Shown: piece by piece, positions 1-64,000 of the stretch
How positions within the stretch are numbered: the first letter of the stretch is position 1
How the letters are laid out: every line of letters starts with the position of its first letter
Assembly (NCBI GenBank): GCA_963726745.1
Contig: CAVSDR010000006.1
Coordinates: 768,001 to 832,000, forward strand
DNA length: 64,000 nt
Origin: an uncultured Verrucomicrobiae bacterium
GTDB taxonomy: Bacteria > Verrucomicrobiota > Verrucomicrobiia > Chthoniobacterales > UBA10450
Direction of reading: 5' to 3'
The notes under the pieces: model-generated
Told to the model about the DNA's origin: nothing
What the model saw: the letters and a program-made list of their open reading frames with translations, nothing else
The model's database searches: none
Position numbers and translations under genes: made by a program

Positions 1-527
1 GGGCCGGTGGAGCGCTCGTGCGCTGCCGGGTTCGCCGGGTTGCCGAACTGGTTCACGTAGAAAGCGCCGGGTATTTCCTCGGCCACCTTGGCGGCGACGT
101 CCTGGTAATATTCCGGATGTCCGCGCGTCACATCGGAGCGGGCCATGCGCACCTCCGCGCCGAGGGCGCGCACGTGCGAAATTTTCTCCTGCGACATCTT
201 GTCGGGAATGATCAGGACGCAGCGGTAGCCCTTGGCCGCAGCGATCAAGGCGAGGCCCAGGCCGGTATTGCCAGCGGTCGCTTCCACGATCGTGCCGCCG
301 GGTTCCAGCAAGCCTTCGCGCTCGGCTTCCTCGATCATCGCCAAAGCGACGCGGTCCTTGATTGAGCCGGTCGGATTCTGGTTTTCGAGCTTGAGGAAAA
401 GGCGGCAGGGACCGGTGTCCATCCGCGTGACCTCGACCAGCGGGGTGTCGCCGATCAGGCTGAGGATGGCCGGCGGTTTTCCGCGAGCGGCTTCGGCAGC
501 GAGGATTTCGGTAGGGGCAAGGGTCAT
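1..527 (-). CDS. PLP-dependent cystathionine beta-synthase / cysteine synthase family protein (3' end outside window)
   Basis: Own translation from ATG at 527: LIGDTPLVEV...KLENQNPTGSIKDRVA (PLP lysine)...VEATAGNTGLGLA...NQFGNPAN. Not in the ORF track because it runs off the window edge. Confidence 0.9.
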   Translation of the reverse strand, partial: MTLAPTEILAAEAARGKPPAILSLIGDTPLVEVTRMDTGPCRLFLKLENQNPTGSIKDRVALAMIEEAEREGLLEPGGTIVEATAGNTGLGLALIAAAKGYRCVLIIPDKMSQEKISHVRALGAEVRMARSDVTRGHPEYYQDVAAKVAEEIPGAFYVNQFGNPANPAAHERSTG

Positions 528-553
528 AAGAATTTAGTCAGCAGATTCTGGCT

Positions 554-1037
554 TTAGTGCGACCACTCGTCCTGGCTGTCGGCGAGGAATTGCTGGAGCA
601 CCGGGAAGCGGACTTCGCCATAATTTAGCGCGTAACGCAGGTCGCCGCCCTTGAAAACCCAGGTGGTCGGAATCCAGGTGACCGGGAGGTCGAGGAAGCG
701 CTTGAGCTTGTCGTCGCCGCGGCGCGGGCCGGGATCGGCCACGATGGTGACGTTCGGTTGCTCGCCGATCTCGTATTTCTTCAGCAGGTCGCGTCCGTCT
801 TCGCCACCGTTCCAGGCGGAGACGAAAATGAAGCGCGTCTCGGGGTTGTCCTTGACCATCTTGGTCCAGCCGCCGCTTTTCATTTCCGCGAGGCAATTCG
901 AGCACCAGGGGGCCCAGAGATGGACCACGGTGACAGACGGCGCTTTGATCGCTTCGGCGACCTGGGTTTCGGCCGGCGAGATCGCAAAAACCGCCGAGGC
1001 CAGGAACCAAAAAGACGAGCGAGAGGACGACTTTCAT
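554..1037 (-). CDS. Exported thioredoxin-like / TlpA-family protein (frameshift near 995)
   Basis: Signal-like MKVVLSLVFL start (ORF 534..1037) joins the frame carrying VHLWAPWCSNC (CxxC) and WIPTT (ORF 554..928). Confidence 0.8.
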
Positions 1038-1046
1038 CGGGAGAAA

Positions 1047-1081
1047 CGTTCAACGGCCAGCGCTCAACGTCCAACGTTCAA
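1047..1081 (+). repeat. Five tandem degenerate heptamers (consensus CGTYCAA)
   Basis: cgttcaa-cggccag-cgctcaa-cgtccaa-cgttcaa, intergenic. Confidence 0.8.
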
Positions 1082-1125
1082 TTCGGGCGCCCGGCCCCCC
1101 GGGCAATTCGCTGGGTCCGCCCCAG

Positions 1126-1154
1126 TTGACCACCCGGGGGAACCTGCCTACTTT
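1126..1154 (+). promoter_or_regulatory. Putative sigma70 promoter of rpsA
   Basis: TTGACC-17 bp-TACTTT about 100 nt upstream of the rpsA ATG. Confidence 0.55.
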
Positions 1155-1255
1155 CCCCTCCCCTTTTTCCACGGTGAGCGCGGCCTAAGGAACCATCGCT
1201 CCCAGCGGAAACGCGGCCCGCAGCACCTGCGGCCACGCCGGGGAAATCAACCGTT

Positions 1256-2929
1256 ATGGCACAAATGCAGGAACTGCTCGCGAAATCGTTTCGCGAATTC
1301 AAAGAGGGTAGCATCGTCAAGGGACGCGTCCTCGAAATCCGCCCCCGCGAAGTCATGGTCGACATCGGCTATAAATCCGAGGGCATCATCCCCGCGCACG
1401 AGTTCGACGATCTCGACTCGATGGAAGTGGGCGACGAAGTCGAAGTGCTCCTCGAGCGTCTCGAAAACGACGAAGGCATGGTCATCCTCTCGAAGGAGAA
1501 GGCCGCCTATCGCCAGAACTGGAACAAGATCGCCGCGGTCTTCGCGGGCGACGGCCTGATCAAGGGCAAGGTGAAGTCGGTCGTCAAAGGCGGCCTCATG
1601 GTCAACATCGGCGTCGAGGCATTCTTGCCCGCGTCGCAGATCGACATCATCCCGCCGAAGGATCTCCAGCAATTCGTCGGCAACACCTACGATTTCAAGA
1701 TCGTCAAAATCAACGACGACCGGAAGAACGTCGTCCTCTCCCGCCGCGAGCTCATCGAGCAGGAGCGGAGCGAGAAGCGCCAGAAATTCCTCGAAGGCGT
1801 CAAGGTCGGCGACATGGTCAACGGCAGCGTCAAGAACCTGACCGACTTCGGTGCCTTCATCGATCTCGACGGCATGGACGGCTTGCTCCACATCACCGAC
1901 ATGACCTGGGGTCGCCTCGGCCACCCGAGCGAATTGCTCAAGGTCGGCCAGCCGCTCGAAGTCATCGTGCTCGACATCAACAAGGAGAAGGAGCGCGTCT
2001 CGTTAGGCCTGAAGCAGACCCAGAAGAATCCCTGGGATCAAATCGAAGAGCGCTTCCCCGCCGGCCAGAAGGTCAAGGGCAAGATCACCAACCTCGTGCC
2101 TTACGGCGCGTTCGTGGAACTGGAAGAAGGCGTCGAAGGCCTCATCCACGTCTCCGAGTTGTCCTGGACGAAGCGCATCATGCGTCCTTCCGATGTCCTC
2201 ACGCAGGGCCAGGAAGTCGAAGCGGTCGTGCTTGGCGTGAACAAGGAAGAGCAGAAAATCTCGCTCGGCCTGCGTCAGCTCGAAGCCAATCCATGGGATG
2301 AGATCGAGAAGAAATTCACCATCGGCAGCCGCGTAAAGGGCCAGATCCGCAACATGACCGCCTACGGCGCGTTCGTGGAGCTGGAAGACGGCATCGACGG
2401 CATGATCCACGTCTCCGACTTGAGCTGGACCCGCAAGATCAATCACCCGTCGGAAGTCTTTAAGAAGAACGACGAGGTCGAAGCCGAAGTCATCGACATC
2501 GACAAGACCAACCAGCGGATCAGCCTCGGCATTAAGCAACTGAGCGACGATCCGTGGAAGGAAATCGATCAGAAGTACAAGATCGGCGATCTGGTGAAGG
2601 GCAAAGTGACCAAGCTCGCGAGCTTCGGCGCCTTTGTGCAATTAGCCGACGACATCGACGGCCTGGTCCACATCTCGCAGCTGAGCGAAGAGCACGTGAC
2701 CAAGGTGAAGGACATCCTCAAGGTCGGGCAGGAAGTGGAAGCCCGCGTGATCAAGGTCGACAAAGTCGAGCGCCGCATCGGTCTCTCGATCAAGGCCGCG
2801 AACTACAGCGAGGAAGACCTCAAGCGCGAATCCGAAGCGTTCGACAATCTCCGCCCCGGCGAAGACATGGTCGGCCTGGAGAAAGCGTTCGAAGCCGCCG
2901 AGGAGGACTACCGTCCCGGGCAGAAGTAA
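1256..2929 (+). CDS. rpsA: 30S ribosomal protein S1
   Basis: 557 aa with repeated S1 domains (FGAFIDLDGMDGLLHITDMTW, YGAFVELEEGVEGLIHVSELSW). Confidence 0.99.
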   Translation: MAQMQELLAKSFREFKEGSIVKGRVLEIRPREVMVDIGYKSEGIIPAHEFDDLDSMEVGDEVEVLLERLENDEGMVILSKEKAAYRQNWNKIAAVFAGDGLIKGKVKSVVKGGLMVNIGVEAFLPASQIDIIPPKDLQQFVGNTYDFKIVKINDDRKNVVLSRRELIEQERSEKRQKFLEGVKVGDMVNGSVKNLTDFGAFIDLDGMDGLLHITDMTWGRLGHPSELLKVGQPLEVIVLDINKEKERVSLGLKQTQKNPWDQIEERFPAGQKVKGKITNLVPYGAFVELEEGVEGLIHVSELSWTKRIMRPSDVLTQGQEVEAVVLGVNKEEQKISLGLRQLEANPWDEIEKKFTIGSRVKGQIRNMTAYGAFVELEDGIDGMIHVSDLSWTRKINHPSEVFKKNDEVEAEVIDIDKTNQRISLGIKQLSDDPWKEIDQKYKIGDLVKGKVTKLASFGAFVQLADDIDGLVHISQLSEEHVTKVKDILKVGQEVEARVIKVDKVERRIGLSIKAANYSEEDLKRESEAFDNLRPGEDMVGLEKAFEAAEEDYRPGQK

Positions 2930-2961
2930 GCCGCACCGCAGATCGCTGCGAGAAATTCAAT

Positions 2962-2998
2962 CGGGGAGGCAACGCGTGTTGCCTCCCCGGTTTTGTTT
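2962..2998 (+). terminator. Intrinsic terminator of rpsA
   Basis: 12-bp stem cggggaggcaac/gttgcctccccg with 4-nt loop followed by ttttgttt. Confidence 0.85.
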
Positions 2999-3262
2999 CG
3001 GGACGAGAACGCGCGCGGGCGTCCCGCAATTAATCACCGCCACCCCGCGATCAAGGCACTCGGCAACGCGGGCTCCTTTAATCTCGATTTGCCGCCGACA
3101 CGCTGCTGAAGCGCATCCGCTCGGCCGGCGGCATGAATTTCTGCTCCGACGGGAACGCCAAGGGCACCATCGATGGTGGTGACGCGTTGTTGTGCGCTGC
3201 CAAGAAAAGGCGGCCTTAGGGCGATTGGAACGTGTAGGTAAGTTGCGCTATGGTCGTCACTT

Positions 3263-3278
3263 CGGCACGGCTTTTGCG
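3263..3278 (+). promoter_or_regulatory. Putative sigma54 (-24/-12) promoter
   Basis: cGGCACggcttTTGCg: exact GG-N10-GC spacing, 20 nt upstream of ATG 3298. Confidence 0.65.
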
Positions 3279-3297
3279 CATTTTTTCAATCTCATCC

Positions 3298-5519
3298 ATG
3301 CGCTTTTGCCTCGTTGTTCTATCTCATTGTCTCCGTTAGCCTGCGGCCTGCGCGTGCCGATACCGCGATCACGTTTACCCGCGCCGAGGTCACGACCATG
3401 GCCGGTCTGTGGGAAACCGATTCGATCGCGCTCACGCCGCTCGCGAACTCGCAATACCCCGCCTATTCGAGCAACTGGCAGTTCATCTTTCCGCATACCA
3501 GCGTCTCCGGCGACGGCGATATTCACAGCGACATGGCCGTCGACAGCAGCGGCACCGGGAAAGCTGGGAACAACAGCGGCGCCTCGCCCATCGTCACCGA
3601 GGTGATCAACGCCACCTCCGCGCAACTCACGGCGCTCAATACCCGCAGCGGCCGCCAGCAAATCTTCCGCGGCATCTTTCGCTTCTATACCGAGCACGCG
3701 TCGGAGCGGCACTTCGAGCTCCATCCGGTGACGGAGTTGCTGGCCTACAACGGCTCCAGCTTCGTGCCCGACCTCGATTACCACTCGAATATCTACGCCG
3801 ACCCGAACGGCACGACGCACTCCGACAGCACCTTGCTCGGCCTCTTTAATGGGGCCCAAAAAGTCACCGCCACGATCGGGAGCGATAACAACCAGGTCGC
3901 TTTCACCTTCGCCAGCCCAAGCGTCAACTACGCGCAGTTCAACGGGGTCGCTTTGAGCGCGGTGCAGAACGATGGCGTAAGCCAGTATTTCCTTTTCCAA
4001 CCCTCGATCTCGCCCACGACCACGGTGCGCTGCCGGCTGGTGGCGAACACCGCCGCCGCGACGGCCGCCGCCGGCTTAAGCGCGAACCAGTCGCTCACGG
4101 TCAATGTGCTGACTCGCACCGACATGGGCGCCGTCGCTTCGCAGATTTCTCCGCTGACCGCCGGGCAAAGCAAAACCTTCCCCCGCCCGATCGAGTTGAT
4201 CGTGCTCGGGGTGCTCAACGTCGGCCCCGGCGGAACCCCAACGCCTACGCCTTCGCCCACGGCGTCGCCCACGGCCACCCCTTCGCCGTCACCGACGGCC
4301 ACGCCCACACCGACGCCCGGCGCGGGTCAGGTCTTCACCAGTGCGAGCTCGATCGGCTTGAGCGGAAGCAACGGCGGCCGCAGCCTCCCTTACCCCGCGG
4401 CGATCAACGTCAGTGCCGTCGTTGGGAAAATCACCAAGGTGAGCGCGCGGCTAAACAACGCCAGCCAGCCGAGCAGCAGTTGGGCGCTCGATCTTCGGAT
4501 CGTCCTCGTAGGGCCGACCGGTCAAAGCGTAGCCTTGATGTCGAACGCCGGCGGCTCCTACTCGCTTGGCGGGGTGACCGTCACCTTTGACGATGCCGCC
4601 GCGAGCGCGCTCCCGAAAACCAGCGCGATCGCCACCGGCAGCTATCGACCGGCGAACTACACCAGCGGCAGTCTCAACATGCCGTCGCCTGCGCCCAGCG
4701 CCACGCCCGGGAGCACCTTGGCGCTATTCAATGGCAGCAATCCCAAACGGCACCTGGAATCTTTACATCTACGACAGCTACAGCTCCGGCAGCGGCTCGG
4801 TCGCGGGCGGCTGGAGCCTCACCTTCGAGACGCAAGCGGTCGCGCCAGACGTGCTCTCGAAAGCCGCGACCACGGTCCGCAGCAGCAGCGCGATCTTGAA
4901 TGGAACGGTCAATCCCTTCGGACAGCCGACAACCTGGCGTTTCCAGTTTGGCCCGGACGCCAATTACGGGAACGATCAGCCATGGCAAAATGCCGGCAGC
5001 GGCACCGCGGCGGCCAATGTCAGCGTGCCGCTGACCGGATTGCTACCGGCGACGACCTATCACTTCCGCCTGGCGGCGACGAATGCCACCGGCACGACTA
5101 ATGGCGCCGATCTCAGCTTTACCACCCCCGCCGCGGTCGACTCCGATGGCGATGGCATGCCGAACGATTACGAGACCGATAACGGCTTCGATCCCGCCAA
5201 TGCGGCCGACGCCGCGCTCGATGCGGATGGCGATGGGATGACCAATCTCCAGGAATACCTTGCCGGGACAAACCCGCGCGTGGCCGCCAGCGTGCTTCGC
5301 CCCACGTCGGTCCTGCGCGATGGCGAGGATTTTGCCATCACCTTCCCCTCGGTCCTTGGGAAAATGTATCGCGTGGAAGCCGCGGAGAGCACCGCCGGGC
5401 CTTGGATGACGTTGCAGGACCATCTTCCCGGCACCGGCGATCCGCTGCTCGTGAGCGACACCGAAGCGTTCGATCTGCACCCGCGCCGCGTTTATCGCAT
5501 CAGCGTGGTGCAACCCTGA
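3298..5519 (+). CDS. Large secreted multidomain protein: unknown N-domain, Pro/Thr linker, proprotein-convertase P-like domain, Fn3-like domain, DxDxDG Ca-binding repeats (two apparent frameshifts)
   Basis: Removing one T near 3305 gives signal peptide MRFASLFYLIVSVSLRPARA; removing one A near 4747 joins NGSNP to NGTWNLYIYD (ORFs 3314..5101 and 4587..5519); DSDGDGMPNDYE and DADGDGMTNLQEYLAGTNP. Confidence 0.75.
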
Positions 5520-5529
5520 CGAGCACGCG

Positions 5530-6114
5530 CTAAAGCGGCAGCTGCAGCTTCAGCTCGCGGTTCTCGGCGAGGGCCGTTTCCAGTTCCTCGACGCGTGCGT
5601 TCAGGCTTTCCTGGAGCGCGAGAATGCGCGCACCCACGCTTAAACGAGCGCGCAATTCCTCCTTATCGAAGGGCTTGGTCAGGTAATCATCCGCGCCGGC
5701 ACGCAGGCCTTCGACCAGCCGTTCTTTCCCGGCGCGCGCCGTGAGCAGGAGGATGTAAACCGACTTGCTGATCTCGCGCAGGCGCCGGCAAATCTCCGGG
5801 CCTTCCATTCCCGGCATCATCCAATCGAGGATCGCGAGCACCGGCTCGTTTTGCGCGCGCAGCGCTTCCATCGCTTCGCGCCCATCCGCCGCCACGATCA
5901 CCTGGTAACCCCACTTCCCCAAAGTGCTGGCTAAAATTTCCCGGGAGACGGCGTCGTCTTCCGCGACCACGACTTTGCGCAGCGCGGCCAGGCCAGCATC
6001 GGTCTTTTCGCCGAGGCGCGTCTCAGGCAGCGGCGGCGGCAAGACCGCTGCGGGCGGCGGGGCCAGCTCCGGCCCGGCAATGTTCCAGCTCGGTGAGAAT
6101 GGGATCGATTTCAT
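5530..6114 (-). CDS. Response-regulator receiver domain, probably the C-terminal part of the upstream hybrid kinase
   Basis: [33 protein letters not shown]; no output domain; overlaps the kinase ORF by 92 bp. Confidence 0.85.
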
Positions 6115-8401
6115 ATTTTAGTTCTGCGATGCGCTCGTCCAACCCGGCGAGCTGTTGAGTCCCGGCAAATTCCTCAATCTCGGCCGCGACCTGTGCCGCC
6201 TGCGTGGCGCCGATGTTGCCTAACGAGCCGCGCAGCGTGTGCGCCCGGCGTGCGATCGCCGGCGCATCGCCGGCCGCGTGTTCCTGCTCCAGCTGCGCGA
6301 GCAATCCCGGCGTGCCCTCGAGGAATAACTCCGCGACCCGTGCGAGCAATTCCTCGTCGCCGTCGAATTGCGCGAGCAGCTGCGCGGTCGAGAACGCACT
6401 CCGCGCGGCCGGCTGACCAGCCACCGGCACGCTCGTGGCCAGGCCGCACAGGCGATCGACCGCGGCGCGAACTTTCTCCAGGGAAACAGGCTTCGAGATG
6501 TAATCGTCCATCCCCGCGGCCAGGCAGCGCTCGCGATCGTCGGCGCCGGCGCGCGCGGTCATGGCAATGATCGGGGTGTGGCGGCCGAGGCGGGTTTCGT
6601 TTTGGCGAATGCGAGCCGTCGCCTGGAGGCCATCGAGTTCCGGCATTTGCACGTCCATCAGGATGGCGTCGTAACGCTGCCGCCGCGCGAGCTCGACCGC
6701 TTCGCGGCCGTTCGTTGCCTGGGCGACTTCGTGCCCGTCCTTCGCGAGAATGCCGGAAGCGACCGCGCGATTGACGGCATTATCATCCACCACCAGGACC
6801 TGGAGCGTGATCATCGGCCGCGTCACGGATACGGCGCTCGACGGGGTCTCGCGTCGCGCAGGCGCGGTCTCGGCCGTGGCCAGGCCGACGGTGAAATGGA
6901 AAGTGCTTCCGGCATTGGGCGCGCTTTCGAGCGCGAGGCTGCCTTTCATCAAGGCCACCAGCTGCATGGAAATCGACAGCCCCAGGCCGGTGCCGCCGTA
7001 TTCCCGCGTGGTCGAGGAATCCGCCTGCGCGAACGCCTCAAAAATCAGCGCCTGCTTCTCGAGCGGAATGCCGATGCCGGTGTCGCGCACGGAGAAGCGC
7101 AACCCCACCTCGGCGCCGGCCACTTCCGCGGTCTGCACTCGCACTTCGATCCGGCCGGCCGGGGTAAACTTGATCGCGTTTTCGATCAAGTTCATCAGCA
7201 CCTGCCGCAGGCGCATGGCGTCGCCGGTGACGTACTCCGGCACCGCCGGGTCGACGGTGCACTCGAGCGTGAGGCCCTTGGTGCGCGCGCGCGTGGCCAG
7301 CGGACGGACGGTTCGCTCGAGCACCTCGTGGAGCGAGAAAGGTCGCGCTTCCAGGAGTACGCGGCCGGCCTCGATCTTGGCGAAATCAAGCAGCTGATTG
7401 ATCAACTCCAGGAGCCCGTCGGCCGAGTGCTTCACCATGTCGAGGTAATCGCGCTGCGTGCTCGAAAGCTCGGTTTCAAGCGCGAGCGCGGTCACGCCGA
7501 TGATGCCATTCAGAGGCGTGCGCACTTCGTGGCTGATGTTCGCGAGGAAGTCGCTCTTGGCTTGGTTTGCGGCCTCGGCGTGTTCCTTCGCGCGAACGAG
7601 TTGCTCGCGCCGTTCGGCCAGGAGAACGCTCGCTTCCGCGCAGGCCAGGCCCAGTTTTCCAATCTCGTCGTTGCCCTTGATCGAGATCCGCAGCGGCCGC
7701 TCGTCCTTCAAGGCCTCGGCTGCTTCTGCGATCATCTCCAGCCGGCGCACGACGCTGCGAGAAAAGAGTGTGACCGCGCCGATCCCGATGCCGACGCCGG
7801 CAAACAAAATGAGCGACAGCGCCAACGCGGTGTTCCGGGCGACGGCGGCAGCGCGCTGCTGGCGCACGCCGAGCAAGCGGTCTTCCTCGGCCAGGAATTC
7901 CTGCACGGTCTCGCGCACGGTTTGCATCACCTGGTTTCCCTCCTTTAGCTTGGAGCGCAATTCCTGCGGCGAACGTCCGGCGCCAAACTCGCGCAAGACC
8001 AGGTCGATGAGATCAAGCCGACGCTGGACCATCGGGCGAATGAGGTCGCGAAGATGGTCGGTTTGCAAAGGGTTATCCGAGACCAGGTCGGCGAGATCGG
8101 CGATCGCATGCGGCAATTGCCCCGCCGCCCGGTCTTGCGGCGCGAGGAAGCTCGGGTCGCTCGTGAGCAGATAGCCGCGCATTCCGGTCTCGCTGTCGAC
8201 CAGCAAAGTCAGGAGCAATTGCGCCTGCTGTTTAACCTGGAAGGTGTGGCTGACCCAGCGACCGGCCTCGGCATTCTTGTGCTGCGCGCCGAAGAAAAGG
8301 GCCGTCACCAAAAGCATCGCCACGATCGGTCCGGCGAGGACGATCAGGCTTTTGACCCGGATGGAGAGGTTACGCCAGCTGGCGTGGACGAGAGCGAACA
8401 T
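6023..8401 (-). CDS. Hybrid sensor histidine kinase CHASE3-(HAMP)-HisKA-HATPase-REC-Hpt
   Basis: Two TM helices; [12 protein letters not shown] (CHASE3); [56 protein letters not shown] (Hpt). Confidence 0.95.
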
Positions 8402-8461
8402 GCACTTTTGCGGAAGCTGCTCCGTCCTAAGCAGCTTGCGTGCACAGCCTGAGAGCGCTGG

Positions 8462-9850
8462 CTAAAATTCCGCGCTGCCGGGGGTGCGGGCGAAGGGGAT
8501 CACGTCGCGAATGTTCCCCACCCCGGTGACAAACATGAGCATGCGCTCAAACCCGAGCCCAAAGCCGGCGTGCGGCACGGTCCCGTAGCGGCGCAGGTCG
8601 AGATACCATTTGTAATCCGCCGGATCGAGCTGGTGCCGGCGCATGTTCGCTTCCAGGATCTCGAGCCGCTCCTCGCGCTGGCTGCCGCCCACGATCTCGC
8701 CGATGCCGGGCACGAGCACGTCCATCGCGGTCACCGTGGCGTCGTCGTCGTTCAAGCGCATGTAGAACGGCTTAATTTCCTTCGGATAATTGAAGACCGT
8801 CACCGGACACTTGAAGTGCTTCTCGGTGAGCCAGCGCTCGTGCTCCGACTGGAGATTGGCGCCGTAGGCGACGGGGAATTCGAACTTCTCGCCGCTGTCA
8901 GTCAGCAACTTCACCGCCTCGGTGTAGCTGATCCGCTGGAACGGCCGGTCGAGGACGAAGTCGAGCCGCGCGAGCAGTTCCTTGTCGACGAATTTGCCGA
9001 AAAGCTCGAGCTCGTCCGGGCAATGCGCGCGGATGTCGCGGATGAGGTATTTCACCAGCTCCTCGGCCACGTCCATGTTGCCGCCTAAATCGCAGAAGGC
9101 CATCTCCGGCTCGATCATCCAGAACTCGTTCGCATGGCGCGAGGTGTTCGAGTTCTCCGCGCGGAAGGTGGGGCCGAAGGTGTAGACGTTCTTCAAAGCG
9201 CAGGCAAAAGCCTCGGCCTCGAGCTGGCCGCTGACGGTGAGGTAGGTCGAGCGGGCAAAGAAATCCTGCGCGTAATCGATCTCGCCGTTTTCCTTCTTCG
9301 GCGGGTTCTTGGCGTCGATCGTGGTGATGCGGAAAAGTTCGCCGGCGCCCTCGCAATCGCTCCCGGTAATGATCGGCGTGTGGATGTAAACGAAGCCGCG
9401 CTCCTGGAAGAAAGAGTGGATCGCGTAAGCCAGCCGGCTGCGCACGCGGAAGACCGAGCCGAAGAGATTCGAGCGCGGGCGCAGATGCGAAATCTCACGT
9501 AGAAACTCGGGCGTGTGCCCTTTCTTCTGCAGCGGATACGTGTCGTCGGAGGGCCCGACGATCGTGATCTCCTCGGCGATCACCTCCCAGGCCTGGCCTT
9601 TCCCCTGCGACGCGACGAGCTGTCCACGCACAGAAATCGAGGCGCCGGTGATGAGGTGCTGGACCTCGGCGTAATTAGACAGCGAATCGCGCGCGATGAT
9701 CTGCAGGTTCTTGAGCGAAGAGCCGTCGTTGAGCTCGATGAAGGAAAAGCCCTTCGAGTCGCGCCGGGTGCGCACCCAGCCCTGGATCAGGATCGCATCA
9801 GCCGGTTCCGCGCTTTGCAGCGCCGCCTTTACTCGCGTCGGAGAAATCAT
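8462..9850 (-). CDS. asnS: Asparagine--tRNA ligase
   Basis: GWVRTRR OB-fold, YLTVSGQL, FGPTFRAENSNTSRH, HAGFGLGFER; start taken at MISPTRV. Confidence 0.97.
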   Translation of the reverse strand: MISPTRVKAALQSAEPADAILIQGWVRTRRDSKGFSFIELNDGSSLKNLQIIARDSLSNYAEVQHLITGASISVRGQLVASQGKGQAWEVIAEEITIVGPSDDTYPLQKKGHTPEFLREISHLRPRSNLFGSVFRVRSRLAYAIHSFFQERGFVYIHTPIITGSDCEGAGELFRITTIDAKNPPKKENGEIDYAQDFFARSTYLTVSGQLEAEAFACALKNVYTFGPTFRAENSNTSRHANEFWMIEPEMAFCDLGGNMDVAEELVKYLIRDIRAHCPDELELFGKFVDKELLARLDFVLDRPFQRISYTEAVKLLTDSGEKFEFPVAYGANLQSEHERWLTEKHFKCPVTVFNYPKEIKPFYMRLNDDDATVTAMDVLVPGIGEIVGGSQREERLEILEANMRRHQLDPADYKWYLDLRRYGTVPHAGFGLGFERMLMFVTGVGNIRDVIPFARTPGSAEF

Positions 9851-9905
9851 CGGAGCGCACTTTCGCGGCAGCGCGGCATCCGACAAGTGAAACGACAACC
9901 AGCGC

Positions 9906-11882
9906 TCAGCGGCCGCCCACCGGCGGAAGCTGGTTTTCGGCGAACGAGAGGTAGGTGTAATCGGTCAGGCCGCGCTCATAATCAGCCAGCAACTTCATCG
10001 CCTCGTTCGGCTTTAGGCGGTCGCTTTTGATCGCGCGATCGACCTGCAGCTTCACCAGGCGCATCAATTCCACCTTGTCCCACTGGGTCAGCGCCAGCAC
10101 CTGGCCGATGGTGCTGCCCTCGATCACTTCCTCGATATACCAGCCGCTCTCCTCATCCGGATCGAGGAAGACGTGCACCTCGGTCACGCGCCCGAAGAGA
10201 TTGTGCAGGTCGCCCATGATGTCCTGGTAGGCGCCGACCATGAAGACGCCGAGATAGTAGGACTCGTTCGGGACCAACCGATGGAGCGGCAGCGTCTCGC
10301 GGACATCCTGCAGGTCGATGAACTTGGAAATTTTGCCGTCGGAATCGCAGGTGATGTCGACCATCGTGCCGTTGCGATCCGGCTGCTCGTTCAGCCGATG
10401 GATCGGCATGATCGGGAACAGTTGCCCGAGCGCCCAGTGGTCCAGGAGCGACTGGAAAACGGAGAAGTTGCAGATGTATTGGTCGCCGAGCGAGGTCTCG
10501 AGCTCCTTCACTTCCTCGGGGACGTAACGCAGGCCACGATGGAGCGCGACGATGCTTTCCGCGAGCTGCCAGTAGACGCTTTCGATCTTCGCCTTGCTGA
10601 CTAAATCCAGCATCCCGAGGGCAAACATCTGCTGCGCCTCTTCCTTGATCTGCTGCGCGTCGTGCAGGCTTTCGCGGCGGTTGTTCCGCTTCAGCTTCTG
10701 CTGCACGTCGAGCATGTCGCGCACGAGTTTGTGATCGCTCTCGGCGTTTTCCACCCGGGCGTTGAGCGCGTTTTTCTCGATCGAGCCGAAGGCCTCGACC
10801 ACGAGCACGGAATGATGGGCCACGATCGCGCGGCCGCCTTCGCTCACGATCGCCGGATGCGCCACGCCCTCGGAATCGCAGACGTCGCCGATGTTCCAGA
10901 CGACGTCATTGGCGTATTCCTGCAGCGAGTAATTCGTGGAGCTGTCGAAGCTGGTGCGCGAGCCGTCGTAATCAACCCCGAGCCCGCCGCCGACATCGAG
11001 GTAGCCGAGCTCATGTCCGAGCTTCGAGAGCTTCGCGTAATAGCGCGCCGCTTCGCGGACCGCGCGTTTAATCGTCGAGATGTCCGGCACCTGCGAGCCG
11101 ACGTGGAAATGCACCAGCTTGAGGCAATGCGCCATGCCCTCGGCCTTCAGGAGGTCGCTCGCGGCCACGAGATTGGTGGTATCGAGGCCGAACTTCGCGT
11201 CTTCGCCGCCGCTGGTGGTCCACTTGCCCGAGCCTTTGCTGTGCAAACGCACGCGCACGCCGATGTGCGGCTCGACCCCGATCTCCTTCGCGATCCGGAT
11301 GGTCTGCTGCAGCTCCTCGATCTTCTCGACCACGATGATGACCGACTTGCCGAGCTTTCTCCCTAAAAGAGCCGACCGGATGTAAGCGCCATCCTTGTAG
11401 CCGTTGCAGACGATCAGGCTTTCCGGGTCCTGGTGCATCGCGAGCGCCGCGATCAGCTCCGGCTTGCTCCCGGCCTCGAGGCCAAAATGGTATTGCTGCC
11501 CGGCGTCGACGATCTCCTCGATCACTTCGCGGAGCTGGTTGACCTTGATCGGGAAAACGCCGCGGTAGTGATTGCGGTAGTTGAACTCGCCGATCGCGCG
11601 GCTGAAGGCGCGGTTGACCGAATCGACCCGGTGCCGCAGCAAATCCTGGAAACGGATCACCAGCGGGAAACCGAGCCCGCGGGCGCGCGCTTCTCGCACC
11701 ACTTCCATTACGTCAATGTTGCCGCCATTTTCCAGCAACGGCCGGGCCTCGGCGTTGCCGGCGGCGTTGACCGTGAAGTAGCCCGAGCCCCACCCGTCGA
11801 CATTGTAGGTGTTGATCGCCGCCTCGATGTCCCAATCAGGCTTCGGTTTCTCGGTTACAGCAGGCAAGGCAACGCGCATCAT
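9906..11882 (-). CDS. speA: Biosynthetic arginine decarboxylase
   Basis: FPIKVNQ (PLP lysine), GLEAGSKPEL, HFHVGSQ, DVGGGLGVDYDG, DITCDSDG, GDLHNLFG. Confidence 0.97.
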   Translation of the reverse strand: MMRVALPAVTEKPKPDWDIEAAINTYNVDGWGSGYFTVNAAGNAEARPLLENGGNIDVMEVVREARARGLGFPLVIRFQDLLRHRVDSVNRAFSRAIGEFNYRNHYRGVFPIKVNQLREVIEEIVDAGQQYHFGLEAGSKPELIAALAMHQDPESLIVCNGYKDGAYIRSALLGRKLGKSVIIVVEKIEELQQTIRIAKEIGVEPHIGVRVRLHSKGSGKWTTSGGEDAKFGLDTTNLVAASDLLKAEGMAHCLKLVHFHVGSQVPDISTIKRAVREAARYYAKLSKLGHELGYLDVGGGLGVDYDGSRTSFDSSTNYSLQEYANDVVWNIGDVCDSEGVAHPAIVSEGGRAIVAHHSVLVVEAFGSIEKNALNARVENAESDHKLVRDMLDVQQKLKRNNRRESLHDAQQIKEEAQQMFALGMLDLVSKAKIESVYWQLAESIVALHRGLRYVPEEVKELETSLGDQYICNFSVFQSLLDHWALGQLFPIMPIHRLNEQPDRNGTMVDITCDSDGKISKFIDLQDVRETLPLHRLVPNESYYLGVFMVGAYQDIMGDLHNLFGRVTEVHVFLDPDEESGWYIEEVIEGSTIGQVLALTQWDKVELMRLVKLQVDRAIKSDRLKPNEAMKLLADYERGLTDYTYLSFAENQLPPVGGR

Positions 11883-11991
11883 TGGTCACCTACGCGCAGA
11901 TGCAAGCGGCAGGCGCGATTTATTCCGCCCGGCCTCGCGCGGGCCGCTGCGCCCCTTGTCATCGCGCGGCTCTCCGGATAGGTTTCGCCCG

Positions 11992-12483
11992 GTGAATAAA
12001 ACAGTCATCGAGGTGCAGGTGAGGGCGGTTTTGCCGACCAGCGGCGGGTGCGCAGTCTTCCTCGGGAACAACGACAAAGTCTTCATCATCTACGTCGACC
12101 AAACGGTCGGGAGCGCGATCACCATGTTCATGCGCGACATCAGCAAGGAGCGCCCGCTGACGCATGATTTGATGAGCCACCTGATGACCGCGCTCGGGGC
12201 GCATGTCGAGCGGATCATCATCAACGACCTGAAAAACGCGACCTACTACGCGCGCATGATCATTCGCGCGGAGAACGAGCTGCAGCAGAAAAAAATCGTC
12301 GAACTGGACGCGCGCCCGAGCGATTGCATCGCCATGGCAGTGCAGCAAAAATCGCCGATCTATGTCAGCCAGGAAGTCTGGGACGAAGTCGACGACATGA
12401 GCGACGTCCTCCGGAAAATGGAGGAGGAAGGGATCAAGCCGGAGACCGAGCCGGACGCGGGCGAAGAGGAAGACGAGGATTAG
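11992..12483 (+). CDS. Bifunctional nuclease family (DUF151) protein
   Basis: RPLTHDLM and LDARPSDCIAMA motifs; GTG start at VNKTVIEV. Confidence 0.9.
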   Translation: MNKTVIEVQVRAVLPTSGGCAVFLGNNDKVFIIYVDQTVGSAITMFMRDISKERPLTHDLMSHLMTALGAHVERIIINDLKNATYYARMIIRAENELQQKKIVELDARPSDCIAMAVQQKSPIYVSQEVWDEVDDMSDVLRKMEEEGIKPETEPDAGEEEDED

Positions 12484-12504
12484 CCGGCGACTTCGCCAGC
12501 GGCG

Positions 12505-14268
12505 TTAGCCAATCAAGTCGCCGTAATGCCGCTGCGCCATCTCGCTGCAGCGCGCGAGGATTTCCGTGGGCGTCTCCAGCGCCACCAAGTCGCTGACTAA
12601 TTTCTCGCACTCGATCACCGAGAGCGATTGCACCGCGCGCTTGACCCGCGGGACGAGCGAGGCGCTCACGCTCAACTCGTCCATCCCGAGGCCAAGGAGC
12701 AGCGGCGTCATCACCGGATCGCCAGCCATTTCGCCGCACACACCCACCCAGATGTGATTCGCATGCGCCGCGTCGGCGACCAACTTTAACAGCCGGATAA
12801 CCGCCGGATGCGTCGGCTCGTAGAGGTGCGCGATCCGTTCGTTCGTCCGGTCGACCGCGATGGCATATTGGATCAGGTCGTTCGTGCCGATGCTGAAGAA
12901 ATCCACTTCGCGTGCGAGCGCTTCGGCGCAGAGCGCGGCGCTCGGGATTTCGATCATCGCGCCCACTTCCATCTCCTCGGAAAACTCCACGCCTTTGGTC
13001 CGGAGCTCTTCTTTGCACTCTTCGAGCACGGCGTTCGCCCGGCGCATCTCCATCAACCCGGAAATCATCGGGAACATTATCTTCACGTTCCCGATCGCAC
13101 TCGCCCGGAGGATGGCGCAAAGCTGGGTCTTGAAAATCTCGATGTTTTCGAGGGAATAACGAATCGCGCGCAGGCCAAGGAACGGGTTTTGTTCGTCGTC
13201 CGCCTGACCCTCGGCGACCTTGTCGCCGCCGAGATCGAAGGTGCGAATGATCAACGGCTGCGGCGCGACCCGCTCGGCCACGCTCCGGTAGATTTCGTAT
13301 TGCTGCTCTTCCGTCGGGAGGGTGTTTTGGTTCAGGTAGATGAACTCCGTCCGGTAGAGCCCCACGCCTTCGGCGCCGTTTTCGATCACCGACTCCACTT
13401 CCTTTGGCAGCTCGATGTTGGCCGAGAGGACAATGTGCCGGCCGTCGCGCGTGGTCGACTTCGTCTCGCGCAGGCTGGTGAGCTGCTCCGTGACCAACTC
13501 CTTGCGGTGCTGCAGCTCGCCGTAATGCCAGAGCGTGTCCGGCGTGGGATTGAGAATCAGGAGACCGTTGTAGCCATCGAGGAGCGCTTCCTCGCCTTCC
13601 TCGAGCTTCTCGCTCACGTCGTGCAGGCCCACGATCGCCGGGATCTTGAGCGAGCGCGCCATGATCGCGGTGTGCGACGTCCTGCTGCCTAAATCGGTCG
13701 CAATCCCAAGGACGCGGTCGCGGTTCATCGTCGCGGTGTCAGACGGGGTCAAATTATGCGCCACCAGGACGTGCGGCTCATTCACGCTCAGGAAGGCTCG
13801 TTGCCCTTTTCCCTGGAGATTGCGGATGACACGGCGGGTCACATCCTGGATGTCGAGCGCCCGTTCGCGCAGATACGGGTCGTCGATTTTACTCAGCGTC
13901 TCGGCGTAATGCGTGGCCACTTCCTGGAAGGTGAACTCGACGTTGCAAAGATCGATCTCGAGCTTGCGCAGGACTTCATCGATCAAGGTGCGGTCCTCGA
14001 CCACGAGAAGGTGGGCATCGAAAATCCCCGCGTCCTTGGCCCCGATGGCTTCCGCGATCTGCTGCTGCATCTCGAGAATTTGCGCGCGCGTCTGGATGAG
14101 CGCGCTCTCGAAGCGGCCGATCTCCCCGGAGACATCCTCCGGCTGGATCGGGTAGCGAGCGATCTCCTCGAAGTCGTCACGGGTGACGTAGATCTTCGCG
14201 CGGGCGATGCCGGGGGAGACGCCGACGCCTTGGAAACGCCGCTCGGTTTTCGCCCCTGTTTCGCTCAT
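12505..14268 (-). CDS. ptsI: Phosphoenolpyruvate-protein phosphotransferase (PTS enzyme I)
   Basis: GSRTSHTAIMARS (phospho-His), GVGLYRTEF, NPFLGLRAIR, FSIGTNDLIQY, CGEMAGD. Confidence 0.96.
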   Translation of the reverse strand: MSETGAKTERRFQGVGVSPGIARAKIYVTRDDFEEIARYPIQPEDVSGEIGRFESALIQTRAQILEMQQQIAEAIGAKDAGIFDAHLLVVEDRTLIDEVLRKLEIDLCNVEFTFQEVATHYAETLSKIDDPYLRERALDIQDVTRRVIRNLQGKGQRAFLSVNEPHVLVAHNLTPSDTATMNRDRVLGIATDLGSRTSHTAIMARSLKIPAIVGLHDVSEKLEEGEEALLDGYNGLLILNPTPDTLWHYGELQHRKELVTEQLTSLRETKSTTRDGRHIVLSANIELPKEVESVIENGAEGVGLYRTEFIYLNQNTLPTEEQQYEIYRSVAERVAPQPLIIRTFDLGGDKVAEGQADDEQNPFLGLRAIRYSLENIEIFKTQLCAILRASAIGNVKIMFPMISGLMEMRRANAVLEECKEELRTKGVEFSEEMEVGAMIEIPSAALCAEALAREVDFFSIGTNDLIQYAIAVDRTNERIAHLYEPTHPAVIRLLKLVADAAHANHIWVGVCGEMAGDPVMTPLLLGLGMDELSVSASLVPRVKRAVQSLSVIECEKLVSDLVALETPTEILARCSEMAQRHYGDLIG

Positions 14269-14370
14269 CTTAGGTGCGAAGCGTAGCGCGATTGTCCAGC
14301 CGTGGCGACGGGAGTTTTCGTTAGACCGCGGCTTGGGAAAAATCTGCGCGCCGCGGGAAGAAAGTGCCGC

Positions 14371-14682
14371 CTAATCCTCGTTGAACTTGTCGAGAATGAG
14401 CTGTTCCAGTTCCTCGAGCGCCTTGGGGGCATCGGGGCCCTCGCAGCGGATGACGAGCTTCGAACCGGGCCCGGCAGCCAGCATCATCAGGCCCATGATG
14501 CTTTTGCCGTTAATCTGCTCGCCATCTTTCTCCACCCAGATCTCCGCGCGGAAGCGGCTGGCAATGCGCACGAACATGGCCGCCGGCCGCGCGTGCATCC
14601 CGTGACGATTCGCGATCGTGACTTCCTTCTCGATCTTCTCGTCCTTGCCGGCGTCGTCGGTTTTGCGGTGCGAAAGAGTCAT
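14371..14682 (-). CDS. ptsH: Phosphocarrier protein HPr
   Basis: GMHARPAA (His15) and NGKSIMGLMML (Ser46). Confidence 0.96.
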   Translation of the reverse strand: MTLSHRKTDDAGKDEKIEKEVTIANRHGMHARPAAMFVRIASRFRAEIWVEKDGEQINGKSIMGLMMLAAGPGSKLVIRCEGPDAPKALEELEQLILDKFNED

Positions 14683-15680
14683 CAGCTGATTTTCTTCTGC
14701 ATTAGGTTCAGCAGGCGATCATTAAATTCCACCGCGCTGTTTCGTCCCAGCGATTTCAGCTTCTGGTCCATCGCCGCCACCTCGATCAAGCGGGCGACAT
14801 CGCGCCCTTGCCGCACCGGGATGCGCACATGCGGCACCTGGAGCTTCAGGATTTCATAGAATTCCTGGTCGAGCCCGATCCGATCGACGGCCTCGAGGTC
14901 GTGCCAATCCTCCAGCGTCACCACAAGGTCGAGCCGCTTTTCCAGGCGAATGCTGCCGATGCCAAAGATGGACACGACATTGATGATCCCGATGCCGCGC
15001 ACCTCCATGTGGTAGCGGGTCATGTCCGGCGCGGTGCAGACGAGCTCGCGGCCCTCGAGCACTTTCACGCGCGTGACATCGTCGGAGACAAGGCTGTAGC
15101 CGCGCTCGATCAAGCCCAGCACGGCCTCGCTTTTGCCGACGCCGCTTTGCCCGCGGATGAGCACGCCGATGCCGAGAATGTCGACCATGCTGCCGAACTC
15201 CGTCCCGCCCGGCGCGAAGTCGCCTTCGAGCGCGATCGTGGCCGCGTTAATGAAGCGCATCGTGACCATCGGGGTGCGCAGGACGGCGACCCCGGCTTCC
15301 TCGGCAATCCCGAGGAGCTCGGGCGAAAGATGCGTCCCGCGCGAGATGACCACGCAAGGGATTCTTTGCGCACAGAGAAGACGAAATCGCTCAGCCTTTT
15401 GCCGCTCGGAGAGGCTGCTCAGGTAGGCCTGCTCGGCCGCGCCCAGCACCTGCACCCGCTTTTCCGCGAAGTAGCTGTAGAAGCCGGAAAGCGCCAGGCC
15501 CGGGCGATTGATCGTGGGCTCGCGGATCTTCCGGTCGAAGCCGACGCGCGGCCCCTCTAATTTAAGCTGCAACTTCTCCGCGTGGCTTTCGTAGAAGCTC
15601 TCGACCGTGACCACCGGCACGCTCTTCTTCACCGCGCTGGCCACGGTGACAGACTGCGATCCGGGCGTGGAAGAAGGCAC
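14682..15680 (-). CDS. hprK: HPr kinase/phosphorylase
   Basis: NRPGLAL, GQSGVGKSE (Walker A), LVSDD, MEVRGIGII. Confidence 0.96.
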   Translation of the reverse strand: MPSSTPGSQSVTVASAVKKSVPVVTVESFYESHAEKLQLKLEGPRVGFDRKIREPTINRPGLALSGFYSYFAEKRVQVLGAAEQAYLSSLSERQKAERFRLLCAQRIPCVVISRGTHLSPELLGIAEEAGVAVLRTPMVTMRFINAATIALEGDFAPGGTEFGSMVDILGIGVLIRGQSGVGKSEAVLGLIERGYSLVSDDVTRVKVLEGRELVCTAPDMTRYHMEVRGIGIINVVSIFGIGSIRLEKRLDLVVTLEDWHDLEAVDRIGLDQEFYEILKLQVPHVRIPVRQGRDVARLIEVAAMDQKLKSLGRNSAVEFNDRLLNLMQKKIS

Positions 15681-15739
15681 GCTTTCCTTTATCGCGGAGC
15701 CCGGCGGTTTTCCAAGGGAGAATGCACCGGGGAGCGCGC

Positions 15740-16324
15740 TCAGTTCGTGCCCGGCTCGATCAAGCCAAACTCGCCACTCTTCCGCCGATAGAGCACGTTC
15801 ATGCGCGTGCTCCGGGCGTTCAGGAAAACGATGAACTGGCGGGTCGACATCTCGAGCTGCAGGACGGCTTCGTCGACAAACATCGGCTTCACCGGATAGC
15901 GCTCGCTCTTGACCACCGGATGGTGCGCGCCGTCTTCCTCATCCGGCACGTCCACCGGTTCCATCTCGAGCACATGCTCCTCGAGGTGCTTCACGATGTC
16001 TTTGCGCGGGCGATGCTTTTTCATCAGGCGCGTCTTGTACTTCCGCATCTGGCGCGCGACCTTGTCGACCGCCGCGTCGATCGCGGCATACATGTCGTTG
16101 GTTTCCTCGCAGGCCTCGATCGTGATGTGGTTCGAGCAAACCAGGATGACCTCGGCGGTGTGCCGGTATTTCTCCACCTCGAGGATCACGTGCGCCTCGA
16201 TGATCTTCGGATAATCGAGATGCAGACCCTCGATCTTCTTCGTCACATGATCGCTGATCGCTTCCGTGATCTGCAGGTGACGGCCGGTGACTTTGACGGG
16301 TGGATGGGCATTGGCGGTGAGCAC
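15740..16324 (-). CDS. hpf: Ribosome hibernation promoting factor (long HPF)
   Basis: VTGRHLQITEAI, DMYAAIDAAVDK, KPMFVDEAVLQL, NVLYRRKSG. Confidence 0.93.
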   Translation of the reverse strand: MLTANAHPPVKVTGRHLQITEAISDHVTKKIEGLHLDYPKIIEAHVILEVEKYRHTAEVILVCSNHITIEACEETNDMYAAIDAAVDKVARQMRKYKTRLMKKHRPRKDIVKHLEEHVLEMEPVDVPDEEDGAHHPVVKSERYPVKPMFVDEAVLQLEMSTRQFIVFLNARSTRMNVLYRRKSGEFGLIEPGTN

Positions 16325-16339
16325 GCGAGGTCCTTTCGG

Positions 16340-17137
16340 TTACATCCGGAATCGCTCGCCCAGGTAGAGCTGGCGACTGATCGGATCGTTGATGAGAAAA
16401 TCTTTCGTCCCTTCGCTCTCCACCCGGCCCTCGAAAATCAGGTAAGCGCGGTCCACGATCGAAAGCGTCTCGCGCACATTGTGATCGGTGATCAGAATGG
16501 CGAGGCCGGATTTGCGTAGGTTCACCACGATCTGCTGGACGTCATACACGGCGATCGGATCGACGCCGCTGAAGGGCTCATCTAACATCAGCAGGCTCGG
16601 ATTTGTCACGAGCGAACGTGCGATCGTGAGGCGTCGCTTCTCGCCGCCGCTGAGAGTGATAGCGGTATTTTTCGCCAGCTTCTCGATCCCAAATTGGTGC
16701 AGTAACTCCTCGCAGCGATGCTTCCGCTGCTGCTTCGAAAGCGGGAGCGTCTCGAGGATCGCGAGGATGTTCTGTTCCACGGTCATCTTGCGGAAGATCG
16801 ATTCCTCCTGCGGCAGGTAACCCATGCCCAGGCGGGCCCGTTTGTACATCGGGTAGTTGGTTACATCCGTGCCCGAGAACAGCACCCGGCCGCTGTTCGG
16901 CCGCACCAGGCCGACGATCATGTAAAAGCTGGTGGTTTTGCCGGCGCCATTTGGGCCCAGCAGGCCCACGATCTCGCCCGCGCGCACGTTGATGTTGACC
17001 CCGTTCACGACCGAGCGGCCGTCGTAGATTTTCACCAACTCCTCGGTCTGGAGGACCTGCTCGCCGGTCACCGGCACCGGCAAAGAAATCGGCGCCAACG
17101 GCTGCTCGGCCATGGGCGGCGGCGGGTTCACATTCAT
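16340..17137 (-). CDS. lptB: LPS export ABC transporter ATPase
   Basis: GLLGPNGAGKTT, YLPQEESIFR, LSGGEKRR, LDEPFSGVDP, ITDHNVRETL, YLGERF. Confidence 0.97.
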   Translation of the reverse strand: MNVNPPPPMAEQPLAPISLPVPVTGEQVLQTEELVKIYDGRSVVNGVNINVRAGEIVGLLGPNGAGKTTSFYMIVGLVRPNSGRVLFSGTDVTNYPMYKRARLGMGYLPQEESIFRKMTVEQNILAILETLPLSKQQRKHRCEELLHQFGIEKLAKNTAITLSGGEKRRLTIARSLVTNPSLLMLDEPFSGVDPIAVYDVQQIVVNLRKSGLAILITDHNVRETLSIVDRAYLIFEGRVESEGTKDFLINDPISRQLYLGERFRM

Positions 17138-17820
17138 GGTTTCGCTGGCGGATTAGCCGGCGTTTTCTCTTTCGGTTCCTGGCGAATCTCGGTGCGGCTC
17201 GGCCCTTTGGTCACGAGTTGTCCGGTTTGGTCGATGATCATGACCGTGTCCGGACTGGTCGCGATGTGGGTGTTCATGCCGCTCTGCACCCGCGGTGTCC
17301 CCCGTAGTTCCACCTTGCCATCATTCGCGGTGTAGATCGCCATGTCCGACCGGCCGACCGAACGCTCCGGCGGCTGGCCCGCTTCACCCGGACGATCGCG
17401 CACCACGCCCACGTTGCCTTCCGCGACCGCTTTCTCCAAGCCCTGGCCGCCGAGTCCGCCGGAGGGTGCCGGGCTGGCCGAGGCGTCGGCTGTGGGCGCA
17501 TCATTCTTCGCCAGGTAGACCGTCATCTTGTCTGCCTGCACATTGAAGCGCGGATCCTTCACGATCACGTGCCCGCTGAAGATGCCGATGTGCTTGGCCG
17601 AATCGAAGAAGGCTTCGTCCGCATAGATTTCCGTGGTGATGACTTCGCCCGGCGATTTCGTGCTTCCGCCGAGCGCGGCCTTCACCGGATCGTCCGGCTT
17701 TTTCGCCGCCACGCGGGCCGGCTTGGGCGGCGAATCCGGAGCCGACGTCTGGCCTCGCGCCGCGCTGCCTGCGAGCAGAATCGCCAGGAGAAGAAGAAAG
17801 CCCGCGCCTGGCCGCATCAT
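17134..17820 (-). CDS. lptA: LptA/OstA-family LPS transport protein
   Basis: Signal peptide; FSGHVIV, ADKMTV, AEGNV, LRGTPRV beta-jellyroll pattern; immediately upstream of lptB. Confidence 0.8.
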   Translation of the reverse strand: MMRPGAGFLLLLAILLAGSAARGQTSAPDSPPKPARVAAKKPDDPVKAALGGSTKSPGEVITTEIYADEAFFDSAKHIGIFSGHVIVKDPRFNVQADKMTVYLAKNDAPTADASASPAPSGGLGGQGLEKAVAEGNVGVVRDRPGEAGQPPERSVGRSDMAIYTANDGKVELRGTPRVQSGMNTHIATSPDTVMIIDQTGQLVTKGPSRTEIRQEPKEKTPANPPAKP

Positions 17821-18337
17821 GGGCGTTTCGCCGGCGCGGTGCGGCTGGGTCCGGTCACGATCATCTTCACGTTTCCTACGAGTGTCCCCTGTCGCGAGAC
17901 GGTGTCGAAGTTCAATTTGTCGCCAGAAAGGTTGAAGTCCGCCCGTTGCACCGTGGTCCGCTCGTGTGAAGTGATCACACGCGTAGTCAGATCCAGGGTC
18001 GAGGCCGGCATCTCGATCATCAGGTCGACCGTGTTCTGCGGGGTGAAAGTCGTCATCTTGAGCTTCTTGAACTCCACGTGCTCGTGGTCCACGCGCTTCG
18101 CATTGCCCGCTTCAAAGCGCGCCCGCAATGGCCCTCGAGGTCGAAATCCGGGAGCACCAGGCCCTTCGCTTCCTGCCCGATCGGCAGTGGAATATTAGCC
18201 AGCGAATTGCCTTTCTTCTCCGGTTCCTCGACCGGTGTGGCCTTGGGCGACGGCTCGGCTGCAAACGCGACTGAAATCGCCAGTCCGATCATTCCCAATG
18301 CCGCGATTCGCGCGCGACCGCTACGAAACGGCAGCAT
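17817..18337 (-). CDS. lptC: LptC-like LPS export protein (frameshift near 18130)
   Basis: ORFs 18053..18337 and 17817..18128 join at FDLEG/LRARFEAG; ends GTLVGNVKM; lies between kdsA and lptA. Confidence 0.7.
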
Positions 18338-19133
18338 GGATAGCTCTTAACATGCGCAGGTGCTTCGGCAAATTCTTTAGCGGGATCTGGTTAGGCCCGT
18401 CGCTCATCGCCTTCGCCGGATTCTCATGCACCTCCATGAAAACGCCGTCGCAACCCGCGGCCACCGCCGCGCGCGCCAGCACCGGCGCGAGCGCGCCATC
18501 CCCGCCGGTCGTCTCACCCGCCCCGCCGGGCCGCTGGACCGAATGGGTCGCATCAAAAATCACGCGATACCCGAGTTCGCGCATCCAATAAAGCGAGCGC
18601 ATGTCGGCGACCAGATTGTTGTAGCCGAAAGTCGTCCCGCGCTCGATGAAGCAGAACTTCGTGCAACCGAAGGCGGTGAGCTTGTCGGCTATATTCTTCA
18701 CGTCCCACGGCGCGAGGAACTGGCCCTTCTTCACGTTCACCACTCGACCGGTCGCCGCCGCTGCTTCCAGGAGATCAGTTTGCCGGCAAAGAAACGCCGG
18801 GATCTGCAGGACATCGACCGCCGCGCCGGCGATCTCCGCTTCCTCCGCGGTGTGCACATCGGTCGTCACCGGCACCCCCAGTTCCGCGCCGATCTCCGCC
18901 AGGAGCGCGCAACCCTCCTCCACTCCCGGCCCGCGATACGAGCGCACCGAGGTGCGGTTCGCCTTGTCATACGACGCCTTGAAAATAAACGGCACGCCCT
19001 CGCCCTGGCAGATCTCCGCGATCTTCCGCGCCATCCGCCAGGCGAACTTCTCCGATTCAAGCACGCACGGCCCGAGGATGAACGCCGGCTCCTTCCCGCC
19101 GATGGAGACCTTGCCGACTTTGAGCGCTTTCAC
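18321..19133 (-). CDS. kdsA: KDO-8-phosphate synthase
   Basis: GPCVLES, FKASYDKANRTS, QIPAFLCRQTDL, NVKKGQF, DATHSVQRPG, SDGPN. Confidence 0.98.
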   Translation of the reverse strand: MKALKVGKVSIGGKEPAFILGPCVLESEKFAWRMARKIAEICQGEGVPFIFKASYDKANRTSVRSYRGPGVEEGCALLAEIGAELGVPVTTDVHTAEEAEIAGAAVDVLQIPAFLCRQTDLLEAAAATGRVVNVKKGQFLAPWDVKNIADKLTAFGCTKFCFIERGTTFGYNNLVADMRSLYWMRELGYRVIFDATHSVQRPGGAGETTGGDGALAPVLARAAVAAGCDGVFMEVHENPAKAMSDGPNQIPLKNLPKHLRMLRAIHAAVS

Positions 19134-19148
19134 TTCCGCGACGATGGC

Positions 19149-19847
19149 TCAGCTTCGGAAATTAGCCAGCCGCGCGAGGTCGAGGCGGCCGGTGTAAATC
19201 GCCATCCCGAGGGCGGCGTGGACGTTCATCGCGAGGAGGGCGTCGATCTCTTCGTAGGTCGTGATGCCGCCGGCGGCGGTCAGTTCGAGCGTGGTTTGCG
19301 CGCGCAGGCTGCGGAACCACTCGAGGTCGGTCCCCTGCATCATCCCTTCCTTGTCCACGTAGGTGCAAAGGACCGCGCCGCAGTAGGGCTCGAGCTGGCG
19401 GATGATCTCGCCCGCCGCGATGCCTAACGACTCTTGCCAGCCCTTGATCACAATCCGGCCATCGCGCGAATCGAGCGCGAGGATGATCGCTTCGCGTCCG
19501 AGCTTGTCGGCTAATTCCGCGAGGAACTCGTGGTTCAAGCCATCGCCACGAAAGGCCGCCGTGCCGACGATGACCCGTTCCGCGCCGGCGGCGCGAAGCT
19601 GCTCCGCTTTCGCGACCGAACGCACGCCGCCGCCCACCCAGACGCGATGCTTCGCCGCGAGGCGCTCGACGATCGCTTCGTTCGAGCCGCGCCCGAGCGC
19701 GGCGTCGAGATCGATCACCTGGATGACCGGAAAGGCGGCGAACTTCTCCAGCATCACCTCCGGCGCTTCGCCTTCGAGCGCTTTCTCGCGCCCCTGGATG
19801 AGCTGGACGACCGCGCCATCCATCAAATCGATGCAGGGGATAATCAT
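19149..19847 (-). CDS. hisA: ProFAR isomerase HisA
   Basis: [41 protein letters not shown]; last his gene. Confidence 0.9.
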
Positions 19848-20612
19848 GGTGTCGTTAGGCGAACGGGGATGCCGGCAGCGGCGAGGTGTTTCTTGAGATC
19901 GTTCACCGTGTAGGTGCCGAAGTGGAAGATGGAGGCCGCGAGCGCCGCGGCCGCTTCGCCGTCCTCGAAGACGCGCACGAAGTCGTCCGGCTGGCCCGCG
20001 CCGCCGGATGCGATTACCGGGATGTTGACCGCGCGGGCGACCGCGCGAGTGAGCGCGCAATTGAAGCCGGTCTGGACGCCGTCGGTGTCCATCGAAGTGA
20101 GGAGAATTTCGCCCGCGCCGAGCTGCTCCGCGCGCCGCGCCCAATCAACCGCATCGAGCCCTTCGTCCACGCGTCCGCCTTTCGTGAAAACATTCCAGCG
20201 CCCCGTCGCCCACGCTCTTGGCATCGATCGCGAGCACGACCGCCTGCGCGCCGAACGCTTCGCTCAATTCATGCAGCAACTCCGGCCGCCGCACCGCCGC
20301 GGTGTTCACGCTCACCTTGTCCGCGCCCGCGAGCAGCACGGTGCGCGCATCTTCAACCGAGCGCACGCCGCCGCCGACAGTGAGCGGGACGAAAACCTCG
20401 CGGGCCGCGCGCGCGACCACATCGATCAAGGTGTCGCGCGCATCGCTCGAGGCGGTGATGTCGAGAAAGACGATCTCGTCGGCTGATTGCTCGTTATACC
20501 GCTGCGCCAGCTCGACCGGATCGCCCGCGTCGCGCAGCCCGACGAAGTTGACGCCTTTGACCACGCGGCCGTCGCGCAGGTCGAGGCAGGGAATGATGCG
20601 TTTCGCGAGCAT
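19844..20612 (-). CDS. hisF: Imidazole glycerol phosphate synthase cyclase subunit (frameshift near 20200)
   Basis: [11 protein letters not shown]...VVKGVNF...FLDITAS, then [14 protein letters not shown]...IASGGAG...LAASIFH in the next frame. Confidence 0.95.
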
Positions 20613-20614
20613 GC

Positions 20615-21206
20615 TCAAAGGGCGGCGAAACGCTGGATGATCTCGAGCCCGAACGGCCCCGATTTTTCCGGATGAAATTGCACGCCGAAACAGTTGCCGC
20701 GCTCGACCGCGGCGCTGAACGGTCGCGAGTAGGCGCAGATCGCCGCGGCTTCATCAACCACCGGCACGTAAAAGCTGTGCGCGAAATAAACATGCCCGCC
20801 GTTGCCCGCGAAGAGGCGCGAATCGCTCGCGGGCGTGATCGTGTTCCAGCCCATGTGCGGCACGCGTTCGTCGTCCGGGAAACGCTCGACGCGCCCGCGA
20901 AAAACGCCCAAGCCCTTCCGCCTCCGGCGCTTCCGCGCTCCCCTCAAACAGCGCCTGCATGCCGAGGCAAACGCCGAGAAAAAGCGCGTCGTCCGCAATC
21001 CGTTCGCGCAGTGGCTCGCGCAGTTGCAGCTCATCGAGCGCGCGCATCATTTGCCCGAAATGCCCGACACCCGGGAGCACGATCTTGCGTGCGCCGCGCG
21101 CAGCTTCTCCGCGTCGCGCACGAGCTCAAATTTCGCGCCGACCGTTTGCGAAGGCGTTCTGCACCGACTGCAGATTGCCGGCGCCGTAATCGACGATCCC
21201 GATCAC
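20615..21206 (-). CDS. hisH: Imidazole glycerol phosphate synthase glutaminase subunit (several frameshifts)
   Basis: GTG start [52 protein letters not shown] spread over different frames. Confidence 0.93.
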
Positions 21207-21790
21207 AGCAGTCCCTTGGTCGACGGCAGCTGCGTTTTCAGGCGCTCATCGGTCGAGCAGGCGTAGCGCAGCGCGCGCGCGAAGCACTTGAAGATGGCCT
21301 CGATCTTGTGATGGCTCGAGCGGCCATACATCACCTTCAGATGCACGTTCGCCTTCGCGTGCTGGGCGAAGCCTTCGAAGAAATCATGCAGCAACTCGAG
21401 CTCGAGCCCGCCGAGCTCGCGCACCTTCACTTTTGGATCGTAAGCGAGCGCGACGCGCCCGCCGAGATCGATCGCCGCGACCGCGAGCGTCTCGTCCATC
21501 GGCTGGACGAAATAGCCGGCGCGATTGATCCCGACGCGTTTCCCGAGCGCCTTCGCGAAAAGCTGGCCGAGGACAATCCCCACATCTTCGACCGTGTGAT
21601 GTTGATCGACGTGCAAGTCGCCGCGCGCTTTCAGCGTGAGGTCGAAGGCGCCATGCCGCGTGAAGAGCTCAAGCATGTGATCGAGAAAACCGATCCCGGT
21701 CGCGATTTCGTATTTGCCGGTGCCGTCGATCACCAGCCGACCGCTGATCTGGGTCTCGGTGGTGTCGCGTTTAATCGTCGCCTTTCTCAT
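21203..21790 (-). CDS. hisB: Imidazoleglycerol-phosphate dehydratase (monofunctional)
   Basis: [53 protein letters not shown]. Confidence 0.97.
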
Positions 21791-22437
21791 AGGACTCGCT
21801 CCAGTTCGTTCACGCTCTCGACCACCGCCTCGGCGCCTTCGCGAAGCAGCAGGTCCGGCGTCGGCGCGATCCCGAGGAAGCGCACGCCGGCGGCCTTCGC
21901 GCTGCGGGCGTCGTCGGGGTTGTCGCCCACGTAGATGAGCGTGCTGCCCGGGTGCGCGGCCGCGATCAGGCGCAAGCCATCGGGCGCCGGCTTTGGATTG
22001 GGAATGTCCATGTCGCCTACGATCGTCGCCCACGAGATCTGCGGGGCGAAACGCTGGAGCGTGAGGTCGATCTCCGCGCGCGGACGACCGGAGAAAATCG
22101 CGAGCGCATACCGCGCGCTCAGCCGCTCGAGCAAACCGTCGCGCGGAATCCAGGTCTCGCGCGTGATCAGCCCGTCGCCGTTCTCGCCGAGGAAAAGCTT
22201 TTGGAAGACAGCCACGACTTCGTCGTAGGGCACATCGCGGCCGGAAGTTTTGCGGACCAATTTCTGCGCAAGCAGCCAATCGTTATTCCAGCCGCCGGCG
22301 TTTTTGTATTCCGCGATCAACTCGTTAGGCGCGGCGGCTCCGGTGAAATGCCGCACCGTCTCGGCGATCGCCGCGAGGTAAGAGCCGCCGACTTCCGCGA
22401 GCACGCCGTCCATGTCGAAAACGAGCACGTCTTTCAT
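21787..22437 (-). CDS. HAD-IA hydrolase, candidate histidinol-phosphate phosphatase
   Basis: [30 protein letters not shown]; translationally coupled between hisC and hisB. Confidence 0.8.
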
Positions 22438-23490
22438 CGCGCGCGCTCCAGTTCGGCGATGAAACGCTCGGCCTGCGCCGGCGTCCCCACGGTGACCCGC
22501 GCGCAGCCGGCGATCTCATGGCTGCGATCGCGAATGAGCACGCCCGCGTCGCGAAGTTGCTGGCAAATCTCGCCGCACGCGCTCGCCCAATTGCAGGAGA
22601 ACGAAGTTGCCCGCGCTGCGGTAGAACGGCACGCCGAGCCGCTCGAGTTCGGTGTAGATCCATTCGCGCGCCGTCAGCACTTCGCGCACGTAGTTCGCCA
22701 CGTAATCGGGATCATCGACCGCGGCGCGCGCGGCCACGGCAGCAAGCGAGTTCACGCTATAGGGCGACTGCGCTTTGCGAGCGAAGGCGATGTTGCGCGC
22801 GTCGGAGAAGAGACAGCCGAAGCGCATCGCGGCCATGCCGTAGGCTTTCGAGAAGGTGCGGCTGACAAAGAGATTTGCGTAGCGCTCGATCAACGGCAGC
22901 GCGGTGATCCCGCAAAACTCGAAGTAGGCTTCGTCGATCAAGACGGCTGCGTTCGGCGCGCGCTGGAGGATCTGTTCGATCGTCGCCAGATCCGCCGCGG
23001 TGCCGGTCGGATTGTTCGGGTTCGAGATCAAAATCGCACGCGTCTCCGACGTGATCGCCCCCAGCAATTCCTCGAGCGGAAAAGCGAGTGTCCCGGCGCG
23101 GTAATCGACTGTCGTGATCCGCGCGCCGGCGAGCTCGGCGTAGAAGCGATACATCGCGTAGGAGGGCTGGAGGATGATCACTTCCGCACCCGCTTCGACG
23201 AAGGTGTTCATCAACACCTGGATCGCTTCGTCGGTGCCGTTGCTGAAAAGCATCTGCTCCTCCGCGACGCCGAAGTGCTCCGCCAGCCGGGCGCGGGCCT
23301 CGACATATTCCGGATAAATCGCGAGCCGCTCGGCGCTGATCTTTTCGCGCAAAACTTCCGCGACGCGCGGCGAGCAACCTTCGGTGTTCTCGTTGAAATC
23401 AAGCCGCAGTTTGCCTTCGCGGCCTCCTGTCGGCGGCGAATAAGCCGCCATCTTTTGCACGGCGGCGCGTGGTTGCAAGGGAGCGCTCAT
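22434..23490 (-). CDS. hisC: Histidinol-phosphate aminotransferase (frameshift near 22570)
   Basis: LDFNEN, NGTDE, NPNNPTG, DEAY, SRTFSKAYGMA; C-terminal RVTVGT in shifted frame, TGA at 22434. Confidence 0.95.
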
Positions 23491-24732
23491 GAGAGGCGGG
23501 CCTCCACCGAACGCGCGTGCGCTTCCAAACCTTCCGCGCGTGCCAAGGTCGTCACCGCGGGCGCGATCTGGCGGAGCGCGTCGGGCGAAAGTTTTTGCGT
23601 CGAAATGATCTTCACGAAATCGAGCACCGACAGCCCGCCGCGCAGCCGGGCCACGCCGCTGGTCGGCAAGGTGTGGTTCGGGCCGGTCGCGTAATCGCCG
23701 GCCGCTTCCGGGCTGCAGGCGCCGAGGAAAACGCTCCCGGCATGCTGCACTTCCGCGAGCAGATTTTCGTCGTGCAGGCTGAGGTGTTCGGGCGCGAAGC
23801 GGTTGCTCCAGGCCATGGCCGCGGCGCTGGAATCGAAAAGGATGATTGCGCTGTTTCGCGCGATCGCTTCGCGCGCGACGGCAGCGGTCGTTAGGCCATC
23901 GAGCTGGCGCTCGATCTCGGCGCTCACCTTTTCCGCGAGGGCGCGGGAAGTAGTCAGCAGGATGGCGCCGGCATCGACGTCGTGTTCCGCCTGCGCGAGC
24001 AGGTCGGCGGCGATCGCGCGCGCGTCGCCTTCGTTCGCGATGATCACGATCTCGGTCGGGCCGGCGACGAAGTCGATGCCGACTTCGCCCGCGAGCAGTT
24101 TCTTCGCGGCGGCGACGTAGATGTTACCGGGGCCGACGATGCGGTCGGCGCGCGGGATGGTTTCGGTTCCGAAACGCGAAAGCCGCGATCGCTTGCGCGC
24201 CGCCAAGCAGGAAGACGCGATTGTCACCGAGCAATTCCGGCTGCGCCGAAAATGTCGGCGGAAGGTTTCGGGGTCGTTAGGCAAATGTTCCGCACGCCCG
24301 CGACCTGCGCGGGAATGACGGTCATGAGGACGGTGGAAACGAGCGGGTAACGACCGGCCGGGATGTAAGCCGCGATGGTGTCGAGCGGCCGGACGATCTG
24401 GCCGACGCGCAGCCCCGGCGAAAGTTCGTGCTCGAAGTCGCGCGGCTTTTGCAGCTCGGCAAAGGCGCGGATGTTAGCCGACGCGATCTCGATCGCTTCG
24501 CGCAAAGCCGGCGACAACTTCGCCATCGCGTCGGCTATTTCGCTCTCGCTTACGAGAGATGACTGCGCGCTCGAAGCCGTCGAACTTCCGCGCGTATTCC
24601 CGCAGCGCCTCGTCGCCGCGCGTGCGCACCGCTTCGATGATCGGCCTAACGACCGCTTCCGCTTCGTCGAAGCGGGCGGTTTTGCGCGCGAGGAGCTCCG
24701 CGCTCTCGCTCTCGGTGAAGGATGCGGATCAC
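23487..24732 (-). CDS. hisD: Histidinol dehydrogenase (several frameshifts)
   Basis: [77 protein letters not shown]. Confidence 0.95.
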
Positions 24733-25598
24733 AGGACGATCTTGTTGAGCGGATATTCCACGATGCCGGTGGCGCCGGCTTCCTTCAGGCGCGGGATGAT
24801 CGCGCGCACGGTGGCTTCATCGAGCACGGTGTTCATCGCCACCCAGCTCTCGTCGCTCAATTGCGAGATGGTCGGCTTTTGCAGCGCGGGCAGGATCGCG
24901 AGCACGTCGGCTAAATTCTCGCGCGGCGCGTTCAGCATCAGGCCGACTTTGCCGAGCGCGTTGATCGCGCCTTCGAGCAGCATCTTCACGTCGTCGAGCT
25001 TGCGGCGTTTCCAGTCGTCGCCGAGCGCGGCCTTGTTCGCGATCAACTGCGTATTCGACTCGAGCACGGTTTCGACGATGCGGAGATTGTTCGCGCGGAG
25101 CGACGAGCCGGTCTCGGTCACTTCCACGATCGCGTCGGCCAGGACCGGCGGCTTCACTTCCGTCGCGCCCCAGCTGAACTCGACCTTCGCGGTCACCTGG
25201 TTGCGCGCGAGGTAACGCTTGGTCGTTTCGACCAGCTCGGTGGCGATGATTTTGCCTTCCAGATCGGCCGCGGAATTGATCTCCGAATTCGCCGGCACGG
25301 CGAGGACCCAGCGGACTTTGCCGAAGCTTTGCTTGGCGTAGATCAGGTCGGCGATCGGTTGCACATCGGCCGCGCTTTCCGCGATCCAATCGAGCCCGGT
25401 GAGGCCGGCATCGAGGATGCCGTCTTCGACGTAGCGCGCCATTTCCTGCGCGCGGATGAGCATGCACTCGATCTCCGGGTCGTCGATCGCCGGAAAATAG
25501 GAGCGCGTGCTGACGGTGATGTTCCAGCCGGCCTTGCGGAAGAGCTCGATCGTGGCGCGTTCCAGGCTGCCTTTGGGGATGCCGAGTTTGAGTTTCAT
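24729..25598 (-). CDS. hisG: ATP phosphoribosyltransferase, long form
   Basis: [43 protein letters not shown]-terminal regulatory domain. Confidence 0.97.
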
Positions 25599-25979
25599 GA
25601 TTGGGCGTAAACGGCCTTCGGATCGTAGGTCTGCGGCTCGCTCGTCACCCATTCTTCGTTTTGCCAGCCGCCGAAAGAAGCAACTGGCGTAGCCTTCGTG
25701 GCAGACGCCGGGCCCGAGCGCTTCCACTTTCACGAGGATCGCGTCCGCATCGCAATCGGTGCTGATTTCCCTAACGAGCAGTTTGTGCCCCGAGCTCTCG
25801 CCTTTAACCCAAAGCTTCTGGCGCGAGCGGCTGAAGAAGGTGACCTCGCCGGTCGCGACGGTGCGCCGGAACGCCTCCTCGTTCATGAAGCCGAGCATGA
25901 GGACGCGCCCGCTGGCGTGATCCTGCACGATCGCAGGCAGGAGGCCGTCGAGTTTTTGGAAGTCGAGTTGTGTGGGCAT
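25595..25979 (-). CDS. hisI: Phosphoribosyl-AMP cyclohydrolase (frameshift near 25660)
   Basis: [39 protein letters not shown]; shifted frame ends [11 protein letters not shown] with ATGA overlap onto hisG. Confidence 0.93.
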
Positions 25980-26014
25980 AAAAAAAGCCCGCGAAACCAA
26001 TCGGTGACGCGGGC
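25980..26014 (-). terminator. Attenuator terminator of the his operon
   Basis: Minus strand gcccgcg-tc-acc-gatt-ggt-tt-cgcgggc followed by 7 U, then the hisI AUG. Confidence 0.85.
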
Positions 26015-26050
26015 GGTGAGCTGGAAGTTTTTAGGTTCGAGCGCGCGCGG

Positions 26051-26098
26051 TCACACCGTGCCGTGATGGCTGTGGCGGTGATGGAAGTGCGCGCGCAT
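26051..26098 (-). CDS. hisL: his operon leader peptide MRAHFHHRHSHHGTV
   Basis: 15 codons, 6 His, directly upstream of a terminator and the his operon. Confidence 0.88.
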   Translation of the reverse strand: MRAHFHHRHSHHGTV

Positions 26099-26109
26099 TG
26101 AGGAGCCGG

Positions 26110-26118
26110 ACTATAGCA
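26110..26118 (-). promoter_or_regulatory. Putative extended -10 promoter of the his leader
   Basis: TGcTATAGT ending 11 nt before the leader ATG. Confidence 0.55.
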
Positions 26119-26163
26119 CGCTTTTGCGGCGCGCAAGGTTCGCCCCGCGCGGATGACCGCCAG

Positions 26164-26697
26164 CTAATCGCCCATCCAGGCGAGCTCGAAGCTTTTGCCG
26201 TTCCAAAAGACGAGCGCGGACGAACTCTCCGGCCGGACCATCATGATGGCGTCGCCTTTCGGTTTGGTCTCGCCCAGACTGCTTTTGTCATTCCTGGCGA
26301 CGACATACCAGGCCGGCCCGGGATACTCTTCCTTGATGTCTTTCGAAAGGAGACGCGGCGCGCCTTTGGCGAAGAAGATCGCATCGGCTTCTTTGGCCCG
26401 GTTGCTTTTGGAGACGAGCCGCAGGGCGTAATCCATCTGCCCGTCGCCATCGAAGTCACCCGCCAGGTAGAACGGATTGACGGCGCGATAGCCGATCGCG
26501 TATCCGGCGTTGAACTCACTCGCACGGAATCTCTCCACGACCTGGTAAGGCAGCGAAGCCAGGGCAACCGTCTCGGCACTGGTCGTCCCGTCCGCGGCTG
26601 GCACGGGCGGCGCCTGCAGCCAAAGCAGCGCAGCCGTGGCCAAGGCGGCGCCGACCCAATGCGGACGCTTCCTTTCCGGAACAGCCAGCAATCTCAC
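26164..26697 (-). CDS. Exported hypothetical protein with one FG-GAP-like DxDxDG loop
   Basis: Signal-like N-terminus; GDFDGDGQMDYA; 4-bp overlap with upstream gene. Confidence 0.7.
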   Translation of the reverse strand: MRLLAVPERKRPHWVGAALATAALLWLQAPPVPAADGTTSAETVALASLPYQVVERFRASEFNAGYAIGYRAVNPFYLAGDFDGDGQMDYALRLVSKSNRAKEADAIFFAKGAPRLLSKDIKEEYPGPAWYVVARNDKSSLGETKPKGDAIMMVRPESSSALVFWNGKSFELAWMGD

Positions 26698-28322
26698 TGG
26701 CCGTCGTCGTTTGGATTGGGCTGCGGCCGCGGTTGCGGAGGGCGTTGCTGTGGCTGCTGCGGCTGTGGTTGCTGGTTGTTTGGCGCAGGTTCGCCGAGCG
26801 CGCGGAAGAAGTTTCCGATGGCCTCGCCGGCCTTGCGGTTTTTCTCTTCCTGGGCCTTCCGCTTGGCCGCGGCCTGGCGATTTTGTTGGTCGATCGCTTT
26901 CTTCTCCGCCAACGCCTTTTCCTTCTGCTTCTTCAAGTCGGCGATCTTTTTGTCGGCGGCGGCTTTGGCTTTCTTGTCCGCCTCTTCTTTCTTCTGCTGG
27001 GCCAATTCTTTCGCCTTCGTGCCTTTCTCCTGCTCGAGCCGGGCGACCAGGGCGACCCGCGCATCCTTGGCGGCCGCCTTGTATTTCTCAGCCAGCTGTT
27101 TGTTTTGCGCCGCTTGCGCCGCGGCCTCGTTCTTGGCCTTGGCGATGGCCTCTTCCTTCCACGGAGGTGGGGTAGGCAGCGACTTCGGAGCCGGCGGCGG
27201 CGTGGTCTTTGGCAGAGGTTTCGTGACCGCGACGGTGCAGAAATGGTCCAGGTAGGTGACCGCTACCCAGCCCGACGCATCGACATACGCCCACGTATCC
27301 GGAACTCGTGGCGCCAGCACGCCGAGACTGTTCGCCTCCTGCACCAGCAGCGCGGTTCCCGGTGCTTCCCAAGCCGCCAAGTCGATCCACACTTCCACCG
27401 GCGGTGCGAAGACTGCGCCCGCGGGCGTAAGCTGCGCGATCCCGAGCACGCCGACGCCCCACCCACTGGTCACGCTTCCTTTCACCGAGGTGATCGGCGG
27501 ATGGTGGTAAAAGAAGGGCGTGCTCCCGGGACCAGACGCTGAGCCGGGAGGAATGACAATCGCACCCCGGCCCAGCCCGAGAGGATAGACGATGCCGCCC
27601 TGCTGGTTGAGGATCGCGGTCGAGAGCGCCAGCAGAAAGTCTGAGACTTTCTCGGTGATGGGCGCTTTGATCTTGGTCGCGGCGGCGGTGGCTTTGGTGC
27701 GTTCCAATTCGGCTTTCGCCCGGGCGGCCTCGGCCTTGGCTACTTCGATCGCCAACTGGTTCGCTTCCGCTTCCGCTTTCGCGACGTCTGCTTCAGTGGC
27801 CGTCGGCGCAGCGGCCGCCTTCTGGCTTTCTTCGGCATCCGCCTTGGCCTTCTCGACAATCTCTTCGGCCTTCTCCGCCTCGCCTTTGGCGCTGACGTAG
27901 CTTTGCTGCGCCGCGGCAGCGGCTTTGGCGGCTTCGTCGGCCTCCGCCTGGGCTTTCGCTACTTCGGCTTCGGCCTTCGCGACGTCGGCCGCGGTTTGCG
28001 CCTGCGCACTTGCGGCGCTTTGAGCCTCGGCTGCAGCTCGGGCCTGGGACTCCGCAGCGCTTTTCGCATCCGCCGCCGCACGCGCGGCCGCAGCCTCAGA
28101 TTGAGCGACCGCATTGTCGCCCTGCGCCTTCGTCCGGGCGTCGGCCTCGGCCTTCAACCTGGCATTTTCCGCCCGTAAAGCGTCAGCATCCGCGCTGGAT
28201 TGTTGAGTTTGCGGACACCCAGTCATCGCGAGGCCAAGGATGAGGAGCGCAATGCAGCTCGCGGCCTTGAGCCATGGGCCACGGATCCCGCGCCCGACTG
28301 AATTTGGAGAGAGAAAGATCAT
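26694..28322 (-). CDS. Lipoprotein with Ala-rich and Lys/Ala-rich coiled coils flanking a ZU5-like domain
   Basis: Lipobox-like LAMTGC; GG...IVIPPGS...LTPAGAVFAPPVEV...LDHFC; Pro/Gln-rich tail. Confidence 0.75.
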   Translation of the reverse strand: MIFLSPNSVGRGIRGPWLKAASCIALLILGLAMTGCPQTQQSSADADALRAENARLKAEADARTKAQGDNAVAQSEAAAARAAADAKSAAESQARAAAEAQSAASAQAQTAADVAKAEAEVAKAQAEADEAAKAAAAAQQSYVSAKGEAEKAEEIVEKAKADAEESQKAAAAPTATEADVAKAEAEANQLAIEVAKAEAARAKAELERTKATAAATKIKAPITEKVSDFLLALSTAILNQQGGIVYPLGLGRGAIVIPPGSASGPGSTPFFYHHPPITSVKGSVTSGWGVGVLGIAQLTPAGAVFAPPVEVWIDLAAWEAPGTALLVQEANSLGVLAPRVPDTWAYVDASGWVAVTYLDHFCTVAVTKPLPKTTPPPAPKSLPTPPPWKEEAIAKAKNEAAAQAAQNKQLAEKYKAAAKDARVALVARLEQEKGTKAKELAQQKKEEADKKAKAAADKKIADLKKQKEKALAEKKAIDQQNRQAAAKRKAQEEKNRKAGEAIGNFFRALGEPAPNNQQPQPQQPQQRPPQPRPQPNPNDDGQ

Positions 28323-28575
28323 GATTTTATGAGGTTGAGTTCGATGGAGGGACTCCAGTGCGGACGACTCTAGGGGAAGACGCTCGAAAGCGTCTATTAG
28401 CCGAAAGTGCTAAATCGCCGCCGCGAAAATACCGCCGAAAATCGTCGAAACAGCGCGCTGGATGGCGGAGTCGATGGTTGAGTGGCGTGGGGAACCCCCA
28501 CGACGGCGTCCTCCCTCGACGAGCTCCATATTTTATGTAGAAAAACAAAAACGGCTTCGCCAGACTGGCCCTTGC

Positions 28576-29850
28576 ATGGAGACGAAAAGGGCGCGGCGGG
28601 CAGCGACTCAGAGCGTGGTCTCGCCACAGGCGAAAGACTTTTCCGGGCCGAACGTGAAGGCGTTGCTGAAGCTGGCCGCTGCGCGCAACGCCGGCGAATT
28701 CTGGAATTCCGCACAAGCTCTCCTGACGCAGGTCGCGCCTTCCTCGATCCGCTGGCTCTGCATTCGGCCCACGAGCATGAGCACAGCCTTGGTGCTCCTA
28801 AGGGAAACGCAGACCGGCGCGCAGAGAAGCAGCGATGAAGCCGGGAGGTCAGGGAGAGACGACGCGGCGCTGTTAAAGGAACTCTTCGCGCGGCACCCAG
28901 CGATTCTCCACTTTCAGCGACGCGTGGGAGTGCCGCTGGTTTACCTGCAGCCGGATCAATTTTCAGCGGCCGGCCAGGACGGGGTCCGCTGGCCTCATCT
29001 GAACCAGGCGCGTTTCGGGGTGGCGCTCGCTTTTTGGAACCGGAAGGAAATCCGCGGGGTGCTGCTTCTCCATCGGATGGAGGAAGAAGGCGATTTTTCC
29101 CCGGCGGAGATCAAGGCTCTGCGACGGTTGCATCCGCATCTCGAGACGGCGCTCCGCCGCATCCTCGCGGCCCGTGCGCATGAGGCGCAGAAACACGTTC
29201 TTGCCGGGATGCTCAAGCCACTCCCGGTGGCCGTAGTGGTGTGCGATTGGCGCTTGCAGATCATCTGCGAAAGCGCCGAAGGCCTCAACGCGCGCACGCA
29301 CTGGGAGATCGGGAAGGAGCGCGCGCGGGCGCTCAATCGATCCGCGCGCCGTGCGCTCCCGCCGGACCTGGCGGCCTATTGCCGCGGGCGGATCGCCGCG
29401 TGGGAGGAGGCAGGCACAGCCGCCCGCGCCAAGATGGAAAAAGAGGAAAAGAAGCTCGTTCTCCCAGAGGCGCCGGAGTTGGAGGTCACCGTAAGCATGT
29501 TTCGGCAAAGTCATTTCCCGCTGGTCCCGCCATTTTTTCTCCTTCGTTTCAATAAGGTGGCGGACGGTGCGACCGCGGCGCCCCTCATGAGCGCTGCTCG
29601 CTTTTCCGGGCTGGCCCTGCTCTCCGCCTCGGAGCGGGAAGTGGCGCATCTGGTTGTGCAAGGTCAGGGCAACAACGCCATCTCCCAGCTGCTCGGAAAG
29701 AGCGTGCACACCGTCAAGGCGCAGATGCAGTCGATCTTCAAGAAGCTTGAGGTGACCAGCCGTTCGAAATTAACCGCGAAGCTGACGCACGGAAGCCTCT
29801 GCTGCTTGTTGACCTCTTACTTCGACCTGCTGGAGACCGCGTTTCTTTAA
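28576..29850 (+). CDS. LuxR-type HTH transcriptional regulator with GAF/PAS-like N-terminal region (start uncertain)
   Basis: LSASEREVAHLVVQGQGNNAISQLLGKSVHTVKAQMQSIFKKLEVTSRSKL; DFSPAEIKALRRLHPHL. Confidence 0.85.
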   Translation: METKRARRAATQSVVSPQAKDFSGPNVKALLKLAAARNAGEFWNSAQALLTQVAPSSIRWLCIRPTSMSTALVLLRETQTGAQRSSDEAGRSGRDDAALLKELFARHPAILHFQRRVGVPLVYLQPDQFSAAGQDGVRWPHLNQARFGVALAFWNRKEIRGVLLLHRMEEEGDFSPAEIKALRRLHPHLETALRRILAARAHEAQKHVLAGMLKPLPVAVVVCDWRLQIICESAEGLNARTHWEIGKERARALNRSARRALPPDLAAYCRGRIAAWEEAGTAARAKMEKEEKKLVLPEAPELEVTVSMFRQSHFPLVPPFFLLRFNKVADGATAAPLMSAARFSGLALLSASEREVAHLVVQGQGNNAISQLLGKSVHTVKAQMQSIFKKLEVTSRSKLTAKLTHGSLCCLLTSYFDLLETAFL

Positions 29851-30570
29851 GCCGTGGGCCCACTTCTGCGGCGCCAAAGCAGATCGAAAAGCGCGAAGGG
29901 CGCATAGAGCACGGCGAAGAAAACCAGCGCGAGGCCGTGCATCTGCAACAGGTAGAGCGGCCACGAATCGGAGAGGTAACTAAGAAGCGAAAAGGCTTCC
30001 GGTTTGTGCAGCAGAAAGCCGTAGTTCACGCCGGTGAGCAGGTCGATGCTGAGCGCGCTGACAAAATAAACTTCCGACCAGAGGAAAGCGCGCACCACCG
30101 GAGATCAGGTGAGGCCGGAGGCGGCGGGTGAGCATTAAGAAAATCACGCCGACGATGATTCCCGAGTGCGAAATGAAAAAGGCAAAGAAGCGCGGGTCGG
30201 GGAAGCCGAACGCGAGATTCGGCGTAAGCACGGCCTGCAAAGTGCCGCCTATTCCCCAGAAATAGGCGACCTCAAACCAGCGCCGCCAACCGGTCCACAT
30301 TGCGACCAGGATCACGACCATGGCCCAGTCGCACATTTGCATCGGGAGCATTTGCTCCCAGGTCATGAGCGTGCGGCTGCGGATGAAAACGAGATAGCCG
30401 ACGTAATTACCTACAAGGACAAGCGCGAGCCCAAGCACAATGGCGCGCTCGAGCAGGCGCGAGCCCGTTTGCCGAACGAACGCGGCGAGGGCAAAGGGAA
30501 GCGCAAGCGTGAGGAGGATGACCGCGAGATGCTCCGCGCTCCAGGCGTGAAATTCCGGCGCCGCCTCCAT
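29847..30570 (-). CDS. YwaF / TIGR02206-family integral membrane protein (frameshift near 30100)
   Basis: LPMQMCD, YFWGIGGTLQAVLTP, FFISH, then NYGFLLHKP, SLLSYL, WPLY. Confidence 0.85.
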
Positions 30571-30578
30571 CTCGTCGG

Positions 30579-31412
30579 CTAACGAATGACCCAGAGATTG
30601 CACGGAATCACGTCGGTGATCCAGGCGATCTGCGGCGGCAGTTCCGACGTCGGCGTTTTCCTTTCCGCGGGGACGACCAGGAGATCGGCCTCGACCGACT
30701 GGACAAAATCGGACGCGGCAAAACCGGTGTTGCCGCGAATGCACCGGACCTCGAGCGGAATGGCGCTTTTGCCGGCGACTTGCTCGACGAATTCCTCCAG
30801 CGCGGCCTCCTCCTCCTCGAGGCTGCGGGCGTGTTGCTGGCCTTTGGGGACCTTGGTGCGGCGCTTCGCGCGGGCCTCATCGAAAGTGGTGTAGATGCGA
30901 ATCGCGTAGAGTTTTTCGCAGCCCTCCAGTTCGGCCAGATGGAGGGTGCGGCGGAGCGCATCCGCCGTGTGCGCGGAATATTCCGGGACGAAAAACACCA
31001 TGCAGCGAAGCGGCTTCGGATCGCGCTCCGGCCGGGTGAAAAGCAAGACCGAGCACGGCGCCTCGCGCACCAGGGTGCGAGCGACATTCCCGAGAAAAGA
31101 CCGGAGGACGACCTGCTTCTCGAGCGCGCCGGCGATGATCAATTCAACCTCGTTCGCCCGCAACGCTTCCAGGATCGCCTCCGCTGGCGCACCTTGGTGG
31201 TAGTGAATCGAGGTGTCGTTAGGCAGCCCCATGGCCCGGAGCGCGCTGGCAAAACGCTCGCTGGTCTGCGCGGTCTTGCGGCCCACGAAAACAAGGTCCA
31301 GCCGGGCGTTGAGTCGGTCGCGCACCCGCTTCGCTTCCGCCAGCACCTGCTCGAAGCGCGGAGAGAAAGCGCTGGCCACGGCGATGCGCTGGTAGGGCGG
31401 CGGGAGGGTCAT
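30579..31412 (-). CDS. Universal stress protein (tandem USP domains)
   Basis: RIAVASAFS; FLGNVARTLVREAPCSVL; VIPCNLWVIR. Confidence 0.85.
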   Translation of the reverse strand: MTLPPPYQRIAVASAFSPRFEQVLAEAKRVRDRLNARLDLVFVGRKTAQTSERFASALRAMGLPNDTSIHYHQGAPAEAILEALRANEVELIIAGALEKQVVLRSFLGNVARTLVREAPCSVLLFTRPERDPKPLRCMVFFVPEYSAHTADALRRTLHLAELEGCEKLYAIRIYTTFDEARAKRRTKVPKGQQHARSLEEEEAALEEFVEQVAGKSAIPLEVRCIRGNTGFAASDFVQSVEADLLVVPAERKTPTSELPPQIAWITDVIPCNLWVIR

Positions 31413-31422
31413 GGGCGCGGGA

Positions 31423-31509
31423 AAGGTCCAACGTCCCGCGCATGCCGTCCACCGGCCAAATCGGCGGCTGCATTGAATGTTGGACGCGCGGCGCCGGACG
31501 TTGAACCTT
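31423..31509. repeat. 37-bp imperfect inverted repeat built from CGTYCAA-type heptamers
   Basis: Left arm 31423-31459 aaggtccaacgtcc...cgtccaccggccaa; right arm 31473-31509 reverse complement aaggttcaacgtcc...cgtccaacattcaa. Confidence 0.7.
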
Positions 31510-31518
31510 CTCCGCCTG

Positions 31519-32001
31519 ATGCGGCGCGCGATTTATCCCGGCAGCTTCGATCCCGTGACCCACGGCCACCTCGACGTGATCGAGCGCGCGCGGAAACTTT
31601 TCGACGAAGTGATCGTGGCGGTGGCGCACAACGACCAGAAGAAGCCGCTCTTTCCGCTGGAGCAGCGTCTGGAATTTCTCCGCAGCGCGATCAATGGGCG
31701 CGACCGTGTGCAGGTGGCTTCGTTCGACGGCTTGCTGGTTGATTTCGCGCTCAAGCAGGAGGCGATCGCGGTCATCCGCGGTTTGCGCGCCATCTCGGAT
31801 TTCGAGTTTGAATTCCAGATGGCGCTGATGAATCGCAAACTGGAGGCGCGCGTGGAAACGATCTTCCTGATGCCGAAGGAAGAATACACTTACTTAAGCT
31901 CGCGCATCGTGAAGGAGATCGCGCGTTTAGGCGGCGACATCAGCAGCTTCGTCCCGCCGCAAGTCGTCGCCGCTTTCACGAACCGGCGGTCCCAATCATG
32001 A
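31519..32001 (+). CDS. coaD: Phosphopantetheine adenylyltransferase
   Basis: AIYPGSFDPVTHGHLD, IRGLRAISDFEFE, LSSRIVKE. Confidence 0.98.
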   Translation: MRRAIYPGSFDPVTHGHLDVIERARKLFDEVIVAVAHNDQKKPLFPLEQRLEFLRSAINGRDRVQVASFDGLLVDFALKQEAIAVIRGLRAISDFEFEFQMALMNRKLEARVETIFLMPKEEYTYLSSRIVKEIARLGGDISSFVPPQVVAAFTNRRSQS

Positions 32002-32438
32002 AAGTCCACCTGCGCCAGATCCCCGAGGATGGAATGCATCTCGAGGGGGAGGAAGATTGTCCGCTGCCGGAATTGGCCGAGCAGGATGTCGCGTGCGCCG
32101 GGCCCTTGCGTTACGCGCTCGATCTCGGGATTTCCGACAACTCGCTCTGGGCCAACGGCACGCTCGCGCAGCCGGTAAAAATGACCTGCGTCTCCTGCCT
32201 GACGCGTTTTGTGCATACGATCGAGGTGCCGGCCTTTGGGATCCTGGTCGATCTCGGCGGACCCGAAGAGGTCGATCTCGAGCCGTATGTGCGGGAAGAT
32301 TTGCTCCTGAATCTGCCGGCGCACCCGCATTGCGATCAACACGGCGGGCTGGTCTGCCGGCCGCCGCAGCTACCCACGGCCTCGCCGGATGAGCCGCGCA
32401 AGCCCGATTGGAGCGCGCTCGACCAGCTGGATTTGTAA
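31998..32438 (+). CDS. yceD: YceD / DUF177 family protein
   Basis: CVSCL, DLEPYVREDLLL, HPHC, WSALDQL; downstream of coaD. Confidence 0.85.
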   Translation: MKVHLRQIPEDGMHLEGEEDCPLPELAEQDVACAGPLRYALDLGISDNSLWANGTLAQPVKMTCVSCLTRFVHTIEVPAFGILVDLGGPEEVDLEPYVREDLLLNLPAHPHCDQHGGLVCRPPQLPTASPDEPRKPDWSALDQLDL

Positions 32439-32448
32439 GGCGCGCGCT

Positions 32449-34602
32449 TCAGTGCAGGGAGTAGATTTCGATGAGGCCCACCCCGGTCGTGCCGCCGGCG
32501 CCGCGCACAATCGCGGTGTGCGGCGTGGGCGGGAGCGTGGCTACGATCGCTGACTCAAGTTCATTGGCCGGCGCGAGTGTGCTGGCAAGGATTTCCGCTT
32601 CCTGATGGCTGCGCCAGTCATCGTTGAACGCGATGCGCGTGCCGTCGCGATTAAACAATTCGACGGTCGGATCGGGGACTTTGCCGGCCAACGGCAAGGA
32701 GGGGCCGAGTGCGCGGACGAGGACTTTCTTGGGACCGGGTCCACTAATGATGAAGCCGCCGATGAGGACCTGGTCGCCGAGGCCGACCCGGCCGCGCGTG
32801 GAAAGGTTGAGCAGGTCGGGTCCGAGACGGCGATCGAGATCATATAATTCCAAGAGGCCACTGCCGGTGGCGCCATGCGCGCCGCGCAGGATGGCAGTAT
32901 AGCCGACGCCATCCGCATCCGCGGGCAACCGGGCGAGGATGGCGGCTTCGTTCGCGGAGGCGGGCGCGAGACCGGTGTCGATGATTTCCTGCTGGTTGGT
33001 GTTCGCGTCCCAATTGTCGTTCGTCGCGATAAGGGCGCCGGTGCGATCGTGCAATTCGAGCACGGGATCGGCGAGCCCGTCGCTGATCCCGCTCGCGCCT
33101 AACGAGGGTCCGAGAGCACGCAAGAGGACGCGTTTCGGCGACTGGCCGCGGATAATAAATCCACTGATGGCCACGTCGTCGCCGGTGCCGACCTGGACGC
33201 GCGCAGAAACGTTCGCCAGCTGCGTCCCCCCCGGGGCCGGCGGATATTGCGCAATGAACTGGCTGCGCGTGCCCGGCCAGATGGTGTTCGCGGACGGGGC
33301 GGTATCCTGCACGCCCGTCAGCATCAGGCGATAGCTCTCGTTAGGCAGGAGCGGCGAAACCGTCAGGAGGACGGTGTCGGGTTCGGGGCCGAGGGCGGCT
33401 GCGGAGACGGTGGCACCGCGGTCGAGGGCGTAGTTCGAGGCGCTGGCCGCCGTTCCCGGATCCACGTGGCTATTGAAGCGGACGAGGAGATGGGAGGTGT
33501 CCTCGAAGAGGAAAACCGAGAGCACTTCCAGCGGGCTGGCGATCCATTGCCGCAACGCTCGCATGGCGGTTTCGTGGACGACGTTTTTCGCCAGAGGCGG
33601 CATTTTGAATTGATCGAGCGCATTGTCCCTTTGGTGCAGGGGGGAGCCGGCGAGATCGCGAAACTTCACATAAGAATTGAGCAGGTTTTGATTTTCGAGC
33701 GGGGTGTTAAAACGGCCGTCGTAGCCCGGGCCGAAACCGCCCGGTCGATGGCAGTGCGAACAGTTCGCGTCGATCCACGAGCGCATGCGGTGCTGCACGG
33801 TGGCCGTCGGGTCGCTGACCGCAACGGCACGGGGATAGGTCGCGAAATTTTCCTCCCTAAGCGCAGGGTTGAAGAGGCCGAGATGGTTCAGCGTGCGCAA
33901 TTGATTGTCCGTCCGTCCGGTCGACGGGTAAGTGAAATTCCCATTCAACTGATGCGTCTTCGGCCCGAGGACGTAATTCGCCTGCTGGTTATGGCAGAAG
34001 AGACAATCGGCCCGGCTCGGATAGGAGTAACGTTGCAGGCGCGTGACTCCGGACGCGTTGGTGATCGCGATGTCCTCTTCAAAGCCGCCGGGCAGCAGGT
34101 CCGCGTCGCTTTCGTCCGGGCGCCACTTGTAGGTCACGCCGTAGACCGCGCCTTCGGCATTGCGCACGAGAAGGCGCGTCTCGAGCCGTTTCCGTGCGCC
34201 CGTCGCTTCATCCACGATCAGCTCGAAGTGCTTCACGAAGACGGTGCCGTTAGGGAAGGTCCATTCGCCCATGGGCACGAAGTTAATTTGCTCTGCCGGT
34301 GTGTAGGGCGCCCCGTCGTTCGGGACCGCCATCCAGCGGGTTTTGAGCGCACCATCCGACCAGAGCGGCGAGTTTACCGTGAAAGGAACCAGCGCATCGA
34401 TCGGTGTGAGCGTTGATAAATCCCGGAAAGCGCCGGTCGCGGAGAGAACGGGCGGGAAAGCGAACGCGCCGCTCATCGGCGGCAGACGGTTATTCAAATA
34501 CGGGCCGATGGGCGCGCGCCCATCGAGACCGGGAGGCGCCTGCGCGCAAGCCACGGAGGCGAGCCACACGCTCGCGCAGCCGCAAAGAAATGCTCGCCCC
34601 AT
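32449..34602 (-). CDS. Secreted diheme c-type cytochrome (SO2930-like) with Ig-like domain and two C-terminal NISTR-type repeats
   Basis: LSATGAF, NSPLWSDGALKTRW, FPNGTVFVKHF, LETRLL; CLFCH and CSHCH; MPP; LANVSAR and LLNLSTR repeats. Confidence 0.85.
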   Translation of the reverse strand: MGRAFLCGCASVWLASVACAQAPPGLDGRAPIGPYLNNRLPPMSGAFAFPPVLSATGAFRDLSTLTPIDALVPFTVNSPLWSDGALKTRWMAVPNDGAPYTPAEQINFVPMGEWTFPNGTVFVKHFELIVDEATGARKRLETRLLVRNAEGAVYGVTYKWRPDESDADLLPGGFEEDIAITNASGVTRLQRYSYPSRADCLFCHNQQANYVLGPKTHQLNGNFTYPSTGRTDNQLRTLNHLGLFNPALREENFATYPRAVAVSDPTATVQHRMRSWIDANCSHCHRPGGFGPGYDGRFNTPLENQNLLNSYVKFRDLAGSPLHQRDNALDQFKMPPLAKNVVHETAMRALRQWIASPLEVLSVFLFEDTSHLLVRFNSHVDPGTAASASNYALDRGATVSAAALGPEPDTVLLTVSPLLPNESYRLMLTGVQDTAPSANTIWPGTRSQFIAQYPPAPGGTQLANVSARVQVGTGDDVAISGFIIRGQSPKRVLLRALGPSLGASGISDGLADPVLELHDRTGALIATNDNWDANTNQQEIIDTGLAPASANEAAILARLPADADGVGYTAILRGAHGATGSGLLELYDLDRRLGPDLLNLSTRGRVGLGDQVLIGGFIISGPGPKKVLVRALGPSLPLAGKVPDPTVELFNRDGTRIAFNDDWRSHQEAEILASTLAPANELESAIVATLPPTPHTAIVRGAGGTTGVGLIEIYSLH

Positions 34603-34613
34603 GAAGGTGCGGA

Positions 34614-35784
34614 CTAATTCAGCGAATACACTTCCACCGTGGCCACACCGGTGGTGCGGTTTTTACCGCGCACAATGGCGGTGCGCGGACCCGGAGGAAG
34701 CGTCACGACAATGGCCGCCTCCAGGTTATTGGGAGGCGGGACCGTGCTGGCGATGATCTCCGCTTCCTGGTCGCTCCGCCAGTCGTCGTTCATCGCCATG
34801 CGGGCTCCGTTGCCATCGAAAAGCTCGAGCACCGGATCACCCAGGCCGCCGGCCACCGGTAAGGACGGGCCCAGCGCCCTCACGAGCACCTTCTTCGTGC
34901 CGCTGCCGCTGATGATGAAGCCGCCGATCATGACGTTGTCATCGGTCTGGACAAAGCCACGGCTGGAGATATTCGCGAGCGCAGCGTCACCAGTCACATC
35001 CAGTTCATACACTTCCACGGATGCGACCCCCGTGGTCCGTCCAACGCCGCGCACGATCGCGGTGTAGCCCGTCCGGTTGGAGGGCAGGGTCGTGAGGATG
35101 GCCGCCTCGAGGTTGTTTGTGGGGGCGACGGTGCTGTCGATGATTTCCTGGCGATTCGGCGCGTCCATCCAGTTGTCGTTCGTGGCGATGGAACCACTCG
35201 GGCCGACCAGCTCCAAGGTGGGATCCGCCATGCTTCCGGCCACGCCGAGCGACGGACCGCGGGTGCGGACGAGCAGGCGTTTTGCCTGCGTGCCCGTGAT
35301 GATGAAGCCCCCGATGAGGACGTTGTCGTCCGTCTGCACGGAGAGGCGCGTGGAAATATTCCCGAGCACGGGAGAACGCGGCGTGACCTCGGCGACGGTG
35401 ATCTGGCCGGTCATGCCCATGCTCAGATGGGGCCGGCAATAATAATCGAACGTGCCGGCGTTATTAAAAGTATACGAAAAAGTGAAGGGCGAACGCACGG
35501 TGCCGGAATCAAAAAGCCCATCGGGAGTGCCGTCTTTCCCGGAGGTGACACTGTGGAAAAATCCATTTTGTGCCCAGGTCCACGTGACGGTATCGCCGCG
35601 TTGGATGGAAAGCTGCCCAGGATCGAACGATGGACTGTCGCCACCGACAGCCACATTGAAGGTGGCCGCCGGTGATCGTCCCGCTGGTCGCGATAATGAG
35701 GCCTGCGGCGAGGATAGAAAGACGAAGCCACCGGTCGAAATAACCAGCTGGTCCACTCGTCACGACCGGGTTTTTTGTTCTCAT
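34614..35784 (-). CDS. Secreted plastocyanin/azurin-type cupredoxin with two C-terminal NISTR repeats (frameshift near 35670)
   Basis: Signal peptide in ORF 35509..35784; GDTVTW, HSVTS, YYCRPHLSMGMTG (type-1 Cu ligands); LGNISTR and LANISSR repeats. Confidence 0.88.
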
Positions 35785-35905
35785 ATTGCTCGCCTTTCCT
35801 GTTGGGTTTGTCCTGCCTGTTGCTATTTTAAGGTGGAGCGCACTCGGCCGCTCGCGGTTACAGGCGACTTTCTCCGCGCTGGCTGTGAAAGTCCTTAAGC
35901 CCTCG

Positions 35906-35935
35906 CTGAATTTCCCTGAAATTTCCTGAACTCCC
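35906..35935 (+). promoter_or_regulatory. Three 10-bp direct repeats, putative OmpR/ToxR-type operator
   Basis: ctgaatttcc-ctgaaatttc-ctgaactccc; CTGAA at 35906, 35916, 35926. Confidence 0.65.
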
Positions 35936-38135
35936 GTGATGAACGCTCGGCCTGCCCCCGTTTATGAGTTCGGCGATTTCCGGTTAGACTTGGGCCGTCG
36001 CCTTTTGTGGCGAGACGGCGCGCCCGTCTCGCTCACTCCGCGAGTCTTCGAGACTCTGCTCTATCTGCTCGAGCATCAGGGCACCGTGCTCGACAAAGAG
36101 CGCCTCATGGAAGCGATCTGGCCGGACACGATCGTCGAAGAAAATAATCTTACCCAGAACATCTCGACCCTGCGTCGCATCTTTGGAGAGACGCCGGGAG
36201 CACATCGCTTCATCGTCACCGTGCCGGGCCGCGGTTACCGCTTTGTCGCCGAAGTCAGGACGGTCGATAAAGCGATAGAGCCGCCGGAGCCGCGCGCCGA
36301 ACCGGCAGCGATCGGCCCGCAACCAGTGGCCAAAGCCTTGCCGACCGAGGCGAAGCCGGCGACTGGGAGGGCGGTCGGCTCGATCGCTGCGGCGGCCGTC
36401 GTCCTGCTGCTTGGCGCCTCCGCCTTCTTTTGGTGGCGCCATCCCGCGAGCCTCCCCGCCCCTTCACTTTCGCCAGGCAAAAGCATCGCCGTGCTCCCTT
36501 TCGAAAACCTCAGCCGCGATCCGGAGAATGCGTATTTCGCGGCCGGGTATGCAGGACGAAATCCTCTCAAACCTCGCGAAGATTTCCGCCTTGAAAGTGA
36601 TCAGCCGCACCTCGGCCAATCTCTACAAAACCGGCAGCCCGCGAAACGCGCGCGAGATTGGCCAACAACTCGGCGTGGCCCATTTGCTCGAAGGGAGCGT
36701 GCAGCGCGCGGGTGACCGGGTGCGGGTAAACGCGCAGCTTATTGATACGCGCACCGACACGCATCTTTGGGCGCAAAGCTACGACCGCCAGCTGGCCGAC
36801 GTCTTCGCCATCCAGGCGGAAATCGCGCAGACGATCGCCGCGCAGTTGCAAGCGCAAATCTCCCCGCGGGAAAAAGCTGCGATCGCACAGGCACCCACTA
36901 CAGACCTCGTCGCCAACGCACTTTATGCGCAGGCGATGAGTGCCGAATCCGAACCCGACCAGCAGCAGGCGGCCCTGCGAGCCGTGCGTCTGCTCGAGGA
37001 AGCGGTCGCGCGCGATCCGCACTTCCTCCTCGCGTACTGCGCGCTGAGTCAGATGCATCTCTCGCTTTACTTTGGCGGCCACGATCATACGCCAGCCCGG
37101 CGCGAACTGGCCCATGCAGCGATTGAAAATGCCGCCCGCATCCAACTCGATGCCGGCGAAGTGCATCTGGCCCGCGCACAGTATTGGCTGCACGGCTTCC
37201 GCGAGTACGAACGTGCGCGCCGAGAACTGGACATCGCTCGCCAGAGCTTGCCGAACCATCCGAAAATCTATTTCTGGAGCGCCGTGATCGACCGCCGGCA
37301 GGGCCAATGGGAAGCCGCGATCGAAAACGGCATGCGCGCGGTCGAGCTGGATCCTCGCAACGTTGAGTTCATCAACCTGGCCGCCGGCACCTATGAACGG
37401 CTGCGACGTTATCCCGAAGCGGCCCAGCTCTACGAGCGCGCCGCGGCAGTCGCGCCCCAAGACTTTTTCGCGCGTATCTTTCGCGCGTCATTACCGCTCC
37501 ACCTGCGCGCCGATTTTCATCCTCTGCGCGCCGAACTCGAGGCCGTGCTCAGGGAAAAGCCCTCGGCTGCGCCCGGCATGGCCGACATGCTCTTCTATTG
37601 CGCAGTAATCGAGCGTGACCCTGCCGCCGCCGCTCGTGCGCTGACGATGATACCCCTGGGAGGAATGGCCGCGGGCCACCAATTCATCTGGCCGCGCGAA
37701 TGGTTTGAGGGCGTCGCGGCGCGCACCTTTAATGATCCAGTGGCCGCGCGCACCGCTTTCACCGCCGCGCGCGCGATCCTCGAGAAAGCGGTGCGCGAAT
37801 CACCCGACTACGCGGATGGTTGGAGTCTGCTCAGCCGCATCGACGGGGCGCTGGGTCGGAAGGAAGAAGCGATCGCTGAAGGCCTTCGCGCCTGCGAATT
37901 GTTGCCCTTGTTCACCGACGCCTGGTTCGGAGCCTGGCCGGTGCGGAACCTGGCTTGGACCTACGCGTGGGTGGGAGAAAAAGACCGCGCGCTCGAACAA
38001 CTGGAGATATTGCAGCGCGAGGGCGGCATCCATTACGGCGAGTTAATCTTGAATCCGGAGTGGGATTCGCTCCGCGATGAGCCTCGCTTCAAAGAAATCC
38101 TCGCAGCGCTCGCGCCGAAAGAGCACGGCGACTGA
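35936..38135 (+). CDS. CadC/ToxR-like winged-helix regulator: wHTH-TM-TolB-like-TPR (frameshift near 36546)
   Basis: YEFGDFRLD, WPDTIVEENNLTQNISTLR, TVPGRGYRF; TM; SIAVLPFENLS...YFAAG/MQDEIL; TPR region; PEWDSLRDEPRF. Confidence 0.9.
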
Positions 38136-38220
38136 ACCGTCGGCGGCCGCGAAGCGCACTTGCCAAAGGCGAAACGCGAATTTGCGGTTTCGCGATTCCC
38201 TGCTTTCCTATTCGGCTCTT

Positions 38221-38400
38221 ATGGGAGTCCCAAAACGCAAAACATCCAAGATGCGCCTGCGCACGCGCAAGGCTTCGCATCGTTGGGAAGCCCCGCAGCT
38301 CAACAAGTGCCCACAGTGCAGCAGCACGGTGCGTTCGCACACGGCCTGCCCTTCGTGCGGCTATTACAAGGGCCGCCAGGTCCTGACGGTCGAAGCCTAG
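38221..38400 (+). CDS. rpmF: 50S ribosomal protein L32
   Basis: MGVPKRKTSK...CPQC...HTACPSCGYYKGRQV. Confidence 0.98.
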   Translation: MGVPKRKTSKMRLRTRKASHRWEAPQLNKCPQCSSTVRSHTACPSCGYYKGRQVLTVEA

Positions 38401-38523
38401 TTCTCGCCGGCACGTGCGCTTTCGCCTTCGCTTGCACCCCGGCGGTGTGAGCGTGCCGCACGCCCGCGCCGAAGCCGCTGGAGGGTTGCATTCCCTGCGC
38501 GACACTCGCAGACTCCCGCACCA

Positions 38524-39557
38524 GTGAAAATCGCACTCGATGCCATGGGCGGCGATTTCGGGCCGCCCAATCTCGTGGGCGGCGCGGTCATGGCCCTGCG
38601 GGAATACCCGCGCATCGACCAGCTCTTCCTCGTGGGCGATACCGCGCAGATCGAGGGCGAACTGAAAAAGCTCGGCTGCAATGATCGCCGGATCGAGATC
38701 GTCCATTCCACCCAGGTGGTCGAGATGTCGGACAAAGCGGTCGAGTCCGTCCGCCGCAAGAAAGATTCCTCGATCAGCCGCGCCGTTGATCTGGTGAAAC
38801 AAAAGCAGGCCGAGGCCGTGGTCAGCGCCGGGCCACACCGGTGCCGCCGTGGCCGCGACCACGATCAAACTTCGCACCCTCCCAGGCGTGGAACGCCCGG
38901 GCATTGCCTCGATCATTCCTACGGAGAGCAACCTTTTCGTGCTCATCGACGCCGGCGCGAACGTCGATCCCCGCCCGATGCATCTCCTGCAATACGGCAT
39001 CATGGGCTCGGTTTATTCGCGCCATGTCCTTGGCTACAAAACGCCGTCTATCGGGCTGATGTCGATCGGCGAAGAGGACGTGAAAGGGAGCGATTTCACC
39101 AAGGAAGTCTTCAAGATGCTCAAGCAGAGCGCGCTGAATTTTCGCGGCAACATCGAGGGGCACGATCTTTTCGCGCACCCGGTTGAGGTCGTCGTATGCG
39201 ACGGCTTTGTCGGCAACGTCATCCTCAAAACCTGCGAGTCGGTGGGCGACGCGATCTTCAAATGGCTCAAGCACGAGCTGACGAAAAACAAGATCCGCAT
39301 GGCCGGCGCGTACCTCGCGCAGTCGGCCTTCAAGACCATCCGCAAAAAAGTGAACTACGAGGAATACGGCGGCTCGCCGCTTGCTGGGCGTGAACGGCAT
39401 TTGCATCATCGCGCACGGCGCGAGCACGCCGCTGGCGATCAAGAATGCGCTCCGCGTTGCGGCCGAGTCGATTGAACACGAAGTGAACCCGCATATCGTC
39501 GAGGAGATTCGCCGCTACCATGAAACGACAGCCCCGCTCGAGCCCGCGCTCCGCTAG
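38524..39557 (+). CDS. plsX: Phosphate acyltransferase PlsX (two frameshifts)
   Basis: IALDAMGGD, VSAG/HTG, GVERPG, DAGAN, GNIEG, VCDGFVGN, YGGSPL/LGVNG...HG. Confidence 0.95.
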
Positions 39558-40545
39558 ACCCGGGCGCTCCGTTTCGATCGTCGGCACCGGCTCTTACGTC
39601 CCGGAGCGGATTCTTTCGAACGAAGACCTCTCGAAAATCGTCGACACGACCGACGAGTGGATCACCACCCGCACCGGGATCAAACAGCGCCGCATCGCCG
39701 CGGCCGACGAACAGACGAGCGACATGGCCACGAAGGCTGCGCTCGCCGCGATGGAGCAGGCCGGCGTGACCGCGGGCGAGATCGATCTCATCCTCGTGGC
39801 CACGGCCACGCCGGACATGATGTTTCCCGCGACCGCTTGCTTCGTGCAGGCGAAAATCGGCGCGAAGAAAGCCGCCTGCCTCGATGTCTCCGCGGCTTGC
39901 GCGGGCTTCCTTTTTGCCGTCGAGATCGGGCAGCAATTCATCACCTCGCACACCTACGACACCGTGCTCGTGATCGGCGCGGAGAAGCTCAGCTCGATCA
40001 CGAATTGGACTGATCGGAACACCTGCGTGCTCTTCGGCGACGGCGCCGGTGCGGTCATTCTGCGCCACCGCGATGCCAGCAGCCACGGCGTGATCAGCAC
40101 TCACATCGGGAGCGACGGAAATTTTGCCGACATTCTCTACATGCCGGGTGGCGGCAGCCGCACCCCGCTGACCGCGGAGAACGTGGGCGACAACCTGCAG
40201 ACGATCCACATGTCCGGGAAGGACGTCTACAAGCAGGCGGTCATCTCCATGCTCGCGGCCGCGAACAAGGCGCTCGAGACCGCCGGTCTAACGACCGATG
40301 ACATCGCCTGCGTGATTCCGCACCAGGCGAACCTGCGCATCATCGAGGCCATCGGTGAACGGCTCAAAATTCCCAAGGACCGCGTCTTCGTGAACGTGGA
40401 CAAATACGGGAACACTTCCGCCGCGGCGGTGGCGATTGCGCTCGATGAGGCAAATCGCAGCGGCCGGATCAAACAGGGCGATTACGTCTTGCTGATTGTT
40501 TTTGGCGGCGGGCTCACCTGGGCCAGCAGCGTGATGGAGTGGTAG
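39520..40545 (+). CDS. fabH: Beta-ketoacyl-ACP synthase III
   Basis: DVSAACAGF, LFGDGAGA, IPHQANLRI, YGNTSAA, FGGGLTW. Confidence 0.98.
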   Translation: MKRQPRSSPRSARPGRSVSIVGTGSYVPERILSNEDLSKIVDTTDEWITTRTGIKQRRIAAADEQTSDMATKAALAAMEQAGVTAGEIDLILVATATPDMMFPATACFVQAKIGAKKAACLDVSAACAGFLFAVEIGQQFITSHTYDTVLVIGAEKLSSITNWTDRNTCVLFGDGAGAVILRHRDASSHGVISTHIGSDGNFADILYMPGGGSRTPLTAENVGDNLQTIHMSGKDVYKQAVISMLAAANKALETAGLTTDDIACVIPHQANLRIIEAIGERLKIPKDRVFVNVDKYGNTSAAAVAIALDEANRSGRIKQGDYVLLIVFGGGLTWASSVMEW

Positions 40546-40574
40546 CGCCGCTCCGTTGCGCGCCGCCCTCGCGT

Positions 40575-40913
40575 CTAACGAAGATGCGCCGACTTCTCCG
40601 CCAGGTCTTTTTCCAGCCGCGCGCACATCAGGTCACAGAGCTCCATGATCTGCGGATCGGAGATGAAGTAGAAGGCGTTCACGCCCTGCTTTCTCCGGTC
40701 GACCATTCCCACCTCCATGAGGATGCCGAGATGCTTCGAGACGTTCCCCTGGCTCAGGCCGGTGAGGCCCACAAGCGCGGTGACGTTTTGCTCGCCCTGT
40801 TCAAGCGCAACCAGGAGTGCCAGGCGCGCCGGTTCGCTTAAAACCTGGAAGCGCCGCGCGACCATTTGCAGGCCGCGGGCCGAGAGGCGCGGTTTACTGG
40901 ATTTTCGGGGCAT
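40575..40913 (-). CDS. ArsR/SmtB-family repressor with C-terminal CxxxC
   Basis: FQVLSEPARL, SQGNVSKHL, RRKQG, ELCDLMC; divergent from the sulfur operon. Confidence 0.92.
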   Translation of the reverse strand: MPRKSSKPRLSARGLQMVARRFQVLSEPARLALLVALEQGEQNVTALVGLTGLSQGNVSKHLGILMEVGMVDRRKQGVNAFYFISDPQIMELCDLMCARLEKDLAEKSAHLR

Positions 40914-40940
40914 GACAAAAGAAGACGGCCGGTTTATACT

Positions 40941-40958
40941 ACTATATCGATATATAGT
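40941..40958. promoter_or_regulatory. AT-rich palindrome, putative ArsR operator
   Basis: actatat-cgat-atatagt, containing the perfect palindrome tatatcgatata, in the short divergent intergenic region. Confidence 0.6.
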
Positions 40959-40994
40959 CGAGGAACGGCCGCCCGTCCTTCCATTCACCAACCC

Positions 40995-41258
40995 ATGAAA
41001 CTTGTAAATCTTTCGGCCCATTACCCGCTGATCACGGCGCTTCTCCTTGGAGCCCTCCTCGGGGCGGCGCTGGGCTACTTCGGCCAGTGCACTTCCGGCA
41101 CCTGCCCACTCACTTCCACTTGGTGGCGCGGCGCGCTTTATGGCGCCTTTCTCGGCGTCCTCTTTGGGTTGAGTTCGGAGCGTCGACCGGCGGCGAAGGT
41201 CGAATCAGGCAAGGACAGAAACCCGTCACGTGGCGAGGTGGCCGACTCCTCTCGTTAG
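40995..41258 (+). CDS. Small membrane protein, DUF6132-like (CxxGxCP)
   Basis: GALLGAALGYFGQCTSGTCPLTSTWWRGALYGA. Confidence 0.8.
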   Translation: MKLVNLSAHYPLITALLLGALLGAALGYFGQCTSGTCPLTSTWWRGALYGAFLGVLFGLSSERRPAAKVESGKDRNPSRGEVADSSR

Positions 41259-41341
41259 CCGCAAAAAGACCTTTTCAACTCAACAAAATAGACAGCGCGC
41301 TCAGCGGGAAACGCCAACCGCGCAAACGAAATCAACACCTC

Positions 41342-42746
41342 ATGTCACTCATCTTTGAACGCATCCAAACCGACGGCATCGCCGAGCTTTCCTATCTCGT
41401 GGGCGACGACAGCGAGGGCGTTGCGGCCGTCTTCGATCCGACACCGGACGTCGACAAATATCTCGAGCTGGCGCGGGAGAATAATCTCTCGATCACGCAC
41501 ATCTTCGAGACGCATATCCACGCCGATCTCGTGAGCGGTGCGCGGGAACTTTGCGCGCGGGTCGATTCGGCCAAAATCTTCGCCAGCCACGAGGGCGAGG
41601 CGCGTTACGGCTTCGACACCGAGAAGGTGAAGGACGGCGACACCTTCACGCTCGGCAGCACGGTCATCACCGCGCGGCACACGCCCGGGCACACGCCGGA
41701 GCACATGAGCTACGAGTTGGCCGAGAAGGAGCGGAAGGAGAAACCGTGGGGCGTGCTCACGGGCGATTCGCTTTTCGTCAGCTCGGCCGGGCGGCCTGAT
41801 CTGCTCGGCTCAAGCGAATCGGAGAAGCTGGCCAAGCAGCAATTTCACACCTTGCGCGATTACTTCCTCGAGCTGCCGGACAGCGTCATGATCCATCCCG
41901 CGCACGGCGCCGGCTCGCCCTGCGGCGCGGACATTGGCGACCGCCTCGTGAGCACGATCGGCTACGAGCGGACGACGAATCCCTTCCTCCAGTTCGACGA
42001 CGTGAAGGAGTTCACGCACTACGCGCTCAGCACCGCGCCGCCGGTCCCGACTTATTACCCGCGGATGAAAAAGGTGAACGCGAAAGGCCCCGAGATCATC
42101 GGCAATCTCCCGCGCGTGCCGGGCCTGCCGCCGAAGGCGTTCAAGGAAGCGATCGCGGAGAAGGAGAACGTCCTGATCGACACGCGCACGATGCTCGGCT
42201 TTGGCGGCGGACACATCCCCGGCGCGCTCAACATCGGCGGCTCGCCCATGCTTTCGATCTGGGCCGGCTGGCTGCTCGACCCGGAAAAGCCGGTCCTGCT
42301 CGTGCTCGAGAAAGACAGCGCGCTCGAGGACGTGGTCCGCTATTTCATCCGCACCGGTTACACGAAGTTTGCCGGCTATTTGGTCGGCGGGATGAAGTCG
42401 TGGGACAACGCCGGCTTCGAGATCGCGCGCGTCCCGCAGATGAGCGTGCACGAGGTCAATGCGGCCGCCGAGGGCGAGCTGCAGATCTTCGACGTGCGCA
42501 CGCCGGACGAATGGAAAGGCGGCCACATCCCCGGCGCGCATCATCTTTTCCTGCCGGAGATTCGCGAGAAAGTCGGCGCCGTTCGACAAGACGAAACCGA
42601 CCGCGGTCTATTGCGACAGCGGCTACCGCGCGAGCATCGCCACGAGCATGCTGAAGCAGGAAGGCTTCACCGATGTGCGCAATATCCCGGGTAGCTGGCA
42701 GGCCTGGAAGAAGGCCGGCTTCGAAGTGGAAGGAAAGATCTCATGA
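41342..42746 (+). CDS. MBL-fold persulfide dioxygenase fused to two rhodanese domains (CstB-like; frameshift near 42580)
   Basis: ETHIHADLVSG, TPGHTPEH, TGDSLF, GRPDL, PAHGAGSPCG; GHIPGA twice; YCDSGYRA. Confidence 0.92.
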
Positions 42747-43333
42747 TGACCCGACTCCTCGTCCTCTTTCTCGTCACCGCGCCGTCGCTCGCTTTTGCGG
42801 CGGAGCCGAAAGTGAACGCGCTCCAGTTCTCCGGCCCGGCCTGGTCGCCCTATCTCGTCGGCGCGGGCATCGGCGTGCTCAGTTGGTTCACCTTTTACTT
42901 CGCGAACAAGCCAATCGGCGCCTCGTCCTTCTACGCGACCGTCGCGGGCGGCATCGGCCGGCTCTTCGCGCGCAAGCACACCGACTCGCTCGAGTATTAC
43001 AAAGACAACCCGCCCAAGCTCGGCTGGGAAACGGTGCTCGTGCTCGCGACAATCGCGGGCGCGTTCATCTCTGCGAAAACAGGCAGCGAGTTCACCGGCG
43101 AATGGCTCCCGCCGTTTTGGGTCGCGCGTTTCGGCGAGCAATCCTTCGCGCTCCACGCCGCTCTCGGCCTCGCCGGCGGCGTCCTGATGGCGTTCGGCGC
43201 GCGTTTCGCCGGCGGCTGCACCAGCGGCCACGGCATCAGCGGCGCGCTTCAGCTCAACCTCGGCTCGTGGATCGCCGTCATCTGTTTCTTCATCGGCGGC
43301 ATCGCCGTCGCCTACCCGCTTTACCTCTTATGA
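42743..43333 (+). CDS. YeeE/YedE sulfur-compound transporter half
   Basis: WSPYLVGAGIG; GARFAGGCTSGHGISG. Confidence 0.92.
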   Translation: MMTRLLVLFLVTAPSLAFAAEPKVNALQFSGPAWSPYLVGAGIGVLSWFTFYFANKPIGASSFYATVAGGIGRLFARKHTDSLEYYKDNPPKLGWETVLVLATIAGAFISAKTGSEFTGEWLPPFWVARFGEQSFALHAALGLAGGVLMAFGARFAGGCTSGHGISGALQLNLGSWIAVICFFIGGIAVAYPLYLL

Positions 43334-43916
43334 TCGACCCCGGTTCTGCCGTGAAAAAAGGGAGCGAAAAACCCGAGGCCGCGATCGCCCCGCCGGCCAA
43401 GCTCTTCCTCGCGCTCGTCGCCGGTCTCGCCTTCGGTTTCCTTCTGCAAAAGGGCGGCGCGGCCAAGTTCAACATCCTCATCGGCCAGCTCCTCCTCCAG
43501 GATTGGACCGTCGCGAAGATCATGCTCAGCGCGATCGTCGTCGGCATGCTCGGCATCTACCCGCTGCACGCGGCGGCGAAGGTGAACCTCCACCTGAAAC
43601 CGACCCGCCTCGGGCCGCAGATCATCGGCGGGCTCGTCTTCGGCGCCGGCTTCGCACTCATCGGCTACTGCCCCGGCACCGCCGCGGCCGCGCTCGGCCA
43701 GGGAAACTTCGACGCGCTCTTCGGCATGACCGGCCTCGTCATCGGCTCCTATCTTTACGCGGAATCTCCGGCTGGCTGAAGCGGATGGACTGGAAAGACC
43801 TCGGCAAAGTCACCCTGCCCGACACGATCAAGGTCGCGCGCCTCCCCTTTGCCCTCGGCTTCGCGGTTCTCCTCATCGGCGTTCTCTTCGCGCTCGAAAA
43901 GCTGACCATTCGTTAG
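43330..43916 (+). CDS. YeeE/YedE sulfur-compound transporter, second half (frameshift near 43765)
   Basis: GLAFGFLLQKG; GGLVFGAGFALIGYCPGT. Confidence 0.9.
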
Positions 43917-43924
43917 GCAGCGAG

Positions 43925-44683
43925 ATGGCACTCGCGCTGGCATTGGCGGTCTTGATCGGGCTCTCGCTCGCGCTTCTCGGCGGCGGCGGATCGATTATCA
44001 CCGTGCCGGTGCTGGTCTATGCGGCCGGGCAAACGCCGCAGGAAGCGGTCCCGATGTCGCTCGCGATTGTCGGCGCGGTCAGTTTGCTCGGGACATTGCA
44101 GAAAGCACGTGCCGGCCTTGTGCATTGGAAAGCGGTCTGGGCCTTTGGCGGCGCCGGGGTTCTCGGCGCGGCGCTGGGCGCGCAAGGAACCGCGCTGGTT
44201 TCGTCGCGCGTCCTCATGCTCATCTTCGCCGCGCTCATGCTCGGCGTGGCCGTGAACATGTGGCGCCGCCCGCACGACCTCAAAAAGCGCGATGCCGAGT
44301 GTCATGTCGGCCGCTGTCTCGCGGCTGGGTTTGCCGTCGGCGCGCTCACCGGATTCCTTGGCGTCGGCGGCGGTTTTCTGCTCGTCCCTGCGCTCGCTTA
44401 TTTCGCGCTCCTGACCACGCCGATGGCGGTCGGCACTTCGCTCGCCATCATTGCGATCAACTCGATCGGCGGCCTGCTCGGCCACTGGAGCGCCGCCGAA
44501 GGACAATGGACCCGGATCGCTTGGTTCCTCCTCGCCGCCGTCGCCGGCATGATCATTGGCCTGCCCTTGGCCGGACGGATTTCTCCGCGGCAGTTGAATC
44601 GCGCCTTCGCGGTCTTCGTCGTGCTCGTGGCCCTCTTCGTTATCGGCCAGACGCTGCTCCATCCGCAGGCCGCACAATTTTAA
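43925..44683 (+). CDS. Sulfite exporter TauE/SafE family
   Basis: LLGGGGSIITVPVL; GFLGVGGGFLLVPAL; AVGTSL. Confidence 0.93.
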   Translation: MALALALAVLIGLSLALLGGGGSIITVPVLVYAAGQTPQEAVPMSLAIVGAVSLLGTLQKARAGLVHWKAVWAFGGAGVLGAALGAQGTALVSSRVLMLIFAALMLGVAVNMWRRPHDLKKRDAECHVGRCLAAGFAVGALTGFLGVGGGFLLVPALAYFALLTTPMAVGTSLAIIAINSIGGLLGHWSAAEGQWTRIAWFLLAAVAGMIIGLPLAGRISPRQLNRAFAVFVVLVALFVIGQTLLHPQAAQF

Positions 44684-44703
44684 ACCACGAACCGAAAGGA
44701 CCC

Positions 44704-45147
44704 ATGAAAGACCTGAAGAAATTAAACGACCGCATCACCATCGGCGGCCAGCCGAGCGCGAGTGAGATCGAGGAACTAAAGCGCGACGGCTTCCGCACGA
44801 TCGTGAACCTGCGAACCGAAGGCGAAGACGACCAGCCGTTGAGCCCGGACGAGGAAGGGAAAGCGGTCGAGGCGGCCGGGATGAAGTATGTCCACTTCCC
44901 GGTTTCGAGCGCGACGATGACCCCGGAGATGGTCGATCAGTTCCGCGAGAAATTGCCGAAACTGGACGGCCCGGTCCTGGTGCATTGCCACGCCGGCATG
45001 CGCGCAGGCGCCTTCACCATGATGGCGACCGCGGTCGAGGAAGACTGGAGCGGCGAAGAAACCCTCGCGAAGGCGGAGGCGATGGGCTTCAAGTGCGAAG
45101 CGCCGCAGCTCCGGCAGTTCGTCAGCAGCTACGTCGATAATCATTGA
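44704..45147 (+). CDS. DUF442-type phosphatase-fold sulfurtransferase
   Basis: ITIGGQP, GFRTIVNLRTEGE, GMKYVHFPV, VLVHCHAGMR (CX5R). Confidence 0.85.
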   Translation: MKDLKKLNDRITIGGQPSASEIEELKRDGFRTIVNLRTEGEDDQPLSPDEEGKAVEAAGMKYVHFPVSSATMTPEMVDQFREKLPKLDGPVLVHCHAGMRAGAFTMMATAVEEDWSGEETLAKAEAMGFKCEAPQLRQFVSSYVDNH

Positions 45148-45162
45148 GCGTGGCAACTTGTC

Positions 45163-46688
45163 ATGCGCTGGTGCTTCGCTGCTCTCCTTTCGTTCCTTTG
45201 CTCGCGATGAGTGTGCAGGGCGAGCCGCGGCGCATCGTGCTCCTGCACACGAACGACATCCACGGGCACATCACCGCGTGGCGCGGCTGGGAAGGTGAGC
45301 TCGCCGGCAAATCAGTCGGCGGGTTCGACCGGCTCGCGGCCGCGGTAGAAAAAGAACGCGCGCAGGCCGGCGCCGACCGCGTCCTCCTGCTGGACGCGGG
45401 CGATGCGATCGGCGACACCATGCTGGCCGACCTGACGCAAGGTGCGGCAGTGCTCGAGTGCATGGCGGCGCTCGGTTACGACGCGATGACGCTCGGCAAT
45501 CACGAGCCCGACTTCGGCGTGGCGACGCTGCGCCGTTACCTCGGGGAAGGGAAAGTGCCGATGCTGGCCGCGAACGTCCGCGAGAACGGCGGGAACTTCG
45601 CCACGCAATTTCAAATCAAGGAGGTCGGTGGCGTAAAGGTCGGCTTGCTCGGGCTGGCCTATCCGAACACGCCGCTCACGACCGCACCGAAGAACGTCGA
45701 AGGCCTGGCGTGGGAAGCGGATTCCGCGGCGGTCGTGCGCCGGCTCGTGCCGAAAATGCGCGCGCAAGGCGCGGAGCTCATCGTCGTCCTCTCGCATCTC
45801 GGCCTCGGCGCGGATAAGACACTCGCCGAAGCCGTCCCGGAAATAGACGTCATCGTCGGCGGTCACAGTCACAACCGCATGGAGCGCGCGCTCGCAGTTG
45901 GCTCGACCTTGATCGTGCAAGCCGGTGCGCATCTTTCCGACCTCGGCGTGCTCGAGCTCGCGGTGGAAGCCGGCCAGGTGACCGCGCACCAGCGGCGACT
46001 TATCCCGCTCACAGGCCCGGCCGATCCCGCCATGACCGCGCGGATCGCCAAAATCCGGAAGCCTTTCGCGGCCCAGCTCGATGAGTCGTTAGGCGAGGCC
46101 GCCGAGCCGATCGTCCGCGCGCAAACTCTCGCGGGGACGGACGCGCGTCAGCGCGACGAGCAATCGCCGGCTGACTCGCTCTTTGCCGACATCCTCCGCG
46201 CGAAAACAGGGAGCGAAATCGCGCTCCTGCCCGGCGTCGGCTACGGGGTAGCCATTCCGGCCGGACCGATCACCGCTGAGATGCTGCGCAACCTCGTGCC
46301 GCACGACGGCAAGGTTGTGACCATGACGCTGACCGGCGCGCAGATCCGCGAGATTCTGCAGCAGGCAGTCGAGAACAGCTACAGCAACGACCCGCAGCGG
46401 AAGGTCGGCGGGATGATCCAGGTGAGCGGCCTGCGCTTCACCCACGACGAGAAACGCGTGCTCGAGGATTCGTTAGACCCGAGCCGCACCTATCGCGTCG
46501 CGACCAACTCCATGCTCGCGCAAGGCGGCCATCGTTACCGCACGTTCCGCGACGGCGGCGACCGCGCCGAGCAGGGCGGACAATTTCAAACGATCGCTGA
46601 TTGGATCAAAACCGAGAAAAGAGTGAACGCGCCCACCGATGAACGCATCTCACGAAAGACCGCCGGAGCTCCCGCCCCGCAAAAATAA
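45163..46688 (+). CDS. Exported metallophosphoesterase / 5'-nucleotidase family protein (SoxB superfamily)
   Basis: LHTNDIHG, DAGD, GNHE, LSHLG, GGHSH, QVSGL, YRVATN; probable signal peptide from ATG 45163 needing one frameshift. Confidence 0.88.
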
Positions 46689-46692
46689 CCTT

Positions 46693-47271
46693 ATGAAATC
46701 GAAAAACATCGCCCTCGTTGTCTTCGCCGTCGGGCTCGGCGTCCTCACCTGGCGCTCGAGCAACGCCTCCTCCGGCGGCGCCTGCTTCGCCCGCCTCTTC
46801 CCCACCTCTTCGCAGGTGCGCCCGATCGCGAACACCGAGGGCGCCGGAAAAGCCGCGCCCGCCTTCGAGTTGAAGGATCTCGAGGGCAAAACGGTCAAGC
46901 TCTCGGACTTCAAGGGGAAGGTCGTGCTCCTGAATTTCTGGGCCACCTGGTGCCCGCCCTGCCGCGAGGAGATCCCCGACCTCGTCGCTTTGCAGAACGA
47001 ATACAAAGACAAGGGCCTGGTCGTGCTCGGGGTCTCGTTAGACCAAAACGGACCCGCGCAGGTGAAGTCGTTTGTCAGCCGGATGAAGATCAACTACCCG
47101 GTAGTCATCGGGGACGAGAAGATGGCCATGAGCTACGGCAGCATCCAGGCGATCCCGACGACCTTTTACATTGATCGTGCCGGCAAAATCGCCGGCATGC
47201 ACGAAGGCGGCGCGGACAAGGAAATGTTTGAGCAGGCCGTGAAACCACTCCTCGAAAAACCAAGCGCCTAA
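46693..47271 (+). CDS. TlpA-family thiol-disulfide oxidoreductase
   Basis: N-terminal anchor; LNFWATWCPPCREEIP; AIPTTF. Confidence 0.93.
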   Translation: MKSKNIALVVFAVGLGVLTWRSSNASSGGACFARLFPTSSQVRPIANTEGAGKAAPAFELKDLEGKTVKLSDFKGKVVLLNFWATWCPPCREEIPDLVALQNEYKDKGLVVLGVSLDQNGPAQVKSFVSRMKINYPVVIGDEKMAMSYGSIQAIPTTFYIDRAGKIAGMHEGGADKEMFEQAVKPLLEKPSA

Positions 47272-47273
47272 CC

Positions 47274-47696
47274 ATGAAAAACCTACTCGCATTTGCCCTT
47301 CTCGCCTTCATGAGCTCCAGCCCACTCGCCGCCGCCGAAATCGCGAAACACCGTGTCCTCTTCGAGGTCACGATGGGCGGCGAAGAGCAGTGGACCGGCG
47401 TGCTGAACAACGTGAAGAACGTCCGAGCCGCGCTCGGCGCCGAGTCCACCGAGGTCTTCGTGGTCGCGCACAGCAACGGCCTCGGCCTGCTCCTGCAAAA
47501 GGAAAACAAATTAGCCGACCGGATCAAGGAACTCGCTGGCGAAGGCGTTATCTTTGCCGCCTGCGAGAACACGATGAAGAAGAAAAACGTGACCAAGGCC
47601 GACCTCCTGCCGGCCGCGACCACGGTCGATTCGGGCGTGGCCGAGGTGGTGCGGAAACAGGAAGCCGGCTGGAGTTACCTCAAGTCGGGGAGCTGA
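47274..47696 (+). CDS. Exported DsrE-family protein
   Basis: Signal peptide; VVAHSNG, FAACENTM, SGVAEVVRKQEAGWSYLK. Confidence 0.9.
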   Translation: MKNLLAFALLAFMSSSPLAAAEIAKHRVLFEVTMGGEEQWTGVLNNVKNVRAALGAESTEVFVVAHSNGLGLLLQKENKLADRIKELAGEGVIFAACENTMKKKNVTKADLLPAATTVDSGVAEVVRKQEAGWSYLKSGS

Positions 47697-47709
47697 GCTA
47701 GCTGCCTGC

Positions 47710-49137
47710 ATGGCGCAGAAGACAATCGCGATTCTCGGCGGTGGCTCGGCGGGACTGACGGCAGCGCGGACCGCGCGGGAATTCGGCGCGCGCGTGCTGC
47801 TTTTTCTCGGCCGTCGCGGCGCGGCGGCTTCGCTTTGCATCGAACGCGGCTGCATGCCGTCGAAAGCGATGTTCGAGCCGATCGACGCGATGCACCACGC
47901 GAAGCGGCACGGCTGGCTCGAGGTGCACCCGCGGGAGCCGGAGCAATTCCTCGCCCAGATCGTGGCTTGGAAAGATCGCGAGATCGATCGCTTCCGTTGC
48001 TTCCGCGAGGAGGAACTGGAGCGGCTGCACTGTCCCGACTTCCAAATCATCCCGCGCGACGCGCGTTTCAATGGTCCTAACGAAGTGGACGACGGCGAAC
48101 AGCGGTATCGTTTCGACGCGGCCATCATCGCCACCGGCTCGGCGAATTCGATCCCAGCGGAAGTGCATGTGCCGATCGGCCCGGACGGCGTCTGGACAAA
48201 CAGCGAGATCCTCGCGAACACGAAGCTTCCGCGCACGCTCGCGGTCATCGGCGGCGGACCGATCGCGCTCGAGTTTTCGCTCCGCTACGCGCGGCTCGGC
48301 TGCGCGGTCACGATTCTTTCGCGTTCGAAGTTGCTGTCTAAATTTCCCGCGAAATTCGGCGAGCGTCTTCAGCAAATTTACGAACGTGAAGGCTTGCGCA
48401 TCCTGACGGGACACAATCTCCTGGCGCTGGATCGCGCGGAGAATGGCAACTTTTCCGTGCGCACGAAAAGCGCCGCGGCCGGCGAGGAAACGTTCACCGC
48501 GGAGCGCGTTCTCCTCGCCACCGGGCGGCATCCGATTCTCGAAACGCTGAACCTTGGTGCGGTCGGCATCGAGCCGGGCAAGCACGGCAAGCTCGAGGTC
48601 GACGACGATATGCGCGTGCGCGGCCAACGGCACATCTTCGCCGCAGGCGACGTGGCCGGCCTACGCATGGTGGTGCACCAGGCGCACATCGAAGCCGGCA
48701 TCGCGGCCGAGAACGCAGTGAAAGAAAGCGATCGCCGATGGGAGCGGCGCTCAAACATTCAGGTGGTTTTTTCCGATCCCGAATTTGCCTTCGCCGGGAT
48801 GAGCCGCGAAACCGCCGAGAAGAAAGGCCTGGCCGTCGCCACCGCGGAAGGGGAGAGCGCCGATGTCGGCAAGCTGCACCTCGCGGGCGACGATCTCGGC
48901 TTCGGCGAATTTGTCGCCGACCGGGAGAGCGGCCGCCTCCTCGGCGCGGGCCTGCTTTGCAGCGACGCGGCCAATCTCATCCACCTGCCAGCCTACGCGA
49001 TCGACCACGAGCACACGGTCCACCAGCTCGTCACCGGCGAATATTATCACCCGACGAAAACTGAGATTGTCTCGGAAATAGGCGACGCTCTCTGCCGCGA
49101 GCTCGGCGGCACGCCCTTCTGCCGGGCGGGCGAGTAG
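47710..49137 (+). CDS. Class-I pyridine nucleotide-disulfide oxidoreductase (Lpd/MerA-like)
   Basis: ILGGGSAG, CIERGCMPSK, IATGS, GGGPIALE, ATGR, AAGD, YHPTKTE. Confidence 0.92.
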   Translation: MAQKTIAILGGGSAGLTAARTAREFGARVLLFLGRRGAAASLCIERGCMPSKAMFEPIDAMHHAKRHGWLEVHPREPEQFLAQIVAWKDREIDRFRCFREEELERLHCPDFQIIPRDARFNGPNEVDDGEQRYRFDAAIIATGSANSIPAEVHVPIGPDGVWTNSEILANTKLPRTLAVIGGGPIALEFSLRYARLGCAVTILSRSKLLSKFPAKFGERLQQIYEREGLRILTGHNLLALDRAENGNFSVRTKSAAAGEETFTAERVLLATGRHPILETLNLGAVGIEPGKHGKLEVDDDMRVRGQRHIFAAGDVAGLRMVVHQAHIEAGIAAENAVKESDRRWERRSNIQVVFSDPEFAFAGMSRETAEKKGLAVATAEGESADVGKLHLAGDDLGFGEFVADRESGRLLGAGLLCSDAANLIHLPAYAIDHEHTVHQLVTGEYYHPTKTEIVSEIGDALCRELGGTPFCRAGE

Positions 49138-49183
49138 ACGGCGCGCAGTTGCCGCCGGCGAGCTTTGCCGCGATGGATGCCGC

Positions 49184-50044
49184 ATGCTGATCGAAACGCA
49201 CGCGCATCTCGATTATCCGGATTTCGCCCCGGACTTTGACGACGTTCTCCAGCGCGCAGCCGACGCCGGCGTGACGCGGATGATCACCATCGGCACTTCG
49301 CTCGCGAGCAGCCGGCGCGCGGTCGAGCTGGCGGAAACACACGACCACATCTACGCGGTCATCGGCGTGCATCCGACGGCGGAGGACGAGACCGCGGAGG
49401 ACGTGATCACCCCTCTGCGCGAGCTGGCGCAAAGCCCGCGGGTGGTCGCGATCGGCGAGACCGGTTTGGATTACCATCGGCTCCCGAGCGTGGAGGCGGC
49501 CAAGGCGAAGAGCGTGCAGGTGGCGCACGCGTTGCAAGGCGAGACCGACGCGGACATCGAGGCCGGCTTGCATGATGGCGCTTACAAGTCGCGGCAGGCG
49601 AGTTTGTTTGAGCAACAGCTTGATCTCGCGGTCGAGCTGCGGCTGAACGTGGTCATCCACCAGCGCGATGCCTGGGAAGATACGCTGGCGATTTTGCGGC
49701 CTTACGGCCGGCAGCTCAGCGGCGTCTTCCATTGCTTCGGCGGGACGCGGGCGCAGGCCGAGGAAGTGATTGCGCTGGGCCACCTGGTTTCCTTCACTGG
49801 GATCGTGACCTTCAAGAACGGCCAGCAGGTGCGCGAGGTCGCGGCCCAGCTCTCGTTAGGCGAATTTATGGTCGAGACCGATTGCCCGTATCTCGCGCCG
49901 GTGCCTTTTCGCGGGAAGCGCTGCGAGCCGGCGCATACCCGGCTGGTCGCGGAGACGATCGCGCAAGCGCGCGGGATTTCGCTCGAGGAAGTGGCGCGCG
50001 CGACCACCGCGACCGCGGAGGAATTTTTCCGATTCAATCGATGA
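49184..50044 (+). CDS. tatD: TatD-family hydrolase
   Basis: ETHAHLD, GVHP, IGETGLDY, IHQRDA, FHCF, ETDCPYLAP. Confidence 0.95.
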   Translation: MLIETHAHLDYPDFAPDFDDVLQRAADAGVTRMITIGTSLASSRRAVELAETHDHIYAVIGVHPTAEDETAEDVITPLRELAQSPRVVAIGETGLDYHRLPSVEAAKAKSVQVAHALQGETDADIEAGLHDGAYKSRQASLFEQQLDLAVELRLNVVIHQRDAWEDTLAILRPYGRQLSGVFHCFGGTRAQAEEVIALGHLVSFTGIVTFKNGQQVREVAAQLSLGEFMVETDCPYLAPVPFRGKRCEPAHTRLVAETIAQARGISLEEVARATTATAEEFFRFNR

Positions 50045-50646
50045 TGCGTTTCCTCTGTCTCCTCGTCTTCATCTCGCTGCTTGTTTCCTGCACGACGCCG
50101 GACACGCGGCATCGCGTGGTCATCAGTGTGCCGGAGCAAAAAATGGCTGTGCTCGAAGATGGCGCGCCGGTGGCGACCTATCCCGTTTCGACCTCGAAAT
50201 TTGCGATCAGCGATGCGCCCGGCAGCCGCGGCACTCCGCTGGGTGAGCTGGAAATAGCGCGCAAGATCGGCGATGGCGCGCCGCTCGGCGCGGTCTTCAA
50301 GGATCGCCGCCGCACCGGCGAAGTGCTCCTGCCGGATGCGCCCGGGCGCGATCCGATCGTGAGCCGCATCCTCTGGCTGCGCGGCCGCGAGGCGCGCAAT
50401 CGCAACGCCTTCGACCGCTACATCTACATCCACGGAACCGCGGAGGAGCGGAACATTGGCCGGCCAGCCAGCTACGGCTGCATTCGCATGCGTTCGCGCG
50501 ATGTGATCCGCCTTTACGAAATCGTGGGCGAGGGCGCGCGCGTGAGCATCTTGAATGAGCCTCTCTCCAGCGCGCTGCCGGGCCTGGCGTCGTCGCGAGA
50601 ATTGCTCGCCGGGGAAGCGCCCTTCCAGGCGCCCACCGGAAATTAG
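50041..50646 (+). CDS. L,D-transpeptidase (YkuD) lipoprotein
   Basis: Lipobox LVSC; YPVSTS, TPLG, IYIHGT, SYGCIRM. Confidence 0.92.
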   Translation: MMRFLCLLVFISLLVSCTTPDTRHRVVISVPEQKMAVLEDGAPVATYPVSTSKFAISDAPGSRGTPLGELEIARKIGDGAPLGAVFKDRRRTGEVLLPDAPGRDPIVSRILWLRGREARNRNAFDRYIYIHGTAEERNIGRPASYGCIRMRSRDVIRLYEIVGEGARVSILNEPLSSALPGLASSRELLAGEAPFQAPTGN

Positions 50647-50697
50647 GCAGCGCTTTCGGACGCGCCGGGGAACGCGCCCTGCTAAATCGGTTGCTGG

Positions 50698-52425
50698 ATG
50701 TCCAGTCGAGATCAGAATGCGAGCGCACGGAAAACCCACCTGCATGCCGAGCGTTTTTTCGTGCGCGTCGGCGTGGGCATATTTCTCGCGGTCCTTCTGA
50801 TTGCGGGGCTGTTCTGGGGCGGCCGAGCCGCGTTCTCCCGTGTGCAGCGGCATCGCTTACTCCAACAGGCGCATGCTTCGCTCGAAAAAGGCGATGCGCA
50901 TTGGGCCATCACGGCGGCCCGCCGGGTTTACGAACTGGATCCGCACAATGTGGAGGCGCTGCGAATCCTGGCGCAGATCAGCGAAAAAAGCGGCTACGCC
51001 GCGGCAGTGGATTGGTGGCAGCAAGTGGTGCAGGCGGCACCGGGCTCGGTGCCGGACGGGATCGCGCTGGCCCGGAGCGCAGTTCATTTCAAACAATGGC
51101 GCATCGCGGAGGAGGCCTTGCGCCAGATGGCGAGCAAGGCCGGCGAACTACCGGACTATCATAAAGTAAAGGCGGAGTTGGCGGAGGCGCGTGGAGATAG
51201 TGCGACGGCCGAAAAGGAATTGGCCGAGGCGCTGCGGTTAGCCGGACACAACGACGACCTGGCGATCGATCTGGCCTTGGCGCGCCTAAAAGAAGAGGCG
51301 CCGGAGAAGCGGGAGCAAGCACGCCAGACGCTGCGGGAATTCATGGGCCAGGAGGCGACGCGCCTGCGGGCTGCCCGGGCTTTGCGCCGGGACGCAGCGG
51401 AACGACGCGAGCTGCATTCGTTAGTCGAGCTGGCCGCAACGACAGCGCGCTACCCTGAGGCGGATTTTGCCGACCGGCTGTTCCAGGTGGCGATGCTCCA
51501 TGAATTGCAGATGGCGGATTTCCCCGAGGCGCTCGCGATTTTGCAGCAGGAAGCTGCCGGCGAGCCCGCCAAAGCCTTTGCCCTCCTGGATTGGATGAGC
51601 ACTTCGCGGCTCTCTCTGCTGGCGCTGGAGTGGGCCAAGACGTTGCCCGCAGAAATGTCCACGCATCCGCCGGTGCCGCTCGCGCTGGTTCACTGCCATG
51701 CGGCCCTGCACGATTGGGATGGCCTGGCGTACTTTTGCCGGAGCGGAAACTGGGGAGCGCTGGAACCACTGCGCCACGCCGCCGCGGCGCGAGCCCTGCG
51801 CGAGCGTGGGGACAGCTTGGAAAGCCGAACGGAATGGGCGCTGGCCCTAAAGGCAGCCACAGACTCGAACAAGCTGCTCGCCCTCGAGCAGGAAGTGGCC
51901 ACGTGGGGATGGAAAGAGGAAGCGATCGACCTTCTTTGGACCCTGGCGAAAGATGCGGAGAAGCAGGAGATCGCCCTCAGCAGTCTGTATCGCTACTACG
52001 CCGAAAGCCGCGAGACCGGGGAAATGTATCGCGTCGCCGTGCGGCTGCTGGCGTTGCGCCCACAGGATCCCGTGGCGCAGAATAATTTTGCGCAGCTCGC
52101 GCTCCTGCTTGAAGTCGACCGGCCGAGGGCCACGGAGGTGGCGGCGCAATTATATCAAAACGAACCCGGCCAAGCGGCCTTCGCTTCGACTTATGCCTAT
52201 GCGCTGCATCTGCAGGGAAAAACGGCCGAAGCGCTCCGCATTATGCAAAGTCTGCCTCCGGAAGACCTCCGCCAACCGGCCATCGCCGCGTATCAAGGCA
52301 TTTTCTTAGCCAGCAACAACCGCCCAGCGGAGGCAGCGGAATACCTGGCCTTAACCGGGAACGCGACTCTTCTGCCCGAAGAGGAAGCTGCTATCAGCAA
52401 AGCGCGAGCGCGCCTTTTGCACTGA
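50698..52425 (+). CDS. Membrane-anchored TPR-repeat protein
   Basis: N-terminal TM; helical repeats (LDPHNVEALR, RPQDPVAQNNFA, STYAYALH); ends LLPEE. Confidence 0.8.
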   Translation: MSSRDQNASARKTHLHAERFFVRVGVGIFLAVLLIAGLFWGGRAAFSRVQRHRLLQQAHASLEKGDAHWAITAARRVYELDPHNVEALRILAQISEKSGYAAAVDWWQQVVQAAPGSVPDGIALARSAVHFKQWRIAEEALRQMASKAGELPDYHKVKAELAEARGDSATAEKELAEALRLAGHNDDLAIDLALARLKEEAPEKREQARQTLREFMGQEATRLRAARALRRDAAERRELHSLVELAATTARYPEADFADRLFQVAMLHELQMADFPEALAILQQEAAGEPAKAFALLDWMSTSRLSLLALEWAKTLPAEMSTHPPVPLALVHCHAALHDWDGLAYFCRSGNWGALEPLRHAAAARALRERGDSLESRTEWALALKAATDSNKLLALEQEVATWGWKEEAIDLLWTLAKDAEKQEIALSSLYRYYAESRETGEMYRVAVRLLALRPQDPVAQNNFAQLALLLEVDRPRATEVAAQLYQNEPGQAAFASTYAYALHLQGKTAEALRIMQSLPPEDLRQPAIAAYQGIFLASNNRPAEAAEYLALTGNATLLPEEEAAISKARARLLH

Positions 52426-52426
52426 G

Positions 52427-52462
52427 AAAAAGCAAACGGGCCGGCTCCGAAGAACCGGCCCG
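52427..52462 (-). terminator. Intrinsic terminator between convergent TPR and PEP-CTERM genes
   Basis: Stem cgggccgg/ccggcccg; on the minus strand followed by tttgcttttt. Confidence 0.65.
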
Positions 52463-52485
52463 CTGCAACCGAACACCAGACGGGA

Positions 52486-53295
52486 CTAGGAAAGCTGGCT
52501 CTCGGCGCGGCTCGCCTTCACCACTGCCCGAGCGTGCGTGCCAAGGAGGAGCGCAATCAAGGCGATGCCGCCGAGATAGGTGCTCGGCTCGGGGATCATG
52601 GGAATGCCGCCGCCGACAGACATGAGGAAGTAGGGATCGCTGTTTGGCTTCTCGCCGTGGGACGCATCGGCGTAGAGCAGGAACCCTTGAATATTGGCGT
52701 CCGACTTGCCGAGCTGCTGGAGGAGCTTGCCGAAATCGAGCTTCCAATAATCTTCCTTCGACGAAGCCCCCGGGACGGTCGTGGGCACCATCGCGGCGAA
52801 GATGTTCTCCGGCGTCGCATTAGCGAAGATGGAGTTATTCGCACCCAGGAGGATAAGGCCGGGCTCGACTTTATTTGGATTGAAAAACGCGTCGGTCGCT
52901 TTGATGTCAAAGTCTGCCAAGACGATCGAGACGGTGGAGGCGCTGACCAAACCGTTGAACTGGATGTTCAGACCAGTGGACTGCGTTTGCTTGGCCGCAT
53001 CGGCGTAGAGACCGAGCCCGAATTGAGTCACGCTGCCACCACCCTTGTCGTAAGCCACGCCGAAGGTCTGATCGAACTCAAAGTCGCGGTTCACCTGCGG
53101 GCTGAAGCTGGACTTCCCGAGCGGAGAAGCAGCGTCAATTCCTTGGGCCGCGGTCATGGTGTAGTTGGCCCCGGTGGGTGTGTAGGAATGGCCGAGAAGG
53201 ACGGCCGCCTGCGTCGCGGAGGACAAAGCGAGGAGACCGGCGCTCGCCAGCAAAAGACGGCAAGTCGAGGAAGCGAAGGGCACAAGTGATTTCAT
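52486..53295 (-). CDS. PEP-CTERM sorting-signal surface protein
   Basis: Signal peptide ending ATQA; C-terminal IPEPSTYLGGIALIALLLG followed by basic residues. Confidence 0.88.
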   Translation of the reverse strand: MKSLVPFASSTCRLLLASAGLLALSSATQAAVLLGHSYTPTGANYTMTAAQGIDAASPLGKSSFSPQVNRDFEFDQTFGVAYDKGGGSVTQFGLGLYADAAKQTQSTGLNIQFNGLVSASTVSIVLADFDIKATDAFFNPNKVEPGLILLGANNSIFANATPENIFAAMVPTTVPGASSKEDYWKLDFGKLLQQLGKSDANIQGFLLYADASHGEKPNSDPYFLMSVGGGIPMIPEPSTYLGGIALIALLLGTHARAVVKASRAESQLS

Positions 53296-53656
53296 GATGG
53301 TGATGCGAATGGTGTGTTTGGATTTATAAACAACAGACTGATGAACCGTTGAAGATTCATAATTGTCATAATTGATTCTCATTCGGCAACAAATTTCTCA
53401 TGCCGCATGGAAAAGTTTTTGTGCGCACCGGGCATTTTGCCCACTTTCCGGCTTAAAAACTCCCTTTACGGGGTCGTAAGCGGAAGGAAAGGCAGGGGAA
53501 GGGACAAAAGCCGTCAGCGTAGGCACGCCGAGGATTTCGTGCCAATCGCCGGCCTGCGGCGAAATTCGCTGCGACCCAAGAGGCTGTCGGCAGCGGGTGC
53601 CGACACGCCGAAGAGATTTACAAGAGGCGGCTCAGAGTCCGCCCATTCGGCCCGGG

Positions 53657-54670
53657 CTAAGGCAACTGCCCGAGTTGCTCCTGCTCCGACGGCCGCGCCA
53701 GGAGCTTGATATCGGCATCGACCATGATCTCGACGAGTTCCTTGAAGCGGGTTTTCGGTTCCCAATCGAGCACGCGCTTGGCCTTTGCCGGATCGCCGAT
53801 GAGCAACTCAACCTCCGCCGGACGCTCGTAGCGCTCGTCGTGCTTCACGTATTCCTTCCAGTCCATGTCGGCACGGGCAAAGGCGACTTCGCAGAACTCG
53901 CGCACAGTGTGGGTTTCGTTCGTCGCGAGGACAAAATCGTCGCCCTCGTCGTGCTGCAAGATGCGCCACATGCCCTCGACATATTCCGGAGCGTAACCCC
54001 AATCGCGCTTGGCCTCGAGGTTGCCGAGGAAGAGTTCCTTTTGCAGACCGTGCTTAATCGCCGCGACCGCGCGGGTGATCTTGCGGGTGACGAAGGTTTC
54101 GCCGCGCCGCGGGCTTTCGTGGTTAAAGAGAATGCCGTTGCTCGCGCACAGGCCGTAGCTTTCGCGGTAGTTGATCGTCGCCCAGTAGCTGAAAACCTTC
54201 GCCACCGCGTAGGGACTGCGCGGCCAGAAGGGCGTCGTCTCGGTCTGCGGGACTTCCTGGACTTTGCCGAACATCTCGCTGCTTGAGGCCTGATAAAAAC
54301 GCGAACGGATGCCGGTCTCGCGGATCGCCTCGAGGATGCGGATGGTGCCCACGCCGGTGACGTCGGCCGTGTATTCCGGGATGTCGAAGCTCACGCGCAC
54401 GTGGCTTTGGGCGGCGAGATTGTAGATCTCGTCCGGCTTCAAATTATACAGCAACTTCACCAGGTTCACCGAGTCGGCGAGATCGCCGTAATGCAGGAAA
54501 AGGCGAACGCCGTTGATGTGCGGATCCGCGTAAAGATGATCGATGCGCGAGGTGTTGAACGAGCTCGCACGGCGGATGATCCCATGGACTTCGTAGCCTT
54601 TTTGCAGGAGCAAATCGGCGAGGTAGCTGCCGTCCTGACCTGTGATCCCGGTGATGAGTGCTTTTTTCAT
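53657..54670 (-). CDS. gmd: GDP-mannose 4,6-dehydratase
   Basis: [54 protein letters not shown]. Confidence 0.98.
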
Positions 54671-54717
54671 TGGTTGGTGATTCTCCCGCGGCTGCGGCGA
54701 GAAATCGGTAGCACGAT

Positions 54718-55461
54718 CTAAACCGCTTGCACGCCCAAATGCCGCAGGGCTGCGCGCTGGGCCTCGACCAGCTCGGCGATTCCCTTGCGCCCGAGCGTGA
54801 GCATGCCGGCTAATTCCTCCGGCGAAAACGTCGCCTCCTCGCCAGAACCTTGCAGCTCCACAAATTCGCCGTCCTCGGTCGCAACGAGGTTGAAATCGAC
54901 CGTGACCGCTTTGTCCTCCTCGTAGTTCAAGTCGAGCACCGCGGTCTGCGCGAGCACGCCGGCGCTGACCGCCGCGACGAACTTCCGCAAGGGCGACTGC
55001 TTGAATTTTTTCTCGTCGAGCAATCTTTGGCACGCCAGCGCCATGGCCACGCTCGCGCCGGTGATCGCTGCAGTGCGCGTGCCGCCATCGGCCTGGAGCA
55101 CATCGCAATCGACCCAGATGGTGCGCTGCCCCAACTTGTCCAGGTCGACCACCGCGCGGAGCGAGCGACCGATAAGGCGCTGAATCTCGGAGCTGCGGCC
55201 ATCCAGGCGGCCCTTCGCGATGTCGCGCGGCTTCCGCCACTGGGTCGAGTAGGGCAGCATGGAATACTCCGCGGTCAGCCAGCCGCCTGGCACGCCCTGT
55301 TGTTTCATCCAACCAGGGACGCCATCCTCGATCATAACCGCGCAAATTACACGGGTGCTTCCCATGGCCACCAGGACGGAACCGGTTGCCTGCGGGGCGA
55401 TCCCCAATTCGAAGCTAATTGGGCGAAGTTGATCGGGTGCGCGGCCATCGGTGCGGAGCAT
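54718..55461 (-). CDS. rph: Ribonuclease PH
   Basis: [55 protein letters not shown]. Confidence 0.98.
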
Positions 55462-55570
55462 GCGCGCAGCGTAAACCGTCACGATCAAGGCGCGAATGAA
55501 AAGAGGCCACCGCTGCGAGACGATGGGTGCCTCGAAATTACGCATCGGCGAAATTTTTTCGGGGCTGCGC

Positions 55571-55712
55571 TTGACGCCGAGAAAGCGCTGCCTAATCTGC
55601 CGACCGTTCGATCGGTTGCCTTCGACTCCATGCGAGGGAAAAGCGGCCGCCGCAAAAAAGATCAAACTTTTTTGTGAATCGCAGTTGACGGAAGCGTCAT
55701 TCGCGATAATTT
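55571..55712 (+). promoter_or_regulatory. Tandem rRNA-type promoters P1/P2
   Basis: TTGACG-16 bp-TAATCT (55571-55598) and TTGACG-16 bp-TAATTT (55685-55712), each preceded by A/T tracts. Confidence 0.7.
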
Positions 55713-55880
55713 CGACACCCCGCCGCAAACGGGACTTCGGAAGCGCAAGCCTTCGGAGTTGTGTTCTGGAAATTTTGGGACTGCAAATTGGAACTCAATT
55801 TTGTCCCGCCTTGATTACGGCAACGTGTTCGAGTCGGAAGACAGAGTTGAGTTTTTTTGTCGCCTAGAATATCGCAGTCG

Positions 55881-55894
55881 CTGGTTCTTTGACA
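55881..55894 (+). promoter_or_regulatory. boxA-like antitermination element
   Basis: ctggTTCTTTGACA resembles rRNA boxA (TGCTCTTTAACA), located between the promoters and 23S. Confidence 0.65.
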
Positions 55895-56031
55895 TCTACA
55901 TACAGGGTAGTAAAAACAACTTTTAAGAGCTGAGTCTGAAATATGCGGCCAGGAGGTAAGATGCCTGGCCTGCGAGAGTTTCAGTTATCATAAAGATCTC
56001 TGGTCCGGCATTCGCCGGATCGGAACAGATT

Positions 56032-58889
<2,858 letters not shown>

Positions 58890-59124
58890 TTTACTTTTCA
58901 ATTAACCCGTCGCTTCGTCTGCAAGGACGGAGCGGCGGTAAATTGAGGGGAATGACTTAAAATAAAACGAAGCCTTGAAAATTGCGGACACTGTCCCTGT
59001 ATGTAGATATCAGAGAATCAGCACACACTGGTTCTTTAGGAAAATGACCTGGTTAGATCACCAGAGATTCGGAGTCGAAGGCTCCTCCCCCGCCTGGGGT
59101 TGGATGCAAGAGACGGCTCGGCCC

Positions 59125-59239
59125 TCTGGTGATCATAGCGCAGTGGCCCCACCCGTTCCCATTCCGAACACGGAAGTGAAACGCTGCAGCCCCGATGGTA
59201 GTGCATCTATAGGTTGTGCGAGAGTAGGACGTCGCCAGA
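59125..59239 (+). rRNA. rrf: 5S ribosomal RNA
   Basis: tctggtgatcatagc...cacccgttcccattccgaacacggaagtgaa...gatggtagt...gagagtaggacgtcgccaga. Confidence 0.97.
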
Positions 59240-59245
59240 ATTTAT

Positions 59246-59284
59246 GCCCGGCTTCTTGGAAACAAGAGGCCGGGCTTTTTCTTT
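59246..59284 (+). terminator. rRNA operon terminator
   Basis: gcccggcttcttg-gaaa-caagaggccgggc followed by tttttcttt. Confidence 0.92.
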
Positions 59285-59379
59285 GCCGCCGATGACAGGC
59301 GAACAAAGTCGTTCAGTGGATTTGCAGCCAAGTTGGCAAAGACTTGAATAGATCGAGCCCTACCCCCTTCTATACAGGC

Positions 59380-59713
59380 ATGAAAACGAACTCCCTGTTC
59401 AGTCTCGCCGCCAGCGCACTACTTGCCTTCAGCGGCACCGCTCTGGCTAGCCCCAGCAAAACCTACCAAGTCACTGGACCAATCCTGGAGATGAACGACT
59501 CCATGGTTGCGGTGCAGAAAGGGTAAGGAACGCTGGGAGGTCGCCCGCGATGCCAGCACCAAAGCCACCGGCGAAATGAAAGTCGGTGACAAGGTCACGA
59601 TCACCTACACCATGACCGCAACCGAGATCGAATCCAAAGCCGCCGCACCGACGGCAGCGAAGGACGCAGGAGCCAAGCCAGCGAAAACCGCCGCCTCTCC
59701 CGCGAAGAAGTAG
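59380..59713 (+). CDS. Small exported hypothetical protein, beta-rich (frameshift near 59520)
   Basis: Signal peptide then KTYQVTGPILE...VQKG/KERWEVARD...KVGDKVTITYTMTA. Confidence 0.75.
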
Positions 59714-59743
59714 GTTCAGTTCGAGGGCAGCCGGCGGAAAAGC

Positions 59744-61255
59744 TTAACGCCGCCGGCTGCCGCTTCCGAGGACGGATCCGAGCAGGCCGCGCACGATTTG
59801 CCGGCCGATCTGCGAACTCGCGGCCCGCATCGCACTTTTCATCATGCTGGTGGCGACCGAGTCCTTGACTGCGCCCCGGGGCCCGATCGTCGGTTGGAAG
59901 ACCGACTCGATTTTGCCCATGACCGAAGGGGACGTGCCTGTCGGGGAACCCGCGCCCGGCGCAGCGGCGGCCACCTTCTCGGCCGCGCGCGCCTGGAGTT
60001 TTTCATAGGCCGACTCACGGTCGACCGTTTTCTCGTAGTGCCCGAAAACGACGGACCCGTTAATGATCGCCTGCCTCTGCTGTGGCGTGACGGGGCCAAT
60101 CTGGCTTCGCGGCGGAGCAATCAGGGCGCGCTGAACGATCCCGGGTTTGCCATCCTCCTCGAGCATGGAAACGAGCGCCTCCCCTACTCCTAATTCGGTC
60201 AAAACCGACTCGACGTTGAGCTTCGGATTTTGGCGGAAGGTTTGCGCTGCCGCGGAGACCGCCTTCTGGTCGCGCGGAGTGAAGGCACGGAGCGCATGTT
60301 GCACCCGGTTGCCGAGCTGCCCGAGGACCACATCCGGAATATCCAGCGGGTTCTGACTCACGAAGTAAACGCCCACCCCCTTCGAGCGAATGAGCCGCAC
60401 GACCTGCTCGATCTTATCCCCGAGCGCCTTCTCGATGTCGGCAAATAGCAGATGCGCCTCGTCGAAGAAGAAAACCAGCTTCGGCTTTTCCACGTCGCCG
60501 ACTTCGGGCAGGCGCTCGAAGAGCTCCGAGAGGAGCCAGAGCAGGAACGTCGCGTAAACCTTGGGCGACTGCTGCATCAATTTGTCGGCTGCGAGAATGT
60601 TGATCACCCCGCGGCCATTCTGCGTTTGCAGGAGATCCTCGAGGTCGAGCGCGGGTTCGCCGAAAAATTTGTCAGCGCCTTGTGATTCCAGCGCGAGCAA
60701 GTTGCGCTGGATCGCCCCGGCGCTCGCGGTGGAGACGTTGCCGTATTGCGTTTTAAATTCCGCCGCGTTATCGGCCACGAACTGCACCATCGAGCGCAAA
60801 TCTTTCAGATCGAGCAAGAGGAGGCCGCGTTCATCCGCGATCCGGAAGACCATGTTGAGCACGCCTTCCTGGGTGTCGTTTAACTCGAGCAAGCGGCCCA
60901 AGAGGAGCGGCCCCATCTCTGAGACCGTCGCACGCACCGGATGCCCGCTTTCGCCGAAGACATCCCAGAAAACCACCGGCGAGCCCTCCGGCTTCCAGTC
61001 CGCGAGCTGCAGATCTTTGACTCGTTGATCGACTTTCGCGTTGCCGCCGCCGGGCTGGCTCACCCCTGCGAGGTCGCCTTTCACGTCGGCCATAAAGACG
61101 GGCACCCCGCGCGCGCTGAAGCTCTCCGCCAGAGTCTGCAAGGTAACCGTCTTGCCGGTACCGGTCGCGCCGGCGATGAGGCCGTGGCGGTTCGCCATTT
61201 TCGGCAAAAGAAAAATCGGGGCGTCGCCCTGTGCGACCAGGATGGGATCGTTCAT
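59744..61255 (-). CDS. DUF853 / YjgR HerA-like ATPase
   Basis: [51 protein letters not shown]. Confidence 0.93.
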
Positions 61256-61312
61256 GCGCCCGCAGTCTGTGCGGAAACGGACGAGCTTGTCCAGATTGTC
61301 GGCAGTTTCCCG

Positions 61313-63190
61313 CTAGACCCCGGCGGTTTCCACCGCCTGCGTCTCGGGCGCGAGCTCATCGACAGGCGCAGCCTCGATCGAGATGATCTCAAACGTGCCC
61401 GTGCCTTGCTCGGAATTGAGCGTCACCTGGTCTCCGACCTTGTGACCGAGAAGCGCCTGCCCGATGGCCGTCTGGTAGGAAAGAATGCCGCGATCGGGAT
61501 CGCCATCCCAAGCGCCGAGAATGCTGTAGGTCTCTTCCTTGCCGGAAGCGCCTTCGCGTAGCGTGACCACCGTGCCGATGGAAACCTGCGACGTGTCCGG
61601 ATTCTCAAAGTTCGTCCCGCGCGCGCTATGGAGCGCGATCTCGAGCTCGGCCTTCCGCCGCATGAGCACGGCCTGCATTTCCTTGGCCGCCTTGAACTCG
61701 AAATTCTCCCGGAGATCACCGTAGGAGCGAGCGACCCCGATCTCTTTTGAATTCTCGGGAATCTTCTTCATCACCAGCTCCTCGAGCTCGGCTTTGCGCT
61801 TCTCCAGGCTGCTCCAGGAAACAACCAGCGACTCGATCTTTTCGTCCTTCTGCTCGCCGGTGACGACGCTTTCGAGTTCCGGGTAGAGCTTGATGATGCG
61901 CGCCAGCAGCGAACGCTTCGTCAGTTCGTCGAAGACCGGCGTGAGCATGAGCCGGCGCATGCCATCGCGGGCCACGCTCATCTCCGCGTTCGCGTAGATA
62001 TCCGGCAGGAGCTCGCGGTCCTCGAGCAGCAGGTCGCGCAGCTTGCTCCCGCGGCTGTTTTCGTTGTGCTGGTCGCGCTCGAGCGCGGACAAGATCGCGC
62101 TGAGTAATTCCGGCGTGATCAGATCGCGAAATTCGCCCTCCCGCTCGCGGCAAAGCCAAACCAACATCTCGCTGGTGATGGAATGCTCGCGAATGGCGCG
62201 CTGGAAATAGGTCCGCAGTTCCGCCTGCAGGCCGCTCTCGACAAAAATCCGCGGGATCTGCGAAACCGCGCGCGCGTGGTTCGACTGCAGCAGCTGGAAG
62301 GCGCGCTTGGTCCAATCCATCCCCAAGGCCGCCGGCAACACCTGGAGCACGCGCTTTTCCTTAGCCGAGGGCAGCTTCGGCAGAATCACGATAAGCTTCC
62401 CCTCCTCCTCGAAGAGCAAACGCTGCAGCGTGAGCTGCGGTTGGCTGCTGGTGAGCCCGGGAGTGCGCTCCATGAGATCGTCGCGCGCGATCACCAGCTC
62501 GACGGAGAACGCCGGGTTAAAGCGCTGATTGCGCTGCGCCGCATCCTCGATCGCGTCGACCAGCGGCTGCAGCTGCGCCACCGGGTCGTTGAACTCGCTG
62601 TGAAATTTGATGATTTGGTCGAGCGCCGCGGTCTGCTCCTTCGGCTGGCGCGCGTTATTAAAGAACGCGAGCAACTCCTCCGCGCGGGAGACTTTCTCCG
62701 CCCGCAGTTGGATCGGCTCCGTCTTCTTGGCCGGGATGTGGAAGAAGCCCTCCTTCTTCAGGGCCTTCGTGGTCGAGGTCCACCAGCGCTTCCATTCCGC
62801 CTCGTTGAAAAGATCGCCCGTCATCAGCTGGCTGATCTGCGTGACCGTGGCCGAACCGCCGAGGCTCTCGAGCACGTTGCGCATGATCCCGGCGGGATCC
62901 TTCTTCAGCTGCTCCTTGATCGCGCCGAGGTTCGTCGCCTTGCGGGCGAGGAAATGTTCCGGCGGGATCGCCTGCAGGTGATCGGCCGCGTAGGCCAGCT
63001 GCATCGCGTGGCCTTTTTTGCCGGCAAAATCGATCAGGATCTGGTTCAGCAGGAGATTCCACTCTGCCACCTTTCCGAAGCCCCAGCTCTTGTGCAGGCA
63101 ATAGGTGCCCGGCTTGAGCTGCTCCATTTGATCGACCTGTTTGGGCGTTAATTTGCCAGCGACTACCAGCTTCTCGAGTTCAGCATCCAT
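61313..63190 (-). CDS. greA: Long GreA/GreB-family transcription elongation factor
   Basis: C-terminal ARSYGDLRENFEFKAAK, VSIGTVV, ILGAWD, LSYQTAIGQALLG; about 460-aa N-terminal extension (HKSWGFG). Confidence 0.9.
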   Translation of the reverse strand: MDAELEKLVVAGKLTPKQVDQMEQLKPGTYCLHKSWGFGKVAEWNLLLNQILIDFAGKKGHAMQLAYAADHLQAIPPEHFLARKATNLGAIKEQLKKDPAGIMRNVLESLGGSATVTQISQLMTGDLFNEAEWKRWWTSTTKALKKEGFFHIPAKKTEPIQLRAEKVSRAEELLAFFNNARQPKEQTAALDQIIKFHSEFNDPVAQLQPLVDAIEDAAQRNQRFNPAFSVELVIARDDLMERTPGLTSSQPQLTLQRLLFEEEGKLIVILPKLPSAKEKRVLQVLPAALGMDWTKRAFQLLQSNHARAVSQIPRIFVESGLQAELRTYFQRAIREHSITSEMLVWLCREREGEFRDLITPELLSAILSALERDQHNENSRGSKLRDLLLEDRELLPDIYANAEMSVARDGMRRLMLTPVFDELTKRSLLARIIKLYPELESVVTGEQKDEKIESLVVSWSSLEKRKAELEELVMKKIPENSKEIGVARSYGDLRENFEFKAAKEMQAVLMRRKAELEIALHSARGTNFENPDTSQVSIGTVVTLREGASGKEETYSILGAWDGDPDRGILSYQTAIGQALLGHKVGDQVTLNSEQGTGTFEIISIEAAPVDELAPETQAVETAGV

Positions 63191-63288
63191 CAGGGACTAT
63201 GAAGCTACGGCGTTCGGTCGCGGGCGCCAGAGAAAACTCCAGCACGCAGAGGCATTTGCGATTGCCACCTCTCTGGCCCCGTGGGACG

Positions 63289-64000
63289 GTGACCGTAGTG
63301 CCACTCTGGTTTTGGATCGCCTTCCACGTCGGCGTTTTTGTGGTCCTGGCGATCGACCTGATCGGCTTTCATCGCCGCGAGCGCGAGCACGTCATCACGA
63401 TCAAGGAAGCCGCCACCTGGAGCGTGGTCTGGGTGGTTCTTTCCCTCAGCTTCAATCTCCTCGTCTGGCACCTGCGCGGGCCCCAGGCCGCGGTCGAGTT
63501 CTTCACCGGCTACCTGATCGAGTACCTCGCTCAGCGTCGATAACATCTTCGTTTTCGTCCTCATCTTCGGCTACTTCAAGGTGCCCCCGCGGCACCAGCA
63601 CCGCGTCCTCGTGTGGGGCATCCTCGGCGCGCTGGTCATGCGCGGGTTGATGATCGGGATGGGGGTCGCGCTGGTCTCGCGCTTCCATTGGATTCTCTAT
63701 CTCTTCGGCGCCTTTCTCCTGATCACCGGGGTGAAGATGCTCCTGAGCCGCGGCGAGGAGCTGCAGCTCGAGAACAATTTCATCCTGCGCTTTTGCCGCC
63801 GCTGGATGCCGGTGACCAATGAGTATCACGAGCAGCGTTTCGCGGTGAAGCTCAACGGCCGCTGGATGCTCACGCCGCTCGCGCTCGTCCTGATCACGAT
63901 CGAGACGATGGACGTCGTCTTCGCGGTCGACTCCATCCCCGCGGTCTTCGCGATCACGCGCGACGAGTTCATCATCTACACCTCGAATGTCTGCGCCATC
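63289..64000 (+). CDS. TerC/Alx-family membrane protein (frameshift near 63527; 3' end outside window)
   Basis: FFTGYLIEY/SLSVDNIFVF; QHRVLVWGILGALVMRG; DVVFAVDSIPA; IIYTSNV. Confidence 0.93.

Follow-up and report, generated by a model that had tools for sequence, protein, structure and literature searches.

A dispersed non-palindromic word in a Chthoniobacterales family and its candidate AP2-fold reader

What kind of signal recurs as a short non-palindromic word across 64,000 nucleotides of bacterial DNA (hereafter the window), in several reading frames and on both strands? A sequence-only reading had counted 24 copies of TCGTTAG/CTAACGA, had argued that protein coding does not account for them, and had listed Chi, a nucleoid-protein site and a modification site among the options. 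The 24 copies are all present, whereas 100 dinucleotide shuffles averaged 3.2 and never exceeded 8; 16 of them read TCGTTAGG (10 plus, 6 minus) and 14 read TCGTTAGGC, the same figures as before, the six minus-strand 8-mer starts in that reading being the 7-mer start minus 1, with the eighth base included. The word, here termed motif A, is defined by the core TCGTTAG and has the preferred form wnnwCTCGTTAGGC. Its sites, together with other features, are listed in window coordinates unless a contig position is given.

2000..2008, plus: 9-mer TCGTTAGGC, rpsA, S-L-G; 7-mer also there in G072 and G016
6218..6226, minus: 9-mer, sensor kinase gene, S-L-G
14318..14324, plus: 7-mer (TCGTTAGAC), intergenic
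18314..26137: kdsA-his block, 88-90% identity to G018 and G015 versus 68-87% in flanking blocks
19422..19430, minus: 9-mer, His_biosynth gene (hisF-like), S-L-G; common to G018, G015 and G140
19852..19860, plus: 9-mer, hisA-like gene, antisense, L-T
22322..22330, plus: 9-mer, HAD hydrolase gene, antisense, P-N-E
23888..23896, plus: 9-mer, hisD, antisense, L-T
24274..24282, plus: 9-mer, hisD; G018 and G015 differ at 3 of 9 bases
24644..24652, minus: 9-mer, 5′ part of frameshifted hisD, or its edge
25770..25777, minus: 8-mer, hisI/hisG region, V-R
30579..30585, minus: 7-mer, makes a stop codon (R-stop)
31216..31224, plus: 9-mer, Usp gene, antisense, P-N-D; absent in 11 aligned relatives
33097..33105, minus: 9-mer, S-L-G
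33338..33346, plus: 9-mer, antisense, P-N-E
40288..40294, minus: 7-mer, fabH-like gene, L-T
40575..40581, minus: 7-mer, stop codon of arsR-like gene
41252..41258, plus: 7-mer, outside called genes
43910..43918, plus: 9-mer, stop codon; hybrid site, also scores as motif B
46086..46094, plus: 9-mer, 5′-nucleotidase gene, S-L-G
46470..46476, plus: 7-mer, S-L-D
47035..47041, plus: 7-mer, S-L-D
48076..48083, minus: 8-mer, P-N-E
49853..49861, plus: 9-mer, tatD-like gene, S-L-G
51418..51424, plus: 7-mer, S-L-V
51425..64000: no motif A; holds the 23S and 5S rRNA genes (56032-59240)
59..63167: motif B, 70 matrix hits spread over the window, none in rRNA genes
G000:C6:137354-137719, minus: P0019 gene (AP2-fold, 121 aa), outside the window on the same contig, motif A on its flanks
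~C6:736,600-744,800: integrase-less array of integron cassettes with 15 attC ends, lying 23-32 kb to the left of the window

Motif A is a dispersed DNA-level signal

The frames claimed earlier, namely SLG (in rpsA at 2000), PN[ED], LT, VR and R-stop, are all borne out, and no site follows position 51,424 of the window, the rRNA stretch included. Across the whole genome (G000, 3.41 Mb) there are 2,025 7-mers, 1,514 8-mers and 1,312 9-mers, and motif A is the top word at k=7-9 under an order-3 Markov model; the background with sites masked predicts 41-55 7-mers and 5-10 9-mers. Called genes contain 971 of the 9-mers, whereas codon-preserving shuffles of three kinds (8 each) gave means of 10.5, 21.6 and 62.4. 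Because the excess survives these shuffles, protein coding fails to explain the word, and the earlier proposal of a DNA-level signal holds genome-wide. The 9-mers in genes are sense in 525 cases and antisense in 446, their density is 0.34/kb within genes versus 0.36/kb between them, and the tripeptides that the word encodes are enriched: in the codon-shuffle analysis PNE is found 244 times versus 95 and SLG 761 times versus 462, with 449 of the 761 SLG tripeptides encoded through the word. Single-base variants of the GTTAG core occur at background level, while the flank preference is graded. The motif has neither replication nor transcription polarity (825 versus 789 sites by replichore strand, G-rich strand first, compared with 181 versus 50 for a KOPS-like control) and is indifferent to strand and reading frame.

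Spacing is not random. Pairs of 9-mers 13-200 bp apart number 32 versus ~98 expected, equally for both orientations, and a second copy is disfavoured within ~300 bp of the first; in denser relatives this self-avoidance is shorter and weaker, being confined in G072 and G140 to <50 bp, on small counts. Sites per 10 kb rise from 0-3 below 61% GC to 6.7-8.4 above 63%. The second dispersed word of G000, motif B (quasi-palindromic, consensus rAWWTWGcCRRCRMnWTS), is independent of motif A, more abundant and went unnoticed in the sequence-only reading; a third, motif C, contains GATC. No mutual avoidance was seen between A and B or between A and C; since B and C resemble A in behaviour yet ignore it, each should have its own reader, and none was found for either. 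Further independent words mark other lineages.

Motif A marks a single Chthoniobacterales family of uncultured soil Verrucomicrobia, with 13-4,633 copies per genome. Elsewhere in the class the count is 0-24 in 249 of 252 genomes, the only exceptions being three g138 genomes with 61-134 copies, dispersed in G466. Named relatives of the family include Ca. Udaeobacter, which are abundant soil bacteria. The word recurs at matching positions in relatives, as the orthologous-site check proposed earlier would have it. Between G072 and G140, 118 of 166 gap-free sites are identical (10 gapped sites set aside) versus 40% of all 7-mers, and TTAG is retained in 130 of 149 cases when it belongs to the motif versus 60 of 202 when it does not. 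The surroundings of shared sites are slightly more divergent within 50 bp (0.146-0.151) than at 300-1,500 bp (0.127-0.133). Close pairs of genomes differ mostly by single bases. Of 48 discordant sites, 4 show changes at 5-6 of the 7 bases and look like block replacements. Motif A is thus a dispersed signal kept against mutation. In G018 and G015, the kdsA-his block carries motifs A and B at the density of G000, suggesting that this motif-rich stretch of 7.8 kb was transferred from one species of the genus to another, with the G000 lineage as the probable donor because the relatives' copies carry its motif density. As this example illustrates, all three motifs, whatever their mechanism, can already serve for binning and for reading the direction of gene transfer.

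An AP2-fold protein as candidate reader

P0019, a 121-aa protein with an AP2-fold domain and a lysine/arginine-rich, histone-H1-like tail, is present in 90 of 100 family genomes and in 0 of 108 genomes from 15 other families of the order. The median is 28 9-mers/Mb in genomes without P0019 versus 122 in those with it, and 9 of the 11 motif-poorest genomes lack it; since 7 of the 10 P0019-less genomes belong to one genus, these kin are not independent, and the same distribution would be expected of every gene acquired at that node. Among carriers, motif density spans 26-1,355/Mb, about 50-fold, and a range of at least 30-fold weighs against any structural function being essential. Outside the family, 82 of 252 genomes carry AP2-type homologs, and nearly all of these lack the motif. 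The class's top-scoring homologs beyond the family are those of the g138 genomes, in which the KQTHGFQV strand is identical, their scores being possibly raised by close relatives within the query alignment.

The predicted model of P0019 comprises strands at 29-35 and 38-44 and a helix at 52-68 (pLDDT 88-92), that is, a β-sheet packed on a C-terminal helix. AP2 domains are its top fold matches, albeit weak ones (Foldseek E 0.4-2.3, VIA Z ≤4.8); P0019 itself has no Pfam hit, while 16 of 55 homologs match PF00847 (best E 1e-10). The sheet-plus-helix fold is common to AP2-domain proteins such as Plasmodium SIP2-DNA (6SY0) and PF14_0633 (3IGM), and short asymmetric sites are typical of AP2 domains. 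Unlike known AP2 proteins, P0019 consists of one AP2-type domain by itself plus an H1-like tail and has been inherited vertically within a bacterial family, an arrangement of which the literature searched yielded no description. No signal-peptide-like stretch was recognized at its start on direct reading of the sequence, and no second AP2 protein for motif B was found in G000.

The P0019 gene is itself associated with the word. Of 29 family orthologs, 14, drawn from four genera and including those of motif-poor G002 and G019, carry T[CT]GTTAG 1-24 nt upstream of the start; at this distance the word precedes 41 of all 2,940 genes of G000. The site is missing in 15 of the 29, including motif-rich G055, G043 and G062, and the orthologs of G054 and G079 have no more than an upstream copy with one mismatch. 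It could also be a fossil cassette junction, as an ATG lies within 0-12 nt of 78 of 155 family attC ends. Of the options listed by the sequence-only reading, Chi falls away and a modification site finds weak support at best, while a nucleoid-protein site has the most direct evidence, by way of this family-restricted protein and the word at the 5′ end of its own gene.

We give roughly even chances to motif A being the binding site of P0019, with a nucleoid-type role. The AP2 domain would read the non-palindromic word in double-stranded DNA, and P0019 would repress its own gene via the site beside the start. More speculatively, P0019 may be a nucleoid protein directed by sequence, coating or compacting some hundreds of bases around each site; a slight advantage per site would then populate permissive codon positions across the genome, up to the point where adjacent footprints overlap. 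If P0019 binds the word, bacteria would possess a histone-like, sequence-directed system strong enough to alter protein sequences and a new way to mark or pack their own chromosome. Few groups are known to have highly iterated genome words.

Uptake, recombination and repair as alternatives

Motif A might instead be an uptake signal like DUS/USS, enriched by biased uptake and recombination of fragments favoured by a surface receptor, with B and C read by other receptors, a possibility that we doubt but take seriously. Selected passages on the DUS of Neisseriaceae and the USS of Pasteurellaceae describe non-palindromic 9-10-mers on both strands and in genes, conserved, tripeptide-enriching and with lineage-specific variants (PMC2817400, PMC2397512, PMC7811141, PMC1939737), all as for motif A. 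The resemblance extends to statistics, with up to ~1 copy/kb on both strands and doubled tripeptides (compare parts of PMC2817400), to scarcity in rRNA and foreign DNA (compare parts of PMC7811141), and to higher conservation amid slightly more variable surroundings together with multi-base gains (compare parts of PMC2397512). G000 carries comEC, dprA, 16 prepilin-motif genes and several PilB/PilT-like ATPases, the exchanged kdsA-his block is motif-rich, and saturation over a few hundred bp would fit short fragments. However, no pilin receptor tracking the word was found: the one PilX-like family examined was not found in very motif-rich G013, G024, G134, G061 and G062, DprA and a ComEA-like protein also occur in motif-poor G059 and outgroup G028, and the ComEA-like protein of G000 is without an HhH domain, with only an HhH remnant elsewhere. 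The protein that does track the word, P0019, looks cytoplasmic. Terminator-type inverted pairs are nearly absent (4 opposite-orientation pairs <30 bp apart among 2,018 neighbours), whereas predicted terminators hold about half of all DUES according to a portion of 10.1101/2025.10.24.684340. Moreover, a single saturable uptake step predicts A-B and A-C avoidance, neither of which is seen, and several unrelated words coexist independently in one genome.

An origin in integrons is unlikely as an account of the dispersed copies, which would be secondary integrase sites, conversion scars or host-factor sites that first served cassette recombination. The word is indeed the R-box end of the family's att sites, spanning the recombination point, an identity that the sequence-only reading had passed over, and the general attC/attI R-box consensus is GTTRRRY. 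Of the 155 attC ends situated near 20 family integrases, 153 carry TCGTTAG, and so do 17 of 20 inferred attI sites; an integron integrase occurs in 66 of 100 family genomes, G000 has its 15-attC array, a few gains have the look of block replacements, and the AP2 gene begins cassette-like. Against this, only ~20 of the 2,025 sites conform to the attC-end pattern, a single array accounting for 15, and TCGTTAGAT, the attC form seen most often, has 7 copies in G000, always within the array. Position -5 is mostly A at dispersed sites and T in 97% of attC, attC prefers AT where dispersed sites prefer GC, and the latter lack an inverse core, L boxes and a hairpin partner (for L/R boxes and the AAC triplet, see parts of PMC12614218). 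Other families share the attC end yet lack the dispersed word, motif-poor G059, with 13 copies of the word, has an integrase, none was found in G000, G083 or G024, most differences in close pairs concern single bases, and there is no fixed A-B spacing of attI type.

Less probable still is a HIP1-like ratchet, in which a methyltransferase would mark the word and methyl-directed repair would accumulate copies until they saturate within repair reach. Such a ratchet should level off at around one site per kb, there are MutS-like and MutL-like genes, and motif C includes GATC. Among the methyltransferases examined (PF00145, PF01555 and one N6 enzyme), however, the one conserved orphan N4/N6 enzyme also occurs in 11 genomes of three motif-free families, and C5 and type I-like enzymes sit in defence-type islands; the divergence given above is not lower beside shared sites, and a long graded non-palindromic profile such as that of motif A does not resemble a methylase site. 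HIP1, for which parts of PMC4390886 propose such a ratchet, is like motif A a hyper-abundant word conserved in all frames, and is described in sections of PMC5861425, PMC4390886 and 10.1101/2024.09.10.611283 as lineage-variable and of open function, with a proposed role in chromosome structure. It is nevertheless a methyltransferase-tied palindrome with conserved one-off variants, whereas motif A is asymmetric, with core one-offs at background and no matching methylase found. Although frameshifts in hisA, hisD and recA indicate indel errors in the assembly, a base-calling artefact, codon bias or a polar Chi/KOPS signal can be rejected with near certainty, since the word occurs in many independent assemblies (contig names indicating short reads) and at orthologous positions, survives codon shuffles and, despite being short, asymmetric and over-represented like Chi and KOPS, lacks replichore polarity and avoids itself irrespective of orientation.

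Returning to P0019 as reader, we tentatively, and with considerable doubt, extend the proposal to the family as a whole, which may employ several chromosome-marking proteins, sequence-directed and independent of one another, each having rewritten host genes with its own word at about one copy per kb. The words would then be lineage stamps revealing donor and recipient in gene exchange, and motif A would be the first highly iterated word in bacteria to be linked with an AP2 reader inside the cell. The AP2/H1-tail word may have been taken over from the integron recombination site, and the gene may itself have come in on a cassette; the attC ends of the cassettes would since have moved off the preferred form: GGC is found in 34 of 146 family attC versus 15 of 17 in two outgroup genomes.

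A maintained, strand-blind and frame-blind word

The window counts of the sequence-only reading hold for motif A, the word with core TCGTTAG (24 TCGTTAG; 16 copies of the 8-mer TCGTTAGG, 10 on the plus and 6 on the minus strand; 14 of the 9-mer TCGTTAGGC), and the over-representation is borne out, as dinucleotide shuffles give a mean of 3.2 and a maximum of 8 TCGTTAG. Across the whole genome (G000; 3.41 Mb, 7 contigs, 64% GC, placed in Chthoniobacterales by the protein names of its relatives), 2,025 7-mers, 1,514 8-mers, and 1,312 9-mers occur, which are the top words at k = 7-9 under an order-3 model. The profile is wnnwC-TCGTTAG-GC, with ~2,100 sites; every single-base change in the GTTAG core brings the count to background, and the flanks are graded (e.g., 240 copies of TCGTTAGCC and 121 of TTGTTAGGC).

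The argument that protein constraint does not explain the word survives codon shuffling: the 2,940 genes called by a simple in-house gene caller contain 971 9-mers, whereas three shuffles average 10.5, 21.6, and 62.4. In-gene 9-mers are found in both orientations (525 sense, 446 antisense), and genic density equals intergenic density. Tripeptide use of the motif amounts to SLG in 449/761 and PN[DE] in 240/384 cases, and PNE and SLG rank third and fourth among the over-represented tripeptides of this genome. Sites per gene are near Poisson (1,721 genes with zero sites, 1,756 expected), and 9-mer pairs 13-200 bp apart number 32 versus ~98 expected with the cassette array masked, a deficit that involves both orientations and recovers by 300-600 bp; in denser relatives this self-avoidance is shorter, on small counts. 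Terminator-type pairs show no excess in G000, where rRNA and low-GC islands lack the motif. A low-GC polysaccharide gene island at G000:C7 ~50,000-90,000 is almost free of it.

All 250 searched genomes of the family, which belongs to Chthoniobacterales, contain matches (13-4,633 copies), the poorest being near background, while sixteen genomes from other families of the order carry 1-19 copies. Of 252 genomes of the class that lie outside the family, 249 contain 0-24 copies; the remaining three, all from genus g138, contain 61-134. Several cross-genome tallies take in the unpublished genomes G001, G008, G045, G155, G243, and G277; only the G045 variant word described below depends on one. Among sequencing runs, one DNA run gave a weak match and no RNA match was listed. 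The sites are conserved between species: in 137 kb aligned between G072 and G140 (85.7% identity), 118 of 166 sites are identical, compared with 40% of all 7-mers, and the remainder differ by one base (25) or by two or more (23). TTAG is retained in 130/149 cases inside the motif versus 60/202 outside it. Sites also recur at permissive positions and alter residues; in speA, for example, 5 of 85 sequences encode the peptide HSLGY, each of them via motif A, and these fall in two separate clades. From this conservation, and from recurrence at permissive positions with residue changes, it follows that the DNA sequence of motif A is actively maintained. It is a real signal, a maintained word that is blind to strand and frame and saturates at short range. 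It works like known highly iterated words but does not show the features of Chi, HIP1, and attC for which it was tested. The literature searched gave no description of motif A or of its candidate reader, surveys of over-represented words in supplements could list the motif, and those papers containing the string TCGTTAGGC that were examined by title concern unrelated subjects.

The candidate reader P0019

Motif A is probably bound by P0019, a protein picked from the small basic proteins of G000 (121 aa; G000:C6:137354-137719, minus strand) that combines an AP2-like domain with a lysine-rich tail. Its structure model contains two confident strands and a helix, with AP2 domains as the best structural matches at weak scores, and Pfam AP2 is matched by 16 of 55 homologs. 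P0019 was found in 90 of 100 family genomes, whereas a search of 108 genomes from the rest of the order gave no hit. The ten family genomes lacking it comprise all seven of g21 (including unpublished G045), G059, G068, and G130; a broad profile matched nothing in the last three and gave no more than distant hits in two g21 genomes. Nine of the 11 motif-poorest genomes are among these ten, whose median is 28 9-mers per Mb versus 122 in genomes with P0019, related genomes not being independent in these counts.

The gene itself is marked by the motif, with one copy ~10 nt before the ATG and another overlapping the stop in G000. In a survey that left out nine distant AP2 homolog loci, T[CT]GTTAG precedes the start by 1-24 nt in 14 of the 29 family orthologs (7/7 in g1, 3/3 in g37, and 2/2 in both g18 and g45), compared with 41 of 2,940 genes of G000; in our reading, it sits just downstream of promoter-like sequence. 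The top-scoring homologs of the class belong to the three g138 genomes and have the KQTHGFQV strand of P0019, and GTTAGGC lies upstream of the homolog in G482 and just after its stop in G466. Against this stand the 15 of 29 orthologs without the upstream site, the AP2-type homologs in 82 of 252 non-family genomes, mostly without motif A, and a motif density that varies ~50-fold among P0019-bearing genomes.

That P0019 binding serves a nucleoid-type function is, overall, an evenly balanced proposition. Each site would be of weak benefit, and the gain would end once footprints overlap; for the ~130-250-fold enrichment, population-scaled selection of just a few units per site would be enough.

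Elsewhere, some members of g53, another Verrucomicrobia genus, encode as many as seven single AP2-type domains each, and the distant homologs P0160 and P0176 carry an AP2-like domain fused to TIR, which suggests DNA-sensing defence proteins. A SWIB protein is also present among the G000 proteins noted.

Uptake, integrons and other explanations

The main rival, biased DNA uptake, is unlikely, even though the statistics of motif A agree with those published for the uptake sequences DUS/USS and competence genes are present: no receptor was seen to track the motif, with one PilX-like pilin family examined, G000 has a truncated ComEA-like gene, and the dispersed words A, B, and C do not compete with one another. 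Motif A is a candidate, unproven member of the uptake sequences. The two readings could be joined if bound protein were to favour survival or recombination of site-bearing DNA. A search for the PilX-like pilin, considered as receptor, gave no hit in five genomes very rich in the motif, and the pilin had no solved-structure match. In relatives, the ComEA-like protein is a nuclease-HhH fusion; its truncated form in G000 lies at C4:17230-17874, with an HhH remnant at C2:230178-230267.

A link to integrons is evident in the recombination sites themselves: TCGTTAG terminates 153 of 155 attC sites beside 20 family integrases and likewise 17 of 20 inferred attI sites, and a 15-attC array lies near the window at G000:C6 ~736,600-744,800. 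That attC and motif A share the 7-mer by chance is unlikely. Direct copying of attC is ruled out as the source of the dispersed sites by flank mismatch, all 7 copies of TCGTTAGAT in G000 lie inside the attC array, and in outgroups attC ends identically although no dispersed word is present. Integrase presence does not match motif density across genomes, and in G000 no integron integrase was found, the recombinases being only XerC/XerD-like. Family attI regions also contain internal inverted repeats and, 29-57 bases upstream of the recombination point, a TTAGAC box.

An orphan N4/N6 methyltransferase (G000:C3:981293-982042) is found in 10/10 family genomes, but it is an unlikely cause, being also present in motif-free families; GTAC, the most avoided 4-mer of G000 (0.16 of expected), is its possible target. 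There is no repair halo around the sites. An RNA-level motif is ruled out by the lack of sense bias, and the proposed comparison with Chi fails, since motif A has no replichore polarity in G000, so that a Chi/KOPS reading is rejected.

Further words and gene exchange

Motif B (rAWWTWGcCRRCRMnWTS), the second dispersed word of G000, is quasi-palindromic, ~17 bases long, and nearly private to this genome, with 4,636 matrix hits (some 4,600-5,800 sites), 3,850 of them genic versus 360-370 in shuffles, and 70 hits in the window (59-63167). A stricter pattern occurs 1,310 times in G000, 328 times in G015, and 287 times in G045, with 14-113 copies in each of the remaining 98 genomes. On the sole basis of G045, a variant TTAGcCRRCnCGMTC (~0.75 per kb) joins features of A and B. 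Motif C (TGTCGATCT(T)), which contains GATC, is present 430-4,941 times in the majority of genomes from about eleven other genera, with densities as high as 1,700 per Mb in family genera other than that of G000 (G088, G068, G076, and G062 examined) and roughly 36-135 copies in g1, g18, g28, and g37. Since B and C both show short-range self-avoidance and are indifferent to A, each word seems to have its own reader. No second AP2 protein that could read motif B was found in G000. Two small basic winged-helix-like paralogs (G000:C3:581048-581353 and C2:186300-186500), one near xerD/xerC, are candidates for other words, and TTGTAGGGC, present 9 times in 100 kb of G091 versus 0.4 expected, is possibly a further word.

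The motifs also record gene exchange. Window 18,314-26,137 (kdsA and the his operon) shares 88-90% identity with G018 and G015, versus 68-87% in flanking blocks. In those two genomes the block carries 11 and 9 motif B sites, respectively, in 7.8 kb versus 0.10-0.23 per kb outside, and 0.77 motif A sites per kb versus 0.17 and 0.06 outside. These motif stamps point to the G000 lineage as donor in an interspecies replacement, one event. The following frameshifted genes probably reflect assembly indels:

Window 19844-20612: hisA
Window 23487-24526: hisD
Window 3314-5519: gene for a secreted protein
G000:C6:172199-172988: recA
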